The notes: generated by a model from the letters alone, not told the origin. 64,000 nt of DNA from Spirochaetia bacterium (GCA_965198005.1 CBDAOI010000004.1:1888001-1952000), one strand, 5' to 3'. Positions 1-64,000 are shown, counted from the stretch's first letter. Made by a program: numbers and translations.

Positions 1-280
1 CGAACACCGACGGCGTCTGGAACTTGCGGCTGATGCCCAGGCGCGCGATCGCGTCCTGGTCGTGCGCCAGCAGATCGACCTGGTTGGCGAACTGCACCCG
101 TCCCGACACCGGCTTGACCTTGCCGCAGATCACGTCCAGCAGGGTGGTCTTGCCGGCCCCGTTGGGACCGATCAGGAACCGCAACTCCCCGGTGCGCACG
201 ATCAGGTTGACGTGATCCAGCGCCTTGAAGCCGTCGAAGTCGACCACCACCGACTCCACGTACAGGATGTCGTCGATCAT
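1..280 (-). CDS. urtD: Urea ABC transporter ATP-binding subunit, N-terminal part (runs off window edge)
   Basis: Manual translation from ATG 280: MIDDILYVESVVVDFDGFKALDHVNL...GPNGAGKTT (Walker A); ATGA overlap with urtC stop. Confidence 0.88.
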   Translation of the reverse strand, partial: MIDDILYVESVVVDFDGFKALDHVNLIVRTGELRFLIGPNGAGKTTLLDVICGKVKPVSGRVQFANQVDLLAHDQDAIARLGISRKFQTPSVF

Positions 281-1413
281 GCGCCGCTCTCCCGGGTGGA
301 AGCCGCGGCCGCCGCGGCGGAGGCGGCTGGGGCGGGAGTGCCGGCGCTCGCAGGGGTCGCCGGCGTTCCGGCCCGGGCGCCCCGCCGCAGCAGCGCGCGC
401 ACCTGGCCGGGGATGCCCACCAAACCGCGCGGAAACAGCAGCACGACGCCGATGAACAGGGCGCCGAACACGTACAGCCACATCTCGGGCAGCGACTCGC
501 TGAATACGGTCTTGGCCCAGTTGATCACCAGCGCGCCCAGCGCCGCGCCGAAGATGGTGCCGCGGCCGCCCACCGCGACCGCGATCGCCAGCTCCACCGA
601 CGGCAGGATGCCCATCCCCGACGGGCTGATGATCCCCACCTGCGGCACGAACAGCGCGCCCGCCAAGCCGGCGATGCCCGCCGACAGCGCGAACGTCACC
701 ACCTTGTAGCGCACCGGGTTGTAGCCCAGGAAGCGCAGCCGGTTCTCGCCGTCGCGGATCGCCACCAGCACGGTTCCGGTCTTGGTGCCCACCAGCCAGC
801 GGGCGAACACGATCACGCCCAGCAGGGTGAGCACGGTGATCAGGTAGAGCCCGAGCCTGGTGCCCGAACTGTAGAGCGACAGTCCGGCCACGGCGCGGAA
901 GTTGGTGATGCCGTTGGTGCCGCCCGTGAACGGCTGCTGGCCGATGAACAGGATGGTCATGGCCAACGCCAGCGCCTGGGTCAGAATCGAGAAGTACACC
1001 CCCTTGATGCCGGCGCGGAAGGTGGGGTAGCCCACCACCAGGGCGAACGCCACCGGGATCACCACCGCCATCGGCAGCGCGAACGCGAAGTGCCGGAACG
1101 GCTCCCAGAACCAGGGCAGCCGCTCCAGGCCGCTCCACACCATGAAGTCCGGCAGCTCCTCCGACTGCAGCTTCATGTGCATCGCCATGCTGTACGCGCC
1201 GAGACTGAAGAACACGCCGTGTCCCAGGCTCAATACGCCGGCGTAGCCCCACAGCAGGTCGAGGCCGACCGCGGCCACCGCGAACGTCAGGTATTTGCCC
1301 ACCAGAGCAAGGCGGAAGTCGGACAGCAGCAGCGGCATCGCCAGCAGCACCCCGGCCACCACCGCCAGTCCCACGTAGCTCCAGCGGGCCGCCGGTACGG
1401 GCGTCGTGTCCAT
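277..1413 (-). CDS. urtC: Urea ABC transporter permease
   Basis: LDLLWGYAGVLSLGHGVFF, LPDFMVWSG, GVYFSILTQAL, TGGTNGIT motifs; start taken at MDTTP. Confidence 0.9.
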   Translation of the reverse strand: MDTTPVPAARWSYVGLAVVAGVLLAMPLLLSDFRLALVGKYLTFAVAAVGLDLLWGYAGVLSLGHGVFFSLGAYSMAMHMKLQSEELPDFMVWSGLERLPWFWEPFRHFAFALPMAVVIPVAFALVVGYPTFRAGIKGVYFSILTQALALAMTILFIGQQPFTGGTNGITNFRAVAGLSLYSSGTRLGLYLITVLTLLGVIVFARWLVGTKTGTVLVAIRDGENRLRFLGYNPVRYKVVTFALSAGIAGLAGALFVPQVGIISPSGMGILPSVELAIAVAVGGRGTIFGAALGALVINWAKTVFSESLPEMWLYVFGALFIGVVLLFPRGLVGIPGQVRALLRRGARAGTPATPASAGTPAPAASAAAAAASTRESGA

Positions 1414-1424
1414 CGCGTCGATCC

Positions 1425-2330
1425 CTACGTCTCCAGCGCCCGGGTGCGCCGGATCAGGAAGCCGGATGGGCGGTACTGGAGGAACAGCACGATCAGCGCA
1501 AACATGATCACCTTGCCCATCGAGGAGGTGGTGATGAACTCGAACAGCGGGCTGGCGGTCCCGATCAGCACGGCGCCCGCCACCGCGCCGGCGACCGAGC
1601 CCACGCCGCCGAGCACCACCACCATGAACGAGTCGATGATCCAGTTCTGGCCGGTGGACGGCCCGACCGAGCCGAGCAGGCTGACCACGCAGCCCGCCAC
1701 GCCGGCCAGCCCGCTGCCCAGGGCGAAGCTGCGCGCATCGACGCGCGCGGTGTTGATGCCCAGCGCCGCGGCCATCGAACGGTTCTGCATCACCGCCCGC
1801 ATGCTGCAGCCGGGCCGCGTACGGTTGAGAAACAGGAAGGTGCCCGCCACGCACAGCGCCGCGATGACGATGATGAACAGCCGGTTGGTGGGGAGTTGCA
1901 GCCCCTCCGCCAGATACAGGCCGCCTTGCAGCCACTCCGGGGTGCGCACCTCCACGTTGGAGGCGCCGAACACGTTGCGGGCGAGCTGCTGCAGGATCAG
2001 GCTCAGCCCCCAGGTGGCGAGGATGCTCTCGAACGGCCGGCCATACAGGAAGCGGATCAGCGAGCGCTCGGTGCCGTAGCCAAGCGCGGCGGTCACCACG
2101 AACGCCAGCACCAGCGCTACCAGGAACCAGCTTCCGCCGCCGAGCGCGTCGTGCAGGAGGCGGTCGACCACGTAGGCGGTGTACGCGCCCACCATCAGGA
2201 ACTCGCCGTGGGCGAAGTTGATCACGCCCATGATCCCGAACGTGATGCTCAGGCCGAGCGCTACCATCAACAGCACGCTGCTGATGCTCAGGCTGTTGAA
2301 CAGTTGCATTCCGACCGTGGTCAGCGTCAC
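1425..2330 (-). CDS. urtB: Urea ABC transporter permease
   Basis: GLSITFGIMGVINFAHGEFLMVGAY, LYGRPFESILATWGLSL motifs. Confidence 0.9.
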   Translation of the reverse strand: MTLTTVGMQLFNSLSISSVLLMVALGLSITFGIMGVINFAHGEFLMVGAYTAYVVDRLLHDALGGGSWFLVALVLAFVVTAALGYGTERSLIRFLYGRPFESILATWGLSLILQQLARNVFGASNVEVRTPEWLQGGLYLAEGLQLPTNRLFIIVIAALCVAGTFLFLNRTRPGCSMRAVMQNRSMAAALGINTARVDARSFALGSGLAGVAGCVVSLLGSVGPSTGQNWIIDSFMVVVLGGVGSVAGAVAGAVLIGTASPLFEFITTSSMGKVIMFALIVLFLQYRPSGFLIRRTRALET

Positions 2331-2448
2331 CTGAGTCTCCTGCCTCCTGGTTACGGTCTCCGGTTACGGTGCGGCGCCGGCCATGCCGCCTGGCGCCGCC
2401 TCCCGTACCGTCAGTCGTTGCGCGAGTCGGGATCGCGGCGTTACTTCG

Positions 2449-3690
2449 CTACTTGCGCGGCCCCATCATCCCCGGCTCGATCACGTCCTCGTCGGGCGAG
2501 ATCAGCTCGGGATACGGGTCCGGCCGCACCGGCACACCGGTCGACCAGAGAATGTCGAACTGGCCGTCGGACTTGACCGACCCGATCTGGACGATCTTCC
2601 AGGTGTGGTTGTTCACCGGGTCGATCTTGACCATCCCTTCGGGGGCCGCGTACTCCACGCCGCGCAGCGCCATCCGCACCTCGGCGGTAGCCGCGGTGCC
2701 TGCCTTCCTTACCGCCTCGGCCCACAGGTAGACGCCGAAGTAGCCCGCTTCGATCGGGTCGTCGGTCACGCGGTCGGCGCCGTAGGCGGCCTTGTAGCGC
2801 TCGACGAAGCCGGCGTTGTTGGGACTGTCCATGCTCTGGAAGTAATTCCAGGCCGCCAGATGCCCTTCGATGTTCGCCGCCCCGATCCCCTTGATCTCCT
2901 CTTCGGCAACGCTGACCGACATCACCGGAATATCATCGGGACCGATGCCCGCGGCCTTGAGCTGCTTGAAGAACGCGACGTTGCTGTCGCCGTTGAGCGT
3001 GTTGAAGATCACGTCCGGGGCCGCCGCCTGGATTTTGTTGATCACGGTGGCGTATTCGGTGTGGCCGAGCGGCGTGTATTCCTCCGCCACCGTGGTGCCG
3101 CCCTCCGCCTCGAGCTGGATCTTGATGATCTTGTTGGCGGTGCGCGGGAACACGTAGTCGGAGCCGAGCAGGAAGAACCTGGTGCCCTTCTCCTGCAGCA
3201 GCCACGATACCGCCGGCATGATCTGCTGATTGGGCGCGGCGCCGGTGTAGATGATGTTCTTGGACGCCTCCAGACCCTCGTACTGCACCGGGTAGAACAG
3301 CAGGTGATCGAGACCTTCGAACACCGGCAGGACCGCCTTGCGGCTGGCCGAGGTCCAGCAGCCGAACACGACCGCGACTTCATCGCGCTCGATCAGCTTG
3401 CGCGCCTTCTCCGCGAACGTCGGCCAGTCGGACGCGCCGTCCTCGATGATCGGCACGATCTGCTTGCCGAGCAGGCCGCCCGCCTCGTTGATCTCGTTGA
3501 TGGCGAGAATCGTGGCGTCCTTCACCGCCACTTCGCTGATCGACATCGTGCCGCTCAGGGAGTGCAGGACGCCGACCTTGATCACGTCGCCCGCATCCTC
3601 GCCGTCGCCGCGCGCGAACAGCGCGAACGGGAGGAGCAGGGCGAGACCGGTTACGAGCAGTGCCCGTAGAATTCGCATGTTTGCCTCCAT
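2449..3690 (-). CDS. urtA: Urea/short-chain amide ABC transporter substrate-binding protein
   Basis: [43 protein letters not shown]; signal peptide; start may be ATG 3678. Confidence 0.93.
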
Positions 3691-3715
3691 ACGTTTGTTT
3701 GTTGTTGCTGCCTCT

Positions 3716-3733
3716 AAGCAAACGGCGTGCCAA
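3716..3733 (-). promoter_or_regulatory. Sigma-54 (RpoN) -24/-12 promoter of the urt operon
   Basis: Minus strand reads TTGGCACG-CCGT-TTGCTT, matching the YTGGCACG-N4-TTGCW consensus, about 30-40 nt upstream of urtA. Confidence 0.85.
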
Positions 3734-3780
3734 CCTGGTTTCGGGCGGCTCAGGCGGTTGGTCTGAAGGTGCTTGGGGAG

Positions 3781-3835
3781 CGTTCATACATTTGCGTACG
3801 ACTTCGGGGCGGCGAGCTACGAAAATGTATGAATG
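3781..3835. promoter_or_regulatory. AT-rich inverted repeat, candidate upstream activator site
   Basis: TTCATACATTT (3783-3793) and AAATGTATGAA (3823-3833) are perfect 11-bp arms, 50-100 bp upstream of the sigma-54 box. Confidence 0.55.
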
Positions 3836-3860
3836 TTTCGCGGGACAGCGACGCTCTCGG

Positions 3861-4855
3861 TCAGCGGGCGACGCGCCAGTAGCGTTCGTGCAGAGGGGTG
3901 GGGCCGGAAGGCTGGGGCGGAGCTGCCTGCACCGCGGACGGGTCGGCGCCGGCTGACTCTCGCTCCACGTCGCTGGCGGCCGGCGCGCCGGCGCAGGCGG
4001 CAAGCGCCTGTCGCAGCCGCTCGGCATCGCCGTACAACGGCCGAATCTGCGACCTGTACCGGCCGATCGCTTCGATCTTCGCCGCGAACACGGAGTCGAT
4101 GCGCACCAGCTCCGGGATGAGCGTGAACGGCAGGCGGTGGCGGCCGGTGCGCCCGCGCCGGAATCTGGTAGCGAGGAAGGCAGTGAGGAGGACTCGCCCC
4201 AGGCCCCGCGCACCGGGGCTGAACAGCGGTATCTCCGCCAGCGCCGCCGCGGTCGCGCGGGCGCGGGCCAACGGCTGCGGCGCACGCGGCCGCCGCGCGT
4301 GGGGCGGGGCGCCGGCGATGCCGAGTTGCTCCAGTCGGTGCTCCAGAAGATGGGGAACGCAGACGTAGGGGACGTCCTCATAGAGGCGCACCGCGCGGGT
4401 GGGGAAGCGCAAGCCGGCGTGGAACACCAGTTGATGATCGACGTGGTTGCCGATCGCGAGCGGGAAATACAGGGCGGCTGCGGGCCAGCGCCGGACGATG
4501 CGGTCCACCGCCACGCTCAGGGCGGCGGCCAAGTCTGCTTCGCGGCGCGGCGCCGCCGGCGCGGTGATACCCGGTAGGGAACGGTAACGCCGCCGCCGCT
4601 GGATCGCGTCCGGAAACTCCAGCCAGCGGTAGTCGGCGCCAAGTGCTTCCAGCGCACGGCGGTCCTCCTGCCGGCGCGCCGCGACCTCCCGGAACGGGGC
4701 CAGGGTGGTAGCCGCCGCCGGTTTGCGCCCGGCCTGCTCTCCCGCGAACACGGTCACCACCAGCACTGCCGCGCCGGCGGCGCGCTGGCGTGCGATGCGG
4801 CCCGCGCACGACAGCACCGCGTCGTCCAGATGGGGCGAGAAGTAGATGTGCCCAT
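3861..4855 (-). CDS. PIG-L/LmbE family deacetylase
   Basis: SPHLDDAVLSC, RRQED and GNHVDH metal-binding motifs; no in-frame start near the domain, ATG at 4855 is one base out of frame. Confidence 0.75.
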
Positions 4856-4907
4856 AGTCGGCAGGCGCCGGGCGCTGGTGTACGCTTACGGGTGACGGCT
4901 CTCGGTT

Positions 4908-6179
4908 GTGCGGGTCTGCATCGTTTCCCTCGGTACCCTCGGCGACGTCTTGCCGCTGTGCGCGCTCGGCGCGGGCTTGGCGCGGGCCGGCCACCGCGTG
5001 CAGGTGGCCACCCACGGCCCCTATCGCGGTTGCGTGGAACGGCTTGGTCTGGCGCACGCACCGATGGCGATCGATCCCGCCGGCCTGTTGCAGGGCGCCG
5101 GCGGCCGTGCCTGGCTCGCCTCGCGCAACAACCCGCTGCGCTTCGTCGGCGGCCTGGCGCGCGCCGTGCGGCCGGCGATTGCGCAGCTCGCCCGCGACGC
5201 GTGGGCGGCGTGCGCCGGGGCCGACGCGGTGGTGTACAACCCGCTGGGCATGGTCGGGCACCACGTGGGCGAGAAGCTCGGGGTCCCCACCTTCCTCGCC
5301 GCCCTGCAGCCGGTCATGCCGACGCGCGCCTTTCCCAGCGTGCTGGCGCCGGCTCGGCTGCAGTTGGGCGGCCGCTACAACCGCGTCAGCCACCTGGTCA
5401 CCGAGCAGGCATTCTGGCAGCCGTGGCGGCACGAGTTCAACCGGGCGCGGCGTGACCTGCTCGGTCTGCCGCCGCTCCCGCTCGGCGGCATCGGCCCGGA
5501 GCTGCGCCGGCAGCGCACGCCGCATCTGTACGGCTTCAGCCCGGTTGTGGTGCCGCCGCCGGCCGACTGGCCCGCCTGGGCGCACGTGACCGGCTACTGG
5601 TTCCCGGCGACCGCGCAGCTCTGGGAGGTGCCGCCGGGGCTGGAGGAGTTTCTGGCCGCCGGCGATCCCCCGGTGTGCGTGGGGTTCAGCAGCCTGAGGC
5701 TGGCGGAGGCGCGGTCGTTTACCGAGGTCGTGGTCGGCGCGCTGCGCCGGGTGGGGCGGCGCGGAGTGCTGCTGGAGGGGTGGGGCGCGCTGGCCATCCC
5801 GCCGGAGCTGCGCGGCAGCGACCTGTTCGTCACCCCAGCGGTCCCGCACGAGTACCTGTTCGAACGGGTGGCCGCGGTGGTCCATCCGGGCGGCGCCGGC
5901 ACCAGCGCCGCCACCCTGCGCGCCGGGGTCCCCTCGGTGGTGCTGCCGGCGTTCTCGGACCAGTACTTCTGGTCCCGGCGGTTGTGGCGGCTGGGCGTAA
6001 CGCCGCCGCCGCTACGCTGGCGCGGCCTCACCCCGCAGCGGCTCGCCGACGCGCTCGCAACCGCTCTCTCCAGCCCTGCCGTCCGCAACGCCGCGGCCGC
6101 CGCCCGCGACCGCGTGCGCGCGGAGGATGGCGTCGCCACCGCGGTAGCCACCCTCGACCGCTACCTCGACTCCGGCTGA
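4908..6179 (+). CDS. GT-B glycosyltransferase, GT1/GT28-like (sterol glucosyltransferase type)
   Basis: GTLGDVLP N-terminal motif; VPHEYLF...VVHPGGAGT...AGVPSVVLPAFSDQYFW nucleotide-sugar motif. Confidence 0.88.
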   Translation: MRVCIVSLGTLGDVLPLCALGAGLARAGHRVQVATHGPYRGCVERLGLAHAPMAIDPAGLLQGAGGRAWLASRNNPLRFVGGLARAVRPAIAQLARDAWAACAGADAVVYNPLGMVGHHVGEKLGVPTFLAALQPVMPTRAFPSVLAPARLQLGGRYNRVSHLVTEQAFWQPWRHEFNRARRDLLGLPPLPLGGIGPELRRQRTPHLYGFSPVVVPPPADWPAWAHVTGYWFPATAQLWEVPPGLEEFLAAGDPPVCVGFSSLRLAEARSFTEVVVGALRRVGRRGVLLEGWGALAIPPELRGSDLFVTPAVPHEYLFERVAAVVHPGGAGTSAATLRAGVPSVVLPAFSDQYFWSRRLWRLGVTPPPLRWRGLTPQRLADALATALSSPAVRNAAAAARDRVRAEDGVATAVATLDRYLDSG

Positions 6180-6420
6180 AGCGGTGCGCCCGCAGTGTCG
6201 GTACGCCATCTTCCCGGCCATGCGCCCGCCGCCGCGGATGCCCGCTGGCTGCCGCTGCCGTCGCTTGACACAATTGCGTGACATCACGATTGTGCCGATA
6301 GCGGTAGGTATCCGGAAGGAGGAGTGTGCGCTATGCTCTTGCCAAGCAGTTTGGGACAGGGGTGGTCAAACGTGGCCGGCGCAGACGGGCGCGACCGCAA
6401 GGAAGAACGGTTGCCAAGTG

Positions 6421-6828
6421 ATGAGCGAGTACAGTAGACGCCTTCCAGGGTTTGTAAGGTGGCAGCGCGGTGCCGATACGCACACTTTGCATTTGCGGGT
6501 CCTGGGCTATGAGGAAGATCGTGAATGGTGTGCGTTGTGCTTGGAAATGGATCTTCGCGGATATGGCGCGACATTTGAAGATGCAATGGAAGAACTTCAT
6601 GACGCAATTGTGAACCAATTCACGTTTGCCATGCAAATGAACAAGCCTGAATTGTTGTTGTGCACCGCAGAGCAGAAGTACCATGCCATGTACGCTCGGA
6701 CTAAACGGAAAGCGCTGATTGACTACGTAACAGGTGCGCCTGAGTCAGAAACACGGCATCAGATTAGCGAGCTTCCAATTCCTTCGGCAGACGAAATACC
6801 ACGCGAAATCGTGTATGTCCAAGCCTAA
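6421..6828 (+). CDS. HicB-like antitoxin
   Basis: WCALCLEMDLRGYGATFEDAMEELHDAI resembles the HicB partial RNase H fold; lies in a lower-GC patch next to a HicA-like remnant. Confidence 0.65.
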   Translation: MSEYSRRLPGFVRWQRGADTHTLHLRVLGYEEDREWCALCLEMDLRGYGATFEDAMEELHDAIVNQFTFAMQMNKPELLLCTAEQKYHAMYARTKRKALIDYVTGAPESETRHQISELPIPSADEIPREIVYVQA

Positions 6829-7005
6829 GAGCTTGACATGCAGAAACGTGGGAAGGGTAGCGAGAGAATGATCTACCATCCCGACGTCAATGGAATAGCA
6901 CGGTCGTACCCGTTACCTTGTCACGATGAAGCTTCTGAAGTAAAGAAAGGGCACTTGTCTGCGATCCGTAGACGGTTTAGTCTACCCTCCAATATCTTCC
7001 ACTGA
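6815..7005 (+). pseudogene. HicA-like toxin, internally deleted and frameshifted
   Basis: ATG 6815 gives MSKPKSLTCR then leaves frame; frame 6838-7005 gives QKRGKGSERMIYHPD...PCHDEASEVKKGHLSAIRRRF (HicA-like); N-terminal helix missing. Confidence 0.6.
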
Positions 7006-7048
7006 TTGTTCCGGAACGCCGCGTCGACCGAACCCGGTGGCGCACCGC

Positions 7049-7816
7049 CTAGACGAGGCGGCCGGTGCGGGGGCTGCGCAGGTCCAGCTCGAGCAGCTTG
7101 AAGAACCAGCGTTCGCCGGTGAGTCGGGTCCAGAGCGAGAACGGCCGCACTTCGATCAGCTTGAAGCCGTACAGGGTCAGCACCCGGTTGGAGATATAGT
7201 CTTGATTTTCCGGCTCCGGGATCTGGCCGTGGACTCCGGCCACTCCGGCGGCGCGCAGGTGCTGGAACAGCGCGTCGCCGAGACGCACCAGGCAGATGTA
7301 GACCGCCCGCCCGCGCCCGCCGCGCAGCTCCCGGGCGACCCCGACGTGCAGATGGGCGGGGAATCGCCGCAGATCGGTCACCGGCACCTCGTGCCCGGCC
7401 CGGGTCAGCGCCCACCAGATGGTGCGGTAGCTCGCCATGCGGCGGAAACCCCCGGTGAGCGCCCGCAGCAGCAGGCGCGCCACCAGCCGCGGCCCGTAGC
7501 GGCACAGCACCGTCCGGTGGTAGCGGCGGGTGTCCTTGCAGCCGAGGATGTAGCCCACCACGCGGCCGGCGCGCTCGGCCACGAAGCACGAGTCCGGCTC
7601 GTAGCGCAGGTAGTAGTCCATGAACAGGGTCAACACGACGGCGTCGTCCTCCAGGAAGCGGCTGGTGGGACGGCCGCGGAAGCCGGAGGTGAGGATGATC
7701 CGGCGGATTGCGGCGCGGTCGCGCGGGCGGTAGCGGCGGACGCGGATGCGGGTGCCGGCCGCGGCGTCCAGGCGCCGGTCCTGTTGCCACACCCGGTCCG
7801 GGGAGCGGGGACTCAT
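7049..7816 (-). CDS. GNAT-like acetyltransferase
   Basis: VRRYRPRDRAAIRRI, YYLRYEPDSCFVAERAGRVVGYILG, FPAHLHVGV. Confidence 0.75.
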   Translation of the reverse strand: MSPRSPDRVWQQDRRLDAAAGTRIRVRRYRPRDRAAIRRIILTSGFRGRPTSRFLEDDAVVLTLFMDYYLRYEPDSCFVAERAGRVVGYILGCKDTRRYHRTVLCRYGPRLVARLLLRALTGGFRRMASYRTIWWALTRAGHEVPVTDLRRFPAHLHVGVARELRGGRGRAVYICLVRLGDALFQHLRAAGVAGVHGQIPEPENQDYISNRVLTLYGFKLIEVRPFSLWTRLTGERWFFKLLELDLRSPRTGRLV

Positions 7817-7962
7817 GGCGCCGGCCAGCATACCACCGCGGCGGTTGGCGCGCGCGCCGGGCGCGGGGGGCGGGTCGGCCGCGGCGGGCGCGAGGGATGG
7901 GTCGGCTGCGCCGGGCGTCCCCGGGATGCGCGCGCGGGGTGGGGTAGCGTGGGCGGCGGCGC

Positions 7963-10392
7963 ATGCTGACCCGGCGGCGGGACGCGGCCGGTGGCGGCGG
8001 GCGGCTGTTCGAGCGGCTCAACCGGTGGGCGGCGCAGCGCGCGCTGCCGGTCGCCGTCGGGCTGGGCTTGGTGAGCGCGCTGGCGGCGGTCCAGCTCCCG
8101 TACCTGCGCGTGGAGGCGGATATCGCCGGGTTGCTGCCGCCCGACGCCGAGACCCGGCGCCTGATCGACAAGTACACCGCCGGCGTCCCCGCCACCGAGC
8201 CGTTCGTGGTCGGACTGACCGGCCCCGATCTGCTGTCGCTGGCGCAGTTGGCGCGCGTCGCCGAAATCGACCGCCGGCTGCGCGCGCTGCCGGAAGTGAC
8301 GGCCGGCCTGACGCCGTTCAACCTGCTCACCTTTCGCCGCGACCGGGGCCGCCTGCTGCTCGCACCGCTGGCTCTGGGCGCCACCGCCCCGCGCACCGAG
8401 GCCGAGCTGGCGGACTTCACGGCCGCGCTGGCGGCCGCGCCGCCCGGCAGCTCGGTCCTGTTCAATCCCGATCCCGACGAGCCGTCGCTGAGTCTGGTCT
8501 ACCTGGTCGAGAACGGGACCGACTACGGCTCCTTCCTGGGGCGCGTCCGCCCGATTCTGAGCGCCTACGACGGCGAGCTGAACGTCGCCCTGGGCGGCTG
8601 GCTGCCGGTCTACGAGGCGGCCCACCGCCTGATTGCGCGCGACCTGCCGCTGCTGGCGGGGCTGGCTGCGGTGATCACCCTGCTGGTGCTGCTGGCGAGC
8701 TTTACCGCACTGCGGGCCGTGTTGCTGCCGCTGACCGCGATTGCGCTGGCCCTGCTGTGGACCTTCGGGCTGATGGCCGCCGCCGGGGTGCCGCTCAGCA
8801 TCGCCAGCCTGATGCTGCCGCCGCTGATCTTCGCGCTCGGCGGCTCCTACAGCGCGCATCTGCTGATCCGGTATTTCAGCCACGGGCCACGCCCGGTGGA
8901 AGCGCCGTCCGGCGCGCCGGTCACCCAGGCCACGCCGGCCACGCCGGTTAGGCCGGTCACGCCGGTAACTCGCGCCGTCGGGCCGGCCGAGCTGGCGCGG
9001 GTGCTCGGGGGAGTGAGCCAGACCATTGCCCTGGCGGCGCTGACCACCGCGGCCGGCTTCGCCAGCCTGCTGCTCAGCGGTATGCCCCGCCTGCGCGAGT
9101 TCGGGCTGTTCGCCGCGCTGGCGATCCTGATCTGCGCGCTGATCACGCTGCTGCTGTACCCGGCCGTACTCGGCCGGCTGCCGCCGCCGACCGGCCGCCA
9201 GCAGCGGCGGATCGCCGCCGGATGGCTGGCCGCGCTGGTGGCCCGGCTCACGCACGCCGTGCCGCGCCGGCGCCGGTGGGTCTACGGACCGCTGCTGGTG
9301 CTCGCCGCGCTGTTCGCCTGGTCGCTGACCGGCGTCCGCTACCAGACCGACATCGCCGGCTACTTCCGCACGCCGGTGGCGGCAATCGAGGACAACCGCA
9401 CCCTGATGGGCCGCTTCGGCAGCTTCATCGACGTCAACGTCAGCGTCACCGGCCGGCTGGACGAGTCACTGCTGGTGCAACTCGCGCAGTTCGAGGAGGC
9501 GGTGCGGTCACATCCCTCCGTGAGCCACGTGTCGTCCGTCACTGCCTACCTGCGCGCGCTCAACCATGCGGTCGCCGGCGCCCGCGAACATCCGCGCAAC
9601 CCGGTGGTGGTCCAGCTCTTCCGGCGGCTGCTGCGGGTCGCCGCTGCGGCGGGCGGACCGCTCGACAGCATGGTCGACCTCGACCGCCGCTACGTGACCA
9701 CCCGCGTCTGGGTGCACGACGCCGAGCGGCGATGGTTGCCGCTCGAGCCGGAACTGCGCGCGCTGGTCCGGTTTCTGGAGCAGACCGCGGCCGACACCTT
9801 TCCGCCCGAGCGGCAGCCCGAGATCTGGGGCTGGACCCTGGTGACCCTGCGCGTCGCCGAGCTGTTGGCGCACGAGCAGATTGTCGCGGCCCTGGTCTCC
9901 GCGCTGCTGGTGCTGGCGATCGCGACGCTCGCGTTCCGCAGCCTGCGCTACGGTCTGCTGACCCTGTTGCCCCTGGCCACCGCGATCATGCTCACCTTCG
10001 TGCTGATGGTCCTGCTGCGGATCCCGCTGGACGCCCTCACCATGAGCTTCGCCGGGGTCGCGATCGGGGTCGGCGTGGACGACTCCATCCACTTCCTGCT
10101 CCATTATCGCCGCGCCGCCGGCCGCCGCCCGACTCCCGGCCACGCCAGCCGCGCGGTGGCCGCCGCCATGCGGCAGGCCGGCAGCGCCATCGTGCTCACC
10201 ACCATCGCCATCGTGACCGGCCTCACGGCGCTGGCCTTCTCCCACTTCCTGCCCGTGCTCTACCTCGGCGCGCTCATCTCCGTCACCCTGCTCGGCGCCA
10301 CCCTCGCCACCCTGCTGCTGCTCCCGGCCCTGCTCCGCCCGTCCAACCATTCAGATCCTATTCCTCAGCCAGTTCCTCAGCCAACCAAGTGA
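7963..10392 (+). CDS. MMPL/RND family lipid exporter
   Basis: Two repeats of extracytoplasmic loop plus TM bundle; ALTTAAGFASL, GVGVDDSIHFL motifs. Confidence 0.88.
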   Translation: MLTRRRDAAGGGGRLFERLNRWAAQRALPVAVGLGLVSALAAVQLPYLRVEADIAGLLPPDAETRRLIDKYTAGVPATEPFVVGLTGPDLLSLAQLARVAEIDRRLRALPEVTAGLTPFNLLTFRRDRGRLLLAPLALGATAPRTEAELADFTAALAAAPPGSSVLFNPDPDEPSLSLVYLVENGTDYGSFLGRVRPILSAYDGELNVALGGWLPVYEAAHRLIARDLPLLAGLAAVITLLVLLASFTALRAVLLPLTAIALALLWTFGLMAAAGVPLSIASLMLPPLIFALGGSYSAHLLIRYFSHGPRPVEAPSGAPVTQATPATPVRPVTPVTRAVGPAELARVLGGVSQTIALAALTTAAGFASLLLSGMPRLREFGLFAALAILICALITLLLYPAVLGRLPPPTGRQQRRIAAGWLAALVARLTHAVPRRRRWVYGPLLVLAALFAWSLTGVRYQTDIAGYFRTPVAAIEDNRTLMGRFGSFIDVNVSVTGRLDESLLVQLAQFEEAVRSHPSVSHVSSVTAYLRALNHAVAGAREHPRNPVVVQLFRRLLRVAAAAGGPLDSMVDLDRRYVTTRVWVHDAERRWLPLEPELRALVRFLEQTAADTFPPERQPEIWGWTLVTLRVAELLAHEQIVAALVSALLVLAIATLAFRSLRYGLLTLLPLATAIMLTFVLMVLLRIPLDALTMSFAGVAIGVGVDDSIHFLLHYRRAAGRRPTPGHASRAVAAAMRQAGSAIVLTTIAIVTGLTALAFSHFLPVLYLGALISVTLLGATLATLLLLPALLRPSNHSDPIPQPVPQPTK

Positions 10393-10536
10393 CACCGCCA
10401 GAATCACATTGATGATGGCGCCAATTGTGATTACGATGCTGAAGATATCACCGGCTTGGCACGACGATGACAACGGATCACGACTGGCCGTATCCCGGCG
10501 TCGCGGGCAGCCCAGGATGAAAGAGGTAATGTCCCT

Positions 10537-10697
10537 ATGACCGGTACCCAGTACAACCACGCCCGCTTCTGGAAGTGTGCCCTGCAGGTCAATCCTCACG
10601 GCTACAGCAAGCGCTATCGCGGGCAAGACCATGGAATGAGCGCGGAAGCCTATACCGGCGCGCTGTTGGAAAAGTGTCGGCAGAACGATATCGAGGC
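10537..10697 (+). pseudogene. N-terminal fragment of a PHP-domain/ATPase protein (TrlF/Ppl-like)
   Basis: ARFWKCALQVNPHGY...YRGQDHGMS resembles the start of this family from recall; similarity lost after about 53 codons. Confidence 0.5.
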
Positions 10698-11023
10698 AGC
10701 ATGGACACGCTGCACGATCTCTTTCGGCAGGTCGGCAGGCACCGATCCTCGGTTCTCTCATCGACCCGTAATCCCGCTGCGGGCACCCTGCTATCTCGCA
10801 TGACTTCGGAAATGACTTCTGGGATCCGATCGCGAGCTTCGCCCGCGCGATGACTACCCCTGGTTCTGGCGCGACGGCGAGTTCACCGGAGACCGCGTGA
10901 ACGACGTACATCTGGATATCGCCTTGAAGATCGAGCGTCGGCGACGGGCGAGCGGTCGATACTCCACTGCGCATTCCGATTTCAAAGATGCTGACCAAGC
11001 CGACCATTCATAAAGGAGAGAAC

Positions 11024-11068
11024 GTGGAAAAGCAGCGTGTTTCGTCGTCGACGGTGATATCGATAGGG
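11024..11068 (+). pseudogene. KTSC-domain N-terminal fragment
   Basis: AGGAGAG RBS then GTG: (M)EKQRVSSSTVISIG, like the KTSC start MxRxxVxSSxIxSIGY; breaks off immediately. Confidence 0.45.
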
Positions 11069-11164
11069 CGTAGGTCTCAAATTGACCGGTCGAGGCAGCA
11101 CGGCCGTGTGCCAGCTTGACCATGCGCGGGCGCGGGCGCATCCCGCCGGCAGGTGGCGCGGCCG

Positions 11165-11460
11165 TCATGAACCGCCGGCCGGCGGCGGTTCCCAAAGCAC
11201 GTCGAGCGCCGCCGCCAGGTCGAGCGACTCCCCGTACCACTCCGGCGTCGCCGTATGCGGGCCGATCGTGATCCCCGCCTGCCGCAGCCGCGCCTCGGTC
11301 GGCTCCAGCGGCGCCCCTTGCCAGCGAGGCGCCACCGGCACCGCCGGCAGCGGCGCACCATCCGGCCGCCGGAACACAAGCTGCCCATCCGCGCCAGAGA
11401 CCACCTGAAACCCCTCCTCGTGCACCGCCCGGTGGTGGTAGCGACACACGAGAACTAATG
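11165..11460 (-). pseudogene. C-terminal fragment of a DUF222/HNH endonuclease protein
   Basis: LVLVCRYHHRAVHEEGF...FRRPDG...WYGESLDL; 5' part replaced by the IS end. Confidence 0.7.
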
Positions 11461-11484
11461 CGGTGCACCGCATTAGTTCTCTCT

Positions 11485-12325
11485 GGGGTATCCATTTAAC
11501 CGGAGTAGTCCGGCCCGGCTGTTCTCCACGGGCGGTTCGCTGGAGGCCGCACCAAACTCGGCGGGTGCCCGCGCACTCGCGGGGGCGTTGGCGGGACTTT
11601 CCGAGGTCGACGGTTGGCGATGGGGTCCTGGTAGCGCACGGAGTCGTGGGCAACGGCGAGCTAGAGCACACGAAAGAAGACCATTCCCCGGCTCCGGGAG
11701 CGCCGACGGTTGAAGCGGAACACGAACTCGTTGAGGTAGCTGGCCAAGTGCGTCTCTTGCGCTGAGCCCTGATGGGTGCCGAGCAGCCACCGCTTCGCCA
11801 GTGAGCTGACCTGATGCACCGCAGGAAGCAGCTTGCCGGTCTCCTCTCCGCGGGACCGGGCGGCTCGCTGGCTGCGTCGGTCGTGGAAGTAGCCGAGCTT
11901 CTCCAGTCCGCCCGCAGCCGATGCAGCATGGTCCATGCCGTCTGGTAGGAGCCGATCTCCAGCGTCCGCTTCAGGCTCAGCGCCGAATTCCCATCCTTGC
12001 CGGTGGCAAACAGCCAGCAGGCAGTGAACCACACCGTCAACGGCGTTCGTGTCCGGTCGAAAATCGTGCCCGCGGTCACCGAGGTACGGCTTTCGCACCC
12101 GGAGCACATGAGCCTACCGTCACCGATCCGCCACGCCCCATGGTGACCACACGCCGGGCAGCCGAAGCCGGTGGGCCACCGCAGCCACTCCAGGTAGTCC
12201 AGGCAGTCCTCATCGCTCTGGAACCATGCCTGGAACTCGCCCACGGATCTTGGATAGTGCACGCCGGCGCGCGGGTGATCCATCGCCCCAGCTTACACGA
12301 CGGACTCCGGTTAAATGGATACCCC
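11485..12325 (-). mobile_element. IS1595-family element, internally deleted (non-autonomous)
   Basis: Perfect inverted repeats CTGGGGTATCCATTTAACCGGAGT (11483-11506 and 12304-12327); Zn-ribbon N-terminus (LRWPTGFGCPAC, SVTAGTIF) and C-terminus (KRWLLGTHQG, YLNEFVFRFNRR) in different frames; central catalytic segment absent. Confidence 0.9.
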
Positions 12326-13646
12326 AGACTGCAGAAATGGGCATATCGGTCTCGAAGCCGTCGGGGTAACCAGCCTCCGCCAGAAGCTGCTTCGCCTTCT
12401 CCGGGTTATAGGTGAATGTCTCCTGAACCTCCGGTGAAAACTCCGCAATCTGTTTGATGTATCGTTTGGGCCACGGTAACGAGAGTGTGGGGTACGGATA
12501 CTCCTCTGCATTGCCACCATAGTAGTCAACCGCTATCTCTTCGGTATTCACGGCCATCGCTATGGCACGTCTCACCAGGATGTCGTCGAAGGGTTCTCTG
12601 TCAACACGTATGCTGAACCCCCAGGCGTTCCCCCCTGATCCCGCAACCTCGAGATAGTTGAGCTCGGGGTTTGTTTGCTGGAGACCTTCTGCCGTCCTCC
12701 AATCGATATTCTGCTGTTGCCCGCCCGCTAGAGCGATCTTGCCCGTCCGCAATGCCGCCATACGTGTGGATTCATCCGGCAACATCAGATAATTGAGCTC
12801 GTCGGCGTACGGTAACTGCAACTCATGGTCCGGATAACGCGGATCATTCTCCCAGTAGTCGGGATTCCTTGAATACTGCACTCTGGAGCCCGGCACGTAG
12901 TCGACCAGCATCCAGGCGCCGGTGCCGACCGCATTACGCCAATCCTCGAGGTCGCCATATTGCTTGACGACTTCGGGGGGTTGGATAACAAGGCCGCAGC
13001 CGAAGCACATCACGGCGAATGCCAAGAATGGCCGCGGGGTTTCGGTAACGATCTTTACCGTGTATCTGTCAGGTGCGGTTACCTCCGAGCCGGTCAGCCA
13101 TTCGACGTGAACGTCCCCCAGGTGCGGACTCTGTTCGGTATATCCACTGCCCAGGCCATACTGACGATGAAGGGTAAAGACTACGTCATCCGCAGTAAGT
13201 TCTCGACCATTCATCGGCTCTTTGTTCTGCCACTTTATACCCTGCCTGACGTTAATGGTGAGGGTCAAGGGATCGCTCTGCTCCCAGCTTTCAGCTATGA
13301 TCCCGTACCACTGATCCCACGTGAACATTGGACTTTGGAACTGATTATCTTCGATCGGTGTTCTAATGTCGACGGCGCCAAAAGCTTGGTAAATCCCGGC
13401 GGTAAACGGTGTCCCGGTCTGGTGATAGCGCCACTGATCCCAAGAATCGACCGCGGTGAATGCAGTAGCGATATTGAGCACACCGCCGTGTTGCGGCTTC
13501 GGCACGGTTTCACCTTGCCAGTTTACCACCATCTCTTGCTCCGTAGCGGCTTCCCCTTCTTCTTCGCCGCTTGCCCACAGTACGGTTGCGGCGGAAACGA
13601 GGATTACGGCCAGGACACTGGTCCATTTGTAGCGATTCATAGTCAC
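12326..13646 (-). pseudogene. Family 5 ABC substrate-binding protein truncated by the IS
   Basis: Signal peptide, AESWEQ, GRELTADDV, VGTGAW, PFDDILVRRA; reads into the IS repeat after YPDGFETDMPISAV. Confidence 0.85.
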
Positions 13647-13884
13647 TACCTCCTAATTTGCGTTGTTTCGCGTCGATGATTCGATGAGTCGAATCACTGA
13701 GAGGGTTGCGAGCTGGCGTTCGGCCAGCCGCGGTGAGTCGGCGGACAGTGCTCCTCTCCAGCGCGTGCGCGCAAGCCTCCTGTCAAGCGTCTTCGGCGCA
13801 GGGAAGCAGATGGGCGCATTTTTTTGCGGATTTGCTGTCCATTCTCCGGTAGCCACGCGGTTGCGCCTGGATTACGGTTGACGC

Positions 13885-14340
13885 ATGGCACCGGCATTGC
13901 CGCCGCACGACGAGATGCTGGCGGCGTTCAACCGACGGGACAGGCTGCTGGCGCTGGCGCCGGTGGAGACGCCGCTGGGCATGATGCTGCTCGGGGCCGC
14001 GCGCGGCAAGCTGTGTCTGGCCGAGTTCACCGACCGGGGCCGCCTGGAAGCGCAACTGCGGCGCGTGCGGCAGCGCCTGGATGCCACGCCGGTGCCGGGA
14101 CGCGACTATCCCATCGAGTGCGCGGCAGCGCAGCTTGCAGAGTACTTCGCCGGCGCCCGGCACCAATTCGAGCTGCCCCTGTGGCCGGCGGGCACTCCGT
14201 TGCAGCGCCGCGTGTGGGAGTCGCTGCTTGAGATTCCTTACGGCGAAACCCGGACCTACGGCGAGGTCGCGGCGGCGCCCTGACCGGCTACGGCGGCGGC
14301 CTGTGGCGCAAACAGCGCCTCCTGCCCCTGGAACGGGAAC
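13885..14340 (+). pseudogene. ada: Ada/Ogt O6-methylguanine methyltransferase with two internal deletions
   Basis: Ada-like start (EMLAAFNRRD) fused to the MGMT N-domain (ETPLG...IPYGETRTYGEVA); LTGYGGGLWRKQRLL follows in another frame; the PCHR active site is missing. Confidence 0.75.
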
Positions 14341-14459
14341 ACTGCATCGCCTCGCGCCTCATCCCGTAGCGGCTCATCGCATCATCGCATCACCCGGACG
14401 GATTGCCGCAGCGCGTGCGATGCGCTACGATCTGCCCCGGCGACAGGAGGATCACAGAG

Positions 14460-14858
14460 GTGTCTGATTTGGATCGGGTGCTCGACTTCGACAAGCAGGG
14501 CGGCGTGGTACCCGTGATCGCTCAGGACGACGAGACCGGCGAGGTCCTGATGGTGGCCTACATGAACCGGGAGGCATTCACGGAGACCCTGCGCACCGGC
14601 CGCGTGTGCTACTTCTCGCGCGGCCGCAACCGGTTGTGGCGCAAGGGGGAAGAGAGCGGCAACGTGCAGGAAGTGCGCAGCCTGTACGTGGACTGCGACG
14701 CGGATACGCTGCTGGTCAAGGTGCGGCAGATCGGCGGGGCGGCCTGTCACGAGGGGTACCGGAGCTGTTTCTTTCGCCGCCTCGAGGGCGACGCGTTGCA
14801 GGTCGTGGGGCAGCCGGTGTTCGATCCGCGCCAGGTCTACGCGGCAAAGTCGGGCTGA
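14460..14858 (+). CDS. hisI: Phosphoribosyl-AMP cyclohydrolase
   Basis: [38 protein letters not shown] before GTG. Confidence 0.95.
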
Positions 14859-14863
14859 CGCGC

Positions 14864-15745
14864 ATGCCGCGGCCGCACCGATTGAAGATCGGCATACCCG
14901 CCGGCAGCCTGCAGGAGGCGACCGCCGCCCTGTTCCGCAAGGCCGGCTACCGGATCACGTTCCCGGCGCGCTCCTACTATCCCACGATCGACGACCCGGA
15001 GATCGAGTGCATCCTGATCCGGGCGCAGGAGATCGCCCGCTACGTGCAGGACGGCGTGATGGATGCCGGTCTGACGGGACACGACTGGATCGTCGAGAAC
15101 CGGGCGCAGGTGGTCGAGGTGGCCGAGCTGGTGTTCTCGAAGGTGAGCCGGCGGCCGGTGCGCTGGGTGCTCGCGGTGCCGCAGGACTCCCCGATCCGCG
15201 GTCCGAAGGATCTGCAGGACAAGCACCTGGCGACCGAAGTGGTGAACCTCACGACCGACTATCTCGAGCGGCATGGCGTGCAGGCGCACGTGGAGTTCTC
15301 GTGGGGAGCGACCGAGGTCAAGCCGCCGCGGCTGGCCGACGCGATCGTCGAGGTCACCGAGACCGGCAGCTCGCTGCGCGCCAACAATCTCCGCATCGTC
15401 GATACGATTCTCGAGAGCACCCCGCGGCTGATCGCCAACCAGGCTTCCTGGCGCGACGGCTGGAAGCGCAAGAAGATAGAGAACATCACCCTGATGCTGC
15501 GCGGCGCCATCGCCGCCGAGGGCAAGGTGGGGCTGATGATCAACGTGCCGGTGGCGGAGAAGGACCGGGTGCTGGCGGTGCTGCCGGCGTTGCAGCGGCC
15601 CACCGTGTCCTCGCTGGCCGACGGCGCCTGGGTCGCGGTCAACACGGTGATCGACGAATCGGTGGTGCGCGATCTCATCCCGCGGCTGAAGGACGCCGGC
15701 GCCAGCGGCATCGTCGAGTACCCGCTGAACAAGATCATCGACTGA
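14864..15745 (+). CDS. hisG: ATP phosphoribosyltransferase (long form)
   Basis: [33 protein letters not shown]-terminal regulatory domain. Confidence 0.95.
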
Positions 15746-15925
15746 GCGGCGGGCGCGGGGGAGGGCCGGCGAGCGCTCGGGTGCCGGGCGTGGTATGATG
15801 CGCGGGAGATTGCCCAATGGCGTCCCTCCGCGACACCCGCGACCTCCGCGACACCCGGCACGATTCGACGGCGGCCGGGGTCCGGCGCCGGCCGGCCGGA
15901 CCTTCGTCCCTGCGCCGGAGCCGCA

Positions 15926-16549
15926 ATGGCCGTTGACGAGCAGCAGCTCCTGCCGCTGTTTCCGCTCAACGTGGTGCTGTTTCCGCAGGCGCCGCTGTCG
16001 CTGCACATCTTCGAGCAGCGCTACCGGGAGATGATGGGCAGCGTGCTGGCCAACGGCGGCGTGTTCGGCGTGATCTGTGCGGCCGGCTCGACCGTCGCCA
16101 GCGTCGGGTGCACGGCGCGCATCGTCAAGGTGCTCAAGCGCTACGACGACGGCCGCATGGACATCCTCACCGTGGGCGACCGCCGCTTCCGGGTGCGCCG
16201 CCTGCTGCGCGACCGGTCCTACCTGCAGGCCTGGGTAAGCTTCTTCTCGGACAGCGCGGTCGGCCGCGTGCAGCAACTCAAGACCCGCTGCCTGCAGCTG
16301 TTTCAGGAACTGTACGGGGCGACGCCGGGCAACATCGCCGCGCCGGAGCTGGAGCAAGCCTCGCCCGAGGTGCTGTCCTACTTCCTGGCGTACTTCAGCG
16401 ATCTGCCCCTGGTCACCAAGCAGAAGCTGCTGGAGCTGAGCCGCGCCGACGAGCGCCTGCGGCAGGAGCGCACCGCCCTGGAGCAACTGCGCAAGGAACG
16501 GCTCCGCCACAGCGTAGTCCGGAGCAACGGCCACCTCCCACCCCGTTAG
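15926..16549 (+). CDS. LON peptidase substrate-binding domain protein
   Basis: LPLFPLNVVLFP...LHIFEQRYREM, KQKLLE. Confidence 0.88.
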   Translation: MAVDEQQLLPLFPLNVVLFPQAPLSLHIFEQRYREMMGSVLANGGVFGVICAAGSTVASVGCTARIVKVLKRYDDGRMDILTVGDRRFRVRRLLRDRSYLQAWVSFFSDSAVGRVQQLKTRCLQLFQELYGATPGNIAAPELEQASPEVLSYFLAYFSDLPLVTKQKLLELSRADERLRQERTALEQLRKERLRHSVVRSNGHLPPR

Positions 16550-16658
16550 ACGCCGTTAGGCGACCGTACAAGGCTCTGGTCCCAACGCGCCCAACCCGCG
16601 TGGACCGATTGCGGCGCGCGCGGCGGTGCGGTAGGATGGTGGCTCGGGGGGGAGGGGA

Positions 16659-19103
16659 ATGCTGGAACAGGTCCTGGCCGAGTTGCGCGGCGACGGGCGC
16701 TTCATGCGTGGTGTCCACCATTGGGAGGTGGTTCCGGGGCGGGCCGCGCGTTGCGTGCAGTTTCCGCGCGAGGTCGACGCGCGCATCCGCGGCGCCTACG
16801 CCGAACGCGGCATCAGCCTGCTCTACACCCATCAGGCGCGCTGCTATGAGCTGGCGCGAGCGGGTCGCAACGTGGTCCTGGTCACGCCTACCGCCTCCGG
16901 CAAGACGCTGGCCTACAATCTTCCGATTCTGCAGAGCCTGCTCGAGGATGACGCGGCCACCGCGCTCTATCTGTTCCCGACCAAGGCGCTGGCCCAGGAC
17001 CAGCAGCACGCGCTGGGGCAGGTGGTGCTCGGCGGCGCGGTGCCGCTGCAGGTGTTCACCTTCGACGGGGACACGCCGAGCGCGATTCGCCCCAGGGTAC
17101 GCGCCGCGGGCCGGCTGGTGATCACCAATCCCGACATGCTGCACACCGGCATGCTGCCCAACCACCCCAAGTGGAACCGCTTCTTCCGCTCGCTGCGCTA
17201 CGTGGTGATCGACGAGCTGCACACCTATCGCGGCATCTTCGGCTCCCACCTGACCAACGTCCTGCGCCGGTTGCGGCGCATCACCACGTTCTACGGCGCG
17301 GCGCCGCGGTTCATCTGCTGCTCGGCGACCATCGGCAATCCGTTGCAGCTCGCGCAGCGGGTGCTGGGGCAGGAAGCGGAGCTGATCGACGACAACGGCG
17401 CGCCCGCCGGCGAGCGCCACTTCGTGCTGTACAACCCACCGCTGGTGGACGCGGCGCAGGGGATCCGCCGCGGCGTGGTGGTGGAGGCGCAGGCGATCGC
17501 CACGCGCTTGCTGCTGCAGGGGGTGAAGACGATCGTGTTCGCCCGGTCGCGGGTGCGCACCGAGCTGATCGCGAGCTACGTCCGCGATGCCGTGCGCCGG
17601 CGATACGACGACCGGCTGCCGGCAGCGCGCGGGCGCCTCGAGGTGGCCTCCTACCGGGGCGGCTATCTGCCGAACGAGCGGCGAGCGATCGAGCGCGGTC
17701 TGCGTAGCGGCGCGATCGCGGGCGTGGTGTCCACCACCGCGCTGGAGCTGGGCATCGACATCGGCGGGCTCGATGCGTCCGTTCTGGCCGGGTTTCCGGG
17801 CACCATCGCCTCCAGTTGGCAGCAGGCGGGGCGCGCCGGCCGCAGCAGCGCTACCTCGCTGTCGATCCTCGTGGCCTCGGCCTCGCCGATCGATCAGTTC
17901 ATCATCCGTCATCCCAAGTACTTCTTCGAGGGTTCGCCCGAACGCGGCTGGGTCGATCCGGACAACCCGTACGTGCTGCTCGACCAGCTCAAGTGCGCGG
18001 TGTTCGAGCTGCCGTTTGCGGAAGCGGAGTGGGAGGGCGCCGGCGCGGCGCCGTTCGGGCGCGAGGTCGGCGACCTGCTGGAGCACCTGGACCGCGGCGG
18101 CGTGGTGCGCCACACCGCCGCCAAGTGGTTCTGGTCGGACCGTTCCTATCCGGCCGAGAACGTATCGCTGCGGTCGGCGACCGCCGGCAACATCGTGATC
18201 GTGGATCAGACCCGGCAGCGCGGGGAGGTGATCGGGGAGATGGATCTGCCCTCCGCCAAGACGCTGTTGTTCGACGGCGCGATCTACCTGCATCGCGGCG
18301 CGCAGTACGTCGTCGCCCGTCTCGACCTCGGCAATCAGCGCTGTTACGTCGAGGAGACCGACGCCGACTACTTCACCGACGCCATCGTCAAGACCGACCT
18401 GAAGATCCTGCAGCGTGATCTGGAGGAGGACCACGCCGCGCTGCGGATGCTGTTGGGCGACATTCTGGTGCGCAACCAGTCGACCAGGTTCAAGAAGCTG
18501 CGGTTCCGGACGCACGAGAACGTCGGCTACGGCGACATCAGTCTGCCGGCGGAGGAGATGCACACCCGGGCACTCACCCTCTGGTTCCCGCCGTCTACCG
18601 GCGGCGGCGCCTATCTGGCCAGCCGCGGCGAAGCGGAACGGGCGTTCATCGTCGACCGGTTGGGCGTGCTGCTGCGCAACGTGGCGCCGGTGTTCCTGCT
18701 GTGCGATCCGCGCGATCTGGGTGTGGTGGGCAGGCTGCGCGACGCCACCCTCGAGTCTCCGGCGGTGTACGTCTACGACACCTATCCCGGCGGCTCCGGG
18801 TTGGCCGAGGGGTTGCATCAGGCGTGGCCCGCGGTGCTGGCCGGCTGCCGCGATCTGGTGGCGGCGTGCGGGTGCGCCAGCGGCTGTCCGTCGTGCATCG
18901 GACCGCCGGATGAGCAGGGCACCGGCTCCCGGCGCACGGTGCTGGAGGCGCTGCACCATCTGCTGCCGTTGCCGCCACCGCCCGGCGCCGGCAACGGCCG
19001 CGCGTCCGCCACGCGTCCGGCGGGAGCCCCGCCCGCGCCCGTGCCGCCCACTCCCGCGCCGGCCGCACGCCGCGAGCGCGCCGCGTCCCTGGTGCCCGCG
19101 TGA
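16659..19103 (+). CDS. mrfA: DEAH helicase with DUF1998 (MrfA/YprA/Hrq1 family)
   Basis: TPTASGKT, PTKALAQDQ, DELHTYRG, QQAGRAGR, C-terminal CGCASGCPSC. Confidence 0.9.
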   Translation: MLEQVLAELRGDGRFMRGVHHWEVVPGRAARCVQFPREVDARIRGAYAERGISLLYTHQARCYELARAGRNVVLVTPTASGKTLAYNLPILQSLLEDDAATALYLFPTKALAQDQQHALGQVVLGGAVPLQVFTFDGDTPSAIRPRVRAAGRLVITNPDMLHTGMLPNHPKWNRFFRSLRYVVIDELHTYRGIFGSHLTNVLRRLRRITTFYGAAPRFICCSATIGNPLQLAQRVLGQEAELIDDNGAPAGERHFVLYNPPLVDAAQGIRRGVVVEAQAIATRLLLQGVKTIVFARSRVRTELIASYVRDAVRRRYDDRLPAARGRLEVASYRGGYLPNERRAIERGLRSGAIAGVVSTTALELGIDIGGLDASVLAGFPGTIASSWQQAGRAGRSSATSLSILVASASPIDQFIIRHPKYFFEGSPERGWVDPDNPYVLLDQLKCAVFELPFAEAEWEGAGAAPFGREVGDLLEHLDRGGVVRHTAAKWFWSDRSYPAENVSLRSATAGNIVIVDQTRQRGEVIGEMDLPSAKTLLFDGAIYLHRGAQYVVARLDLGNQRCYVEETDADYFTDAIVKTDLKILQRDLEEDHAALRMLLGDILVRNQSTRFKKLRFRTHENVGYGDISLPAEEMHTRALTLWFPPSTGGGAYLASRGEAERAFIVDRLGVLLRNVAPVFLLCDPRDLGVVGRLRDATLESPAVYVYDTYPGGSGLAEGLHQAWPAVLAGCRDLVAACGCASGCPSCIGPPDEQGTGSRRTVLEALHHLLPLPPPPGAGNGRASATRPAGAPPAPVPPTPAPAARRERAASLVPA

Positions 19104-20365
19104 GCCGGTCGCCGGGAGCGCGGCTCGGCCTGGTCGCGCCGCATCTGTCCCCCGCGCCGGTGGCCGGACCCGCGGCCGGGCGTTCGGTCCGGTCCCGGCT
19201 GCCGGCGGAGCTGCTGGACGCCGGCTGGCGCGAGGTGCGCCCATGGGTGTACTGCCGGGACCACGCGGTGCCGCGCCCGGCAGGACTGGAAGCGGCCGGC
19301 GTTCATCCCCATCTGCTGGCCGACCGGGCTCCGGTCGCACTCGAGGAGTGTCTGTTCTGGGACACGGAAACGACCGGTCTCGGCGGCGCGGGAACCGTGA
19401 TCTTCCTGGTCGGGCTCGGCTGGGCGGAGGGCGACCGGTTCCGCCTGCACCAAGTGTTTCTGGCCGACCTGCCGGGGGAACGCGCGCTGCTGGAGTATCT
19501 GCGCGGCATTTTCGCGCGCTACCGGGTGTTCGTTTCCTACAACGGCCGGGCGTTCGACGCCGCCGTTCTCCGCACCCGGTTGGTGCTGTCCGGCGTGACG
19601 ATGGCGCTCGGCTACCAGCTCGATCTGCTCTACCTGGCACGCCGCTTCTGGAAACGGATCACCGGCGACTGCCGTTTGACCACCATCGAACGGGAGGTGC
19701 TCGGCGTCGAGCGCAGCGGCGACGTGCCGGGATGGATGGTGCCCGAGATCTATTTCGACAGCCTGCGCCGCGGCCGGCTGGGTCAGTTGCCGGCGGTGTT
19801 TCGCCACAACCGGGAGGACGTCGCCAGCTTGGCGCGTCTGTTGGGCGTGATCGAACGGATTCTGCGCCCTGGTCCGGACGCCGCGGGCCGGGTGGACCGC
19901 GCCGCCGTGGGCGTGTTCCTGTTGCAGCGCGGCGATGAGCGTGGCGGTGGGTTGCTGCGGCAGGCGTACGACGCCGGCGACGCGGAGGCAGGCAGGTGGC
20001 TGAGCCTGTACCTCAAACGGCGCGGTGACTGGGCGGGCGCGGTGCGGCTCTGGGAAGACCTGCGGGCGACCCACGGCAGCCTGTTCGCGGCGGTCGAGCT
20101 GAGCAAGTTCTACGAGCATCGGGCGCGCAACCTGGAGGCGGCGCTGGGGTGCATCAGGCCGTTCCTGGTGCTGGAGCGGCGGGTGCTCGGGACGGGGACC
20201 GGGGAGCTGGCCCGGCGTGAGGCGCGCATTCGGGTCAAGCTCGCGCGCGGCCCGCAGCCCGTCACTGACGCGGCCGCCGCCGCGGCCGGCGCGGGGCTGC
20301 CGGGGCCGCCGGGGCCGCCGCCGGGGCCGCCGCAGCTACCGGCGGCGGTGCGTCAGCCGCAGTAG
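19100..20365 (+). CDS. mrfB: RNase H-like exonuclease with TPR-like C-terminus (MrfB/YprB)
   Basis: FWDTETTGL, SYNGRAFD, DLLYLARR, HNREDV; GTGA overlap with the helicase. Confidence 0.85.
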   Translation: MSRSPGARLGLVAPHLSPAPVAGPAAGRSVRSRLPAELLDAGWREVRPWVYCRDHAVPRPAGLEAAGVHPHLLADRAPVALEECLFWDTETTGLGGAGTVIFLVGLGWAEGDRFRLHQVFLADLPGERALLEYLRGIFARYRVFVSYNGRAFDAAVLRTRLVLSGVTMALGYQLDLLYLARRFWKRITGDCRLTTIEREVLGVERSGDVPGWMVPEIYFDSLRRGRLGQLPAVFRHNREDVASLARLLGVIERILRPGPDAAGRVDRAAVGVFLLQRGDERGGGLLRQAYDAGDAEAGRWLSLYLKRRGDWAGAVRLWEDLRATHGSLFAAVELSKFYEHRARNLEAALGCIRPFLVLERRVLGTGTGELARREARIRVKLARGPQPVTDAAAAAAGAGLPGPPGPPPGPPQLPAAVRQPQ

Positions 20366-21213
20366 TAGCAGATGCGGTAGCGGTCCCGTTCCACGAACCC
20401 GAGGGCGTGGTACAGGCGCACGGCGGCCGCGTTCTCCAGCTTCACGAACAGCGTCGCCGACCTGCCGGCGGCGAACAGTTCCTCGAGCAGAATCGTCATC
20501 ACCGCGCGGCTGAAGCCGCGGCGCCGCTGCCCCGGCTCGGTGTACACGCCGCCGATCTGGTCCACGGCATAGCCGCGGCCGTTGGTGCTCGCCTTGGTCA
20601 CCGGTCGCCCGTCAATGGTTCCGTAGTAGCCGGTCTCGCTGCGCAGGCTGGCATGCAACCGGCGCAGGCAATCCTGTCGGCTGAACCGGGACGGCTCCAG
20701 CAGCACTTCCTCCAGTTCGTAGGCCCGTTGCAGCTCGTACAGTTTGCGCGCGTCTCCCGGACGGGCGCGCTGGATGCGCAACGCGGCGCACCGGGACTCG
20801 GGGGCGGGGGGCCGGTAGCGTGCGGCGTCCACCGTCATCAGCCGGTAGTCGACGCTGGCATCGCCGTATCCGAGCAGCTCCTGGACGCGCCGCACGTCGC
20901 TCAGGGTCCCCATCACCGAGAACGGAGAGTTGCTGTAGCCGAGGATCATTGACCGTACCTCGGGCGGCAGCGGCCGTCCGTCGCGCAGCGCCGGCAACAC
21001 CAGTCCCGAACGGGTTACCAGGAGCGCGGAGGCGGGGCTGCCGTCGGCCAGGCTCGCCACGACGCTCCAGGCACGGGCACGGCGCGGCCATTGCGGGCGT
21101 TCGCCGGCCGCTCGCAGGCGCGAGCTGAACGGGACGTAGGCCCACTCGCGGCGGCGCAAGCCGGCAGCGATGCGCTCCAGCTCGCCCGCCGCGGCCGCGC
21201 GCCAGCGGCTCAT
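20353..21213 (-). CDS. GNAT family acetyltransferase
   Basis: QIGGVYTEPGQRRRGFS, TLFVKLENAAAVRLYHALGF. Confidence 0.85.
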   Translation of the reverse strand: MSRWRAAAAGELERIAAGLRRREWAYVPFSSRLRAAGERPQWPRRARAWSVVASLADGSPASALLVTRSGLVLPALRDGRPLPPEVRSMILGYSNSPFSVMGTLSDVRRVQELLGYGDASVDYRLMTVDAARYRPPAPESRCAALRIQRARPGDARKLYELQRAYELEEVLLEPSRFSRQDCLRRLHASLRSETGYYGTIDGRPVTKASTNGRGYAVDQIGGVYTEPGQRRRGFSRAVMTILLEELFAAGRSATLFVKLENAAAVRLYHALGFVERDRYRICYYCG

Positions 21214-22868
21214 GGCGCCGGTGCGTGGAATTGCACCGGAAGTTGCCCGGTGGCGGCGTAGTCTCCGGCCAGCACGGCGAATCCGGCAATAAAGGAATCG
21301 GCGCCGGTACCGTATACCGCGATGGCCGTGCGTACCCACGGCACGGTCTCAAGATACACCGGGGTCAGCGTGGACACCACCGTTACGCGATCGGCCAAGT
21401 GCTCCAGCCGCTCGAGGACCTCCAGACTGTTGTCGTCGGCCAATTCGAAGATCACCGTATCGTAGGTGCGGGCGAGCAACGGGATGCTCCACCGGTGCGG
21501 GCTGGTGGAGATGCTCTCGGCGTCGGGAAAGCGCCGCCGGCCCGCTTCGAAGAACGCCCCGTGCTGCCCCACCAGCAGCGTGCGGCCGCGTTCCGCCGGC
21601 AACGGGAGGCGGTCATCACCGCGCACTGCGGTCACCGCGCGCGCCGCCGCCGCGAAGAAGAATTCCGCCGCCCCGGGCGCTGGTAGCCGTTCTCCCAGTT
21701 CCCGGGCCAGCGAACCTGCCGCAGCCGGCGGATCGGCGGAGAACGCCTTCCGTTTGGCCTCCAGCACGCGGTGCGCCGCCGCCAGCACGCGCCCGCGAAA
21801 CTCGACGTCCTCCTGCATCCGCTGCAGCGCCAGCTCCCAGGCGCGCTGCTGCCAGATGGGGGTGTGGGAGATCAGCACCATGTCGCTGCCGGCCTCCACG
21901 GCGCGCAGCGCGGCCGCGGCCGGCGACGCGCCGTCCTCGAACGCGCCGACCATCTCGAGGTCGTCGGTGATTACGATGCCGGCAAAGCCGAGGCGTTCCC
22001 GCAGCACGTCGCCCAGCAACCGGGGCGACTGGGAAGCGGGCCGCCGATCGCCGGTGATGACGGGGAAGGCGACGTGGGCGGTCATGATCGCGGGCAGCCC
22101 TTCCGGTACCAGGAACCGGTACGGAATCAGCTCCCGTTGCCAGATCTGTTCCAGGCCGGCGTCGACCTGCGGCAGGGTGAGATGCGAGTCACTCGATACC
22201 GCGCCGTGGCCCGGGTAGTGCTTGGCGGTAGCCACGACCCCGGCGCTCTGCAGGCCGCGAAAGAACGCCACCGCCAGCAGGCCGGTTGCGACCGGATCGG
22301 AGCTGAACGCACGCGGGCCGATGACCGCGGCGTTCGGGTGGGTGTACACGTCGACCGTCGGCGCGAAGTTCATGTTGATGCCGAGCGCCGCCAACTCGAG
22401 ACCGATGTAGCGGCCGGTCCGGTAGGCGTCATGCGGCAAACTTCCCGCGCCCAGCGCCAGATTCCCCGGGGTTTCGGAACTCTCGAACTTGACGTGGCGG
22501 ACCCAGCCGCCTTCCTGATCGGTGGCGACGAACAGTGGAATCTGGCGCGGCTGGCGGCGTGCGGCTTGCTGCATCCGGTCGACGGTCGCGGCAAGCTGTG
22601 CCAGCCCCGCCACGTTGCGCGGGAAGATCTTGACGCCGCCGAGGCCGCGCTGCTCGATCCACCGCCGGACGTAGGGCGAGAACTCGGGGTCCGGGTAACC
22701 GAGGATGAACACCTGCGTCAGCAGTTCCTCGTCGCTCAGGCTGGACGCCAGCGAGCGCATGGCGGCGGGGCTGGCCAGCGCGTCCCAAAAGGTGGCGTCG
22801 GCGGCTGCGTTCGGGCCGGCCGCCACCGCGAGGAGCAGCCACCACCAGGGCCGCGGCGAGCGCTTCAT
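21210..22868 (-). CDS. Glycoside hydrolase family 3 (NagZ-like beta-N-acetylhexosaminidase)
   Basis: DQEGGWV, KHYPGHGAVSSDSH, ITDDLEM; signal peptide; ATGA overlaps at both ends. Confidence 0.9.
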   Translation of the reverse strand: MKRSPRPWWWLLLAVAAGPNAAADATFWDALASPAAMRSLASSLSDEELLTQVFILGYPDPEFSPYVRRWIEQRGLGGVKIFPRNVAGLAQLAATVDRMQQAARRQPRQIPLFVATDQEGGWVRHVKFESSETPGNLALGAGSLPHDAYRTGRYIGLELAALGINMNFAPTVDVYTHPNAAVIGPRAFSSDPVATGLLAVAFFRGLQSAGVVATAKHYPGHGAVSSDSHLTLPQVDAGLEQIWQRELIPYRFLVPEGLPAIMTAHVAFPVITGDRRPASQSPRLLGDVLRERLGFAGIVITDDLEMVGAFEDGASPAAAALRAVEAGSDMVLISHTPIWQQRAWELALQRMQEDVEFRGRVLAAAHRVLEAKRKAFSADPPAAAGSLARELGERLPAPGAAEFFFAAAARAVTAVRGDDRLPLPAERGRTLLVGQHGAFFEAGRRRFPDAESISTSPHRWSIPLLARTYDTVIFELADDNSLEVLERLEHLADRVTVVSTLTPVYLETVPWVRTAIAVYGTGADSFIAGFAVLAGDYAATGQLPVQFHAPAP

Positions 22869-23741
22869 CGGGCGCGGGTCCATGCCGGGCAGCGATAGCG
22901 GGAGTGCTCCAGCTCGTGCGCCAGGGCCTGCTCGGCGGCGGTGAGGGCCGACCGCCGCGCGTCCAGCCGCGCGACCGCGGCCGCCGCCAGCGCGTGCTGC
23001 GCGGCGGCGTGTTCCCACCGCCGGCCGGTTTCGCCGGCAACCGACGCGGCCGGCGCGGGCGGTGCCGCCAGTGCGGTGCTACCAGCGCGCCAGTGCTGCC
23101 GGTGCTGCCCGGGCGGCCGGTGCGGCCGGTGCTGCCGGCCGCTGCGCGCCGGCGGGCTCGGCGCGGCGGCGCAGGTACCGGTCGAGCGCCGTGTAGCGCG
23201 GGGACAGCGGGATGGTGCCGTGCTGCAGCGAAGCGTCGCGCCGCATGGTCTGGGCGCTGCCGACCAGCTTGCGCCCGCCGCCGGCGCTGACTATCTCGTA
23301 CTCGGAGGTGGTGCGGTAGCAGTCGGGGTCGACCGCGCCCGGAGCGCCGGCGCCGGCCCCGGCCGTCTGCACCGCGGCGCGGACGCCGAGGGCGGGAAGC
23401 AGTTCCAGCAGCATGGCCGCCGCGGCCCGGTAGGCGGCACGCTTCGTGAACGGCTCGAGGAGGTGGCGGCCGAGGATGATGGCATAGGTAACCTCGTCGT
23501 CGTGGAGCACGGCCCGTCCACCGGTGGGGCGGCGCACCAGCCCGATCCCGGCGTCGCGCAAGCGTTGCGGGTCGATCACGTCGGCGGCCGGCTGAAACCG
23601 CCCGAGCGAGATACAGGCGGGTCTGAATCCGTACAGCCGCAGCACCGGGCTGGCGCCGCCGGCCATCGCCTGCAGCAGCGCCTCGTCCACCGCCATGTTG
23701 CGGGCGCCGCTCTGAGGGGGATCCACCAGCAGCCGAATCAT
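22865..23741 (-). pseudogene. Lipoate-protein ligase A family (LipM-like), frameshifted in a 9-bp repeat tract
   Basis: NMAVDEALL, VRRPTGGRAVLHD, KLVGSAQ, LQHGTI; stop at 23079 but the expected C-terminus (LTAAEQALAHELEHSRY...WTRAR*) continues in another frame to 22865. Confidence 0.75.
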
Positions 23742-24430
23742 GCTCCCCCGCCCGCAATCCCGATTTCGGCTTCGCTGCGTCGCAGGTAGAGCGGCAGCAC
23801 GGCGCCGGTCGCGGCGGTGGCGGCGGCCCGATGGGCGACCTCCAGAAAACTGAGCGGCGCGCCCACCGGCGTGTCGGGATCGATGTTCCAGTCCTGCTGC
23901 GGCACCGGTGCCAGCCCAGCCAGCGCCGGTGCCGCGGGCCCGGTCACCAGCACCGCCTCCCCGGCCTCGGCCACGCCTGCCACGGTGGCGGCCAGCGCCG
24001 CGGGCGACTGGTCGACGTAGGCGCCGACGCGCCGGCCGCCGCGGTAGGGCGCGGCGTAGAAGCGCCGCTTGCGGGCATCGATGACCGGCACCACCAACCC
24101 GGCGAAGTGGCGATGCGTATGGGCGAGGACGTCGAGCCCCGATACGCCCACCAGCCGGGCGCCGGTCGCGGCCGCGATCCCCTGGGCCGTGGCCAAGCCG
24201 ATACGTACGCCGGTAAACGAGCCGGGACCGATGCCGACCGCGATCAGGCTCAGGTCGCGTACCGCCAGCCCCAACTCGCGGGCCGCGTCGGCGATCCGGG
24301 GCGCGAGCTGGGCTGCGTGCTGAAGGCCGACGCACGCGCAACGGGCGACCCAGGCGTCGCCCCGGGCCGCCGCCACCATGAGCGCTTCGGTAGCGGTGTC
24401 GATGGCGAGCGTGTTCTGCGGCCAGCGCAT
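23738..24430 (-). CDS. tsaB: tRNA threonylcarbamoyladenosine biosynthesis protein
   Basis: LAIDTAT, GPGSFTGVRIG, IDARKRRFY, PLYLR. Confidence 0.93.
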   Translation of the reverse strand: MRWPQNTLAIDTATEALMVAAARGDAWVARCACVGLQHAAQLAPRIADAARELGLAVRDLSLIAVGIGPGSFTGVRIGLATAQGIAAATGARLVGVSGLDVLAHTHRHFAGLVVPVIDARKRRFYAAPYRGGRRVGAYVDQSPAALAATVAGVAEAGEAVLVTGPAAPALAGLAPVPQQDWNIDPDTPVGAPLSFLEVAHRAAATAATGAVLPLYLRRSEAEIGIAGGGA

Positions 24431-24903
24431 TACGGGTAGCGAATCTCCAGCCGGCGGCTCAGATCGGGCGCCAACTCGAGGCGCACGCAAATGGTATCGT
24501 CGGGCAGGGTGTCCCCGGCCCGTTCCGGCCATTCAACGACCGTCAGGCCGGAGCCGTGAATGAAGTCGTCCAGCGCCAGCGAGGCGAGCTGATCGGCCGA
24601 GGCGACCCGGTACAGGTCGACGTGGTAGAGCGTGACTGCCACGCCGGCCGCGCGGCCGGGATACTCCAGCACGAGTTGATAGGTCGGACTGGTAACCGCC
24701 TCGGTTATCTCGAGACCCTGCGCCACGCCGCGCGCGAAGGTTGTCTTGCCGGCGCCCAGCGGGCCCGCCACGGCGACCACGGCACCGCGGCCGCCGGCCA
24801 GCCGGGCGTGCAGCCGTTCCGCCAGCCGCGCGCCCGCGGTCAGGGTGTGCTGCTCGGTCGTGCAGGTGAGGCGGGTGGGGGGCGTCACGCGGTACGTGGT
24901 CAC
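24430..24903 (-). CDS. tsaE: tRNA threonylcarbamoyladenosine biosynthesis ATPase
   Basis: GPLGAGKTT, VTSPTY, HVDLYR, VEWPE. Confidence 0.93.
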   Translation of the reverse strand: MTTYRVTPPTRLTCTTEQHTLTAGARLAERLHARLAGGRGAVVAVAGPLGAGKTTFARGVAQGLEITEAVTSPTYQLVLEYPGRAAGVAVTLYHVDLYRVASADQLASLALDDFIHGSGLTVVEWPERAGDTLPDDTICVRLELAPDLSRRLEIRYP

Positions 24904-25970
24904 GCGGTAAGTGCCGGCACACGTTCGCGCGAACGGCGGGTGAGCACAACGTCGAACATGCCCGCCGGAGTTCGCGCACCGGCGGACGCCACCTTGCCGA
25001 ACAGGGCCGCGTCCGGGGCCTGGGGGCGCGGTACGATGAGCATGATCAGGTTGCCGGCAACTATCCGCGCGCGGCCGCGGAGCCGGGCGCCCCCGGCCGT
25101 GAGCGCCAGCAGCGTGCAGACGCTGCCCAGATCGGACAGCACGCTGGCCCGCGGCCGGTCGGGCCTGGCTCCACGGCTCTCTATCGGAAACGCCGTGCAG
25201 CGGCGTCCGCCGCCTCCCTGGTCAGGCAGCCGCGGCCGGTGCCGTGGGCCGGGCAGGGTACGCGTGTCGGACAGCAGCAGCGCCCGGCGGTCTCCCACCA
25301 GGCCGTAGCCGACGACGCGGGTCATGCGCGTCCCGCCCGCTCCCGCCCGGCCGGTGACCTTGATGCGTGCCCCGCGCCGCCAGTGGACTTCGTCACCGGT
25401 CTCGTCACGCGGGACCGCGCACGCGAAGTGCGACCCGACCCCGGCCAGGACGCGCGCGGGGAACCCGCCCCCCAGGGCCGGCACCACGGTCAGTCTGGTC
25501 CCCGCGTGCGGCGAGGACGAGGATGGAATGGCGCGCTCACCGGCGGACTCGATCCTGGCCTTGATCGACAGCAGGAGCGCCAAACGGTCGCTGCGGGCAT
25601 CCGGCTGCAGGGTCGGATCGTGCTGCAGGAGCTCGATGCCGCGCAGCAGGATGCCGTCGAGCAGCCCGTGGTTGGTGAACACGGCCGCGGCCAGCCGGTC
25701 GTGGCCGATCCGCAGCAGGTGTTCCAGCACGGTACGCTCGTCCGTGGTCAGACCACACCGGCGTCCGCGGCGCCGCAACGAGCGCCGTGCCGGTCGAACC
25801 GGCAGCGCGGCGCCCGGAAGCGCGGCGGCCGCAGGCGCCGGTGGCCGTGAACCGGCCAGGCCCACCGCCACCAGTACCGTTACCAGGGCCGCGAGCAGGG
25901 CGGCCCCGACCAGGACTGCGCCGAGGTCGAGCTCGCTCAGCAGGAGGGAGGCGGTCTGCTGCAACGACAC
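24900..25970 (-). CDS. Membrane-anchored hypothetical protein, degenerate PilZ-like
   Basis: N-terminal TM helix, helical domain, then beta-rich regions; position between TPR gene and tsaE as recalled for spirochaetes. Confidence 0.5.
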   Translation of the reverse strand: MSLQQTASLLLSELDLGAVLVGAALLAALVTVLVAVGLAGSRPPAPAAAALPGAALPVRPARRSLRRRGRRCGLTTDERTVLEHLLRIGHDRLAAAVFTNHGLLDGILLRGIELLQHDPTLQPDARSDRLALLLSIKARIESAGERAIPSSSSPHAGTRLTVVPALGGGFPARVLAGVGSHFACAVPRDETGDEVHWRRGARIKVTGRAGAGGTRMTRVVGYGLVGDRRALLLSDTRTLPGPRHRPRLPDQGGGGRRCTAFPIESRGARPDRPRASVLSDLGSVCTLLALTAGGARLRGRARIVAGNLIMLIVPRPQAPDAALFGKVASAGARTPAGMFDVVLTRRSRERVPALTA

Positions 25971-25986
25971 CAGCGAACTCCCGGCG

Positions 25987-27126
25987 CTACGCGTCGAGCT
26001 GGCGCAGATACCGGGCCGCGAGCGGGTCGTTCGGATCCAGCTCCAGAATGGTCCGGAAGAACCGGCGTGCTTCGTCGAGCGCGCCGCGCTTCAAGGCCAA
26101 CACGGCCATGTTGGACATGATCTTGGTGTTCTCGGGGTCGATTCTGAGCGCCGAACGCAGGTTGCGGTCCGCTTCCGCGTACGCGCGCAGCTCCAGATTG
26201 CAGATGGCGAGCTCGTTGAGCGTGTCCCCCAGTCCGGCACGATCGACGGTCTCGGCCCCGCCGTCGTCGTCGCCGTTGCGGTGAAAGGCCAGCACCGCCT
26301 CGAACGCGCGCTTCGCCTCGGCGTAGTCGCCGGTGCGGCGCAGAGCCCAGCCGCGCAGGAAGTGCCCCTGCCATACCTCCGGATGGTCGGCAAGGAACTG
26401 GTCGACCTTGCGCAGTCCCTCGACTTCGGAGCCGTTCCGTACCAGCTCGTAGGCGTCGCCAAACGTGGCCTGCTCCAGACCGTCGGCCGCCATGCGCCGC
26501 AGCAGCTCAGCCGCCGCCACGCGCTGAGTCTGGTCCTCTCCGTGTTTCGCGTACACTTCGAGGTGCGGTCGGGCCGCGGCGTAGCGGCGTCGGGCGAGGT
26601 GGAAGTGGGCAAAGCAGAGGTGGGTCCGGGGGTGCAGCGGATCCAGTTCCAGGGCGCGCCGGTAGGCTTGCTCGGCATTCCGGAGCAACTGCTCCGCCAT
26701 TTCCTGTTCGTCACCCCGTTGCGCGGCACCGGCGTGTTCCTCGTACGCAAAGGCGAGGTTGAGCGCTGTGCCGATATCCTCGGGGTACAGTCCGGTGAGG
26801 GCCAGGAACAACTCCTCGGCCAGCAGGTAGTCGCCGTTGTGCGCCTTGATGATTCCGGCCTCGGTCAGCTCGTGCTTGATGGCCGGTTTGGCCGCGAGAA
26901 TGAACCGCCGGTAGTAGTCGGCGTCGCGGTGGCGGGGCTGGTAGGCAAGAATCTTGAGCATGGCGGCGATCGTGGCGTCCCAGGTCAGGTCATCGGGACT
27001 CACGGCGCGGGCGTTCGGCTCGACCTCGATCGGCAGCGCAATGTCGGGCTCGACCGCGAGCTCTCCGACGCGGTAGTCGAAGTCCTGCGGCAGCGAGACG
27101 TAGGCTATGTGCGCCAGCGGATCCAT
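25987..27126 (-). CDS. Tetratricopeptide repeat protein
   Basis: Multiple TPR motifs (ALELDP, ALRIDPENTKIMSN, ILELDPNDPLA). Confidence 0.88.
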   Translation of the reverse strand: MDPLAHIAYVSLPQDFDYRVGELAVEPDIALPIEVEPNARAVSPDDLTWDATIAAMLKILAYQPRHRDADYYRRFILAAKPAIKHELTEAGIIKAHNGDYLLAEELFLALTGLYPEDIGTALNLAFAYEEHAGAAQRGDEQEMAEQLLRNAEQAYRRALELDPLHPRTHLCFAHFHLARRRYAAARPHLEVYAKHGEDQTQRVAAAELLRRMAADGLEQATFGDAYELVRNGSEVEGLRKVDQFLADHPEVWQGHFLRGWALRRTGDYAEAKRAFEAVLAFHRNGDDDGGAETVDRAGLGDTLNELAICNLELRAYAEADRNLRSALRIDPENTKIMSNMAVLALKRGALDEARRFFRTILELDPNDPLAARYLRQLDA

Positions 27127-27157
27127 CGAGAGTGCACCATACTACCGCGGCGCGCCG

Positions 27158-28246
27158 GTGTCACGGTCGGGTCGGCCCGCGGTAGGATGGTGCGGCAGAG
27201 GCGGTCGCGCAATCTACTCGGTAGTCGGTATAGGCATTTCGTTGCTGGACCACGTGGCGCACGTATCCGCGCAGCAGTTGCGCGCGACCGGTGCCCGTCC
27301 CGGCAGCATGAACCTGATTGACGTGCGCCGGAGCCGTGACCTGCAACGCCGGTTTCCGCAGGCGCGGGTGCTGCCCGGGGGCGGCTGCGCGAACGCCCTG
27401 CGCGGCCTCGGGTGGCTGGCCGCCGCCACCGGCACCGAGCTCGAGCCACCGCTGTTCGTGGGGGTGGTCGGGGAGGATGCCGAGGGTACGGCGTACGCCA
27501 CCGCCCTGCGTCGTGCCGGGGTCACGCCCGCTCTGCGCCACGGCACCACCGCCACCGGCACCTCCACCGTACTGGTCTCGCCGGACGGGGAACGCACGAT
27601 GTTTACCTGTCTGGGAGCGAGCACGCAGCTCGAGAGCTGCCTGGCCGTATCCACGGCGGCGCTGGCGGAGGCACGCGCGTTCTATACCACCGGCTTCGTG
27701 TGCGACCCTCCCGCCGGGATGGCGCTGATCCGCGCCTGCGCGGCCGCGGCGGCGCGCCACTCCGTGCCGGTGGTGTTCGATATCGCCGATCGCTCCGTGG
27801 TCGAACGCCATCGCAGCGTGCTGCGCGGCTGGGCGCCCGGCAAGGTACGGGTGCTGCTGGGCAACCGCGACGAGTTGCGTGCGCTTACCGGATGCGCGTC
27901 CGATGGCGAGGCGCTGGCGGCGGCCGCCGAGCTGGCGCCGACGGTGGTGATGAAGGTGGGTGAGCAGGGTGCGCTGGTATGGGACGGCGGCCGGGTCGAC
28001 GCGGTGCCGACGGTCCCGGTGCACGCGCTGGATACTACCGGAGCCGGTGACGCGTTCGTCGCTGGATTCCTGCTGCGGTGGATTCTCGGCGGCGGTCCCG
28101 CGGCGGGCGCCGCCGCCGGCAACCTCCTCGCCGGCCGGATCGTGCAGGTGGATGGCTGTGACTACGACCGGTTGGATCGCGACGTACGGACGGGATGGGC
28201 CAAGAGCGGCGCCCCGGACGGTGGTCTTGGGGCGCTAGGGCGCTAG
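27158..28246 (+). CDS. PfkB family carbohydrate/adenosine kinase
   Basis: GGGCAN, PDGERTM, NRDE, DTTGAGDAF; start uncertain. Confidence 0.88.
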   Translation: MSRSGRPAVGWCGRGGRAIYSVVGIGISLLDHVAHVSAQQLRATGARPGSMNLIDVRRSRDLQRRFPQARVLPGGGCANALRGLGWLAAATGTELEPPLFVGVVGEDAEGTAYATALRRAGVTPALRHGTTATGTSTVLVSPDGERTMFTCLGASTQLESCLAVSTAALAEARAFYTTGFVCDPPAGMALIRACAAAAARHSVPVVFDIADRSVVERHRSVLRGWAPGKVRVLLGNRDELRALTGCASDGEALAAAAELAPTVVMKVGEQGALVWDGGRVDAVPTVPVHALDTTGAGDAFVAGFLLRWILGGGPAAGAAAGNLLAGRIVQVDGCDYDRLDRDVRTGWAKSGAPDGGLGALGR

Positions 28247-28593
28247 GGCGAGGCGGGGGGCGTCGCCGTCGGGTCGCCGCCGGGGGGCGCCGGCTGCAGT
28301 GCCCGGTCGATCTCCGCGATCAGGCGTGAGGTAATCTGTCCGGCTTCGCGGGCGGCTTCAGCTTCGACCCGGGCTTCGGCCCGGGCCAGGCGTTCCTTGA
28401 ACAACTCGTCGACCACGTTGAGGGCTGCGACCACCGCGACCTTGAGCGGCTCGCCCAGGGCGATATTCGCCGCCGCCTCCTCGACCCGCATGCGGTAGTA
28501 GGCCACGACGTCCTTGATGTACTCGGGTTCCTCCTTCGAGCGGATGGTAAAGGAGACCCCAAGAAGATCCACCGTGGTAAGATGATCGGCCAT
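28243..28593 (-). CDS. zapA: Cell division protein ZapA
   Basis: VDLLGVSFTIRS...KVAVVAALNVVDELFK. Confidence 0.85.
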   Translation of the reverse strand: MADHLTTVDLLGVSFTIRSKEEPEYIKDVVAYYRMRVEEAAANIALGEPLKVAVVAALNVVDELFKERLARAEARVEAEAAREAGQITSRLIAEIDRALQPAPPGGDPTATPPASP

Positions 28594-28600
28594 TCCCCGC

Positions 28601-29059
28601 TCAGAATATATCGAGCTCGCTACCCTCGCTCGTGGCCGTTTCGTTCGACTCCGCCGGGTCATCGTCCTGCGCGGACGGTTCCCCGGCCGGCGCCTGCTGC
28701 GCCTCGCCGTCCGCGTCTGCGCCTGCGTCTGCCGCTGCGGCCGCGGCTTCGTGCGCCGCGGCATCGCCGGCGCCGGCGGCCGCGTCCGGACTCTGCTCCA
28801 ATTGGTCAAGGTGCATCAGCGTGCGGTTGATCGTGGCCTCGATCTCCTCGCGATCGGTGTGCAGCCGCCCCAGTTCCTCTTCCAGACGCCGAGACTTCTG
28901 CTCGGCTGCGATCCGCGCCTGCTCGGTGGCGGTGACCCGTCCTTCGGCGTCGCGCAGCGCCGCGGTGAGCTCGTCATTGGTGCGGCGCAGCCCGTTCAGG
29001 GTCTCCATGACGTGCTGGATCTTGCGATCGAGCGCGTGGATCTGATCGAGGCTGGTCAT
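28601..29059 (-). CDS. zapB: ZapB-like coiled-coil cell division protein
   Basis: Coiled coil with acidic tail ending ELDIF; between rplT and zapA. Confidence 0.7.
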   Translation of the reverse strand: MTSLDQIHALDRKIQHVMETLNGLRRTNDELTAALRDAEGRVTATEQARIAAEQKSRRLEEELGRLHTDREEIEATINRTLMHLDQLEQSPDAAAGAGDAAAHEAAAAAADAGADADGEAQQAPAGEPSAQDDDPAESNETATSEGSELDIF

Positions 29060-29430
29060 GTGCCGGCTGCCTGCTTTTCGGCCAGCGCCGCCAGCGCGGT
29101 CTCCACCAGGCGCTCGAACGCAGCCGGGTCCTCGATTGCGAGATTGGACAGCGCCTTGCGGTCGATTCTCACCTCCGCCCGCGCCAAGCCGTGCATGAAC
29201 ACGGAATACCGGGTGCCGTGCGCCCGGCAGGCGGCGGAGATCCGCGTGATCCACAGGGTACGAAAGTCGCGCCGCCGCCGCCGCCGGTCGCGGTACGCGT
29301 ACACCAGCGCCTTCGCGACCGCGTCCTTGGCCGGGCGGAACAGCTTGCTGCGACGGCCCCAGTAGCCCTTCGCGGCCTTCAAGATCTTGCGCCGGCGTAC
29401 GTGGCGCCGTGCGCTTGGTGCTTTCGGCAT
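29056..29430 (-). CDS. rplT: 50S ribosomal protein L20
   Basis: KILKAAKGYWG, RDFRTLWITRI, IDRKALS. Confidence 0.97.
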   Translation of the reverse strand: MPKAPSARRHVRRRKILKAAKGYWGRRSKLFRPAKDAVAKALVYAYRDRRRRRRDFRTLWITRISAACRAHGTRYSVFMHGLARAEVRIDRKALSNLAIEDPAAFERLVETALAALAEKQAAGT

Positions 29431-29461
29431 TACCTGTCCCTCCGATTCTCTTCAGCCATCC

Positions 29462-29659
29462 TCAGCCGTACGGGATGAGCTGTCGTGCGCGCTTGAGCTC
29501 GGCCGCATCCAATGTTGCTCCCCGGCGCAGCCGCCGTTTGCGCTTGCGGCTCTTCTTGGTCAGGATATGCCGCAGTCCCTGCTTCTTGTACCTTACCTTG
29601 CCGCTGCCGGTCAAAGCATACCGCTTTGCGGCGCTCTTACGTGTCTTGATCTTTGGCAT
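29462..29659 (-). CDS. rpmI: 50S ribosomal protein L35
   Basis: [13 protein letters not shown]...RHILTKKS...RRLR. Confidence 0.97.
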
Positions 29660-30209
29660 TGTCTGCCTCGCGTTTGGCCTGACTGAGGGCCCGCGCCGCG
29701 GGGCCCGGGCTGAGAAACATCGACATGAACCGTCCTTCCATCTGAGGCCGCCGCTCCATCACCGCGGTATCGGCGAGAATCCCCAGGATCCGGGTCAACA
29801 CCGCACGGCCGATCTCGGTATGCGCCAACTCCCGGCCGCGGAACCGAATGGTCACCTTGACCTTGTTCCCGCCTTCCAGGAACTGGCGTACCTGCCTGGC
29901 CTTGAACTGCAAGTCGTGGACTTCGATCTTGGGCTGCATACGAATCTCCTTGAGCTTGGCGAGTTTCTGCTTCCGCTTCGACTCCTTGATCCGTTTCTCC
30001 TGATCGAACTTGAACTTGCCGTAGTCGAGAACCTTGCACACCGGTGGCCGCGCCATCGGCGAAACCTCGACCAGGTCCAACCCCGTCTGACGTGCTATCT
30101 CCAACGCCTGATCGGTGCTCACTACTCCGGCCTGCGCGCCGTCGGCAGCGATGAGGCGCACCTCGCGCACGCGGATCATGTCGTTTATCCTGAGTCTGCG
30201 TTCGGCCAA
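29637..30209 (-). CDS. infC: Translation initiation factor IF-3
   Basis: LDLVEVSP...[22 protein letters not shown] start after GAGGAGG. Confidence 0.97.
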
Positions 30210-30387
30210 TCGGCCTCCTCTCAGGGCGTCAGCGGCCGCTGTTCGGCGACCGCCGGCACGCCAATGTCCTGCTTAGTATAGCAACTGGCCGGAGCGGGGG
30301 TAAAGCGCTGCTTCGGGCGCGCCGAACGCGTCGAACGTCCGGTAGGCGCCGCTGCCCGGTTTCCGGCCCGGTGCGGACGGGTCGGCC

Positions 30388-31002
30388 TCATCGCCGCGCG
30401 TTCGCCAGGATGAACAGCACCTCCGTGGCCCGCCAGTTGGCGAACCACGGCCGGATGGTGCCACGCTTCGCTATATCGATCGCCCGCAGGATGGTCGTTC
30501 CCCGGCTGGCACAGTAGTCGATAAAGTCCTTGCGCGTACACAGATGGATGTTGGGGGTGTTGTACCACGTGTAGGGCAGGTCGCGGGTGACCGGCATGCG
30601 TCCGGTCACCAGGAGCTGGAGCCGGATGCGATAGTAACCGAAATTGGGAAACGACACGATCGCGCGCTTGCCGACGCGGAGCATCTCCTCCAGGACCAGC
30701 GTCGGCCGGTGGGTTACCTGCAGGGTCTGGTTGAGGATGACGTAATCGTAGCTGCCCGTGGCGTAGTCGCGCAGCCCCTCGTCGAGGTCACCCTGGAACA
30801 CCGAGATCCCCCGGGCGATGCTTTCGATGATCATCGCTTCCTGGAGCTCGACCCCGCGCCCGCGGACGCTCTTGGCGGCCGTCAGACGGCTGAGCAGCTC
30901 GCCGTCGCCGCAGCCGAGGTCGAGCACGCTGCTGCCGGGCTCGATCAGATCGATGATCTCCGCATAGTCGACGTGGGGGCGGTCGGGCGTGGTGGCGGAC
31001 AT
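30388..31002 (-). CDS. metW: Methionine biosynthesis protein MetW
   Basis: VLDLGCGDG, VSFPNFG, WYNTPNIH. Confidence 0.92.
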   Translation of the reverse strand: MSATTPDRPHVDYAEIIDLIEPGSSVLDLGCGDGELLSRLTAAKSVRGRGVELQEAMIIESIARGISVFQGDLDEGLRDYATGSYDYVILNQTLQVTHRPTLVLEEMLRVGKRAIVSFPNFGYYRIRLQLLVTGRMPVTRDLPYTWYNTPNIHLCTRKDFIDYCASRGTTILRAIDIAKRGTIRPWFANWRATEVLFILANARR

Positions 31003-31006
31003 CCGA

Positions 31007-32188
31007 TTACCGCTGGTCGGAGGCGCCGCCCGCGCTGGCCAGGAACGAGCGGATGATGCGGGTCTGGCGCACCGTCTCGAGCAGGAACGAGTCGTGGCCG
31101 TGGGGGCTGTCGATCTCGACGTAGGAGACGTCGTTGCCGGCCTGCATCAGCGCGCTCACCATCGCCTTCGACTGCGCGGAAGGATACAGCCAGTCCGAGG
31201 TAAACGAGACCAGCAGGAACTTCGCCGCGGTGCCGGCAAACGCCCCGGCCAGCCCGCCGGCGTGACTGGTCAGATCGTAGTAGTCCATCGCCTTGGTGAT
31301 GTACAGGTAGGAGTTGGCGTCGAATTCCTCCGCGAACCGTGCGCCCTTGTGGTCCAGATAGCTCTCGACTTCGAACTCGTTGGAGAAGTCGTATTCGAAC
31401 CGATCGCGTTCCTGCAGCTTGCGTCCGAACCGTTTGCCGAGCGATTCATCCGACAGATAGGTGAGATGGCCGACCATGCGCGCGATCGCCAGCCCGCGCC
31501 GGGGGTGGCCGCGCCCGTAATAGGCGCCGTCGTACCAGTCCGGGTCGGCGGTGATGGCGTTGCGCCCGATCGCGTGGAAGGCGATGCCCTGGGCGGAGAT
31601 GGTTGCGGTGGAGGCGAGAATGACCGCCGACCGCACCATCTCCGGAAACCGCACGGTCCACTCCAGCGCCTGCATGCCACCCATCGAGCCGCCGGCGACG
31701 CAGTGCAGCTCGGTCAGTCCGAGGTGCTCCACCACCGCGCGCTGCGCCTGCACCATGTCGCCGATGGTGATGACCGGGAAGCTCAGTCCGAACGGCTTGC
31801 CGGTGGCGGGATTGATCGCGGCCGGCCCGGTGCTGCCATGGCAGCCGCCGATGAAGTTGGTGCACACCACGAAGTAGCGCTCGGTGTCGAACGCCTTGCC
31901 GGGTCCGATCATCGCATCCCACCAGCCGGGACGCCGGTCCTCGGGCGTGTGGTAGCCGGCCGCGTGGTGGCTGGCGGAGGTCGCGTGAAAGATCATTACG
32001 GCGTTGCTGCGCGCCGCGTTGAGCTCGCCGTAGGTTTCGTACAGGATGGTGATCGGGCCCAGCCGCCGGCCGCTTTCCAGCACCAGCTCGTGGGGAGGCG
32101 CGGCGAAGGTGTGCGCCCGCGGCGTGACCAGCCCGACCGATTCGGGGGCCTGCCACGGCGCCGAGGGCGGCGTCGGAATACTACTCAT
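31007..32188 (-). CDS. metX: Homoserine O-acyltransferase
   Basis: YETYGELN, GWWDAMIGPGK, GGSMGG, FDANSY, HGHDSFL. Confidence 0.95.
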   Translation of the reverse strand: MSSIPTPPSAPWQAPESVGLVTPRAHTFAAPPHELVLESGRRLGPITILYETYGELNAARSNAVMIFHATSASHHAAGYHTPEDRRPGWWDAMIGPGKAFDTERYFVVCTNFIGGCHGSTGPAAINPATGKPFGLSFPVITIGDMVQAQRAVVEHLGLTELHCVAGGSMGGMQALEWTVRFPEMVRSAVILASTATISAQGIAFHAIGRNAITADPDWYDGAYYGRGHPRRGLAIARMVGHLTYLSDESLGKRFGRKLQERDRFEYDFSNEFEVESYLDHKGARFAEEFDANSYLYITKAMDYYDLTSHAGGLAGAFAGTAAKFLLVSFTSDWLYPSAQSKAMVSALMQAGNDVSYVEIDSPHGHDSFLLETVRQTRIIRSFLASAGGASDQR

Positions 32189-32308
32189 GTTCAGGATGCG
32201 GCGCAGGCTTGGCGAGCGGCAGCGATGGTGCGGCCCGGCGTGCGGCGGCATCCGGCGTTTTGCGCTATCATCGCCACGAACGGTAAGACTATTGTACGGC
32301 TACCGCCA

Positions 32309-33343
32309 GTGATCTGTCAATTCAGCAACTCCGCGCCCGCCGCTTGCCGCCCGCCTGCCCGACGGGTCCTCCGACGTTGGCCGGAACTCCGGCCGCGGGT
32401 GGGGAGCGCCGCGGTGCTGGCCCTGGCCCTGGCGCTCGCGGCCTGCTCGTCCGGCCCCAAGCTCCGCCTGCCGGCCGCGCTCGGTCCCACCGCCCGGGAC
32501 GCGCAGCTCGTGGTAACCCTGCGCCAGCCGCTGATCTCCGACCTGATGGGCAGCGTCGAGCGACGGGCGCTGCTCCCGCCCGACCTGGAGCAGGCGGCGC
32601 AGGACCTCACCGACATCACGGCGCTGATGGTGTTCGGCGTGCTGCCCGATCGGCGGGGGGCGGTGCTGGCGATGGTGCCCCGCTCGCGCTACCCGGCGCA
32701 GGCAATCGGCTGGCAGCTCAACCTGAGTGATCTGACGTTCCACACCGATGCCCCCAGCGGCGTGCGCCACTACTGGAGCGACCGCAAGGCGGGCTTCGGA
32801 GTCGTGGTGTTTCCCAACCTGATCTTCAGCTTCTGGCTGCATCCGCGGGAGTTCGGCCGCGCCGGTGCCGAACCGAGCCCGGCGGTCCGCGAGATGATCG
32901 AGATCGCCACCGCCGGCGCGAGCATCGACCTGCACCCGGCGGCGGCCGCGGTCAGCGACGCGGAGCTGTTCGCGTATCTGCGGGACGTCAATGCCTGGGT
33001 GGCGGAGCTGGACCCGCGGGCCGCGGCGGCGGGCGCCCGCCTGCCGCTGGAGGCCGCCTGGGCCGCCGGCCGGTTCGAGGAAGAGACGGCGACGATCCAC
33101 GCGGGCGTGGCCCTCGAGACCGACAACGTGGACCCCTATCTCGCGCTGGTGCGGCTGCTGGTGGTCAACCTGCTGACCCGGCTGGACGCCCTGAGCGTGC
33201 AGCGGCTGCGGGCGGTACAGGTGGCGGCTGCGGGCGACGAGGGGGTCGGCGCTACGATTACGGTTACCGGACTGAAGCTGCCGCGGCGGCTGGTCACCGA
33301 GCTGCTGCTGGCGGAACTGGAGGGTGACGATGAGCAGCCGTGA
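32309..33343 (+). CDS. Hypothetical lipoprotein
   Basis: Hydrophobic stretch and lipobox LAA-C-SS; overlaps hisH start; start codon uncertain. Confidence 0.65.
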   Translation: MICQFSNSAPAACRPPARRVLRRWPELRPRVGSAAVLALALALAACSSGPKLRLPAALGPTARDAQLVVTLRQPLISDLMGSVERRALLPPDLEQAAQDLTDITALMVFGVLPDRRGAVLAMVPRSRYPAQAIGWQLNLSDLTFHTDAPSGVRHYWSDRKAGFGVVVFPNLIFSFWLHPREFGRAGAEPSPAVREMIEIATAGASIDLHPAAAAVSDAELFAYLRDVNAWVAELDPRAAAAGARLPLEAAWAAGRFEEETATIHAGVALETDNVDPYLALVRLLVVNLLTRLDALSVQRLRAVQVAAAGDEGVGATITVTGLKLPRRLVTELLLAELEGDDEQP

Positions 33344-33956
33344 ACCGGTCCTGATCGTCGACTACGAGGCCGGCAACCTGCGCAGCGTGGAGACGGCGGT
33401 GGCCCACCTCGGCGCGGGCGCGGTGACCAGCGGCGATCCCGACCGGGTGCGGCGGGCCGGGCGCGTCATTTTTCCGGGCGTGGGCGGCGCGGACGCGGCC
33501 ATGGCCGTGCTGCGCAGCCGCGGGCTGGATGCGGCGCTGCGCGAGGTGTATCGGGCGGGGCGGCCGATGCTCGGCATCTGCATCGGGTGCCAGGTGGTCT
33601 TCGACTGGTCGGAAGAGGGACCGACCGACTGCCTGGGTCTGGTCGCCGGGCGGGTCACGCGGCTGCAGCCGACCGCCGAGCGCAAGGTTCCGCACATGGG
33701 GTGGAACGTGGTCCGGCTGCGGCGCCGCCATCCGGTGGTCGCCGGCGTGGCCGACGGGGCGCGCTTCTACTTCGTCCACTCCTACAGCGTGGCGCCGGCC
33801 GATCCCGCGGTTACCCTGGGCGCGACGGTGTACGGCCGGGAGTTTGCCGCCATCGTTGCGGCCGACAACATCGTGGCGACCCAGTTCCACGCGGAAAAAT
33901 CCGGCCGGTGGGGCCTGCGCCTGTTGTCCAACTTCCTGGCGTGGAATCCCTCGTGA
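33330..33956 (+). CDS. hisH: Imidazole glycerol phosphate synthase glutaminase subunit
   Basis: [40 protein letters not shown]. Confidence 0.95.
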
Positions 33957-34753
33957 CCGACGGCGGCGTGACCGACGGCGGCATCGGACTGGCCAAGCGC
34001 GTGATCGTGTGCCTGGACGTGCGCGACGGCAAGACCACCAAGGGGGTCCGGTTCCAGGCCAACCGGGTGGTGGGCGATCCGGTGGAGATGGCGCGGCAGT
34101 ACTATGCGGACGGAGCGGACGAGCTGGTGTTCTACGACATCACCGCTTCCGCCGAACGGCGCGGCATCATGCTCGACGTGGTGCGGCGGGTGGCGGAACA
34201 GATCTTCATTCCGTTCGCGGTGGGCGGCGGCATCGGCTCGGTGGCCGACATGCGGGCGGTGCTGCTGGCCGGCGCCGAGAAGGTGTCGGTCAACTCCCAG
34301 GCGGTACGCAATCCGCACGTCATCAGCGAAGGCGCGGCGGCGTTCGGCACGCAGTGCATCGTGCTGGGCCTGGACGCCAAGCACGACCCCGCCATGCCGA
34401 GCGGCTACCGGGTGATGATCGACGGGATGCGCCGCTCGACCGAGCTGGATGCGCTGGAGTGGGCCGTGCGCGCCCAGGAGCTCGGGGCCGGGGAGGTAGT
34501 GCTCAACGCCATCGACACCGACGGCGTGCAGGAGGGCTACGAACTGGAGGTAACCCGGCTGCTGGCCGACGCGTTGACCATTCCGGTCGTCGCCTCGGGC
34601 GGCGCCGGCACCCCCGACCACCTCTACGAGGTGCTCGAACACGCCCGTGCGCACGCGGCGCTGGTGGCCTCGATGGTCCACTTCGGGGACTACACCGTGT
34701 CGGAGATCAAGCGCAGTCTGGCCGCCCGCGGCGTGTGCGTCCGTGCCGATTGA
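33953..34753 (+). CDS. hisF: Imidazole glycerol phosphate synthase cyclase subunit
   Basis: [33 protein letters not shown]. Confidence 0.96.
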
Positions 34754-34829
34754 CGATACCCGCGATACGCGCGAGGGGGTTGACAGTTTGTCGCGTGCAT
34801 GCGAGAGTGCACCGCTCGGGGCTCTAAAC

Positions 34830-35020
34830 CGACGTGGCGCCGCAGCAGGACATGGCGCACCAGGATCTGCGTGGTGGGCGCGCCAACGGCCTTGGCTGCC
34901 AGAAAGACGCGCGAGCCGCCCACACCGCCGGCGACTCCCCGGACCACGATGATCTGTGGTATACCCCGCCCCGCGACGGACATGATCGTGAGCAACAGAA
35001 GCAGTCCAGGGAACGCCGGG
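34830..35020 (-). pseudogene. Internal fragment of an OppC-like permease
   Basis: AFPGLLLLLTIMSVAGRGIPQII...GGSRV-FLAAKAVG...ILVRHVL matches the permease at 54178-55098 with a segment missing. Confidence 0.7.
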
Positions 35021-35119
35021 GCCCGCCATCGGGCTGGCGCCCACCCTCGTCTTTCTGCTCGCCTGGGTCGTGTCTCGACTCAGGTTGTGATTCCGGCACC
35101 GGCACAGTAGCATCCAAGG

Positions 35120-36469
35120 ATGCGCACATCGTCGGCGCGAGAACGTCAGGAACAATCCACCAGTTTGAACCTTGAGCCCTACTGGATGCCGTTTACCGGC
35201 AATCGCTACTTCAAGAAGCACCCGCGGCTGATCGCCGCGGCGAGCGGCGTGCACTACACTACGGTGGACGGCCGCACACTCCTCGACGGAGCCGCCGGGA
35301 TGTGGTGCTGCAACGCTGGCCACTGCCATCCCACGATCGTCGCGGCGGTGCAGGCGCAGGTGGCGAAGCTCGACTACGCGATGGCGTTTCAGGTCGGCCA
35401 CCCCTCGATATTCGAGCTGGCCGAGCGCCTTACCGCGATGGCGCCGTTGGGGTTCGACTACGCCTTCTTCGTCAACTCCGGCTCCGAGGCGGTGGACAGC
35501 GCGCTCAAGATCGCGCTCGGCTATCACCGTGCCCGCGGGGAGGGCACGCGTGTGCGGTTGATCGGACGGGAACGCGGCTACCACGGGGTCGGATTCGGCG
35601 GCATGTCGGTTGGGGGTATCACCCCGAATCGGAAGACCTTCGCGGGCGCGCTGCTGCCGGCGGTCGATCATCTGCCCCACACGCACGACCTGCAGCGGAA
35701 TGCATTCAGCCGTGGCCAGCCGGAGCACGGCGCCGAGCGCGCCGATGCCCTCGAGCAGTTGGTCGCGCTGCACGACGCGTCGACGATCGCGGCGGTGATC
35801 GTGGAGCCGGTGGCCGGCTCGGCCGGCGTGCTGCTGCCGCCGCAGGGCTACCTGAAGCGTCTGCGCGAGATCTGCACGGCACACGGCATCCTGCTGATCT
35901 TCGACGAGGTGATTACGGGCTTCGGCCGCCTCGGCGCGAGCTTCGCCACCGAGCGCTTCGACGTGGTGCCCGACATCATAACCGTCGCGAAGGGTCTGAC
36001 CAGCGGCGTGGTGCCGATGGGCGGGGTGCTGGTGCGCAGGGAGATCTACGACGCGTTCATGAGCGGGCCCGAGGAAGCCATCGAGCTGTTCCACGGCCAC
36101 ACCTACTCCGGCCATCCCGTCGCCGCGGTGGCGGCGCTCGCCGCACTGGAGGTCTACCGCGACGAGGACCTGTTCGAGCGCGCGCGGCGGCTCGAGCCGA
36201 TTCTGGAGGACGCGCTGCACGCGTTGCGCGGGGCCCGTCACGTCATCGACGTGCGCAACCTGGGGCTGGTCGGGGCGGTCGAGCTGGAGCCGGCTGCCGG
36301 CGCGCCCGGCAGACGTGGCGCAGCCGTGTTCCGCGGATGCTTCGACCGCGACGCCATCGTCCGGACCACGGGGGATACCATCGCGCTGTCACCGCCCCTC
36401 ACTATGGAACAGACCGAGATCCACCAGGTCGTCGACACCATCGGTCGGGTGTTGGGCGAGCTCGACTAG
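35120..36469 (+). CDS. Class III omega-amino acid (beta-alanine):pyruvate aminotransferase
   Basis: YWMPFTGNR, NSGSEAVD, GYHGVGFGG, FDEVITGFGRLG, AKGLT. Confidence 0.92.
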   Translation: MRTSSARERQEQSTSLNLEPYWMPFTGNRYFKKHPRLIAAASGVHYTTVDGRTLLDGAAGMWCCNAGHCHPTIVAAVQAQVAKLDYAMAFQVGHPSIFELAERLTAMAPLGFDYAFFVNSGSEAVDSALKIALGYHRARGEGTRVRLIGRERGYHGVGFGGMSVGGITPNRKTFAGALLPAVDHLPHTHDLQRNAFSRGQPEHGAERADALEQLVALHDASTIAAVIVEPVAGSAGVLLPPQGYLKRLREICTAHGILLIFDEVITGFGRLGASFATERFDVVPDIITVAKGLTSGVVPMGGVLVRREIYDAFMSGPEEAIELFHGHTYSGHPVAAVAALAALEVYRDEDLFERARRLEPILEDALHALRGARHVIDVRNLGLVGAVELEPAAGAPGRRGAAVFRGCFDRDAIVRTTGDTIALSPPLTMEQTEIHQVVDTIGRVLGELD

Positions 36470-36474
36470 CGCGC

Positions 36475-36530
36475 ATGGCCCGCTACGCCGACCTGGCAGT
36501 CCGGGTGGGCCTGAACTTGCAGCCCGGGCT
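36475..36530 (+). pseudogene. N-terminal scrap of an M29 (AmpS/aminopeptidase II) peptidase
   Basis: MARYADLAVRVGLNLQPG resembles the family start; abuts the stop of the next gene. Confidence 0.55.
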
Positions 36531-37360
36531 CAGGCGATGCCGAGGATCCGGCGAGCGTCGGCGGTGGTCGCCACCTCGCGCTGCTGCTGTTGAATGACGT
36601 TGGCGGCCACCTCCACCATCTGCGCGTTGCTCTCGAGCAGCACCCCCTTGCGCAGGTACAGGTTGTCCTCGAAGCCCACCCGCACGTGGCCGCCGAGGAT
36701 CACCGCCATCGTGATGAGCGGAAGCTGCGCGCGCCCCACACCCAGCACCGACCAGGGGATGTCGGCGGGCAGCTGCTTGCGCACGTGCAGCAGGTTCTCC
36801 GGCGTCCCCTCGATCCCCCACTTCACCCCCATGCAGATCTGCACGTAGGGCGGATCGTCGAACAGCCCCTGCTCGATCATGGAACGCGCCTGCCAGGCGT
36901 GGCCCGCATCGAACACCTCGATCTCCGGCTTTACCCCCCGCTCGCGCATCCGTTGCGCCGCGGCTGAACTCCAGTCGGATGGATTCTGAAAAACCGCCGG
37001 GCGGTAACCCAAGTTCAGCGACCCGATGTCGAGGGAGCACAGCTCGGTGCCGAGCTCGACCGGCTGCAACCGCTCCTCGATGACGTTCTTACGGGGGATG
37101 TTATTGCCGCTGGTCGTCAGGTTTATGAGGATGTCGCACTTGTCGCGGATCCTCTCGACGCACTCGCGAAACAGCTCGAGGCGGTAGGTGGGGACCCCCG
37201 TCTCGGGATCGCGCACGTGGATATGGACGATCGCGGCGCCGGCTCGGTAGCAGTCGTAGGTGGCGTCGGCGATCTCCGCGGGGGTGTGGGGGAGGCCGGG
37301 ATGTTGGTCGCGCGTCGGCACCGAGCCGGTCACCGCGACGGTTATGATGTGCTTGCTCAT
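36530..37360 (-). CDS. Beta-keto acid cleavage enzyme (BKACE/Kce, DUF849)
   Basis: [40 protein letters not shown]. Confidence 0.92.
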
Positions 37361-37451
37361 AGGCGTACGTCTGATTCTCCTTGCGTCACGATACCGTATG
37401 CGATAACCGGCACACAAACCGAGTACAAAATTCTGAATCGTGGCCCAATGG

Positions 37452-37619
37452 TCGACGAATGGCCGGAGGAGGTCAAGCAGTACTACCGCTACGACCCGGA
37501 ACGGGCGAAGCAGTTGCTGGCCGAGGCGAGCTATCCCGATGGCCTCAAGACCGAACTTTACGACGCTCTTGACCCGTCTTTGGATCGACCAGGATCTGAA
37601 GCGCGAGCTCGGATTCTGA
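37452..37619 (+). pseudogene. Unit 1: family 5 SBP remnant (two short pieces)
   Basis: [22 protein letters not shown]...LKTEL joined to [14 protein letters not shown]; 37452-37557 nearly identical to 48526-48631. Confidence 0.8.
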
Positions 37620-37733
37620 ATCAATCGCCCTTGGGCGATGGAAATGGGAGCCCGCTTCCGGGCGGACTCCGCTGCCACATGACAGAGTGGGACGGTGGCG
37701 TGTGCTGCCGTCCCACTCTCGAGGCGCCCTGCA

Positions 37734-38010
37734 ATGCGAACGTACATCATCCGACGCGTCTTGCTGCTGATCCCGACGTTCCTCATTCTGACGGTCCTGG
37801 TGTTTCTCTCGGTGCGCTTTCTTCCCGGCGACGCCCAACTTCTGGCTCGCCACGCTGGTGCTGACCTTTCCCGCGATCTGGTGGGCGTGGGCGCCGCCGC
37901 TGCGCATGGTGGCGTTCGCCGATGACCCGCTCCGCAACCTCGGCCACCTGTTCATTCCCAGCCTCATTCTGGGCACCTACCTGTCGGCTACCCGGGTGCA
38001 GTACCGCTAA
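37734..38010 (+). pseudogene. Unit 1: OppB-like permease with two large internal deletions
   Basis: MRTYIIRR...FLPGD / ATPNFWL...GTYLSAT / RVQYR*. Confidence 0.85.
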
Positions 38011-38079
38011 GTAGGAGCTTGGCGCGTGCGACAGACTCCTGGCGGACGGTGGGGATGGGCCGCAAGCGACGCCTGGCGG

Positions 38080-38334
38080 ATGCGACATACTCAGCCGAAA
38101 CCGCGGCCGTTCCTGCTCGACCTGCTGCGGCGGCTGGTGGGGGAGCGGCCGCTGGGGGCAGCGAGCGCGGTGGTGGTGTACTGCCTCAACATGTTCGGTG
38201 ACGCGGTCCGCAACCTGCTCGATCCCCGGCTGCGGGGCGGTGGCGGCGGTGCGAGCCTCGGCAGCGGCGGCATGAGCGCCCGCGCCATCGAAGGCGCCCG
38301 CCGCGCCCTGCAAAAGGCAGCGCGCTCCGGCTGA
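38080..38334 (+). pseudogene. Unit 1: OppC-like permease, N- and C-termini fused in frame
   Basis: ...ERPLGAASAVVV joined to YCLNMFGDAVRNLLDPRLRG. Confidence 0.85.
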
Positions 38335-38450
38335 TACGGCTGACCACACCTTTGACACCCGTTACTCAATTGGCCCTGAACTTGACATAGGCACAACATG
38401 TATGCGTACTAATACACTGGCGTGCTAAACACGCCGGTGTGGGGTACGGT

Positions 38451-38651
38451 ATGAGAACGATTGAAAAGCTCAAGGCGGAAATTACGCAGCTTACCGCCGA
38501 AGAGTTGAGCGAATTGGCGCGCTGGCTCTCGGAACGCCATTGGGAGTCGTGGGACGCACAAATCGAAGCCGATTCTCGAGCTGGGAGACTGGATTTCCTG
38601 ATCGATGAAGTGCAAAAGGAGAAGTCTGACGGCAGCCTCAAGGACTTGTAG
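38451..38651 (+). CDS. Putative antitoxin
   Basis: Small acidic ORF (WDAQIEADSRAGRLDFLIDE) directly upstream of a RelE/ParE-like toxin. Confidence 0.65.
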   Translation: MRTIEKLKAEITQLTAEELSELARWLSERHWESWDAQIEADSRAGRLDFLIDEVQKEKSDGSLKDL

Positions 38652-38790
38652 GTGCATCGCGCCACTACGCGCTTCTGGGACAGCTATAGCCGGCTCCCGG
38701 AACCGGTCAAGAAGGCGGCCCGACAGAACTTCGGTCTCTTGAAGTCAAATCACCGGCATCCCTCCTTGCACTTCAAGAGAATTGGAAAGG
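38652..38790 (+). pseudogene. RelE/ParE-like toxin, 3'-truncated
   Basis: HRATTRFWDSYSRLPE...LLKSNHRHPSLHFKRIG, then runs into the antisense transposase remnant. Confidence 0.7.
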
Positions 38791-39075
38791 ATAGTGGTCA
38801 GGCCATGGAATCCGGCGGGCAGGCGGAACAGGCGGTTGGCGGCGCCGAGCAGGCCCTCGCGGAGCAGCATCGGCAGTGCTGTGAGGACGCCGCCGTAGGC
38901 GACCGCGGTGGCTGGCTCGGCGAACACCGGCGTGGCCTCGGTCAGCAAGCCGGGGCTGGCGCGCGTGCGGCCCTCGACGTCGCGCGCGGCGCGGCCCATG
39001 GGCGCGTGCTTGTCGCGGGCGTCGCGGGTGGCGCGGTCGGTGGCCGCCGCCGACACGACCTGCAGCTTGGCAGCG
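38790..39075 (-). mobile_element. Putative transposase remnant (copy 1)
   Basis: APMGRAARDVEGR...VAYGGVLTALPMLLREGLL...GFHGLTTIL; resembles an unclassified transposase family from recall; repeated at 49850-50055. Confidence 0.55.
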
Positions 39076-39261
39076 CCGAGGCGCCAATTGCCAGAATCGG
39101 CGCCGGGTGACTGGGGGAGTTCTCGCCGGGGGTCGTTGGTCGGTTTCCTGCGAGTCACGCCGAAAGCTGGCCCTCGGAGCGGCCATTCGCCCCTGCTGGC
39201 GGCCTGGGCGGCTCATTCGGCTCATTGCGTTCGCTACGTTAGCCATGTTGGTATCGCTTTG

Positions 39262-39591
39262 ATGGCAACCCTCTCCGTACGCGCTCTCCCCGACCCCCTG
39301 CATCGCCGCTTCAAGCTGCTGTGTGCCACCCGCGGTCTGTGGATGCGCGCGGAGGTGATTCGCCCGATCGAGCGGGAACTCGCCATGGTCGACGATCTCG
39401 AGGCCGCTCTGCGTGCGGTGCTCGGCCAAGCGTCGGCGCCGCCTCGAGAGGACCTCGGCAGTTGGGCCGGCTGGGCCGATTCGTGGTTGACGTTCACGGG
39501 AGCGGAGGTTATGATGGGGTGGATGCAGTCAATCGCCGCTACATCCGGGTATGGCTGTGCCTCACCTGCGGAGGGCTTGAGTGACCTATAA
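39262..39591 (+). CDS. Ribbon-helix-helix (Arc/FitA-like) protein, copy 1
   Basis: MATLSVRALPDPLHRRFKLLCATRGLWMRAEVI; no partner toxin; reads through where copy 2 stops. Confidence 0.65.
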   Translation: MATLSVRALPDPLHRRFKLLCATRGLWMRAEVIRPIERELAMVDDLEAALRAVLGQASAPPREDLGSWAGWADSWLTFTGAEVMMGWMQSIAATSGYGCASPAEGLSDL

Positions 39592-39686
39592 CACGTCAAC
39601 GCTTATGACACTCTGTTCCCCTGACAGCCGCTCGCCGAGAATTGCTGAGAATCAGCTCGCGGCGGGCTTGCTTAATGGTGAGGAAT

Positions 39687-39706
39687 CCCCCCCCCCCCCC
39701 CCCCCC
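39687..39706. repeat. C20 homopolymer
   Basis: Direct count; ends the duplicated block. Confidence 0.95.
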
Positions 39707-40047
39707 AAGTATTAGCACGAGAAGCATTAACACTATCCGGAGCTGAGGGCGCAGCGCGCCGCGCGCGCCACTTCGCCTGCACCACCGCTACCCCGTCTGC
39801 CTGGAAACCACGCCGCCGGCGTTGCCGGTCACTCACCTGCGCTGCATCGCCGACCACCGCCCCGCGCGGAGCTTCGGGATCAGGTGCGCGCACGCGTTCA
39901 CGGAGGTGGCCGATGCGGAACTGATTCACCGATTCGGACTCCGGGCTGGCGGCCCTCGCTTTCCGGCACCTGCCATTGCGGGTGTACTTCGAGAGTGGGC
40001 GAGGGATGGGCAGTGGCATCAGCACTCTCGAAACATTGGAGTGAAAC

Positions 40048-41859
40048 ATGCATTATGCAATTTTTCGCACGTTCCTTGCGGTACTGTTCGGGCTCGTCCT
40101 GACGGCAACCGGCGTGTGGGCGGCTGCTGCACAAGAGGAGCCGGCCGCGGCGACGGAGAAGGAAATGGTGATGGACCCCACCACCGGCAAGATGGTGACC
40201 GCGCCGGTGTATGGCGGGACATTGACGTATCCACATAACAGAGTAAGCACTAATGTAGACCCCTTTGCTGTTGGGTTTGAAGCGGGCTGGCTCATAGACG
40301 GTGTCAATGAGAAACTCGCCCACGGGAACTGGGGCCTAGATAGGGAAGAATTTGCCTTTAAAGCCATGTACCTCCCCTTGTTTGCGTATACGGGGAACCT
40401 GGCGGAAAGTTGGGAAACGCCCGACGACACAACCTATGTCTTCAACATCCGTAAGGGCGTTCACTACGCCCTTAATCTAGACAGTGAGGCCAGCCGCTTA
40501 GTAAACGGTCGGGAGCTAACTGCCAAGGATGTAGAACATTCCTTTCACCGTTTGTTGGGTCTGGGCAGCGGCTTCACCGAACCTAGCCCCCGTCCCGCCA
40601 CACTCATCGCCATACCATTCGAATCGATAACGGCCACCGACAAATGGACGGTTGTTGTGAAGCTGACGGAGCCAAGCGTCGGTGCACTGAGGACTATCAT
40701 CGCCGCAGCTGAGTTGTGGACATTACCCGCCGAGGTAATCGAGAAATACGGCGACTATAGTGATTGGAAGAACGTCGTCGGCACCGGGCCCTTCATGCTG
40801 ACTGACTACGTCGAAGGCGTCTCCAAAACCTTCGCCAAGAACCCTGAGTATTGGGGCTACGACGAAAAATACCCCGAGAACCGCCTGCCCTATATTGACC
40901 AGCTAAGGGCCTTGTTAATGGCAGACGAAGCAACACGTATATCGGCACTACGCACGGGTAAGGTTGATATTATACAACACGCAGGCGTCGTTGATATTAG
41001 ATCAGTCGATGTGGGAAGGAGCCTCATGAAGACCGACCCGGAAATCGAGGTACACAGTCATTTCGAGCGGTCGTTTCAGAGCATTACTATGAACATTCGC
41101 AAGCCGCCATTCGACGACATAAGGGTGCGCCACGCACTGCAGATGGCACTCGACCTCGAGACGATCAACGATACGTACTACGGCGGTTTAGCTAAGTGGG
41201 AACCTATTGGGTTGGGAGGCGTACAGGGGTATTACACCCCATTTGAAGAGTGGCCCGAAGAGCTCAAGCAATACTACAAGTATGACCCGGCAGGTGCAGA
41301 AGCGTTGCTTGATGCGGCGGGATATCCGCGCGGCGCGGACGGCGTTAGATTCCAGACCAACCTGGAGCTCCGCCCCGGTGATTTGGGCTATTTTGAAATA
41401 GCTGCCGGCTACTTTGCTGATATTGGCGTTGATGTATCGATAAGTAATGTTGACCCGGCTACTTGGATCGCTAGTAGAGGAGAACATAATTATGAGATGA
41501 GCCTTGGCGACATGGCCTTTCCTGGGAACCCTGTCTGGGCGGTAGGCATTTATCGCGAGAACAACGTGTGGTTGCGCGAATGGGTGGGCGGAGTCGAGAC
41601 CCCTGAGCTTACCGCCGCCTATGATGCCCTTTACGCCGCTACCACCGTTGAGGAGCAGAGAAAGGCAATTAGACAGTTCGATATGGAGGTGGTGAAGCAG
41701 CACAATCAGATATGGGGTCCCTTGGCTCCAGGGTTTCAGGCGAACCAGCCGTGGGTCGAGGGTTATCACGGTGAATTCACGATGGGAGACATGCTGCATC
41801 ATACCATCCTCGCCCGCATCTGGATTGACCAAGATCTGAAGCGAGAAATGGGGTTCTGA
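40048..41859 (+). CDS. Unit 2: family 5 ABC substrate-binding protein (intact)
   Basis: Signal peptide, LAESWE, GRELTAKDV, VGTGPF, PFDDIRVRHAL; lower GC than flanking core genes. Confidence 0.93.
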   Translation: MHYAIFRTFLAVLFGLVLTATGVWAAAAQEEPAAATEKEMVMDPTTGKMVTAPVYGGTLTYPHNRVSTNVDPFAVGFEAGWLIDGVNEKLAHGNWGLDREEFAFKAMYLPLFAYTGNLAESWETPDDTTYVFNIRKGVHYALNLDSEASRLVNGRELTAKDVEHSFHRLLGLGSGFTEPSPRPATLIAIPFESITATDKWTVVVKLTEPSVGALRTIIAAAELWTLPAEVIEKYGDYSDWKNVVGTGPFMLTDYVEGVSKTFAKNPEYWGYDEKYPENRLPYIDQLRALLMADEATRISALRTGKVDIIQHAGVVDIRSVDVGRSLMKTDPEIEVHSHFERSFQSITMNIRKPPFDDIRVRHALQMALDLETINDTYYGGLAKWEPIGLGGVQGYYTPFEEWPEELKQYYKYDPAGAEALLDAAGYPRGADGVRFQTNLELRPGDLGYFEIAAGYFADIGVDVSISNVDPATWIASRGEHNYEMSLGDMAFPGNPVWAVGIYRENNVWLREWVGGVETPELTAAYDALYAATTVEEQRKAIRQFDMEVVKQHNQIWGPLAPGFQANQPWVEGYHGEFTMGDMLHHTILARIWIDQDLKREMGF

Positions 41860-41922
41860 GCCGGGACGCACGCCTAGCGGCGGGGTCCGCGAGCGTTTTT
41901 CGCGCTCGTTCTGCTTGCAGAG

Positions 41923-41960
41923 AATGGGCGCCGGGAGCATCAAGCTTCCCGGCGCCCATT
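41923..41960 (+). terminator. Intergenic hairpin between SBP and permease
   Basis: 14-bp perfect arms AATGGGCGCCGGGA / TCCCGGCGCCCATT; analogous hairpins at 37684-37719 and 53018-53052. Confidence 0.6.
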
Positions 41961-41972
41961 TACCGCGAAGAT

Positions 41973-42929
41973 ATGAGAGCCTACATCATCCGGCGTCTGC
42001 TGCTGGTCATCCCCACCCTGTTCATCCTGAGCGTGTTGGTGTTCCTGTCGGTCCGCTTCATCCCCGGCGACGTCATCGACATCATGGCCAGTCGCACGGA
42101 ATACACTGCCGCCCCGCTCGACCGCGCGGCCATGGAACAGCGGCTCGGCCTGGACCTGCCGATTCACGTGCAGTACGGCCGCTGGATCGGCGGCATCCTC
42201 CTGCGCGGCACCCTCGGCGAGTCGCTGCTGGGCGGTTGGCGCATTGAGGAGCGCATGCTGGGACGACTGCCGGTCACCGTCGAGCTCGGGCTGCTGGCCA
42301 TCCTCATCGGCCTGGTCATCGCCCTGCCGGTGGGCATCTACTCGGCGGTGCGCCAGTACACCGCCGCCGACTACGTGGGACGGTCGGTCGCTATCATGGG
42401 GCTGGCGACGCCCAACTTCTGGCTGGGAACGATGGTGATGATCTACCCCGCCATCTGGTGGACGTGGTCGCCACCGATGGAGTTTCATTCTCTCTCCGAA
42501 GACCTACTGGGCAACCTCGGCATGTTCCTCATCCCCAGCCTGATCCTGGGCACCTACCTGTCGGCCAGCACCATGCGCATGACGCGCACCATGATGCTGG
42601 AGGTGCTGCGCCAGGACTACATCCGCACGGCCTGGGCCAAGGGTCTGCTGGAGCGGTCGGTGATCCTGCGGCACGCGGTCAAGAACGCCATCATCCCGGT
42701 GGTGACGCTGGTGGGCATGCAGCTGCCGATTCTGGTAGGCGGCTCGGTGATCATCGAGAACATCTTCAACCTGCCGGGGCTGGGGCGGCTGATGCTGGAC
42801 GCCCTCAACGACCGCGACTACCCGGTGGTGTCGGCGGTGAATCTGTTCTTCGCCACGGTGGTGGTGTTGGTCAACCTGCTGACCGATCTGCTGTACGCGT
42901 CGCTGGACCCGCGGATTCGCTACGAATGA
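41973..42929 (+). CDS. Unit 2: OppB/DppB-like permease (intact)
   Basis: RLPVTVELG, MLEVLRQDYIRTAWAKGL, RDYPVV, LDPRIRY. Confidence 0.93.
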   Translation: MRAYIIRRLLLVIPTLFILSVLVFLSVRFIPGDVIDIMASRTEYTAAPLDRAAMEQRLGLDLPIHVQYGRWIGGILLRGTLGESLLGGWRIEERMLGRLPVTVELGLLAILIGLVIALPVGIYSAVRQYTAADYVGRSVAIMGLATPNFWLGTMVMIYPAIWWTWSPPMEFHSLSEDLLGNLGMFLIPSLILGTYLSASTMRMTRTMMLEVLRQDYIRTAWAKGLLERSVILRHAVKNAIIPVVTLVGMQLPILVGGSVIIENIFNLPGLGRLMLDALNDRDYPVVSAVNLFFATVVVLVNLLTDLLYASLDPRIRYE

Positions 42930-43102
42930 GGCACGCCGATGGCTGACGTATCGCAGTTGCCGCCGACCGCCGCTGGCCTGTTCGCCCCCTGGGGGCCGAC
43001 GGATGCGGATGCCGCATGACCCTCACGCGTGGAGCGGCGCGGAGCGCCGTCAATTGCTTCTCGCGCCTCGGAAACGATAGAGTCAGTGCTCAGGCTACTG
43101 CA

Positions 43103-44908
43103 GTGAGCACGCCCCCCGCCCACCCGCGCATTCCCTACGGCGAGGCCGACTTCAGGCGCATCCGCTTGAACCGGTGGCTGTACGTCGACAAGACCCGCTT
43201 CCTGCGGCGCCTGGAGGAGGAGCGCTACGCCTTTCTGATCCGCCCGCGCCGCTTCGGCAAGTCGCTGTGGGTGTCCCTGCTGGAGAACTACTACGACCGC
43301 TTCTGGGCCGGCGACTTCCAGGCCACCTTCGCCGGCACCGACATCGGGCAGGACCCGACCGGGGAACAGAGCCGCTACGTCACCCTGCGGTTCAACTTCT
43401 CGATGGTCAACGACAAGCTCGAAACACTGGAACGGGAGTTCGAAACCTACTGCCACACGGAGCTGCAGGGGACACTGGAGCGGCATCTCGACCTGTTTCC
43501 CGAAGCGGTGCTGCAGCGGATCCTCACGCCGCCCTCCATCAGCGCCAAGCTTGGGGTGCTGTTTCGGTACACGGGCGACCATGACATCCCGCTGTACGTG
43601 CTGATCGACGAGTACGACAACTTCGCCAACACCGTGCTGGCGTACCACGGCGCGGAGGCGTACCACTCGTTCACCCACGGCGGCGGCTTCTACCGCAACT
43701 TCTTCGCCACGCTGAAGGGCGGCGCGGACCGCAGCGGCGGCGGTCTGGAGCGGCTGTTCATCACCGGCGTGTCGCCGATCACGATGGACGACGTGACCAG
43801 CGGCTTCAACATCGGCAAGAACATCAGCCTGCACCCCGATTTCAACGAGATGGTGGGCTTCACCGAGGCGGAGGTGCGGCGCCTGGTCGAGACCTACCGG
43901 GACTTGGACGTGTTCAACCAGGCCGTGGATACCGCCATGGGCATCATGGGGCAGTGGTACAACGGCTACCGGTTCTCCGAGGAAGCTGAAACCGATCTGT
44001 ACAACACCGACATGGTGCTCTACTACCTGGACAACTCGATTCCCAACCGAGACGTCCCGACGTACCTGATCGACACCAACGTGCGCATCGACTACGGCAA
44101 GCTGCGCCACCTGCTGGTGACCGGGCGACAGCTCAACGGCAACTTCGACCTGCTGCGGGACGTGATCGGCGAGGAGCAGGTGGACACCCGCATCCAGCCC
44201 GGCTTTCCGCTGAAGGACCTCACCAAGCCGGAGAACTTCCTCTCCCTGCTGCACTTTTTTGGGTTACTGAGCATCCACGAGGTGCGGGGCGTAATGCCGC
44301 GGCTGGCGATCCCGAACCAGACCGTGAAGCGGTTGATGTACGGCTTCCTGCGCGATGCCTACCGCGACGTGGGGGTGTTTTCGGTCAACCTGTTCCGGTT
44401 CGAGCAGTTGATGCTGCGGATGGCGACCGAGGGCGAGTGGCGGCCGGTGCTGGAGTTTCTGGGCGAGGCGATCGCGCAGCAGACGGGGATCCGCGACTAC
44501 ATCGGCGGGGAGAAGGTCATTCAGGGATTCCTGGCCGCCTATCTAAGCGTGGCCGATTACTACGTGTTCCGGTCGGAGGCGGAGCTGGGGAAGGGGCATG
44601 CGGACATCTGTCTGGAGCCGCTGGTCGCCCGCCACCCGAACCTGCAACGTGGCTATCTGATCGAGCTCAAGTATCTGAAGCGCAGCGAGTCGGCGGACGA
44701 GGCCGCCGTGGCGGCGGCGGCCGGAGAGGCGGCGGCGCAGCTCGAGCGGTATCTGGCGGACGAGCGGCTGACGCGGCAGTTTCCGGGGGTGCGCTTCGTC
44801 GGCCTGGTCGTGGTGTTCCACGGCTGGGAACTCGTGTTCTGCGACGCCGTGCGCCGGCCGGCGCCGAGCCGGTCGCGGGGGCGGTTGCGGCCGGGCAGGC
44901 CGGGCTGA
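43103..44908 (+). CDS. AAA-ATPase-like protein with C-terminal PD-(D/E)XK nuclease domain
   Basis: IPYGEADF, YVDKT, RPRRFGKS, LIDEYD, WYNGYRF, E...GHADI...IELK; C-terminus reads into permease sequence. Confidence 0.9.
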   Translation: MSTPPAHPRIPYGEADFRRIRLNRWLYVDKTRFLRRLEEERYAFLIRPRRFGKSLWVSLLENYYDRFWAGDFQATFAGTDIGQDPTGEQSRYVTLRFNFSMVNDKLETLEREFETYCHTELQGTLERHLDLFPEAVLQRILTPPSISAKLGVLFRYTGDHDIPLYVLIDEYDNFANTVLAYHGAEAYHSFTHGGGFYRNFFATLKGGADRSGGGLERLFITGVSPITMDDVTSGFNIGKNISLHPDFNEMVGFTEAEVRRLVETYRDLDVFNQAVDTAMGIMGQWYNGYRFSEEAETDLYNTDMVLYYLDNSIPNRDVPTYLIDTNVRIDYGKLRHLLVTGRQLNGNFDLLRDVIGEEQVDTRIQPGFPLKDLTKPENFLSLLHFFGLLSIHEVRGVMPRLAIPNQTVKRLMYGFLRDAYRDVGVFSVNLFRFEQLMLRMATEGEWRPVLEFLGEAIAQQTGIRDYIGGEKVIQGFLAAYLSVADYYVFRSEAELGKGHADICLEPLVARHPNLQRGYLIELKYLKRSESADEAAVAAAAGEAAAQLERYLADERLTRQFPGVRFVGLVVVFHGWELVFCDAVRRPAPSRSRGRLRPGRPG

Positions 44909-45770
44909 GGAAGTTCTGCGCGCGGCTGGTGCGCGAGCAGCCGCTGGGGACCGTCGGCGGCATCATCATCCTGCTTCTGGTGCTGGTGAGCATCTTCGCC
45001 GATTCGCTGGCGCCCTACCGCTACGAGGCGATCCACCTGCGCGACCGCCTGCAGGCCCCCTCGGCCCAATACCTGCTGGGCACCGACCACATGGGGCGCG
45101 ACCTCTTGAGCCGCCTCATCCACGGGGCGCGGCTGTCGCTGACGGTGGGGCTGGCCGCCACCGCGCTCACCGTCGCCGTTGCCGTGCTGATCGGCGGCAC
45201 CACCGGCTTCATCGGCGGTCGCGTGGACTTGGTGACGCAGCGCTTCGTCGACGCCTGGATGGCGTTCCCGTGGCTGCTGTTGCGGCTCACCATCATGTCG
45301 ATTGCCGGCCGGGGGATGGCGCAGATCATCATCGTGCTGGGGGTATCGGGCGGCATCCCAACGTCGCGGGTGGTGCGCGGCGCCGTGCTGGGGGTGAAGG
45401 AGAACGTCTACTTCCAGGCGGCCCAGGCGATCGGCAGCTCGCGCCGGCGCTCGCTGCTGCGCCACGTGCTACCCAACATCGCCGCGCCCATCATCATCAT
45501 CTTCAGCATCAACGTGGGCGGCGTGATCATGTCCGAGGCAGCGCTGAGCTTCCTCGGCTTCGGCTTGCCGCCGGACATCCCGAGCTGGGGCGGCAGTACA
45601 TGGAGATCGCGCCGCACCTGGCGCTGTGGCCGGGGCTGTGCCTGACGGTGGTGGTGTACAGCCTCAACATGTTCGGCGACGCGGTGCGCGACCTGCTGGA
45701 CCCCCGCCTGCGCAGTCGCCTCGGCCGCTACGGCGGGGCCAGGGCCAGGGTTGTGGACGCCATCGGCTAG
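44852..45770 (+). pseudogene. Unit 2: OppC/DppC-like permease; first 9 codons displaced to 42939-42965, frameshift near 45590
   Basis: LGTDHMGRDLLSRLIHGAR, RHVLPN, EAALSFLGFG, PSWGG then QYMEIAP in another frame. Confidence 0.85.
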
Positions 45771-45901
45771 TTCCCTGGTAGCGGCAGACGCCCGACTTCG
45801 ATAGCATACCTGGACGAGCCACGCTGCACCGCAGAATCCCACTTGAAGCTCGCGCGATCATCGGGGGCGTCTTAGCGCGCGCAGTGCAAGGAGGAACAAA
45901 C

Positions 45902-46116
45902 GTGCCGACGATATCTATGTTCTATGGCATCTTGATCCTGCCGAACATACCGCCGCCGTGGCCATTGATGATGGTGCCGTTCTGGGCGGCAGTCTGCCGG
46001 TAGCAAAGATGAAGCTCGTCCAGGCCTGGATTGAAATACACCGAGAGGATCTGCTTGCCGACTGGAAGTTAGCCGTTGCTGGCGAACCTGTTTTCAAGAT
46101 CGATCCACTGCGGTAG
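45902..46116 (+). pseudogene. DUF4160 family toxin, internally deleted and frameshifted
   Basis: AGGAGG RBS, (M)PTISMFYGILI then, in another frame, G.LP...KLVQAWIEIHREDLLADW...FKIDPLR*; the His-rich segment is absent. Confidence 0.8.
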
Positions 46117-46129
46117 CAGGTGGCAGATT

Positions 46130-46405
46130 ATGGATACTATTGTTCAAGCTATTCCCCTCAACGACCACTGCATTGAGATTCTGACCAGTAGCGGTGTTTC
46201 CGGGATTTTCGATGTCAAGCCCTACTTGAAAGGGCACGCGTTCAAAGAACTGGAGAATGAATCATATTTTCGTCTGGTTCGCCTTGCCCATCATGGCATC
46301 GTGTGGCCACATGAGCAGGACTTCAGTTCAGACACGATAATCTGGGACATCGTTCATGCTCAACCGGCCACCACGCCCGACTCATCGAGTACCGCGGATC
46401 GGTGA
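46130..46405 (+). CDS. DUF2442 family antitoxin
   Basis: FDVKPYLKGHAFKELENESYF...IVWPHEQDFS. Confidence 0.82.
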   Translation: MDTIVQAIPLNDHCIEILTSSGVSGIFDVKPYLKGHAFKELENESYFRLVRLAHHGIVWPHEQDFSSDTIIWDIVHAQPATTPDSSSTADR

Positions 46406-46478
46406 CGATGCTGCACCACCGCCACCCCGTCCGCCTGCCTGGCGGGCGACCGGCCGGAACGCCTTGATGCCAGAAGAG

Positions 46479-46612
46479 GAGATCGCGCCGCATCTGGCGC
46501 TGTGGCCGGGAGTATGTCTGACCGTGGTGGTGTACAGCCTCAACATGTTCGGCGACGCGGTGCGCGATCTCCTGGACCCCCGCCTGCGCGGCTAGCTCGG
46601 GCGCTACGGCGC
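46479..46612 (+). repeat. Orphan duplicate of the OppC 3' end
   Basis: EIAPHLALWPGVCLTVVVYSLNMFGDAVRDLLDPRLRG*; near-identical to 45603-45735. Confidence 0.9.
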
Positions 46613-46766
46613 CGGCAGTGGCCGGCGGGCCGACGGCTCACAGTCAAGCTCTCCCACCGAGCCGGGCAGCCCGGCGTAGTCACGGAAGCAACAGCGTTCC
46701 GAGCGTTCCGGGTAATGCTTGCCGGAACGCGTGGCGTTCGCTACCATCGGATGAGCGAGCGTACGT

Positions 46767-47474
46767 ATGGCCGAAGGCAACGGACACCGCGAACCCGCGA
46801 CCCCGCAGGAGATCTGGGCGATTCTCCGCGAGGTCTCCGCAATGCAGCAGGAGACTGCACGCCGTATGCAGGACACCGACCGGCAGACTGCACGCCGTAT
46901 GCAGGAGACCGACCGCCAAATGCAGGAGACCGACCGGCGGTTGCAGGAGACCGATCAACTGCTGACGCGGCAGGCACGGGCCGCCGACCGGCGCATGGAC
47001 AAGCTGGAGGAGTTGTTCAACGGGCAGTGGGGCAAGCTGATGGAGTCCCTGGTGGAAGGCGACCTTGTAGCACTCCTCCAGCAGCGGGGCATCGCGGTGC
47101 AGCACACGGTAACCAACCCGCGGCAGAACTACGGTGAGCGGCGCTGGGAGTTCGACCTCGTGGCGATCAACGGCGAAGAGGTCGTGGTGGTGGAAGTCAA
47201 GACTAGCCTGAGGGTGCCGGACGTCGATCGATTCATCGGGCGGTTGAACGAGTTTCCGGAACTGATGCCCGAGTACGCCGAGCGGCGGATCTACGGGGCG
47301 GTTGCGTATCTGAAGGCATACCAGGAGTCGGAGGTGCGAGCAGAGCGGCTGGGCCTGTTCGTGATTCGCGCCACCGGCAGCAGCGCCAGCATCACCAACC
47401 GGGAGGGGTTCACGCCGCGCGCGTTCGGTCACCGGAGCCCGTCGGCCAGCCGCCCAGCGGGGCGCTCCGACTGA
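46767..47474 (+). CDS. Coiled-coil plus PD-(D/E)XK nuclease-like protein (DUF3782-like)
   Basis: QETDR heptad repeats, GQWGKLMESLV, EFDLVAING...VEVKT, IYGAVA. Confidence 0.8.
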   Translation: MAEGNGHREPATPQEIWAILREVSAMQQETARRMQDTDRQTARRMQETDRQMQETDRRLQETDQLLTRQARAADRRMDKLEELFNGQWGKLMESLVEGDLVALLQQRGIAVQHTVTNPRQNYGERRWEFDLVAINGEEVVVVEVKTSLRVPDVDRFIGRLNEFPELMPEYAERRIYGAVAYLKAYQESEVRAERLGLFVIRATGSSASITNREGFTPRAFGHRSPSASRPAGRSD

Positions 47475-47797
47475 CCTCAGCGTCCGGCGGGGTCTGCATG
47501 GCGTAGTGGTCGCCGATGGGAGTGGCGTCAGGAGGGGAGAACGGGAGGGAGAGGATCACGGGCTGCCTCCAAGCATGTATCATCGTATTTCGTCAGCAAC
47601 GGAGACAGCATGTCAAGGGGAATTGGGTGCGAGAGCGAAAAAGGGGCTCGAAAACCGGGTTATCGGACGGCTTTGAACGCGCTACCGGTGCTGCGATCAG
47701 CGCACTAGGTCAGGAAGTCTGAACCTACGGCCGGACCACGCCCCAGCCGCACCCCGATGCCTGGTCGGTCAACGGCGGGGCACATCAATTCAACGGC

Positions 47798-48875
47798 GTG
47801 GTCAGCGAGATGTTCGTCATCCCCGACTGGGCCGCCGACCGAAGAGAGGAGCACAACCCCAGATCGCTCATGCGAGGGCAGTTGGCGGAGAGCTGGGAAC
47901 AGCCCGACCCACTCACGTTTATCTTCAACATCCGTAAAGGGGTTAACTGGCACGACAAGGCACCGATGAACGGTCGCGAGTTGACCGCCAGCGACATCGA
48001 ATTCAACTTTCATCGGTACTTGGGGATCGGCAGTGGCTTCAGCGAAGCCTCGCCGTTTGAGGGTCAGCTGCCCAAGATCGAATCCGTGACGGCCACCGAC
48101 GCATCGACGGTGGTCTTCAAGCTGGCAGAGCCAGACCTCTTTGCGCTGGACAAGCTAGTCAACAACCGGCTTGCCTGGATCTACCCACCGGAGGTCATCC
48201 AGCAATACGGCGACGTCCAGGATTGGAGGAATCTGGTTGGCACTGGTCCCATGGAGCTGACGGACTACGTCGAGGGCAGCTCTATCACGTGGACCAAGAA
48301 CCCCAACTACTGGGGGTTCGACGAGAAGTTTCCGGAGAACCGCTTGCCCTATGTCGACGAGATCGTCGCCCTGATCATGCCGGCCGCCGTTCGATGACAT
48401 CCGGGTACGCCAGGCCCTGCAGATGGCTGTGGATCGGGAGACGATCGCGAACACCTACTTCAAGGGGTTGGCCGACCCGACGTCGCACGGAATCATTAAC
48501 AACGAGGACCCCCTTGGGACGCCGTTCGACGAATGGCCGGAGGAGGTCAAGCAGTACTACCGCTACGACCCGGAACGGGCGAAGCAGTTGCTGCCCGAGG
48601 CGGGCTATCCCGATGGCCTCAAGACCGAACTGAAATACTTCGAACGCTACGATGCGAACTACGCGGAGCTCGTCGTTGGCTACTGGGCTGAGATTGGCGT
48701 GGACGTCGAGATGAGCATTCACAGCAGCCCGGAGAGCCAGGCCATCCTGCAAGGGCACACCTCGGACGGACTCGCACACGGCGAAAACGCCTACATGGGG
48801 TCGGATCTCCTTCACCTTGAGTATTTCTACCGGGCCGACTCCTTCAGTGGCTACAACAACGATGGATTGGGAGTG
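47798..48875 (+). pseudogene. Unit 3: family 5 SBP, 5'-truncated, internal deletion near 48385, 3'-truncated
   Basis: QLAESWEQPD...ALIMP joined to PPFDDIRVRQAL in another frame; fuses into the permease. Confidence 0.85.
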
Positions 48876-48879
48876 AACG

Positions 48880-49661
48880 GGGCTGGATGTGCCGGTGCCC
48901 GTGCAATACGTACGCTGGCTGGGCGGCATCTTCCTGCACGGCACCCTGGGTGACTCTCTGTTCGGCGGAGCTACCGTCGAGGAGAGGATCATCGGCCGGC
49001 TGCCGATCACCGTCGAGCTTGGTGTCCTGTCCATCCTCATCGGGTTGGTCATCGCCGTGCCGGTGGGCATTTACTCGGCGGTGCGGCAGGACACCGCGGC
49101 CGACTACGCCGGCCGCTCGATCGCCATCATCGGCCTGGCGACGCCCAACTTCTGGCTCGCCACGCTGGTGCTGACCTTCCCGCCATCTGGTGGGCGTGGG
49201 CGCCGCCGCTGCGCATGGTGGCGTTCGCCGACGACCCGCTCCGCAACCTCGGCCAACTGTTCATTCCCAGCCTCATTCTGGGCACCTACCTGTCGGCTAC
49301 CGTGATGCGCATGACGCGCACCATGATGCTGGAGGTGCTGCGCCAGGACTTCATCCGCACCGCCTGGGCGAAGGGACTGCGGGAGCGGGTGATCATCCTG
49401 CGCCACGTGATCAAGAACGCGCTGATCCCGGTGGTGACGCTGATCGGCCTGCAACTCCCGATCCTGGTCGGTGGCTCGGTGATCATGGAGAACATGTTCG
49501 CCCTGCCGGGGCTGGGCCGTCTGATGCTCGACGCCCTCTCGGCGCGCGACTACCCGGTGGTGTCGGGCATCAACCTGTTCTTCGCGACCGCGGTGATGAC
49601 GATCAACCTGTTCATCGACATTCTCTACGGCTACCTGGACCCCCGGGTGCAGTACCGCTAG
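48880..49661 (+). pseudogene. Unit 3: OppB-like permease, 5'-truncated, 1-bp frameshift near 49178
   Basis: GLDVPVPVQY...ATPNFWL / MVAFADDP...LDPRVQYR*. Confidence 0.85.
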
Positions 49662-50235
49662 TAGGAGCCTGGCGCGTGCGACAGACTCCTGGCGGACGGT
49701 GGGGATGGGCCGCAAGCGACGCCTGGCGGATGCGACATACTCAGCCGAAACCGCGGCCGTTCCTGCTCGACCTGCTGCGGCGGCTGTTCAAGGAGCGGCC
49801 GCTGGGGGCAGCGAGCGCGGTGGTGGTGTACTGCCTCAACATGTTCGGCAGTGCCGCGAGGACGCCGCCGTAGGCGACCGCGGTGGCTGGCTCGGCGAAC
49901 ACCGGCGCGGCCTCGGTCAGCAAGCCGGAGCTGGCGAGCACGCGGCCCTCGACGGCGCGCGCCGCGCGGCCCATGGGCGCGTGCTTGTCGCGGGCGTCGC
50001 GGGTGGCGCGGTCGGTGGCCGCCGCCGACACGACCTGCAGCGTGGCAGCGCCGAGGCGCCAATTGCCAGAATCGACGCCGGGTGACTGGGGAGTTCTCGC
50101 CAGGGGTCGTTGGTCGGTTTCCTGCGAGTCACGCCGAAAGCTGGCCCTCGGAGCGGCGATTCGTCCCTGCTGGCGGCCTGGGCGGCTCATTCGGCTCATT
50201 GCGTTCGCTACGTTAGCCATGTTAGTATCGCTCTG

Positions 50236-50439
50236 ATGGCAACCCTCTCCGTACGCGCTCTCCCCGACCCCCTGCATCGCCGCTTCAAGCTGCTGTGTGC
50301 CACCCGCGGTCTGTGGATGCGCGCGGAGGTGATTCGCCCGATCGAGCGGGAACTCGCCATGGTCGACGATCTCGAGGCCGCTCTGCGTGCGGTGCTCGGC
50401 CAAGCGTCGGCGCCGCCTCGAGAGGACCTCGGCAGTTGA
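50236..50439 (+). CDS. Ribbon-helix-helix (Arc/FitA-like) protein, copy 2
   Basis: Same N-terminal sequence as copy 1, stops at TGA 50439. Confidence 0.65.
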   Translation: MATLSVRALPDPLHRRFKLLCATRGLWMRAEVIRPIERELAMVDDLEAALRAVLGQASAPPREDLGS

Positions 50440-50669
50440 GCCGGCTGGGCCGATTCGTGGTTGACGTTCACGGGGGCGGAGGTTATGATAGGGTGGATGC
50501 AGTCAATCGCGACATCGCGACTACATCTGGGTATGGCTGTGCCTCACCTGCGGAGGGCTTGGAGTGACTTATAACACGTCAACGCTTATGACACTCTGTT
50601 CCCCTGACAGCCGCTCGCCGAGAATTGCTGAAAATCAGCTCGCGGCGGGCTTGCTTAATGGTGAGGAGT

Positions 50670-50685
50670 CCCCCCCCCCCCCCCC
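50670..50685. repeat. C16 homopolymer
   Basis: Direct count. Confidence 0.95.
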
Positions 50686-51151
50686 ACTTTTTCGAACCGA
50701 CAAACAACTAACCGCTCCGGCTGATCGCCGCGTACGCGAAAACGCGCACGCGGGCGCCTTCACCACCGCCGTAGCTATAGCTATCGGTTGCGCGGGCTCG
50801 GTCCATCGCCAAACCGGCATGCGGACCGGCCACGCCCTTCCCGGCGATCGCAACCGTCCCGGATCCTCGCCGGCGACTGACTGCCGGCAAAGCTCACCAC
50901 CGGCGTTGCCGGCCGCGAGGCACCCCGACGTGAGGAAGAAGGAGGTCAAGATGATACTCAAAGAGCCGCACGTGCGCGCGGCGTGAGCCCGGGTGAACCC
51001 GGATGAGTCACACGCCGCGCGCTCTTATTGTACGTGACTCAGACTGGCAGTCCGCGTTGGCGGGCGCGCCCGCGTTGCGGTGCGCGAGAGTAGCCAGGGA
51101 GCGGCAATCCGCTCCGCAATACTCTCAAGAATACATTTATGGGAGAAAACC

Positions 51152-52983
51152 ATGGATTATATCGTACGCATTACAAGGACCTTCGCGGTTGCGTTGGTCC
51201 TCGCCGTGACCGCGCCCGGCCTCTGGGCCACTGGCGCAGAGGAAGACGCGACCGCCGCTGACAAGCAGTATGTGACCGACCCCGTCACCGGCAAGGAGGT
51301 GACCGCGCCAGAGTATGGCGGGACATTGACCTTCGCCGATCGGGGCAGATGGCGTTCGGCTCCTATGACCATGTATCATGGCCATGCATTGAGCCAACAA
51401 CAGTGTCGTCATAGAGAAACTGGGCGTCGCTGACTGGGCAATAGATAGGAAGAGATATCCTTTCGTCGGCGGCTACCAGCTGCCTGTATACGCCACGAGG
51501 GGGGCGCTGGCTGAAAGCTGGGAACAGCCCGACCCCACAACGTATGTCTTCCACATCCGCCAGGGTGTCCACTGGCATGACAAGCCGCCGATGAACGGTC
51601 GGGAGCTCACCGCCAAGGACATCGAGTATAACTTTCACCGGCACTTGGGTCTGGGCAGCGGCTTCACCGAACCTTCCCCTTGCTGCGTAGGGTTCCTCGG
51701 AGAGTTGCCTTGGGAATCGATAGAGGCCACCGACGAATGGACGGTTGTCATGAAGCTGAAGAAGCCCACCCTTCTTGCCCTGGGCACCATCTTGGACGGA
51801 TTCTATGCGATACAGCCCCCCGAAGTAATTGAGGCATCAAAGACTGCTGAAGTGCCAGAGGGCAAGATTTCGGACTGGAGGGACATGGTTGGCACCGGGC
51901 CCTACATGAGAACCGACTGGGTCGGGGGCAGTTCTTATTACCTACACCAAGAATCCCAACTACTGGAGCGACGACGAAAAATATCCGGGGAACCGCTTGC
52001 CCTATATTGACGAGCTAAGGAGCCTTGTTATGACCGAAGTGGCAACAGAGCTATCGGCACTGCGCACGGCTAAGGATCGATGGCATAGGTTGGCAGGGGC
52101 GAATGCACAATTAAGCTCCCTGGACCAGGCAGAGAGCCTCGAGCGCACTAACCCAGAGCTCGTAATTCACGCGTGGTCAGAACGGTCGAATAACAATTTT
52201 TGGCTCAACGAGAGCAAGCCGCCCTTTGACGACATCAGGGTGCGCCACGCAATGCAGATGGCACTTGACGTCGAGACAATGAGCGCGACCTTGTACAAGG
52301 ATTTAGGAGATCCGATACCTCGCGGGCGAGTAGGCCTGGAATTCACGGGGTTTACGTCCCATTTGACGAGTGGCCCGAACAGCTCAAGGGATACTATACC
52401 TATGACGTGGCGGGGGCCGAGAAGCTCCTTGATGAGGCTGGGTATCCGCGCGGCGCCGACGGCATGAGATTCGAAGACCAATCATTGTGTGGCTCGACAT
52501 CGCGGTGATTATGATATTAACTATGCAGAATTAATGCCGTTTCATACTGGCGTGAGATTGGCATTCATGTCGACATCGAGCACACTCCCTGGGGCTGAAT
52601 TCGGTCCCAGAGCGCAAGATCGGAAATGTTGGAGGTTTCGTGTGGCCCGCCGGCGTCAAGGCTTTTCCAGTTCAGGTCAAATGGAAACATTTTCGAGCGA
52701 ATATGTCTGGAACCCCAGGCAGCGACGCGCAATACGACGCCTGGTATGAAGAGATGCTAGCTGCTGCCACTGAGGAGCAGCAGATGAGCGCGATCAAGAA
52801 GCTGGACATGTACAGCATAGAGCAGCACTGGATGATCTGGGGGGCCTTGGCCCAGCGTTCAACGTGCACCAGCCGTGGGTGATAGGCTACAACGGCGAAG
52901 GCGGTTTCGGTAGAAGTCGAAATAATGATGTCTTCGCCCGCCTCTGGATTGATAGTGCGCTGAAGGAGGAAATGGGTCATTAG
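51152..52983 (+). pseudogene. Unit 4: family 5 SBP, full span but multiple frameshifts
   Basis: Signal peptide through ARLWIDSALKEEMGH* spread over at least five ORF pieces. Confidence 0.85.
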
Positions 52984-53155
52984 GGGGTTCACCCCTTGTG
53001 GCTGACCTTGCGGAAGAAGGGAGCTGGGGGCTGAAGAGCCCCCCAGCTCCCTCATGGGAAACCGCGAGGTGCGCGGTTGAAGCGCAGGCAGTGCGAGACC
53101 ATAAGCTGGACCCGCGGGAGCACCTTCGAGGGATAAGGCACCTCGGTTGCGTCAC

Positions 53156-54161
53156 ATGAGAGCCTATATCATCAGGCGGTTATTGCTCATAATCCCCACC
53201 TTGTTCATAATGAGCATCCTGGTCTTTCTTTCTGTCCGTTTCATCCCCGGCGACGTAATAGACCTGATGTTGGTTAGGATGCAAGAAACGGCGAGTGGCC
53301 ACATTGACCGCGAAACCCGTCTCGAGCGTTATCTGGGATTGGACGTGCCTGTGCACGTGCAGTATGGACGCTGGATGGGAGTGTTGCCGACCCCCGGCTG
53401 GATTACCGGTGAGCCCTTCTTTAGAGGTCTGCTTCAGGGCAGCCTTGGCGAATCACTGATACGCGGCGCTGTGCGGTAGAGGAGGAGATACGAAGTAGAT
53501 TGCCGGTGACCATCGAACTCGGTTTCATGGCAATCGTAATCGGCTTGATAGTAGCGCTGCCAATCGGCATCTACTCGGCGATTCGCCAGGATACGGCCGC
53601 CGACTATGTGGGGCGCTCGGTCGCCATCATCGGCCTGGCGACGCCGAACTTCTGGTTGGGAATTATGGTCATGATCTTCCCGGCAATCTGGTGGGGTTGG
53701 TCGCCGCCGATGGAGTGGATACCTTTGACCGAAGACCCGCTGGGGAATATTGGGGTGTTCATCATTCCCAGCCTGATTCTGGGGACGGCCTGTCCGCTGC
53801 CACCATGCGGATGACGCGTACGATGGTGCTGGAGGTGCTCAGGCAAGACTATATCAGGACGGCTTGGTCCAAGGGCTTGAAGGAGAGGGTCGTCATCATG
53901 AGACACGCCCTCAAGAACGCATTCATGCCGATAGTTACCCTGGTGGGCATGCAGTTGCCTGTCCTGGTCGGTGGCTCGGTTATCATGGAGAACATATTCA
54001 ACCTACCGGGTCTGGGTCGTCTCATGGTGATGGCGCTCATTGAGAGAGACTACCCAGTGGTCTCGGGAGTAAACCTGTTTTTCGCCACCGCGGTTGTGGG
54101 AATCAATCTTATGATAGACCTGATCTATCCCTATTTGGACCCGAGGGTCCGCTATAGCTAA
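53156..54161 (+). pseudogene. Unit 4: OppB-like permease, frameshifted
   Basis: Three consecutive ORF pieces (53147-53479, 53500-53814, 53691-54161) cover the whole protein. Confidence 0.85.
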
Positions 54162-54177
54162 TGGGGAAACGGCCAGC

Positions 54178-55098
54178 ATGAGTGACGGCAAGGGGATACC
54201 ATCCGCAGTAAGCGAGCCAAAGGGTCACGCCCGGCCGGCAGATTTCTTTGTCAGGCTGTGGAGGGAGAAGCCGCTGGGCATCGTCAGCGGGATCATCGTA
54301 CTGATTTTGATCGTGGTCGCTATCTTTGGCGATGTTCTGGCCCCTTATCCATATTGGGAGGTGCATCAGTTAGACAGGTTGCAGGGCGCATCAGCCCAGT
54401 ATGTGTTGGGTACCGACCAGTTGGGGCGAGACTTGTTGAGCCGACTTATCTACGGGGCTCGTCTTTCGTTGGTTGTCGGTCTGGCGGCGACTGCTCTCAA
54501 TGTTCTGGTCGCTGTCATGCTAGGCGGCACTTCGGGGTTCCTCGGTGGCAAATTCGACCTGGTTGTGCAGAGATTCGTCGATGCCTGGATGTCTTTCCCG
54601 GGGCTGCTGCTGTTGTTAACCGTAATGTCCATAGCGGGCCGAGGGCTGTTACAGATAATACTGGTCCTGGGCATATCTGGAGGAATTGGCGGCTCGAGAA
54701 TAATGAGAAGCGCCGTTATTGGTGTGAAAGAGAACGCCTATTTCCAGATGGCAGAGGCGATTGGCAATACAAGATGGAGAATACTCATTCGACATGTCCT
54801 GCCCAATATTGCGCCTCCCGTAATCATCATATTCAGCATCAACATCGGTGCGGTGATCATGTCTGAGGCTTCCTTGAGCTTCCTGGGATTCGGTCTGCCG
54901 ACCCAGGTTCCGAGCTGGGGAGGTATGCTCAGCAGGGAGGGGCGTCTCTACATGGAGATGGCGCCACGGCTGGCTCTCTGGCCTGGTTTTTGCCTGACGA
55001 TTACCGTTTACAGTCTAAACATGTTCGGCGACGCCATGAGGGATCTGCTCGACCCGCGGCTGAGGGGCGGTGGTGGTGGTTTCGATGCCGGAAGATAA
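54178..55098 (+). CDS. Unit 4: OppC/DppC-like permease (intact)
   Basis: LGTDQLGRDLLSRLIYGAR, RHVLPN, PSWGGMLS, NMFGDAMRDLLDPRLRG. Confidence 0.92.
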   Translation: MSDGKGIPSAVSEPKGHARPADFFVRLWREKPLGIVSGIIVLILIVVAIFGDVLAPYPYWEVHQLDRLQGASAQYVLGTDQLGRDLLSRLIYGARLSLVVGLAATALNVLVAVMLGGTSGFLGGKFDLVVQRFVDAWMSFPGLLLLLTVMSIAGRGLLQIILVLGISGGIGGSRIMRSAVIGVKENAYFQMAEAIGNTRWRILIRHVLPNIAPPVIIIFSINIGAVIMSEASLSFLGFGLPTQVPSWGGMLSREGRLYMEMAPRLALWPGFCLTITVYSLNMFGDAMRDLLDPRLRGGGGGFDAGR

Positions 55099-55189
55099 CG
55101 CCAGCGCCAGGCGTGACGTACCGCCATGGGGTTTCCCTAATCGGAATGCCGCCCAGGGTGACCACGCGCCCGCGCGCGGGGTGCGCCGA

Positions 55190-55397
55190 TTGAGGCGGTC
55201 GGGCACACGGACACACCTTCTGGTACGCAATGCCCGCGGCGAGCGGCAGCGCATCGTGCAGGCCGACCAGATACTGTTCCTGCATCCGGCGCGGACGCTG
55301 CCCCGAGGCAACGCGATCGAGGTGGGCACGGACGCGCTGCCGGAGGTGGTGCTGGAGGTGGACAACACCACGGACGTGCGCCGCGGCAAGCTCGGCT
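55190..55397 (+). pseudogene. Uma2 family endonuclease fragment
   Basis: QADQILFLHP...LPEVVLEVDNTTDVRRGKLG; both ends missing. Confidence 0.65.
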
Positions 55398-55481
55398 GCG
55401 CCGAGCCCACGGTAGCCGCCGTAGTCGTTGATTTCCGGGCGCGCGCGTTGGTATACTACCCTCGACCCCCAAATCGGTAGC

Positions 55482-55934
55482 ATGGCTGTAGTCTCGATTC
55501 TCATTCTCGTGGTGTTCGTGCTGAGTGCGCTCCTGCTGATGGTGGTGGTCCTGCTCCAGGATGATCAGGGGGGCGGGATCGCCAGCATGTTCGGCGGCGG
55601 CAGCAGCACCCCGTTCGGCGCCCGCACCGGTAACGTGATGACCCGGCTCACCGCGGTGCTGGCCACCATCTTCCTGGTCGCGGCCTTTTCCATGGCGTGG
55701 CTCAACCGCACGCCCGACGTCGGCAACGTGATCGGCCGCGCGCGCGCCGAGCAGCTGCGCGGGATCGAGCGCACCGACTGGTGGGTGGAGGCCCCGGCGG
55801 CCGCGGCGGTCACGCCGCAACCGGTCGCGCTCGAGACCGGCGCGGCGCCGGCCGGGGACGAACCGGTCGCAGCCGAGTCGGTGGACGAGGGTGGGGAAGG
55901 CGCTCCCGCGGCGGCCGGTGACGACCGGCAGTAG
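55482..55934 (+). CDS. secG: Preprotein translocase subunit SecG
   Basis: VLLQDDQGGGIASMFGGGSSTPFG...MTRLT; TATACT -10 box at 55453-55458. Confidence 0.92.
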   Translation: MAVVSILILVVFVLSALLLMVVVLLQDDQGGGIASMFGGGSSTPFGARTGNVMTRLTAVLATIFLVAAFSMAWLNRTPDVGNVIGRARAEQLRGIERTDWWVEAPAAAAVTPQPVALETGAAPAGDEPVAAESVDEGGEGAPAAAGDDRQ

Positions 55935-55986
55935 CGGACGGTAGCCGGGCACCGGCAATGAAGCACCAGCAATCGAAGCACCAGCA

Positions 55987-56961
55987 ATGAAGATCGTCCT
56001 CATCCTTCTGGTCGCGCTCGCCGTCATCGTGGTCGGCAATACCGTGCTGCCGGTGCCGCAGGCGGCGATCGAGGTGGCCGCCGAGCAGATCGGTCTCGGC
56101 CCGGTGACCAACGCCCTGCTGACCTCGTTCATCCTCAGCGCGGTCATCCTGATCGTGGCGCTGGTGGTCGGGCGCAACCTGAAACTGCGCCCCGGCGGAC
56201 TGCAGAACGTGATCGAGGCGATGATCGAGGGGCTGAACAACCTGGTGCACCAGACCGCGTCCCGCGCCTGGGCGCCCCGGTTCTTCCCCATCTGCAGCAC
56301 CATCTTCATCTTTTTGCTGGTCTCCAACTGGTTCGGCATCCTCAGTCCCGCGCTCGGCAGCATCGGCCTGGTCCACGTCGCCGAGCACGGCGGCCTCGCA
56401 CCCCACGAGATCGTGTTCCTGCGCGGCAGCGCCGAGCAGGTGGCCGCCGACCACGCCGCGCACGCCGGCGAGGACGCCCACGCCGAACCGGACGGCGAGG
56501 CGCCGGGCGAGGCCGGCGAGCACGCGTCCCGCTTCGCCATCGTGCCGTTGCTGCGCGCGCCGAGCAGCGACCTCAACCTGACCCTGACCCTGGCCCTGAT
56601 CACGATGTTCCTGGTGCAGGTATTCGGCTTCTGGAGCCGCGGGATGGGCCATCTCGCCCATTTCTTCCGCTTCAAGAGCCTGCGCACCAAGGGCATCGGC
56701 ATGGGCTTGGTGGACATTTTCGTCGGCCTGATCGAGGGCCTCAGCGAGTTCGCGAAGGTGATCTCCTTTTCGTTCCGGCTGTTCGGCAACATCTTCGCGG
56801 GCGAGGTGATCCTGATCGTGATGTCCAGCCTGGTATCGCTGGTGCTGGTGGTCGCGTTCTTCGGCCTCGAGATCTTCGTCGGCCTGATTCAGGCGTTCGT
56901 GTTCTTCATTCTGTCGCTGGCGTTCTTCTCCCTGGCCACCGCCCACGACGAGGAGCATTGA
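55987..56961 (+). CDS. atpB: F0 subunit a
   Basis: PGGLQNVIE, RAPSSDLN, SFRLFGNIFAGE, IQAFVF. Confidence 0.95.
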   Translation: MKIVLILLVALAVIVVGNTVLPVPQAAIEVAAEQIGLGPVTNALLTSFILSAVILIVALVVGRNLKLRPGGLQNVIEAMIEGLNNLVHQTASRAWAPRFFPICSTIFIFLLVSNWFGILSPALGSIGLVHVAEHGGLAPHEIVFLRGSAEQVAADHAAHAGEDAHAEPDGEAPGEAGEHASRFAIVPLLRAPSSDLNLTLTLALITMFLVQVFGFWSRGMGHLAHFFRFKSLRTKGIGMGLVDIFVGLIEGLSEFAKVISFSFRLFGNIFAGEVILIVMSSLVSLVLVVAFFGLEIFVGLIQAFVFFILSLAFFSLATAHDEEH

Positions 56962-56989
56962 GGAGCATCGCGAGGAGCATCGGTGATGA

Positions 56990-57271
<282 letters not shown>

Positions 57272-57285
57272 GTTCCGAGGCTACC

Positions 57286-57789
57286 GTGCAGGCTCTCGGA
57301 ATCTCTCTCTTCGGATTGATCGCGTACGCGATCAACTTCGTGATCCTGGTGGTGTTGCTGCGCCTGCTGCTCTACCAGCCGGTCAAGCAGATGCTGGCGG
57401 CGCGCAAGCAGCGTATCGCCGAGGGGCTGGACGCCGCGGAACGGGCTGCCGCCGAGGCCGCCGAGCAGCGCACCCGCTTCGAGCGGGAGCTGGAGCAGGC
57501 GCGCGGCGCGGCCCAGGCGGAAGCCGCCAAGCTGGCGCAGCAGGCCGAGCAGGTGCGCCACGAGGTGCTCCAGGCCGCCGAGCAGGAGGCCGCCGAGATC
57601 AAGGCGCGCGCCCATGAGGAGATCGAGCAGCAGCGGCAGCAGGCGGCGGCCGAGCTGGAGCAGCACACCGCGGAGCTGGCCCTGGCCGTGGCGCGCAAGG
57701 TGGTAGGCGCGGCCCTCGACCAGCAGGCGCAGCGCCGCCTGGTGGACCGGTTCGTGCAGGAGTTGGGTGTCGCCGGGGAACGCCCGTGA
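57286..57789 (+). CDS. atpF: F0 subunit b
   Basis: N-terminal TM (INFVILVVLL) followed by coiled coil. Confidence 0.93.
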   Translation: MQALGISLFGLIAYAINFVILVVLLRLLLYQPVKQMLAARKQRIAEGLDAAERAAAEAAEQRTRFERELEQARGAAQAEAAKLAQQAEQVRHEVLQAAEQEAAEIKARAHEEIEQQRQQAAAELEQHTAELALAVARKVVGAALDQQAQRRLVDRFVQELGVAGERP

Positions 57790-58301
57790 CCGACGCCCGC
57801 AGCTATGCGCTGGCGGCGTTCGCGACCGCGGCGGAACCCTGGCTGACCGCCCTGCGCACCCTGCAAGGGCGGCTGGAGCGGGAGCCGGAGCTGCTGGCGC
57901 GGCTGGCGGACAAGACGGCGGCGTTCAGTGCCCGCGAACAGCGCCTCGCGGAGCTGCTGCCGGACGGCGTCAGTGACGCCTGCCGCAATTTCCTGCGCAT
58001 GTTGCTTGATCGCGGCGATCTGGGCCAGTTGGCGGCCATCGTCGATTGGATGGGGGCGATGGCCAGCGGCGGCCCGGCCGCCCGCATGGCGATCGTCACC
58101 ACCGCCTACGCGCTGGACGGCGCGCAACGGCAGCGCTTCGTCGACACCCTCCAGCACACCCACGGCGCCGACCTGCGCTTGTCGTTTGCGGTAGACCCGG
58201 CGATCGTCGGCGGCGCGGTGGTGCGGATCGGCGACCAGGTGATCGACGGCAGCGTGCGCGCGCGGATGCAGGCGATCGACGGCGTCCTGGCGCGGCGCTG
58301 A
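57786..58301 (+). CDS. atpH: F1 subunit delta
   Basis: VDPAIVGGAVVRIGDQVIDGSVR. Confidence 0.92.
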   Translation: MTDARSYALAAFATAAEPWLTALRTLQGRLEREPELLARLADKTAAFSAREQRLAELLPDGVSDACRNFLRMLLDRGDLGQLAAIVDWMGAMASGGPAARMAIVTTAYALDGAQRQRFVDTLQHTHGADLRLSFAVDPAIVGGAVVRIGDQVIDGSVRARMQAIDGVLARR

Positions 58302-58325
58302 CGGGAGACCGGAGGGAGACTGACG

Positions 58326-59858
<1,533 letters not shown>

Positions 59859-59876
59859 CGGCCCGCAACGATCTGC

Positions 59877-60812
59877 ATGGCAACGACCCGTGAGTTGCGC
59901 AAGCGGATTCGCAGCATCCGCAACCTGTCGCAGGTGACCCGCGCAATGGAGATGGTGGCCGCCTCGCGCATGCGCCGCGCCCAGGAGCAGGTGGCCGCGT
60001 CCCGCCCCTACGCCGCCAAGGCGTGGGAGCTGCTGACCCAGCTTGCCACCCAGCAGGCGGTGATCGACGTTCCCGCACCGCTCCTGACCGGCCGCGATCC
60101 GGTGCGCGCGGTGGTGCTGATCCTGATTTCGGGCGACCGCGGGCTGGCCGGCGCCTACAACGGGTCGGTGCTCCGCGCCGCGCGCGTGTTCATGGAGCGC
60201 CAGCACGGTCCCGAGCGGCGCCTGATCACCGTCGGCCGCAAGGGGCGCGACGCGATGCTGCGCGCCGGGCAGGTCATCGAGGCCGAGTTCGGAGACCTGC
60301 CCGACCGTCCCGGCGAGATGGACGTGGCGCCGATCGCGCGGCGCGCTACCGACGGCTTCCTGAGCGGCGCCAGCGACGCGGTGTTCATCGCCTACACCGA
60401 CTTCCTCAACGTGCTGCGCCAGGAACCGCAGGTGCGGCGGCTGTTGCCGCTGCATCCGCTGGAGCTGGACGCGGAGCCGGTGCGCGGCGAGCGTACCCCG
60501 GTGATGGCCCGCTATCTGCGCGCCACGCCGCCGCCGCTGGCCGGCGGCTACAGCTACGAGCCGGCCATGGAGGATCTGCTGGAGCAGGTGGTGCGCCGGT
60601 TCGTGGAGCTGCAGATCTATCAGGCGGTGGTGGAGTCGCTGGCGAGCGAGCATGCCGCGCGCATGGTCGCCATGCGCCAAGCCACGGACAACGCCAACGA
60701 CCTGCTGAAGGACCTGAGGATGAGCTACAACAAGTTGCGCCAACAGTCGATCACGGAGGAGATGCTGGACATCGCGGGCGGCGCGGAAGCGCTGGCCGCG
60801 GCGGCCCGGTGA
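59877..60812 (+). CDS. atpG: F1 subunit gamma
   Basis: VTRAMEMVAAS, DRGLAGAYN, SEHAARMVAM, RQQSITEE. Confidence 0.97.
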   Translation: MATTRELRKRIRSIRNLSQVTRAMEMVAASRMRRAQEQVAASRPYAAKAWELLTQLATQQAVIDVPAPLLTGRDPVRAVVLILISGDRGLAGAYNGSVLRAARVFMERQHGPERRLITVGRKGRDAMLRAGQVIEAEFGDLPDRPGEMDVAPIARRATDGFLSGASDAVFIAYTDFLNVLRQEPQVRRLLPLHPLELDAEPVRGERTPVMARYLRATPPPLAGGYSYEPAMEDLLEQVVRRFVELQIYQAVVESLASEHAARMVAMRQATDNANDLLKDLRMSYNKLRQQSITEEMLDIAGGAEALAAAAR

Positions 60813-62273
<1,461 letters not shown>

Positions 62274-62275
62274 CC

Positions 62276-62689
62276 ATGAGCACCCTGCGGCTCGAGCTCC
62301 TCACCATCGAACGCCAGCTCCTCGACGAGCAGGTGAACATGGTGATCGCCCCGGGGGCGGACGGCGTGGTCGGCATTCTGCCGCATCACCAGCCGCTGCT
62401 TACCGCCCTGCAGCACGGCGAACTGATCATCCGCGTGGACGGGAAGGCCGACCGCTACGTCGCCATCGGCGGGGGCGTGATGCAGGTGCTGCCCGACCAC
62501 GTGGTAGTGCTGGCCGACCGCGCCGAGCATGCCGAGGAGATCGACCTGGCGCTGGCCGAGGAAGCGCACCGGCGGGCGGTGGAATCGCTGGAACGCGGTC
62601 CCACCGGGATGGAGCTGGGCCACGCCCGCGAAGTGGCGCGCCACTCGGCGGTTCGGCTGGCGGTGGCGCGCCGGTACCGCGGTCGTTGA
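62276..62689 (+). CDS. atpC: F1 subunit epsilon
   Basis: [25 protein letters not shown]. Confidence 0.95.
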
Positions 62690-64000
62690 TGGCGGCGAAT
62701 CCCGTGACCGAGACGCTTGATCCCACCGTCCTGGCCGACTGGCAGATCGCCGAGGCCGCGGCCCGGCGCATGAAGACCGTGCAGCAGCTCGGCGCGGAGC
62801 TGCAGTTGCAGCCGGCGGAGGTGCTGCCGTACGGCCACCACGTCGGCAAGCTCGACTACGCCCGCATCCTGGAGCGGCTGGCGGGGCAGCCCACCGGCCG
62901 CTACGTCAACGTGACCGCGATCACGCCGACGCCGCTCGGCGAAGGCAAGACCACCACCACGATGGGGCTGGTGCAGGGGCTGGCCGCGATCGGGCGGCGG
63001 GTGGTGGGCACCATTCGCCAGCCGTCGGGCGGCCCGACCTTCAACATCAAGGGATCGGCCGCGGGCGGCGGCTTGGCGCAGTGCATTCCGCTCACCGACC
63101 TCAGCCTCGGCCTGACCGGCGACATCGACGCCGTCACCAACGCTCACAACCTGGCGCTGGTGGCGCTCACGGCCCGCCTGCAGCACGAGGCCAACTACGG
63201 CGACAAGGCGCTGGCGCGCCGCAAGCTGCGCCGCCTCGCCATCGACCCGCGCACCGTGACCATGGGCTGGGCGCTCGACTTCAGTGCGCAGGCGCTGCGC
63301 GAAATCGTGATCGGGCTCGGCGGCCGGATGGACGGGGTGCCGATGCGCAGCGGGTTCCAGATCTCGGTGTCGTCGGAAGTGATGGCGATTCTGGCGGTGG
63401 CCACCGATCTGGCCGATCTGCGCGCGCGGCTGGGCCGCATCGTGCTCGCGCACGGGCACGACGGCAGCCCGGTGACCACCGCCGACCTGGAGGTGGACGG
63501 CGCGATGGCCGCGCTCATGGCGCGCGCGATCAACCCCAACCTGATGCAGACCCTCGAGGGGCAGCCGGTGCTGGTGCACGCCGGCCCGTTCGCCAACATC
63601 GCGCTCGGACAGTCGTCGATCATCGCCGACCGGGTGGGGCTCAAGCTGGCCGACTACTTGGTCACGGAGAGCGGCTTCGGCGCCGACATCGGCTTCGAGA
63701 AGTTCTGGAACCTGAAGTGCCGGGCCGGCGGACTGGTGCCGAACTGCTCGGTGGTCGTGTGCACGCTCCGGGCGCTCAAGATGCACGGCGGCGGCCCGCG
63801 GGTGGTGCCGGGGCGGCCGCTCGACCGCGCCTATACCGAGGCCGCCCCCGAGCTGGTGGAGCGCGGCGTGGCGAACCTGGCGGCGCACGTGGCCACGGTG
63901 CGCAGGAGCGGGGTGCCGGCGGTGGTGTGCGTCAACCACTTCCACACCGACACCGACGCCGAGGTCGCCGTGGTGGACGAGGCCGCGCGGGCGCTGGGCG
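62689..64000 (+). CDS. fhs: Formate--tetrahydrofolate ligase, partial (runs off window edge)
   Basis: Manual translation: [52 protein letters not shown] overlap with atpC. Confidence 0.95.

Follow-up and report, generated by a model that had tools for sequence, protein, structure and literature searches.

The stretch of Spirochaetia DNA analysed here (64,000 nucleotides; the window) probably holds a decaying array of paralogous transporter genes with selfish-gene insertions, a reading to which we assign a probability of roughly two in three. The conserved 3′ end of the OppC permease gene (the tail) occurs repeatedly along this array, and is likely to be left over from array decay and not a novel type of gene-capture site. 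Its recurrence would reflect its place as the best-conserved portion of the OppC protein and the fact that each unit or remnant keeps its 3′ end.

The course of events has several steps. A recent 2.2-kb segmental duplication produced units A and C, with each copy then losing different internal pieces. Short deletions and frameshifts have broken most genes, a 1.88-kb AAA-ATPase/PD-(D/E)XK gene has inserted into the 5′ end of the unit B OppC gene, and two low-GC blocks are foreign as judged by their composition. Upstream of the coiled-coil PD-(D/E)XK gene, a further B-type unit would have been deleted except for its last 139 nt, leaving tail 3, and a DhiTA-type toxin–antitoxin (TA) pair may have lain, or landed, between this unit and unit B. 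TA pairs, Uma2 and transposase scraps would gather in the gaps at both unit edges because insertions there presumably cost nothing; on this account, no dedicated site-specific capture system would act at the tail.

Transporter units and their state

Mapping by tblastn locates four SBP-OppB-OppC units in the window, in a region between a BKACE gene and secG/atp. This region is best regarded as a probable plasticity zone, with four ATPase-less Opp/Dpp/Nik-type units in differing states of decay. The features are as follows.

37452..38334, + strand: unit A, what remains of a single transporter unit, in collinear pieces mapped by tblastn
38439..38795, + strand: probable small TA pair; a 70-aa ORF (38439-38651) and an abutting toxin-like ORF
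38748..39212, − strand: Transposase_29 scrap, copy 1 (Pfam PF21804, E = 1.1e-6, 27.6 bits, cut-off 27)
39262..39591, + strand: RHH (FitA-like) ORF, copy 1 (Pfam FitA-like_RHH, E = 4.8e-4, below cut-off)
40048..41859, + strand: unit B SBP, intact (SBP_bac_5, E = 1.1e-60)
41973..42929, + strand: unit B OppB, intact (BPD_transp_1, E = 1.1e-33)
42974..44851, + strand: AAA-ATPase_like + PDDEXK_9 insertion, 1.88 kb (ORF 43016-44908; Pfam E = 3.5e-44 and 2.8e-16)
44852..45770, + strand: unit B OppC, in two frames by tblastn, ending in tail 2 (45654-45713) and an extension
45902..46405, + strand: DhiT/DhiA-type TA pair; DUF4160 (45902-46116, frameshifted) and DUF2442 (46130-46405)
46478..46616, + strand: orphan OppC 3′ fragment, aa ~260 to end, with tail 3 at 46530-46589, mapped by tblastn
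46767..47474, + strand: coiled-coil protein with a PD-(D/E)XK (Hjc-like) core (Pfam Hjc, E = 1.1e-4)
47723..49848, + strand: unit C; frameshifted SBP (47723-48803), frameshifted OppB (48880-49658) and an OppC stub
50564..50986, + strand: 140-aa ORF matching no known family, with tblastn matches in other loci
51170..55098, + strand: unit D; SBP in four frames (51170-52977) and OppB in three frames (53156-54158), followed by OppC
55211..55405, + strand: Uma2-type nuclease gene fragment, matched at the amino-acid level to other loci

The array is mostly pseudogene. Only three of its twelve transporter genes are intact, namely the SBP and OppB genes of unit B and the OppC gene of unit D (54178-55098, carrying tail 5). 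No unit has a complete set of intact genes: in unit B the OppC gene is broken, in unit D both SBP and OppB are, and what is left of units A and C is either fragmentary or frameshifted. The original description of four units without ATPase genes is correct as to the units and the absence of ATPases, but their mostly pseudogene state departs from it. No ABC_tran domain was detected among the scanned window ORFs, and the OppD/F-like protein of locus L046, used as a tblastn query, had no match in the window.

With SBP_bac_5 and two BPD_transp_1 permeases with OppC_N (Pfam), the units resemble PepT-type (Opp/Dpp/Nik) ABC importers; the NCBIfam models nearest to the permeases are Opp and Nik, all below their equivalog cut-offs. 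Unlike PepT-type operons, they are devoid of the two ATPase genes (ABC_tran with oligo_HPY), and their OppC proteins have subfamily-specific extensions after the tail.

The remnants are collinear. In unit A, two pieces of SBP (aa ~399-429 and 586-603) and two of OppB (aa 1-34 and 145-234) remain. They are accompanied by an N-terminal stub of OppC that runs straight into tail 1 and then into the natural C-terminal extension, ...GGMSARAIEGARRALQKA, which matches extensions in L021 and L031. In unit C, an N-terminal stub of OppC is likewise joined to the cut tail 4 (49818-49848). In unit B, OppC no longer adjoins its start codon, and a short deletion near 45600 has shifted its frame; its identity to the OppC genes of L012, L014, L009 and L026 is 89-91%. 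The unit B OppB shares 92.7% identity with an L014 OppB, with which it groups at a support of 0.999.

Composition differs along the array. The unit B SBP gene is low in GC (~55%), with a GC3 of 0.63 as against about 0.9 in neighbouring native genes. Unit D is a low-GC block (~55% from ~51000 to ~55050); along 1.9 kb, its nucleotide identity to loci of several MAGs is 78-82%. These blocks raise the possibility, compatible with array decay though improbable in itself, that the transporter unit is a mobile or horizontally exchanged cassette. The tail would then mark its 3′ edge, and the DNA that follows would therefore differ from copy to copy. Both low-GC blocks end at gene borders (unit D ~50 nt from tail 5), OppB-OppC is 78-82% identical in nucleotides to MAGs labelled as different classes, at least 25 copies are present on a single chromosome, and four paralogues from two low-GC MAGs have a common 3′ UTR of ~150 nt that ends at one point before unrelated TA genes. 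However, the unit borders show no transposase, terminal repeat or target duplication, two of six aligned 3′ UTRs end earlier (~55 nt), and coding constraint alone stops homology near gene ends.

Segmental duplication and cargo genes

The stretches 37452-39702 and 48526-50685 are 96-98% identical and constitute the 2.2-kb segmental duplication. Since tails 1 and 4 both lie within it, the DNA downstream of them is common to both: a Transposase_29 scrap and an RHH gene stand after each. The Transposase_29 match spans only positions 9-69 of the 562 in the profile; its second copy lies within 49845-50190, and that of the RHH ORF at 50236-50439. Tails 1 and 4 are not independent cases, which contradicts the idea that each tail is followed by different cargo. 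The cut in tail 4 at 49848 is a 671-bp deletion that also removed the TA-like pair from the unit C copy, and its junction shows TCGG(C) microhomology.

An assembly artefact, in which similar repeats were wrongly joined to give the array or the duplicated block, is highly improbable. Repeats of this identity 11 kb apart could invite such an error, but each copy has flanks of its own and the two are told apart by several unique indels, intact housekeeping genes surround the region, and complete-chromosome MAG records contain comparable tandem arrays (three tails in 14 kb).

The TA-like pair after tail 1 has homologues in L032 and L033 (82.6% and 97.8% identity, respectively), and its toxin-like ORF is cut after about 46 codons. 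It had been labelled antitoxin/RelE-like, a label that no family match supports: neither Pfam nor NCBIfam gives a match at usual thresholds, and the full-length L032 homologue of the toxin-like gene matches only ParE_like (E = 0.037).

One cargo gene does not follow a tail. The AAA-ATPase_like + PDDEXK_9 gene sits in the first ~13 codons of the unit B OppC; OppB and OppC are contiguous in L014, L026 and L009, which represent empty sites, and copies of the insertion are found in L037, L077 and L057 at 83-88% identity. The 140-aa ORF, with no match in Pfam or NCBIfam, is matched by tblastn in L009, L041, L047, L066, L020, L034 and L019. These matches usually lie just upstream of an SBP gene (near its start in six of the seven loci); the stronger L066 match lies instead downstream of a tail.

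The remaining labels differ in firmness. DUF4160 (frameshifted) and DUF2442 are supported by Pfam, and the PD-(D/E)XK assignment is weakly supported (Hjc, 22.5 bits against a cut-off of 21.1). The Uma2-type fragment has no Pfam match itself; it is 54-82% identical at the amino-acid level to stretches in L027, L075, L021 and L032. Its label derives from 54-61% identity to three L075 stretches, one of which (55.6%) lies inside an ORF (L075:7200-8474) that carries Uma2 at E = 6.6e-8.

The tail and the tail-flanked TA pair

A six-frame search of the window identified tail 1, VYCLNMFGDAVRNLLDPRLR, at 38176-38235, tails 2 and 3, both VYSLNMFGDAVRDLLDPRLR, at 45654-45713 and 46530-46589, and tail 5, VYSLNMFGDAMRDLLDPRLR, at 55006-55065. 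Together with the cut tail 4 (VVVYCLNMFG, ending at 49848), these four full copies bear out the five occurrences, one of them partial, that had been reported; a degenerate DNA pattern for the tail has four matches in the window and none in 100 shuffles.

At the nucleotide level, the tail block is the most conserved (0.82 versus 0.73), and the longest exact run falls in the tail in 23% of 1953 pairs, as against 7% expected from its length. The synonymous sites give a different picture. The same-codon fraction is 0.630 in the tail versus 0.641 elsewhere in the OppC gene within genomes, and 0.559 versus 0.565 between genomes. As synonymous sites of the tail are no more conserved than those of the rest of the gene, the codon data argue against DNA-level constraint on the tail.

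The TA pair between tails 2 and 3 corresponds to DUF4160 (Pfam E = 3.2e-10) and DUF2442 (E = 2.5e-8). NCBIfam toxin_DhiT matches the DUF4160 gene at E = 1.6e-10, with a score of 41.5 that is far below the equivalog cut-off of 100. In DhiTA-type systems the toxin gene comes first, according to PMC8198452, and the window pair shares both the domains and the toxin-first order of this type II TA system. It differs in that its toxin gene is frameshifted: the N- and C-terminal parts of DUF4160 are in different frames (45884.. and 45958..), so that the toxin frame is not intact. The pair is foreign in composition (GC3 0.60).

As proposed, the pair does lie between two direct tail copies: 46478-46611 and 45602-45735 are 89.6% identical, and the 742 bp between them contain only DUF4160 and DUF2442. 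Several observations suggest that tail 3 is a deletion remnant, the last 139 nt of an otherwise deleted neighbouring unit. Its homology continues past the tail into the natural C-terminal extension of the OppC family, with a TAG (46593-46595) in place of the Arg codon that relatives carry, their sequence reading ...DPRLRGRLGRYGA. In L012, a decayed B-type unit aligns collinearly with it and is followed by the same downstream gene: the PD-(D/E)XK gene is 78% identical over 231 aa to the L012 gene placed after the decayed OppC, and a fragment of it stands after an OppB in L014, L012 and L014 both being related MAGs. The DUF4160/DUF2442 pair is thus better read as lying between unit B and the remnant of a deleted unit. 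Two observations count against this reading. The order OppC, TA gene, OppC 3′ fragment recurs, being found in the window, in L002 (BrnA) and in L079 (PIN). Tail 3 is 85% identical to the L066-type lineage and 88-91% to other B-type tails; being no closer to the former, its own sequence does not place it.

A different origin would make the tail an anchor for homology: DhiTA and a tail copy, borne on a DNA circle or fragment, would have entered the unit B tail by homologous (Campbell-type) recombination, duplicating 134 nt of tail, and paralogous tails would swap flanking genes between units. Tails 2 and 3 cover the same interval and share an exact run of 44 nt, enough for homologous recombination; the cassette is foreign in composition, no other nucleotide block of the gene is as well conserved as the tail, and 3′ flanks are rich in TA genes. 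In L012, moreover, the end of a B-type OppC is followed directly by the PD-(D/E)XK gene with no cassette in between, and L012 site 2 could also be read as the empty-site allele of a tail-duplicating insertion. We nevertheless consider this origin unlikely. Among the remaining tail pairs in the window, shared exact runs measure only 11-17 nt, synonymous sites of the tails show no homogenisation, and the starts of orphan fragments vary from case to case. Tail 3 has a stop codon and no second function. The unit B OppB groups with an L014 OppB that has its own intact OppC, not with the OppB beside the PD-(D/E)XK fragment, and the DhiTA cassette is found at no other tail, with only a distant L055 match by tblastn.

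Even less probable is an integrase-bearing element that targeted the OppC 3′ end, brought a replacement 3′ end and decayed to the DhiTA pair. PMC13626634 describes such an arrangement for e14 at icd (icd/icdC), where an integrative element duplicates the 3′ end of its target gene. The likeness lies in a diverged direct repeat of a gene 3′ end that flanks foreign DNA, with the downstream copy a pseudogene. Here, in contrast, only 742 bp separate the repeats, the crossover position is not common to other orphan fragments (16 starts, aa 55 to 274, among the matches listed), searches of the window yielded neither an integrase nor an excisionase, and the only Phage_integrase seen among the matches listed (L028) is in a distal control rather than beside a tail.

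The original prediction compared the tails to an integron-like anchor. The pattern on which it was based, cargo enriched after tails, is found (see below); the proposed mechanism is not supported, given the lack of an integrase, attC-like sites and a tRNA, the scattered starts, and synonymous sites that are no more conserved in the tail. Absence of an integrase from the window, as originally stated, was confirmed by domain scans and tblastn: there is no Phage_integrase or recombinase domain among the scanned window ORFs, and tblastn with two queries, the L028 tyrosine integrase and an L030 rve protein, had no match in the window. A search for attC-like sites, by core-pair pattern only (RYYYAAC...GTTRRRY, 40-130 nt spacing, 37000-56000), gave 0 pairs, versus a mean of 1.42 in 200 block shuffles. 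Inverted repeats around the DhiTA cassette are only short and chance-like, and no tRNA or Rfam match was found. The array does resemble an integron in its series of short, promoterless-looking genes, often TA genes, each after a recurring sequence. In contrast to an integron (IntI, attI, attC), orientation is mixed and a common promoter is not apparent, with transposase scraps on the minus strand and cargo genes separated by transporter units of 2-4 kb; the repeat is simply the end of a transporter gene. Site-specific capture at the tail is not supported either, as orphan OppC starts among the matches listed are scattered over aa 55-274 rather than at one site.

The OppC family in other genomes

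The comparison sample comprised 13 other assemblies, and counts refer to the matches listed. The OppC subfamily is highly multicopy there, and none of the 83 tails among these matches has an adjacent ATPase gene. Among 88 tails with enough upstream context, an in-frame long OppC ORF is ended by the tail in 70 and not in 18; 16 of the 18 are truncated or internally deleted OppC genes. These 16 fragments start at aa 55, 83, 105, 119, 172, 173, 197, 206, 219, 230, 231, 238, 249, 262, ~263 and 274. Several are joined directly to SBP/OppB pieces in the right order. Nine of the 16 begin in the last 58 aa before the tail; short tail-only remnants are therefore over-represented, which counts against the decay reading.

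Pseudogene decay by deletion (deletional bias) is known from paralogous arrays and chromosomal plasticity zones. The window shares with these the collinear remnants, frameshifts and microhomology at a deletion junction, as well as blocks of foreign composition and selfish genes between intact housekeeping genes. What is unusual is the scale of the family, with at least 25 tails in one MAG chromosome, and the fact that about one tail in five (the 18 of 88 above) is without an intact in-frame OppC.

At 31/83 sites, at least one of the two ORFs next after the tail is a TA, nuclease or transposase-type gene, as against 9/75 at 3.8 kb further downstream (p = 2.4e-4), with classes assigned by hand from Pfam names, crude ORF calling and sites of the same genome that are not independent. 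Such selfish genes are about three times as frequent directly after tails, so the predicted enrichment for TA and nuclease genes is indeed observed in the 13 assemblies. Array decay accounts for it only loosely. The 5′ flanks of units also carry such genes (16/61; p = 0.21 versus the 3′ flanks), and with the insertion inside the 5′ end of OppC this means that cargo is not tied to tails.

A wider role for the conserved ends of this ATPase-less family can be envisaged, although it is doubtful. They may provide portable homology, best conserved in the tail, through which whole units and the TA or nuclease genes beside them would be traded, copied and lost, both inside a genome and among co-occurring bacteria that belong to different classes, in a recombinase-free shuffling of which the tail-flanked DhiTA pair would be a caught intermediate.

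A recombinase-free capture site at the end of a transporter gene would, if true, have been a new route for moving TA and defence genes. The evidence points instead to duplication, uptake of foreign DNA, deletion and selfish-gene insertion, and thus removes a false lead. What emerges is a peptide-type transporter subfamily without ATPases of its own. Several uncultured lineages carry it in dozens of copies per genome, around one fifth of them broken, and the gaps at unit edges are preferred homes of TA and nuclease genes. Copy number and edge gaps both bear on how accessory genes are gained and lost, and on the trust to be placed in transporter counts taken from MAG annotation.

Composition of the transporter array

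The array consists of decaying paralogous, partly foreign transporter units, each comprising a solute-binding protein (SBP) and two permeases (OppB and OppC), together with insertions of selfish genes. The conserved C-terminal stretch of OppC (the ‘tail’) recurs because each unit or remnant retains this conserved 3′ end. The surrounding chromosome is GC-rich (about 70% GC) and carries housekeeping genes in the window, namely his genes, rplT, infC, tsaD/E and the ATP synthase operon. Mapping by tblastn, with three intact proteins as queries, recovers the four SBP–OppB–OppC units that had been predicted, although most of their genes are broken or reduced to remnants.

Array borders and transporter units, in array order
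36533–37786, minus strand: BKACE gene, border of the array
37452–38334: unit A, a collinear chain of small remnants
Unit B: SBP and OppB intact, OppC broken
Unit C: SBP and OppB frameshifted; of OppC, only the initial ~20 codons and a few at the end are left
Unit D: SBP in four frames, OppB in three frames, OppC intact
From 55428: secG and the atp operon, border on the other side

As predicted, no ATPase gene was found in the window. The frameshifts are unlikely to be sequencing errors, since the break in the unit B OppC comes from a deletion of several bases rather than from a homopolymer slip, and the neighbouring housekeeping genes are intact.

A 140-aa ORF at 50564–50986 matches no family. 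It has homologues in seven loci from other assemblies (L009, L041, L047, L066, L020, L034 and L019), and in six of the seven a homologue closely precedes an SBP gene; the stronger of the matches in L066 lies downstream of a tail instead. The ORF could represent an unnamed fourth component of the unit or else a conserved leader. In L002, a locus from a low-GC MAG unrelated to the window, OppC fragments cluster (2233–4070 and 5969–8087) a few kb from atpI/B/E; the proximity to ATP synthase genes resembles that in the window, but the strand is opposite, and coincidence is possible.

The OppC tail as a candidate capture site

A six-frame search of the window finds full tails at 38176, 45654, 46530 and 55006; the fifth copy, which had been predicted as partial (tail 4, counting along the array), ends after VVVYCLNMFG at 49848. 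A degenerate DNA pattern for the tail has four matches in the window, against none in 100 shuffles. Past ...DPRLR, the OppC ORF runs on into subfamily-specific extensions (97 distinct tails among the matches listed, from 13 other assemblies), and the homology that tails 2 and 3 share past the tail is this C-terminal extension. Among these class-specific extensions are a basic ...KRKRGFLARLINPF, seen in low-GC MAGs, and, in high-GC MAGs, GGGGRLGAD... or GRLGRYGA... Just past the stop codon there is no DNA motif common to all tails; only subgroup-specific 3′ UTR homologies occur. One of these, a ~150-nt 3′ UTR (the first ~155 nt past the OppC stop), is common to paralogues in two low-GC MAGs (L002, L023, L024 and L048; also L038 and L055). 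It has a common end point in four copies and an earlier end, at about 55 nt, in two; the genes beyond it are unrelated (BrnA, PIN, PDDEXK_2, PIN_3/Phd, PemK, DUF2442).

The original prediction held that the tail acts as an integron-like recombination anchor for the capture of toxin–antitoxin (TA) and nuclease genes, while recognising that the window has no integrase. Indeed, no integrase was found in the window, and a count gives no attC-like core pairs against 1.42 expected from shuffles; on these grounds the integron reading is rejected. Transposases in the array are present as scraps only, and no tRNA, tmRNA or Rfam element was found in the window as a target. Among the matches listed, 88 tails elsewhere have enough context. 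A long in-frame OppC ORF leads up to 70 of them; of the remaining 18, two have no more than a frameshift and 16 are truncated or internally deleted. These 16 fragments, frequently continuous with SBP or OppB pieces in the correct order, start anywhere from aa 55 to aa 274, where a site-specific system would be expected to give one common breakpoint.

In 63 full-length genes, where residues agree, the fraction that also use the same codon is 0.630 in the tail and 0.641 elsewhere within genomes, and 0.559 and 0.565, respectively, between genomes. What is conserved in the tail is therefore the protein and not a DNA site, and this comparison gives no sign of local homogenisation of the tail. Even so, no nucleotide block is better conserved than the tail (0.82 vs 0.73), and the longest exact run falls within it in 23% of 1953 pairs; in the window, tails 2 and 3 have 44 identical bases in common, compared with 11–17 for other pairs. 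Integron-like or site-specific capture is not supported. The literature search found no paper tying oppC to integron-like behaviour, and, judged by titles and the opening parts of abstracts, none of the papers retrieved on TA genes, pseudogenes or transposases with ABC-transporter expansion in symbionts concerns the present subject.

Selfish genes, insertions and remnants around the units

To examine the predicted enrichment of such genes after the tail, ORFs of 70 aa or longer were taken at each site, and the first two that did not overlap were classed by hand from their Pfam names. TA, nuclease, transposase, integrase and AAA_14/DUF4143-type genes were taken as positive.

Sites positive for selfish genes
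Directly after the tail ORF (sites from the matches listed): 31 of 83 (37%)
3.8 kb further downstream (75 of 80 sites scanned): 9 of 75 (12%)
Directly upstream of the SBP: 16 of 61 (26%)

The 3′ flank exceeds the distal position (Fisher, p = 2.4e-4), but not clearly the 5′ flank (p = 0.21); these counts are rough, given crude ORF calling in high-GC DNA, non-independent sites from the same genome and a set of sites drawn only from the matches listed. By our own count, 28 distal sites lie inside the next transporter unit, and 7 of 47 are positive without them. By these rough counts, selfish genes crowd the edges of transporter units, and a tail-specific effect is not demonstrated.

Tails 1 and 4 stem from one event. 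Their surroundings, 37452–39702 and 48526–50685, are 96–98% identical, and both copies hold a Transposase_29 scrap, an RHH ORF and a poly-C run at the right end (20 C at 39687–39706; 16 C at 50670–50685). The window has no other run of at least 12 C (about 0.01 of shuffles). Copy 1 lacks pieces of SBP and OppB; copy 2 lacks 671 bp, from mid-tail through a small TA-like pair, with TCGG(C) microhomology at the junction. Since both tails lie within this duplicated 2.2-kb block, the claim that each tail is followed by different cargo fails for these two. The small ORFs after tail 1 have no Pfam or NCBIfam match at the usual thresholds; a homologue in locus L032 matches only ParE_like (E = 0.037).

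An AAA-ATPase_like/PDDEXK_9 gene forms a 1.88-kb insert (42974–44851) inside the first ~13 codons of the unit B OppC. It is flanked by an imperfect direct repeat of about 15–20 nt, and empty sites occur in three loci (L014, 7874–7886; L026, 7871–7883; L009, ~6122–6174). Several copies with 83–88% identity are found in one MAG chromosome (L037, L077, L057). This gene behaves like a mobile insertion; mobility is not known to have been described for the family.

Between unit B and tail 3 lies a frameshifted DUF4160/DUF2442 pair, which is of the DhiTA type (PMC8198452). This pair had been likened to a cassette flanked by attL/attR-like tails. In tail 3, TAG replaces an Arg of its relatives (...RGRLGRYGA), which marks it as a dead remnant. 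Downstream lies a coiled-coil PD-(D/E)XK gene, whose homologue in locus L012 (78% identical) comes after a decayed unit resembling unit B (one piece of OppB, two of OppC, and a tail); in L014, a fragment of the gene follows an OppB. L014 has two relevant OppB genes in the OppB tree: the one with an intact OppC of its own clusters with window unit B (support 0.999), and the one adjoining the PD-(D/E)XK fragment falls in another lineage, with L066 (0.995). The tail sequence alone gives no placement, as over about 139 nt tail 3 shares 85–91.5% identity with every B-type tail. Tandem duplication of a tail with its downstream DNA is ruled out, as the sequences past tails 2 and 3 are unrelated. The simplest reading of this context is that a second B-type unit formerly lay upstream of the PD-(D/E)XK gene and that deletion in the window left 139 nt, now tail 3.

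Foreign units and possible exchange by homology

Two parts of the array are near 55% GC, namely the unit B SBP (about 40.0–41.95 kb) and the whole of unit D (about 51.0–55.05 kb). The OppB–OppC genes of unit D have counterparts of 78–82% nucleotide identity in MAGs that carry the labels Dehalococcoidia, Spirochaetia and ‘bacterium’. A second low-GC island (58–63% GC) lies at 10000–14000 and includes the following.

Features of the 10000–14000 island
11664–12107, minus strand: IS1595 transposase fragment
12213–13646, minus strand: further family-5 binding-protein gene, 33% identical to the unit B SBP

In the array itself, the low GC content and the identity to these MAG loci show that foreign units have entered and that unit B is a mosaic. 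Occasional homologous recombination at the tails is possible, and the foreign units and the mosaic unit B leave room for an exchange of units through homology between conserved parts.
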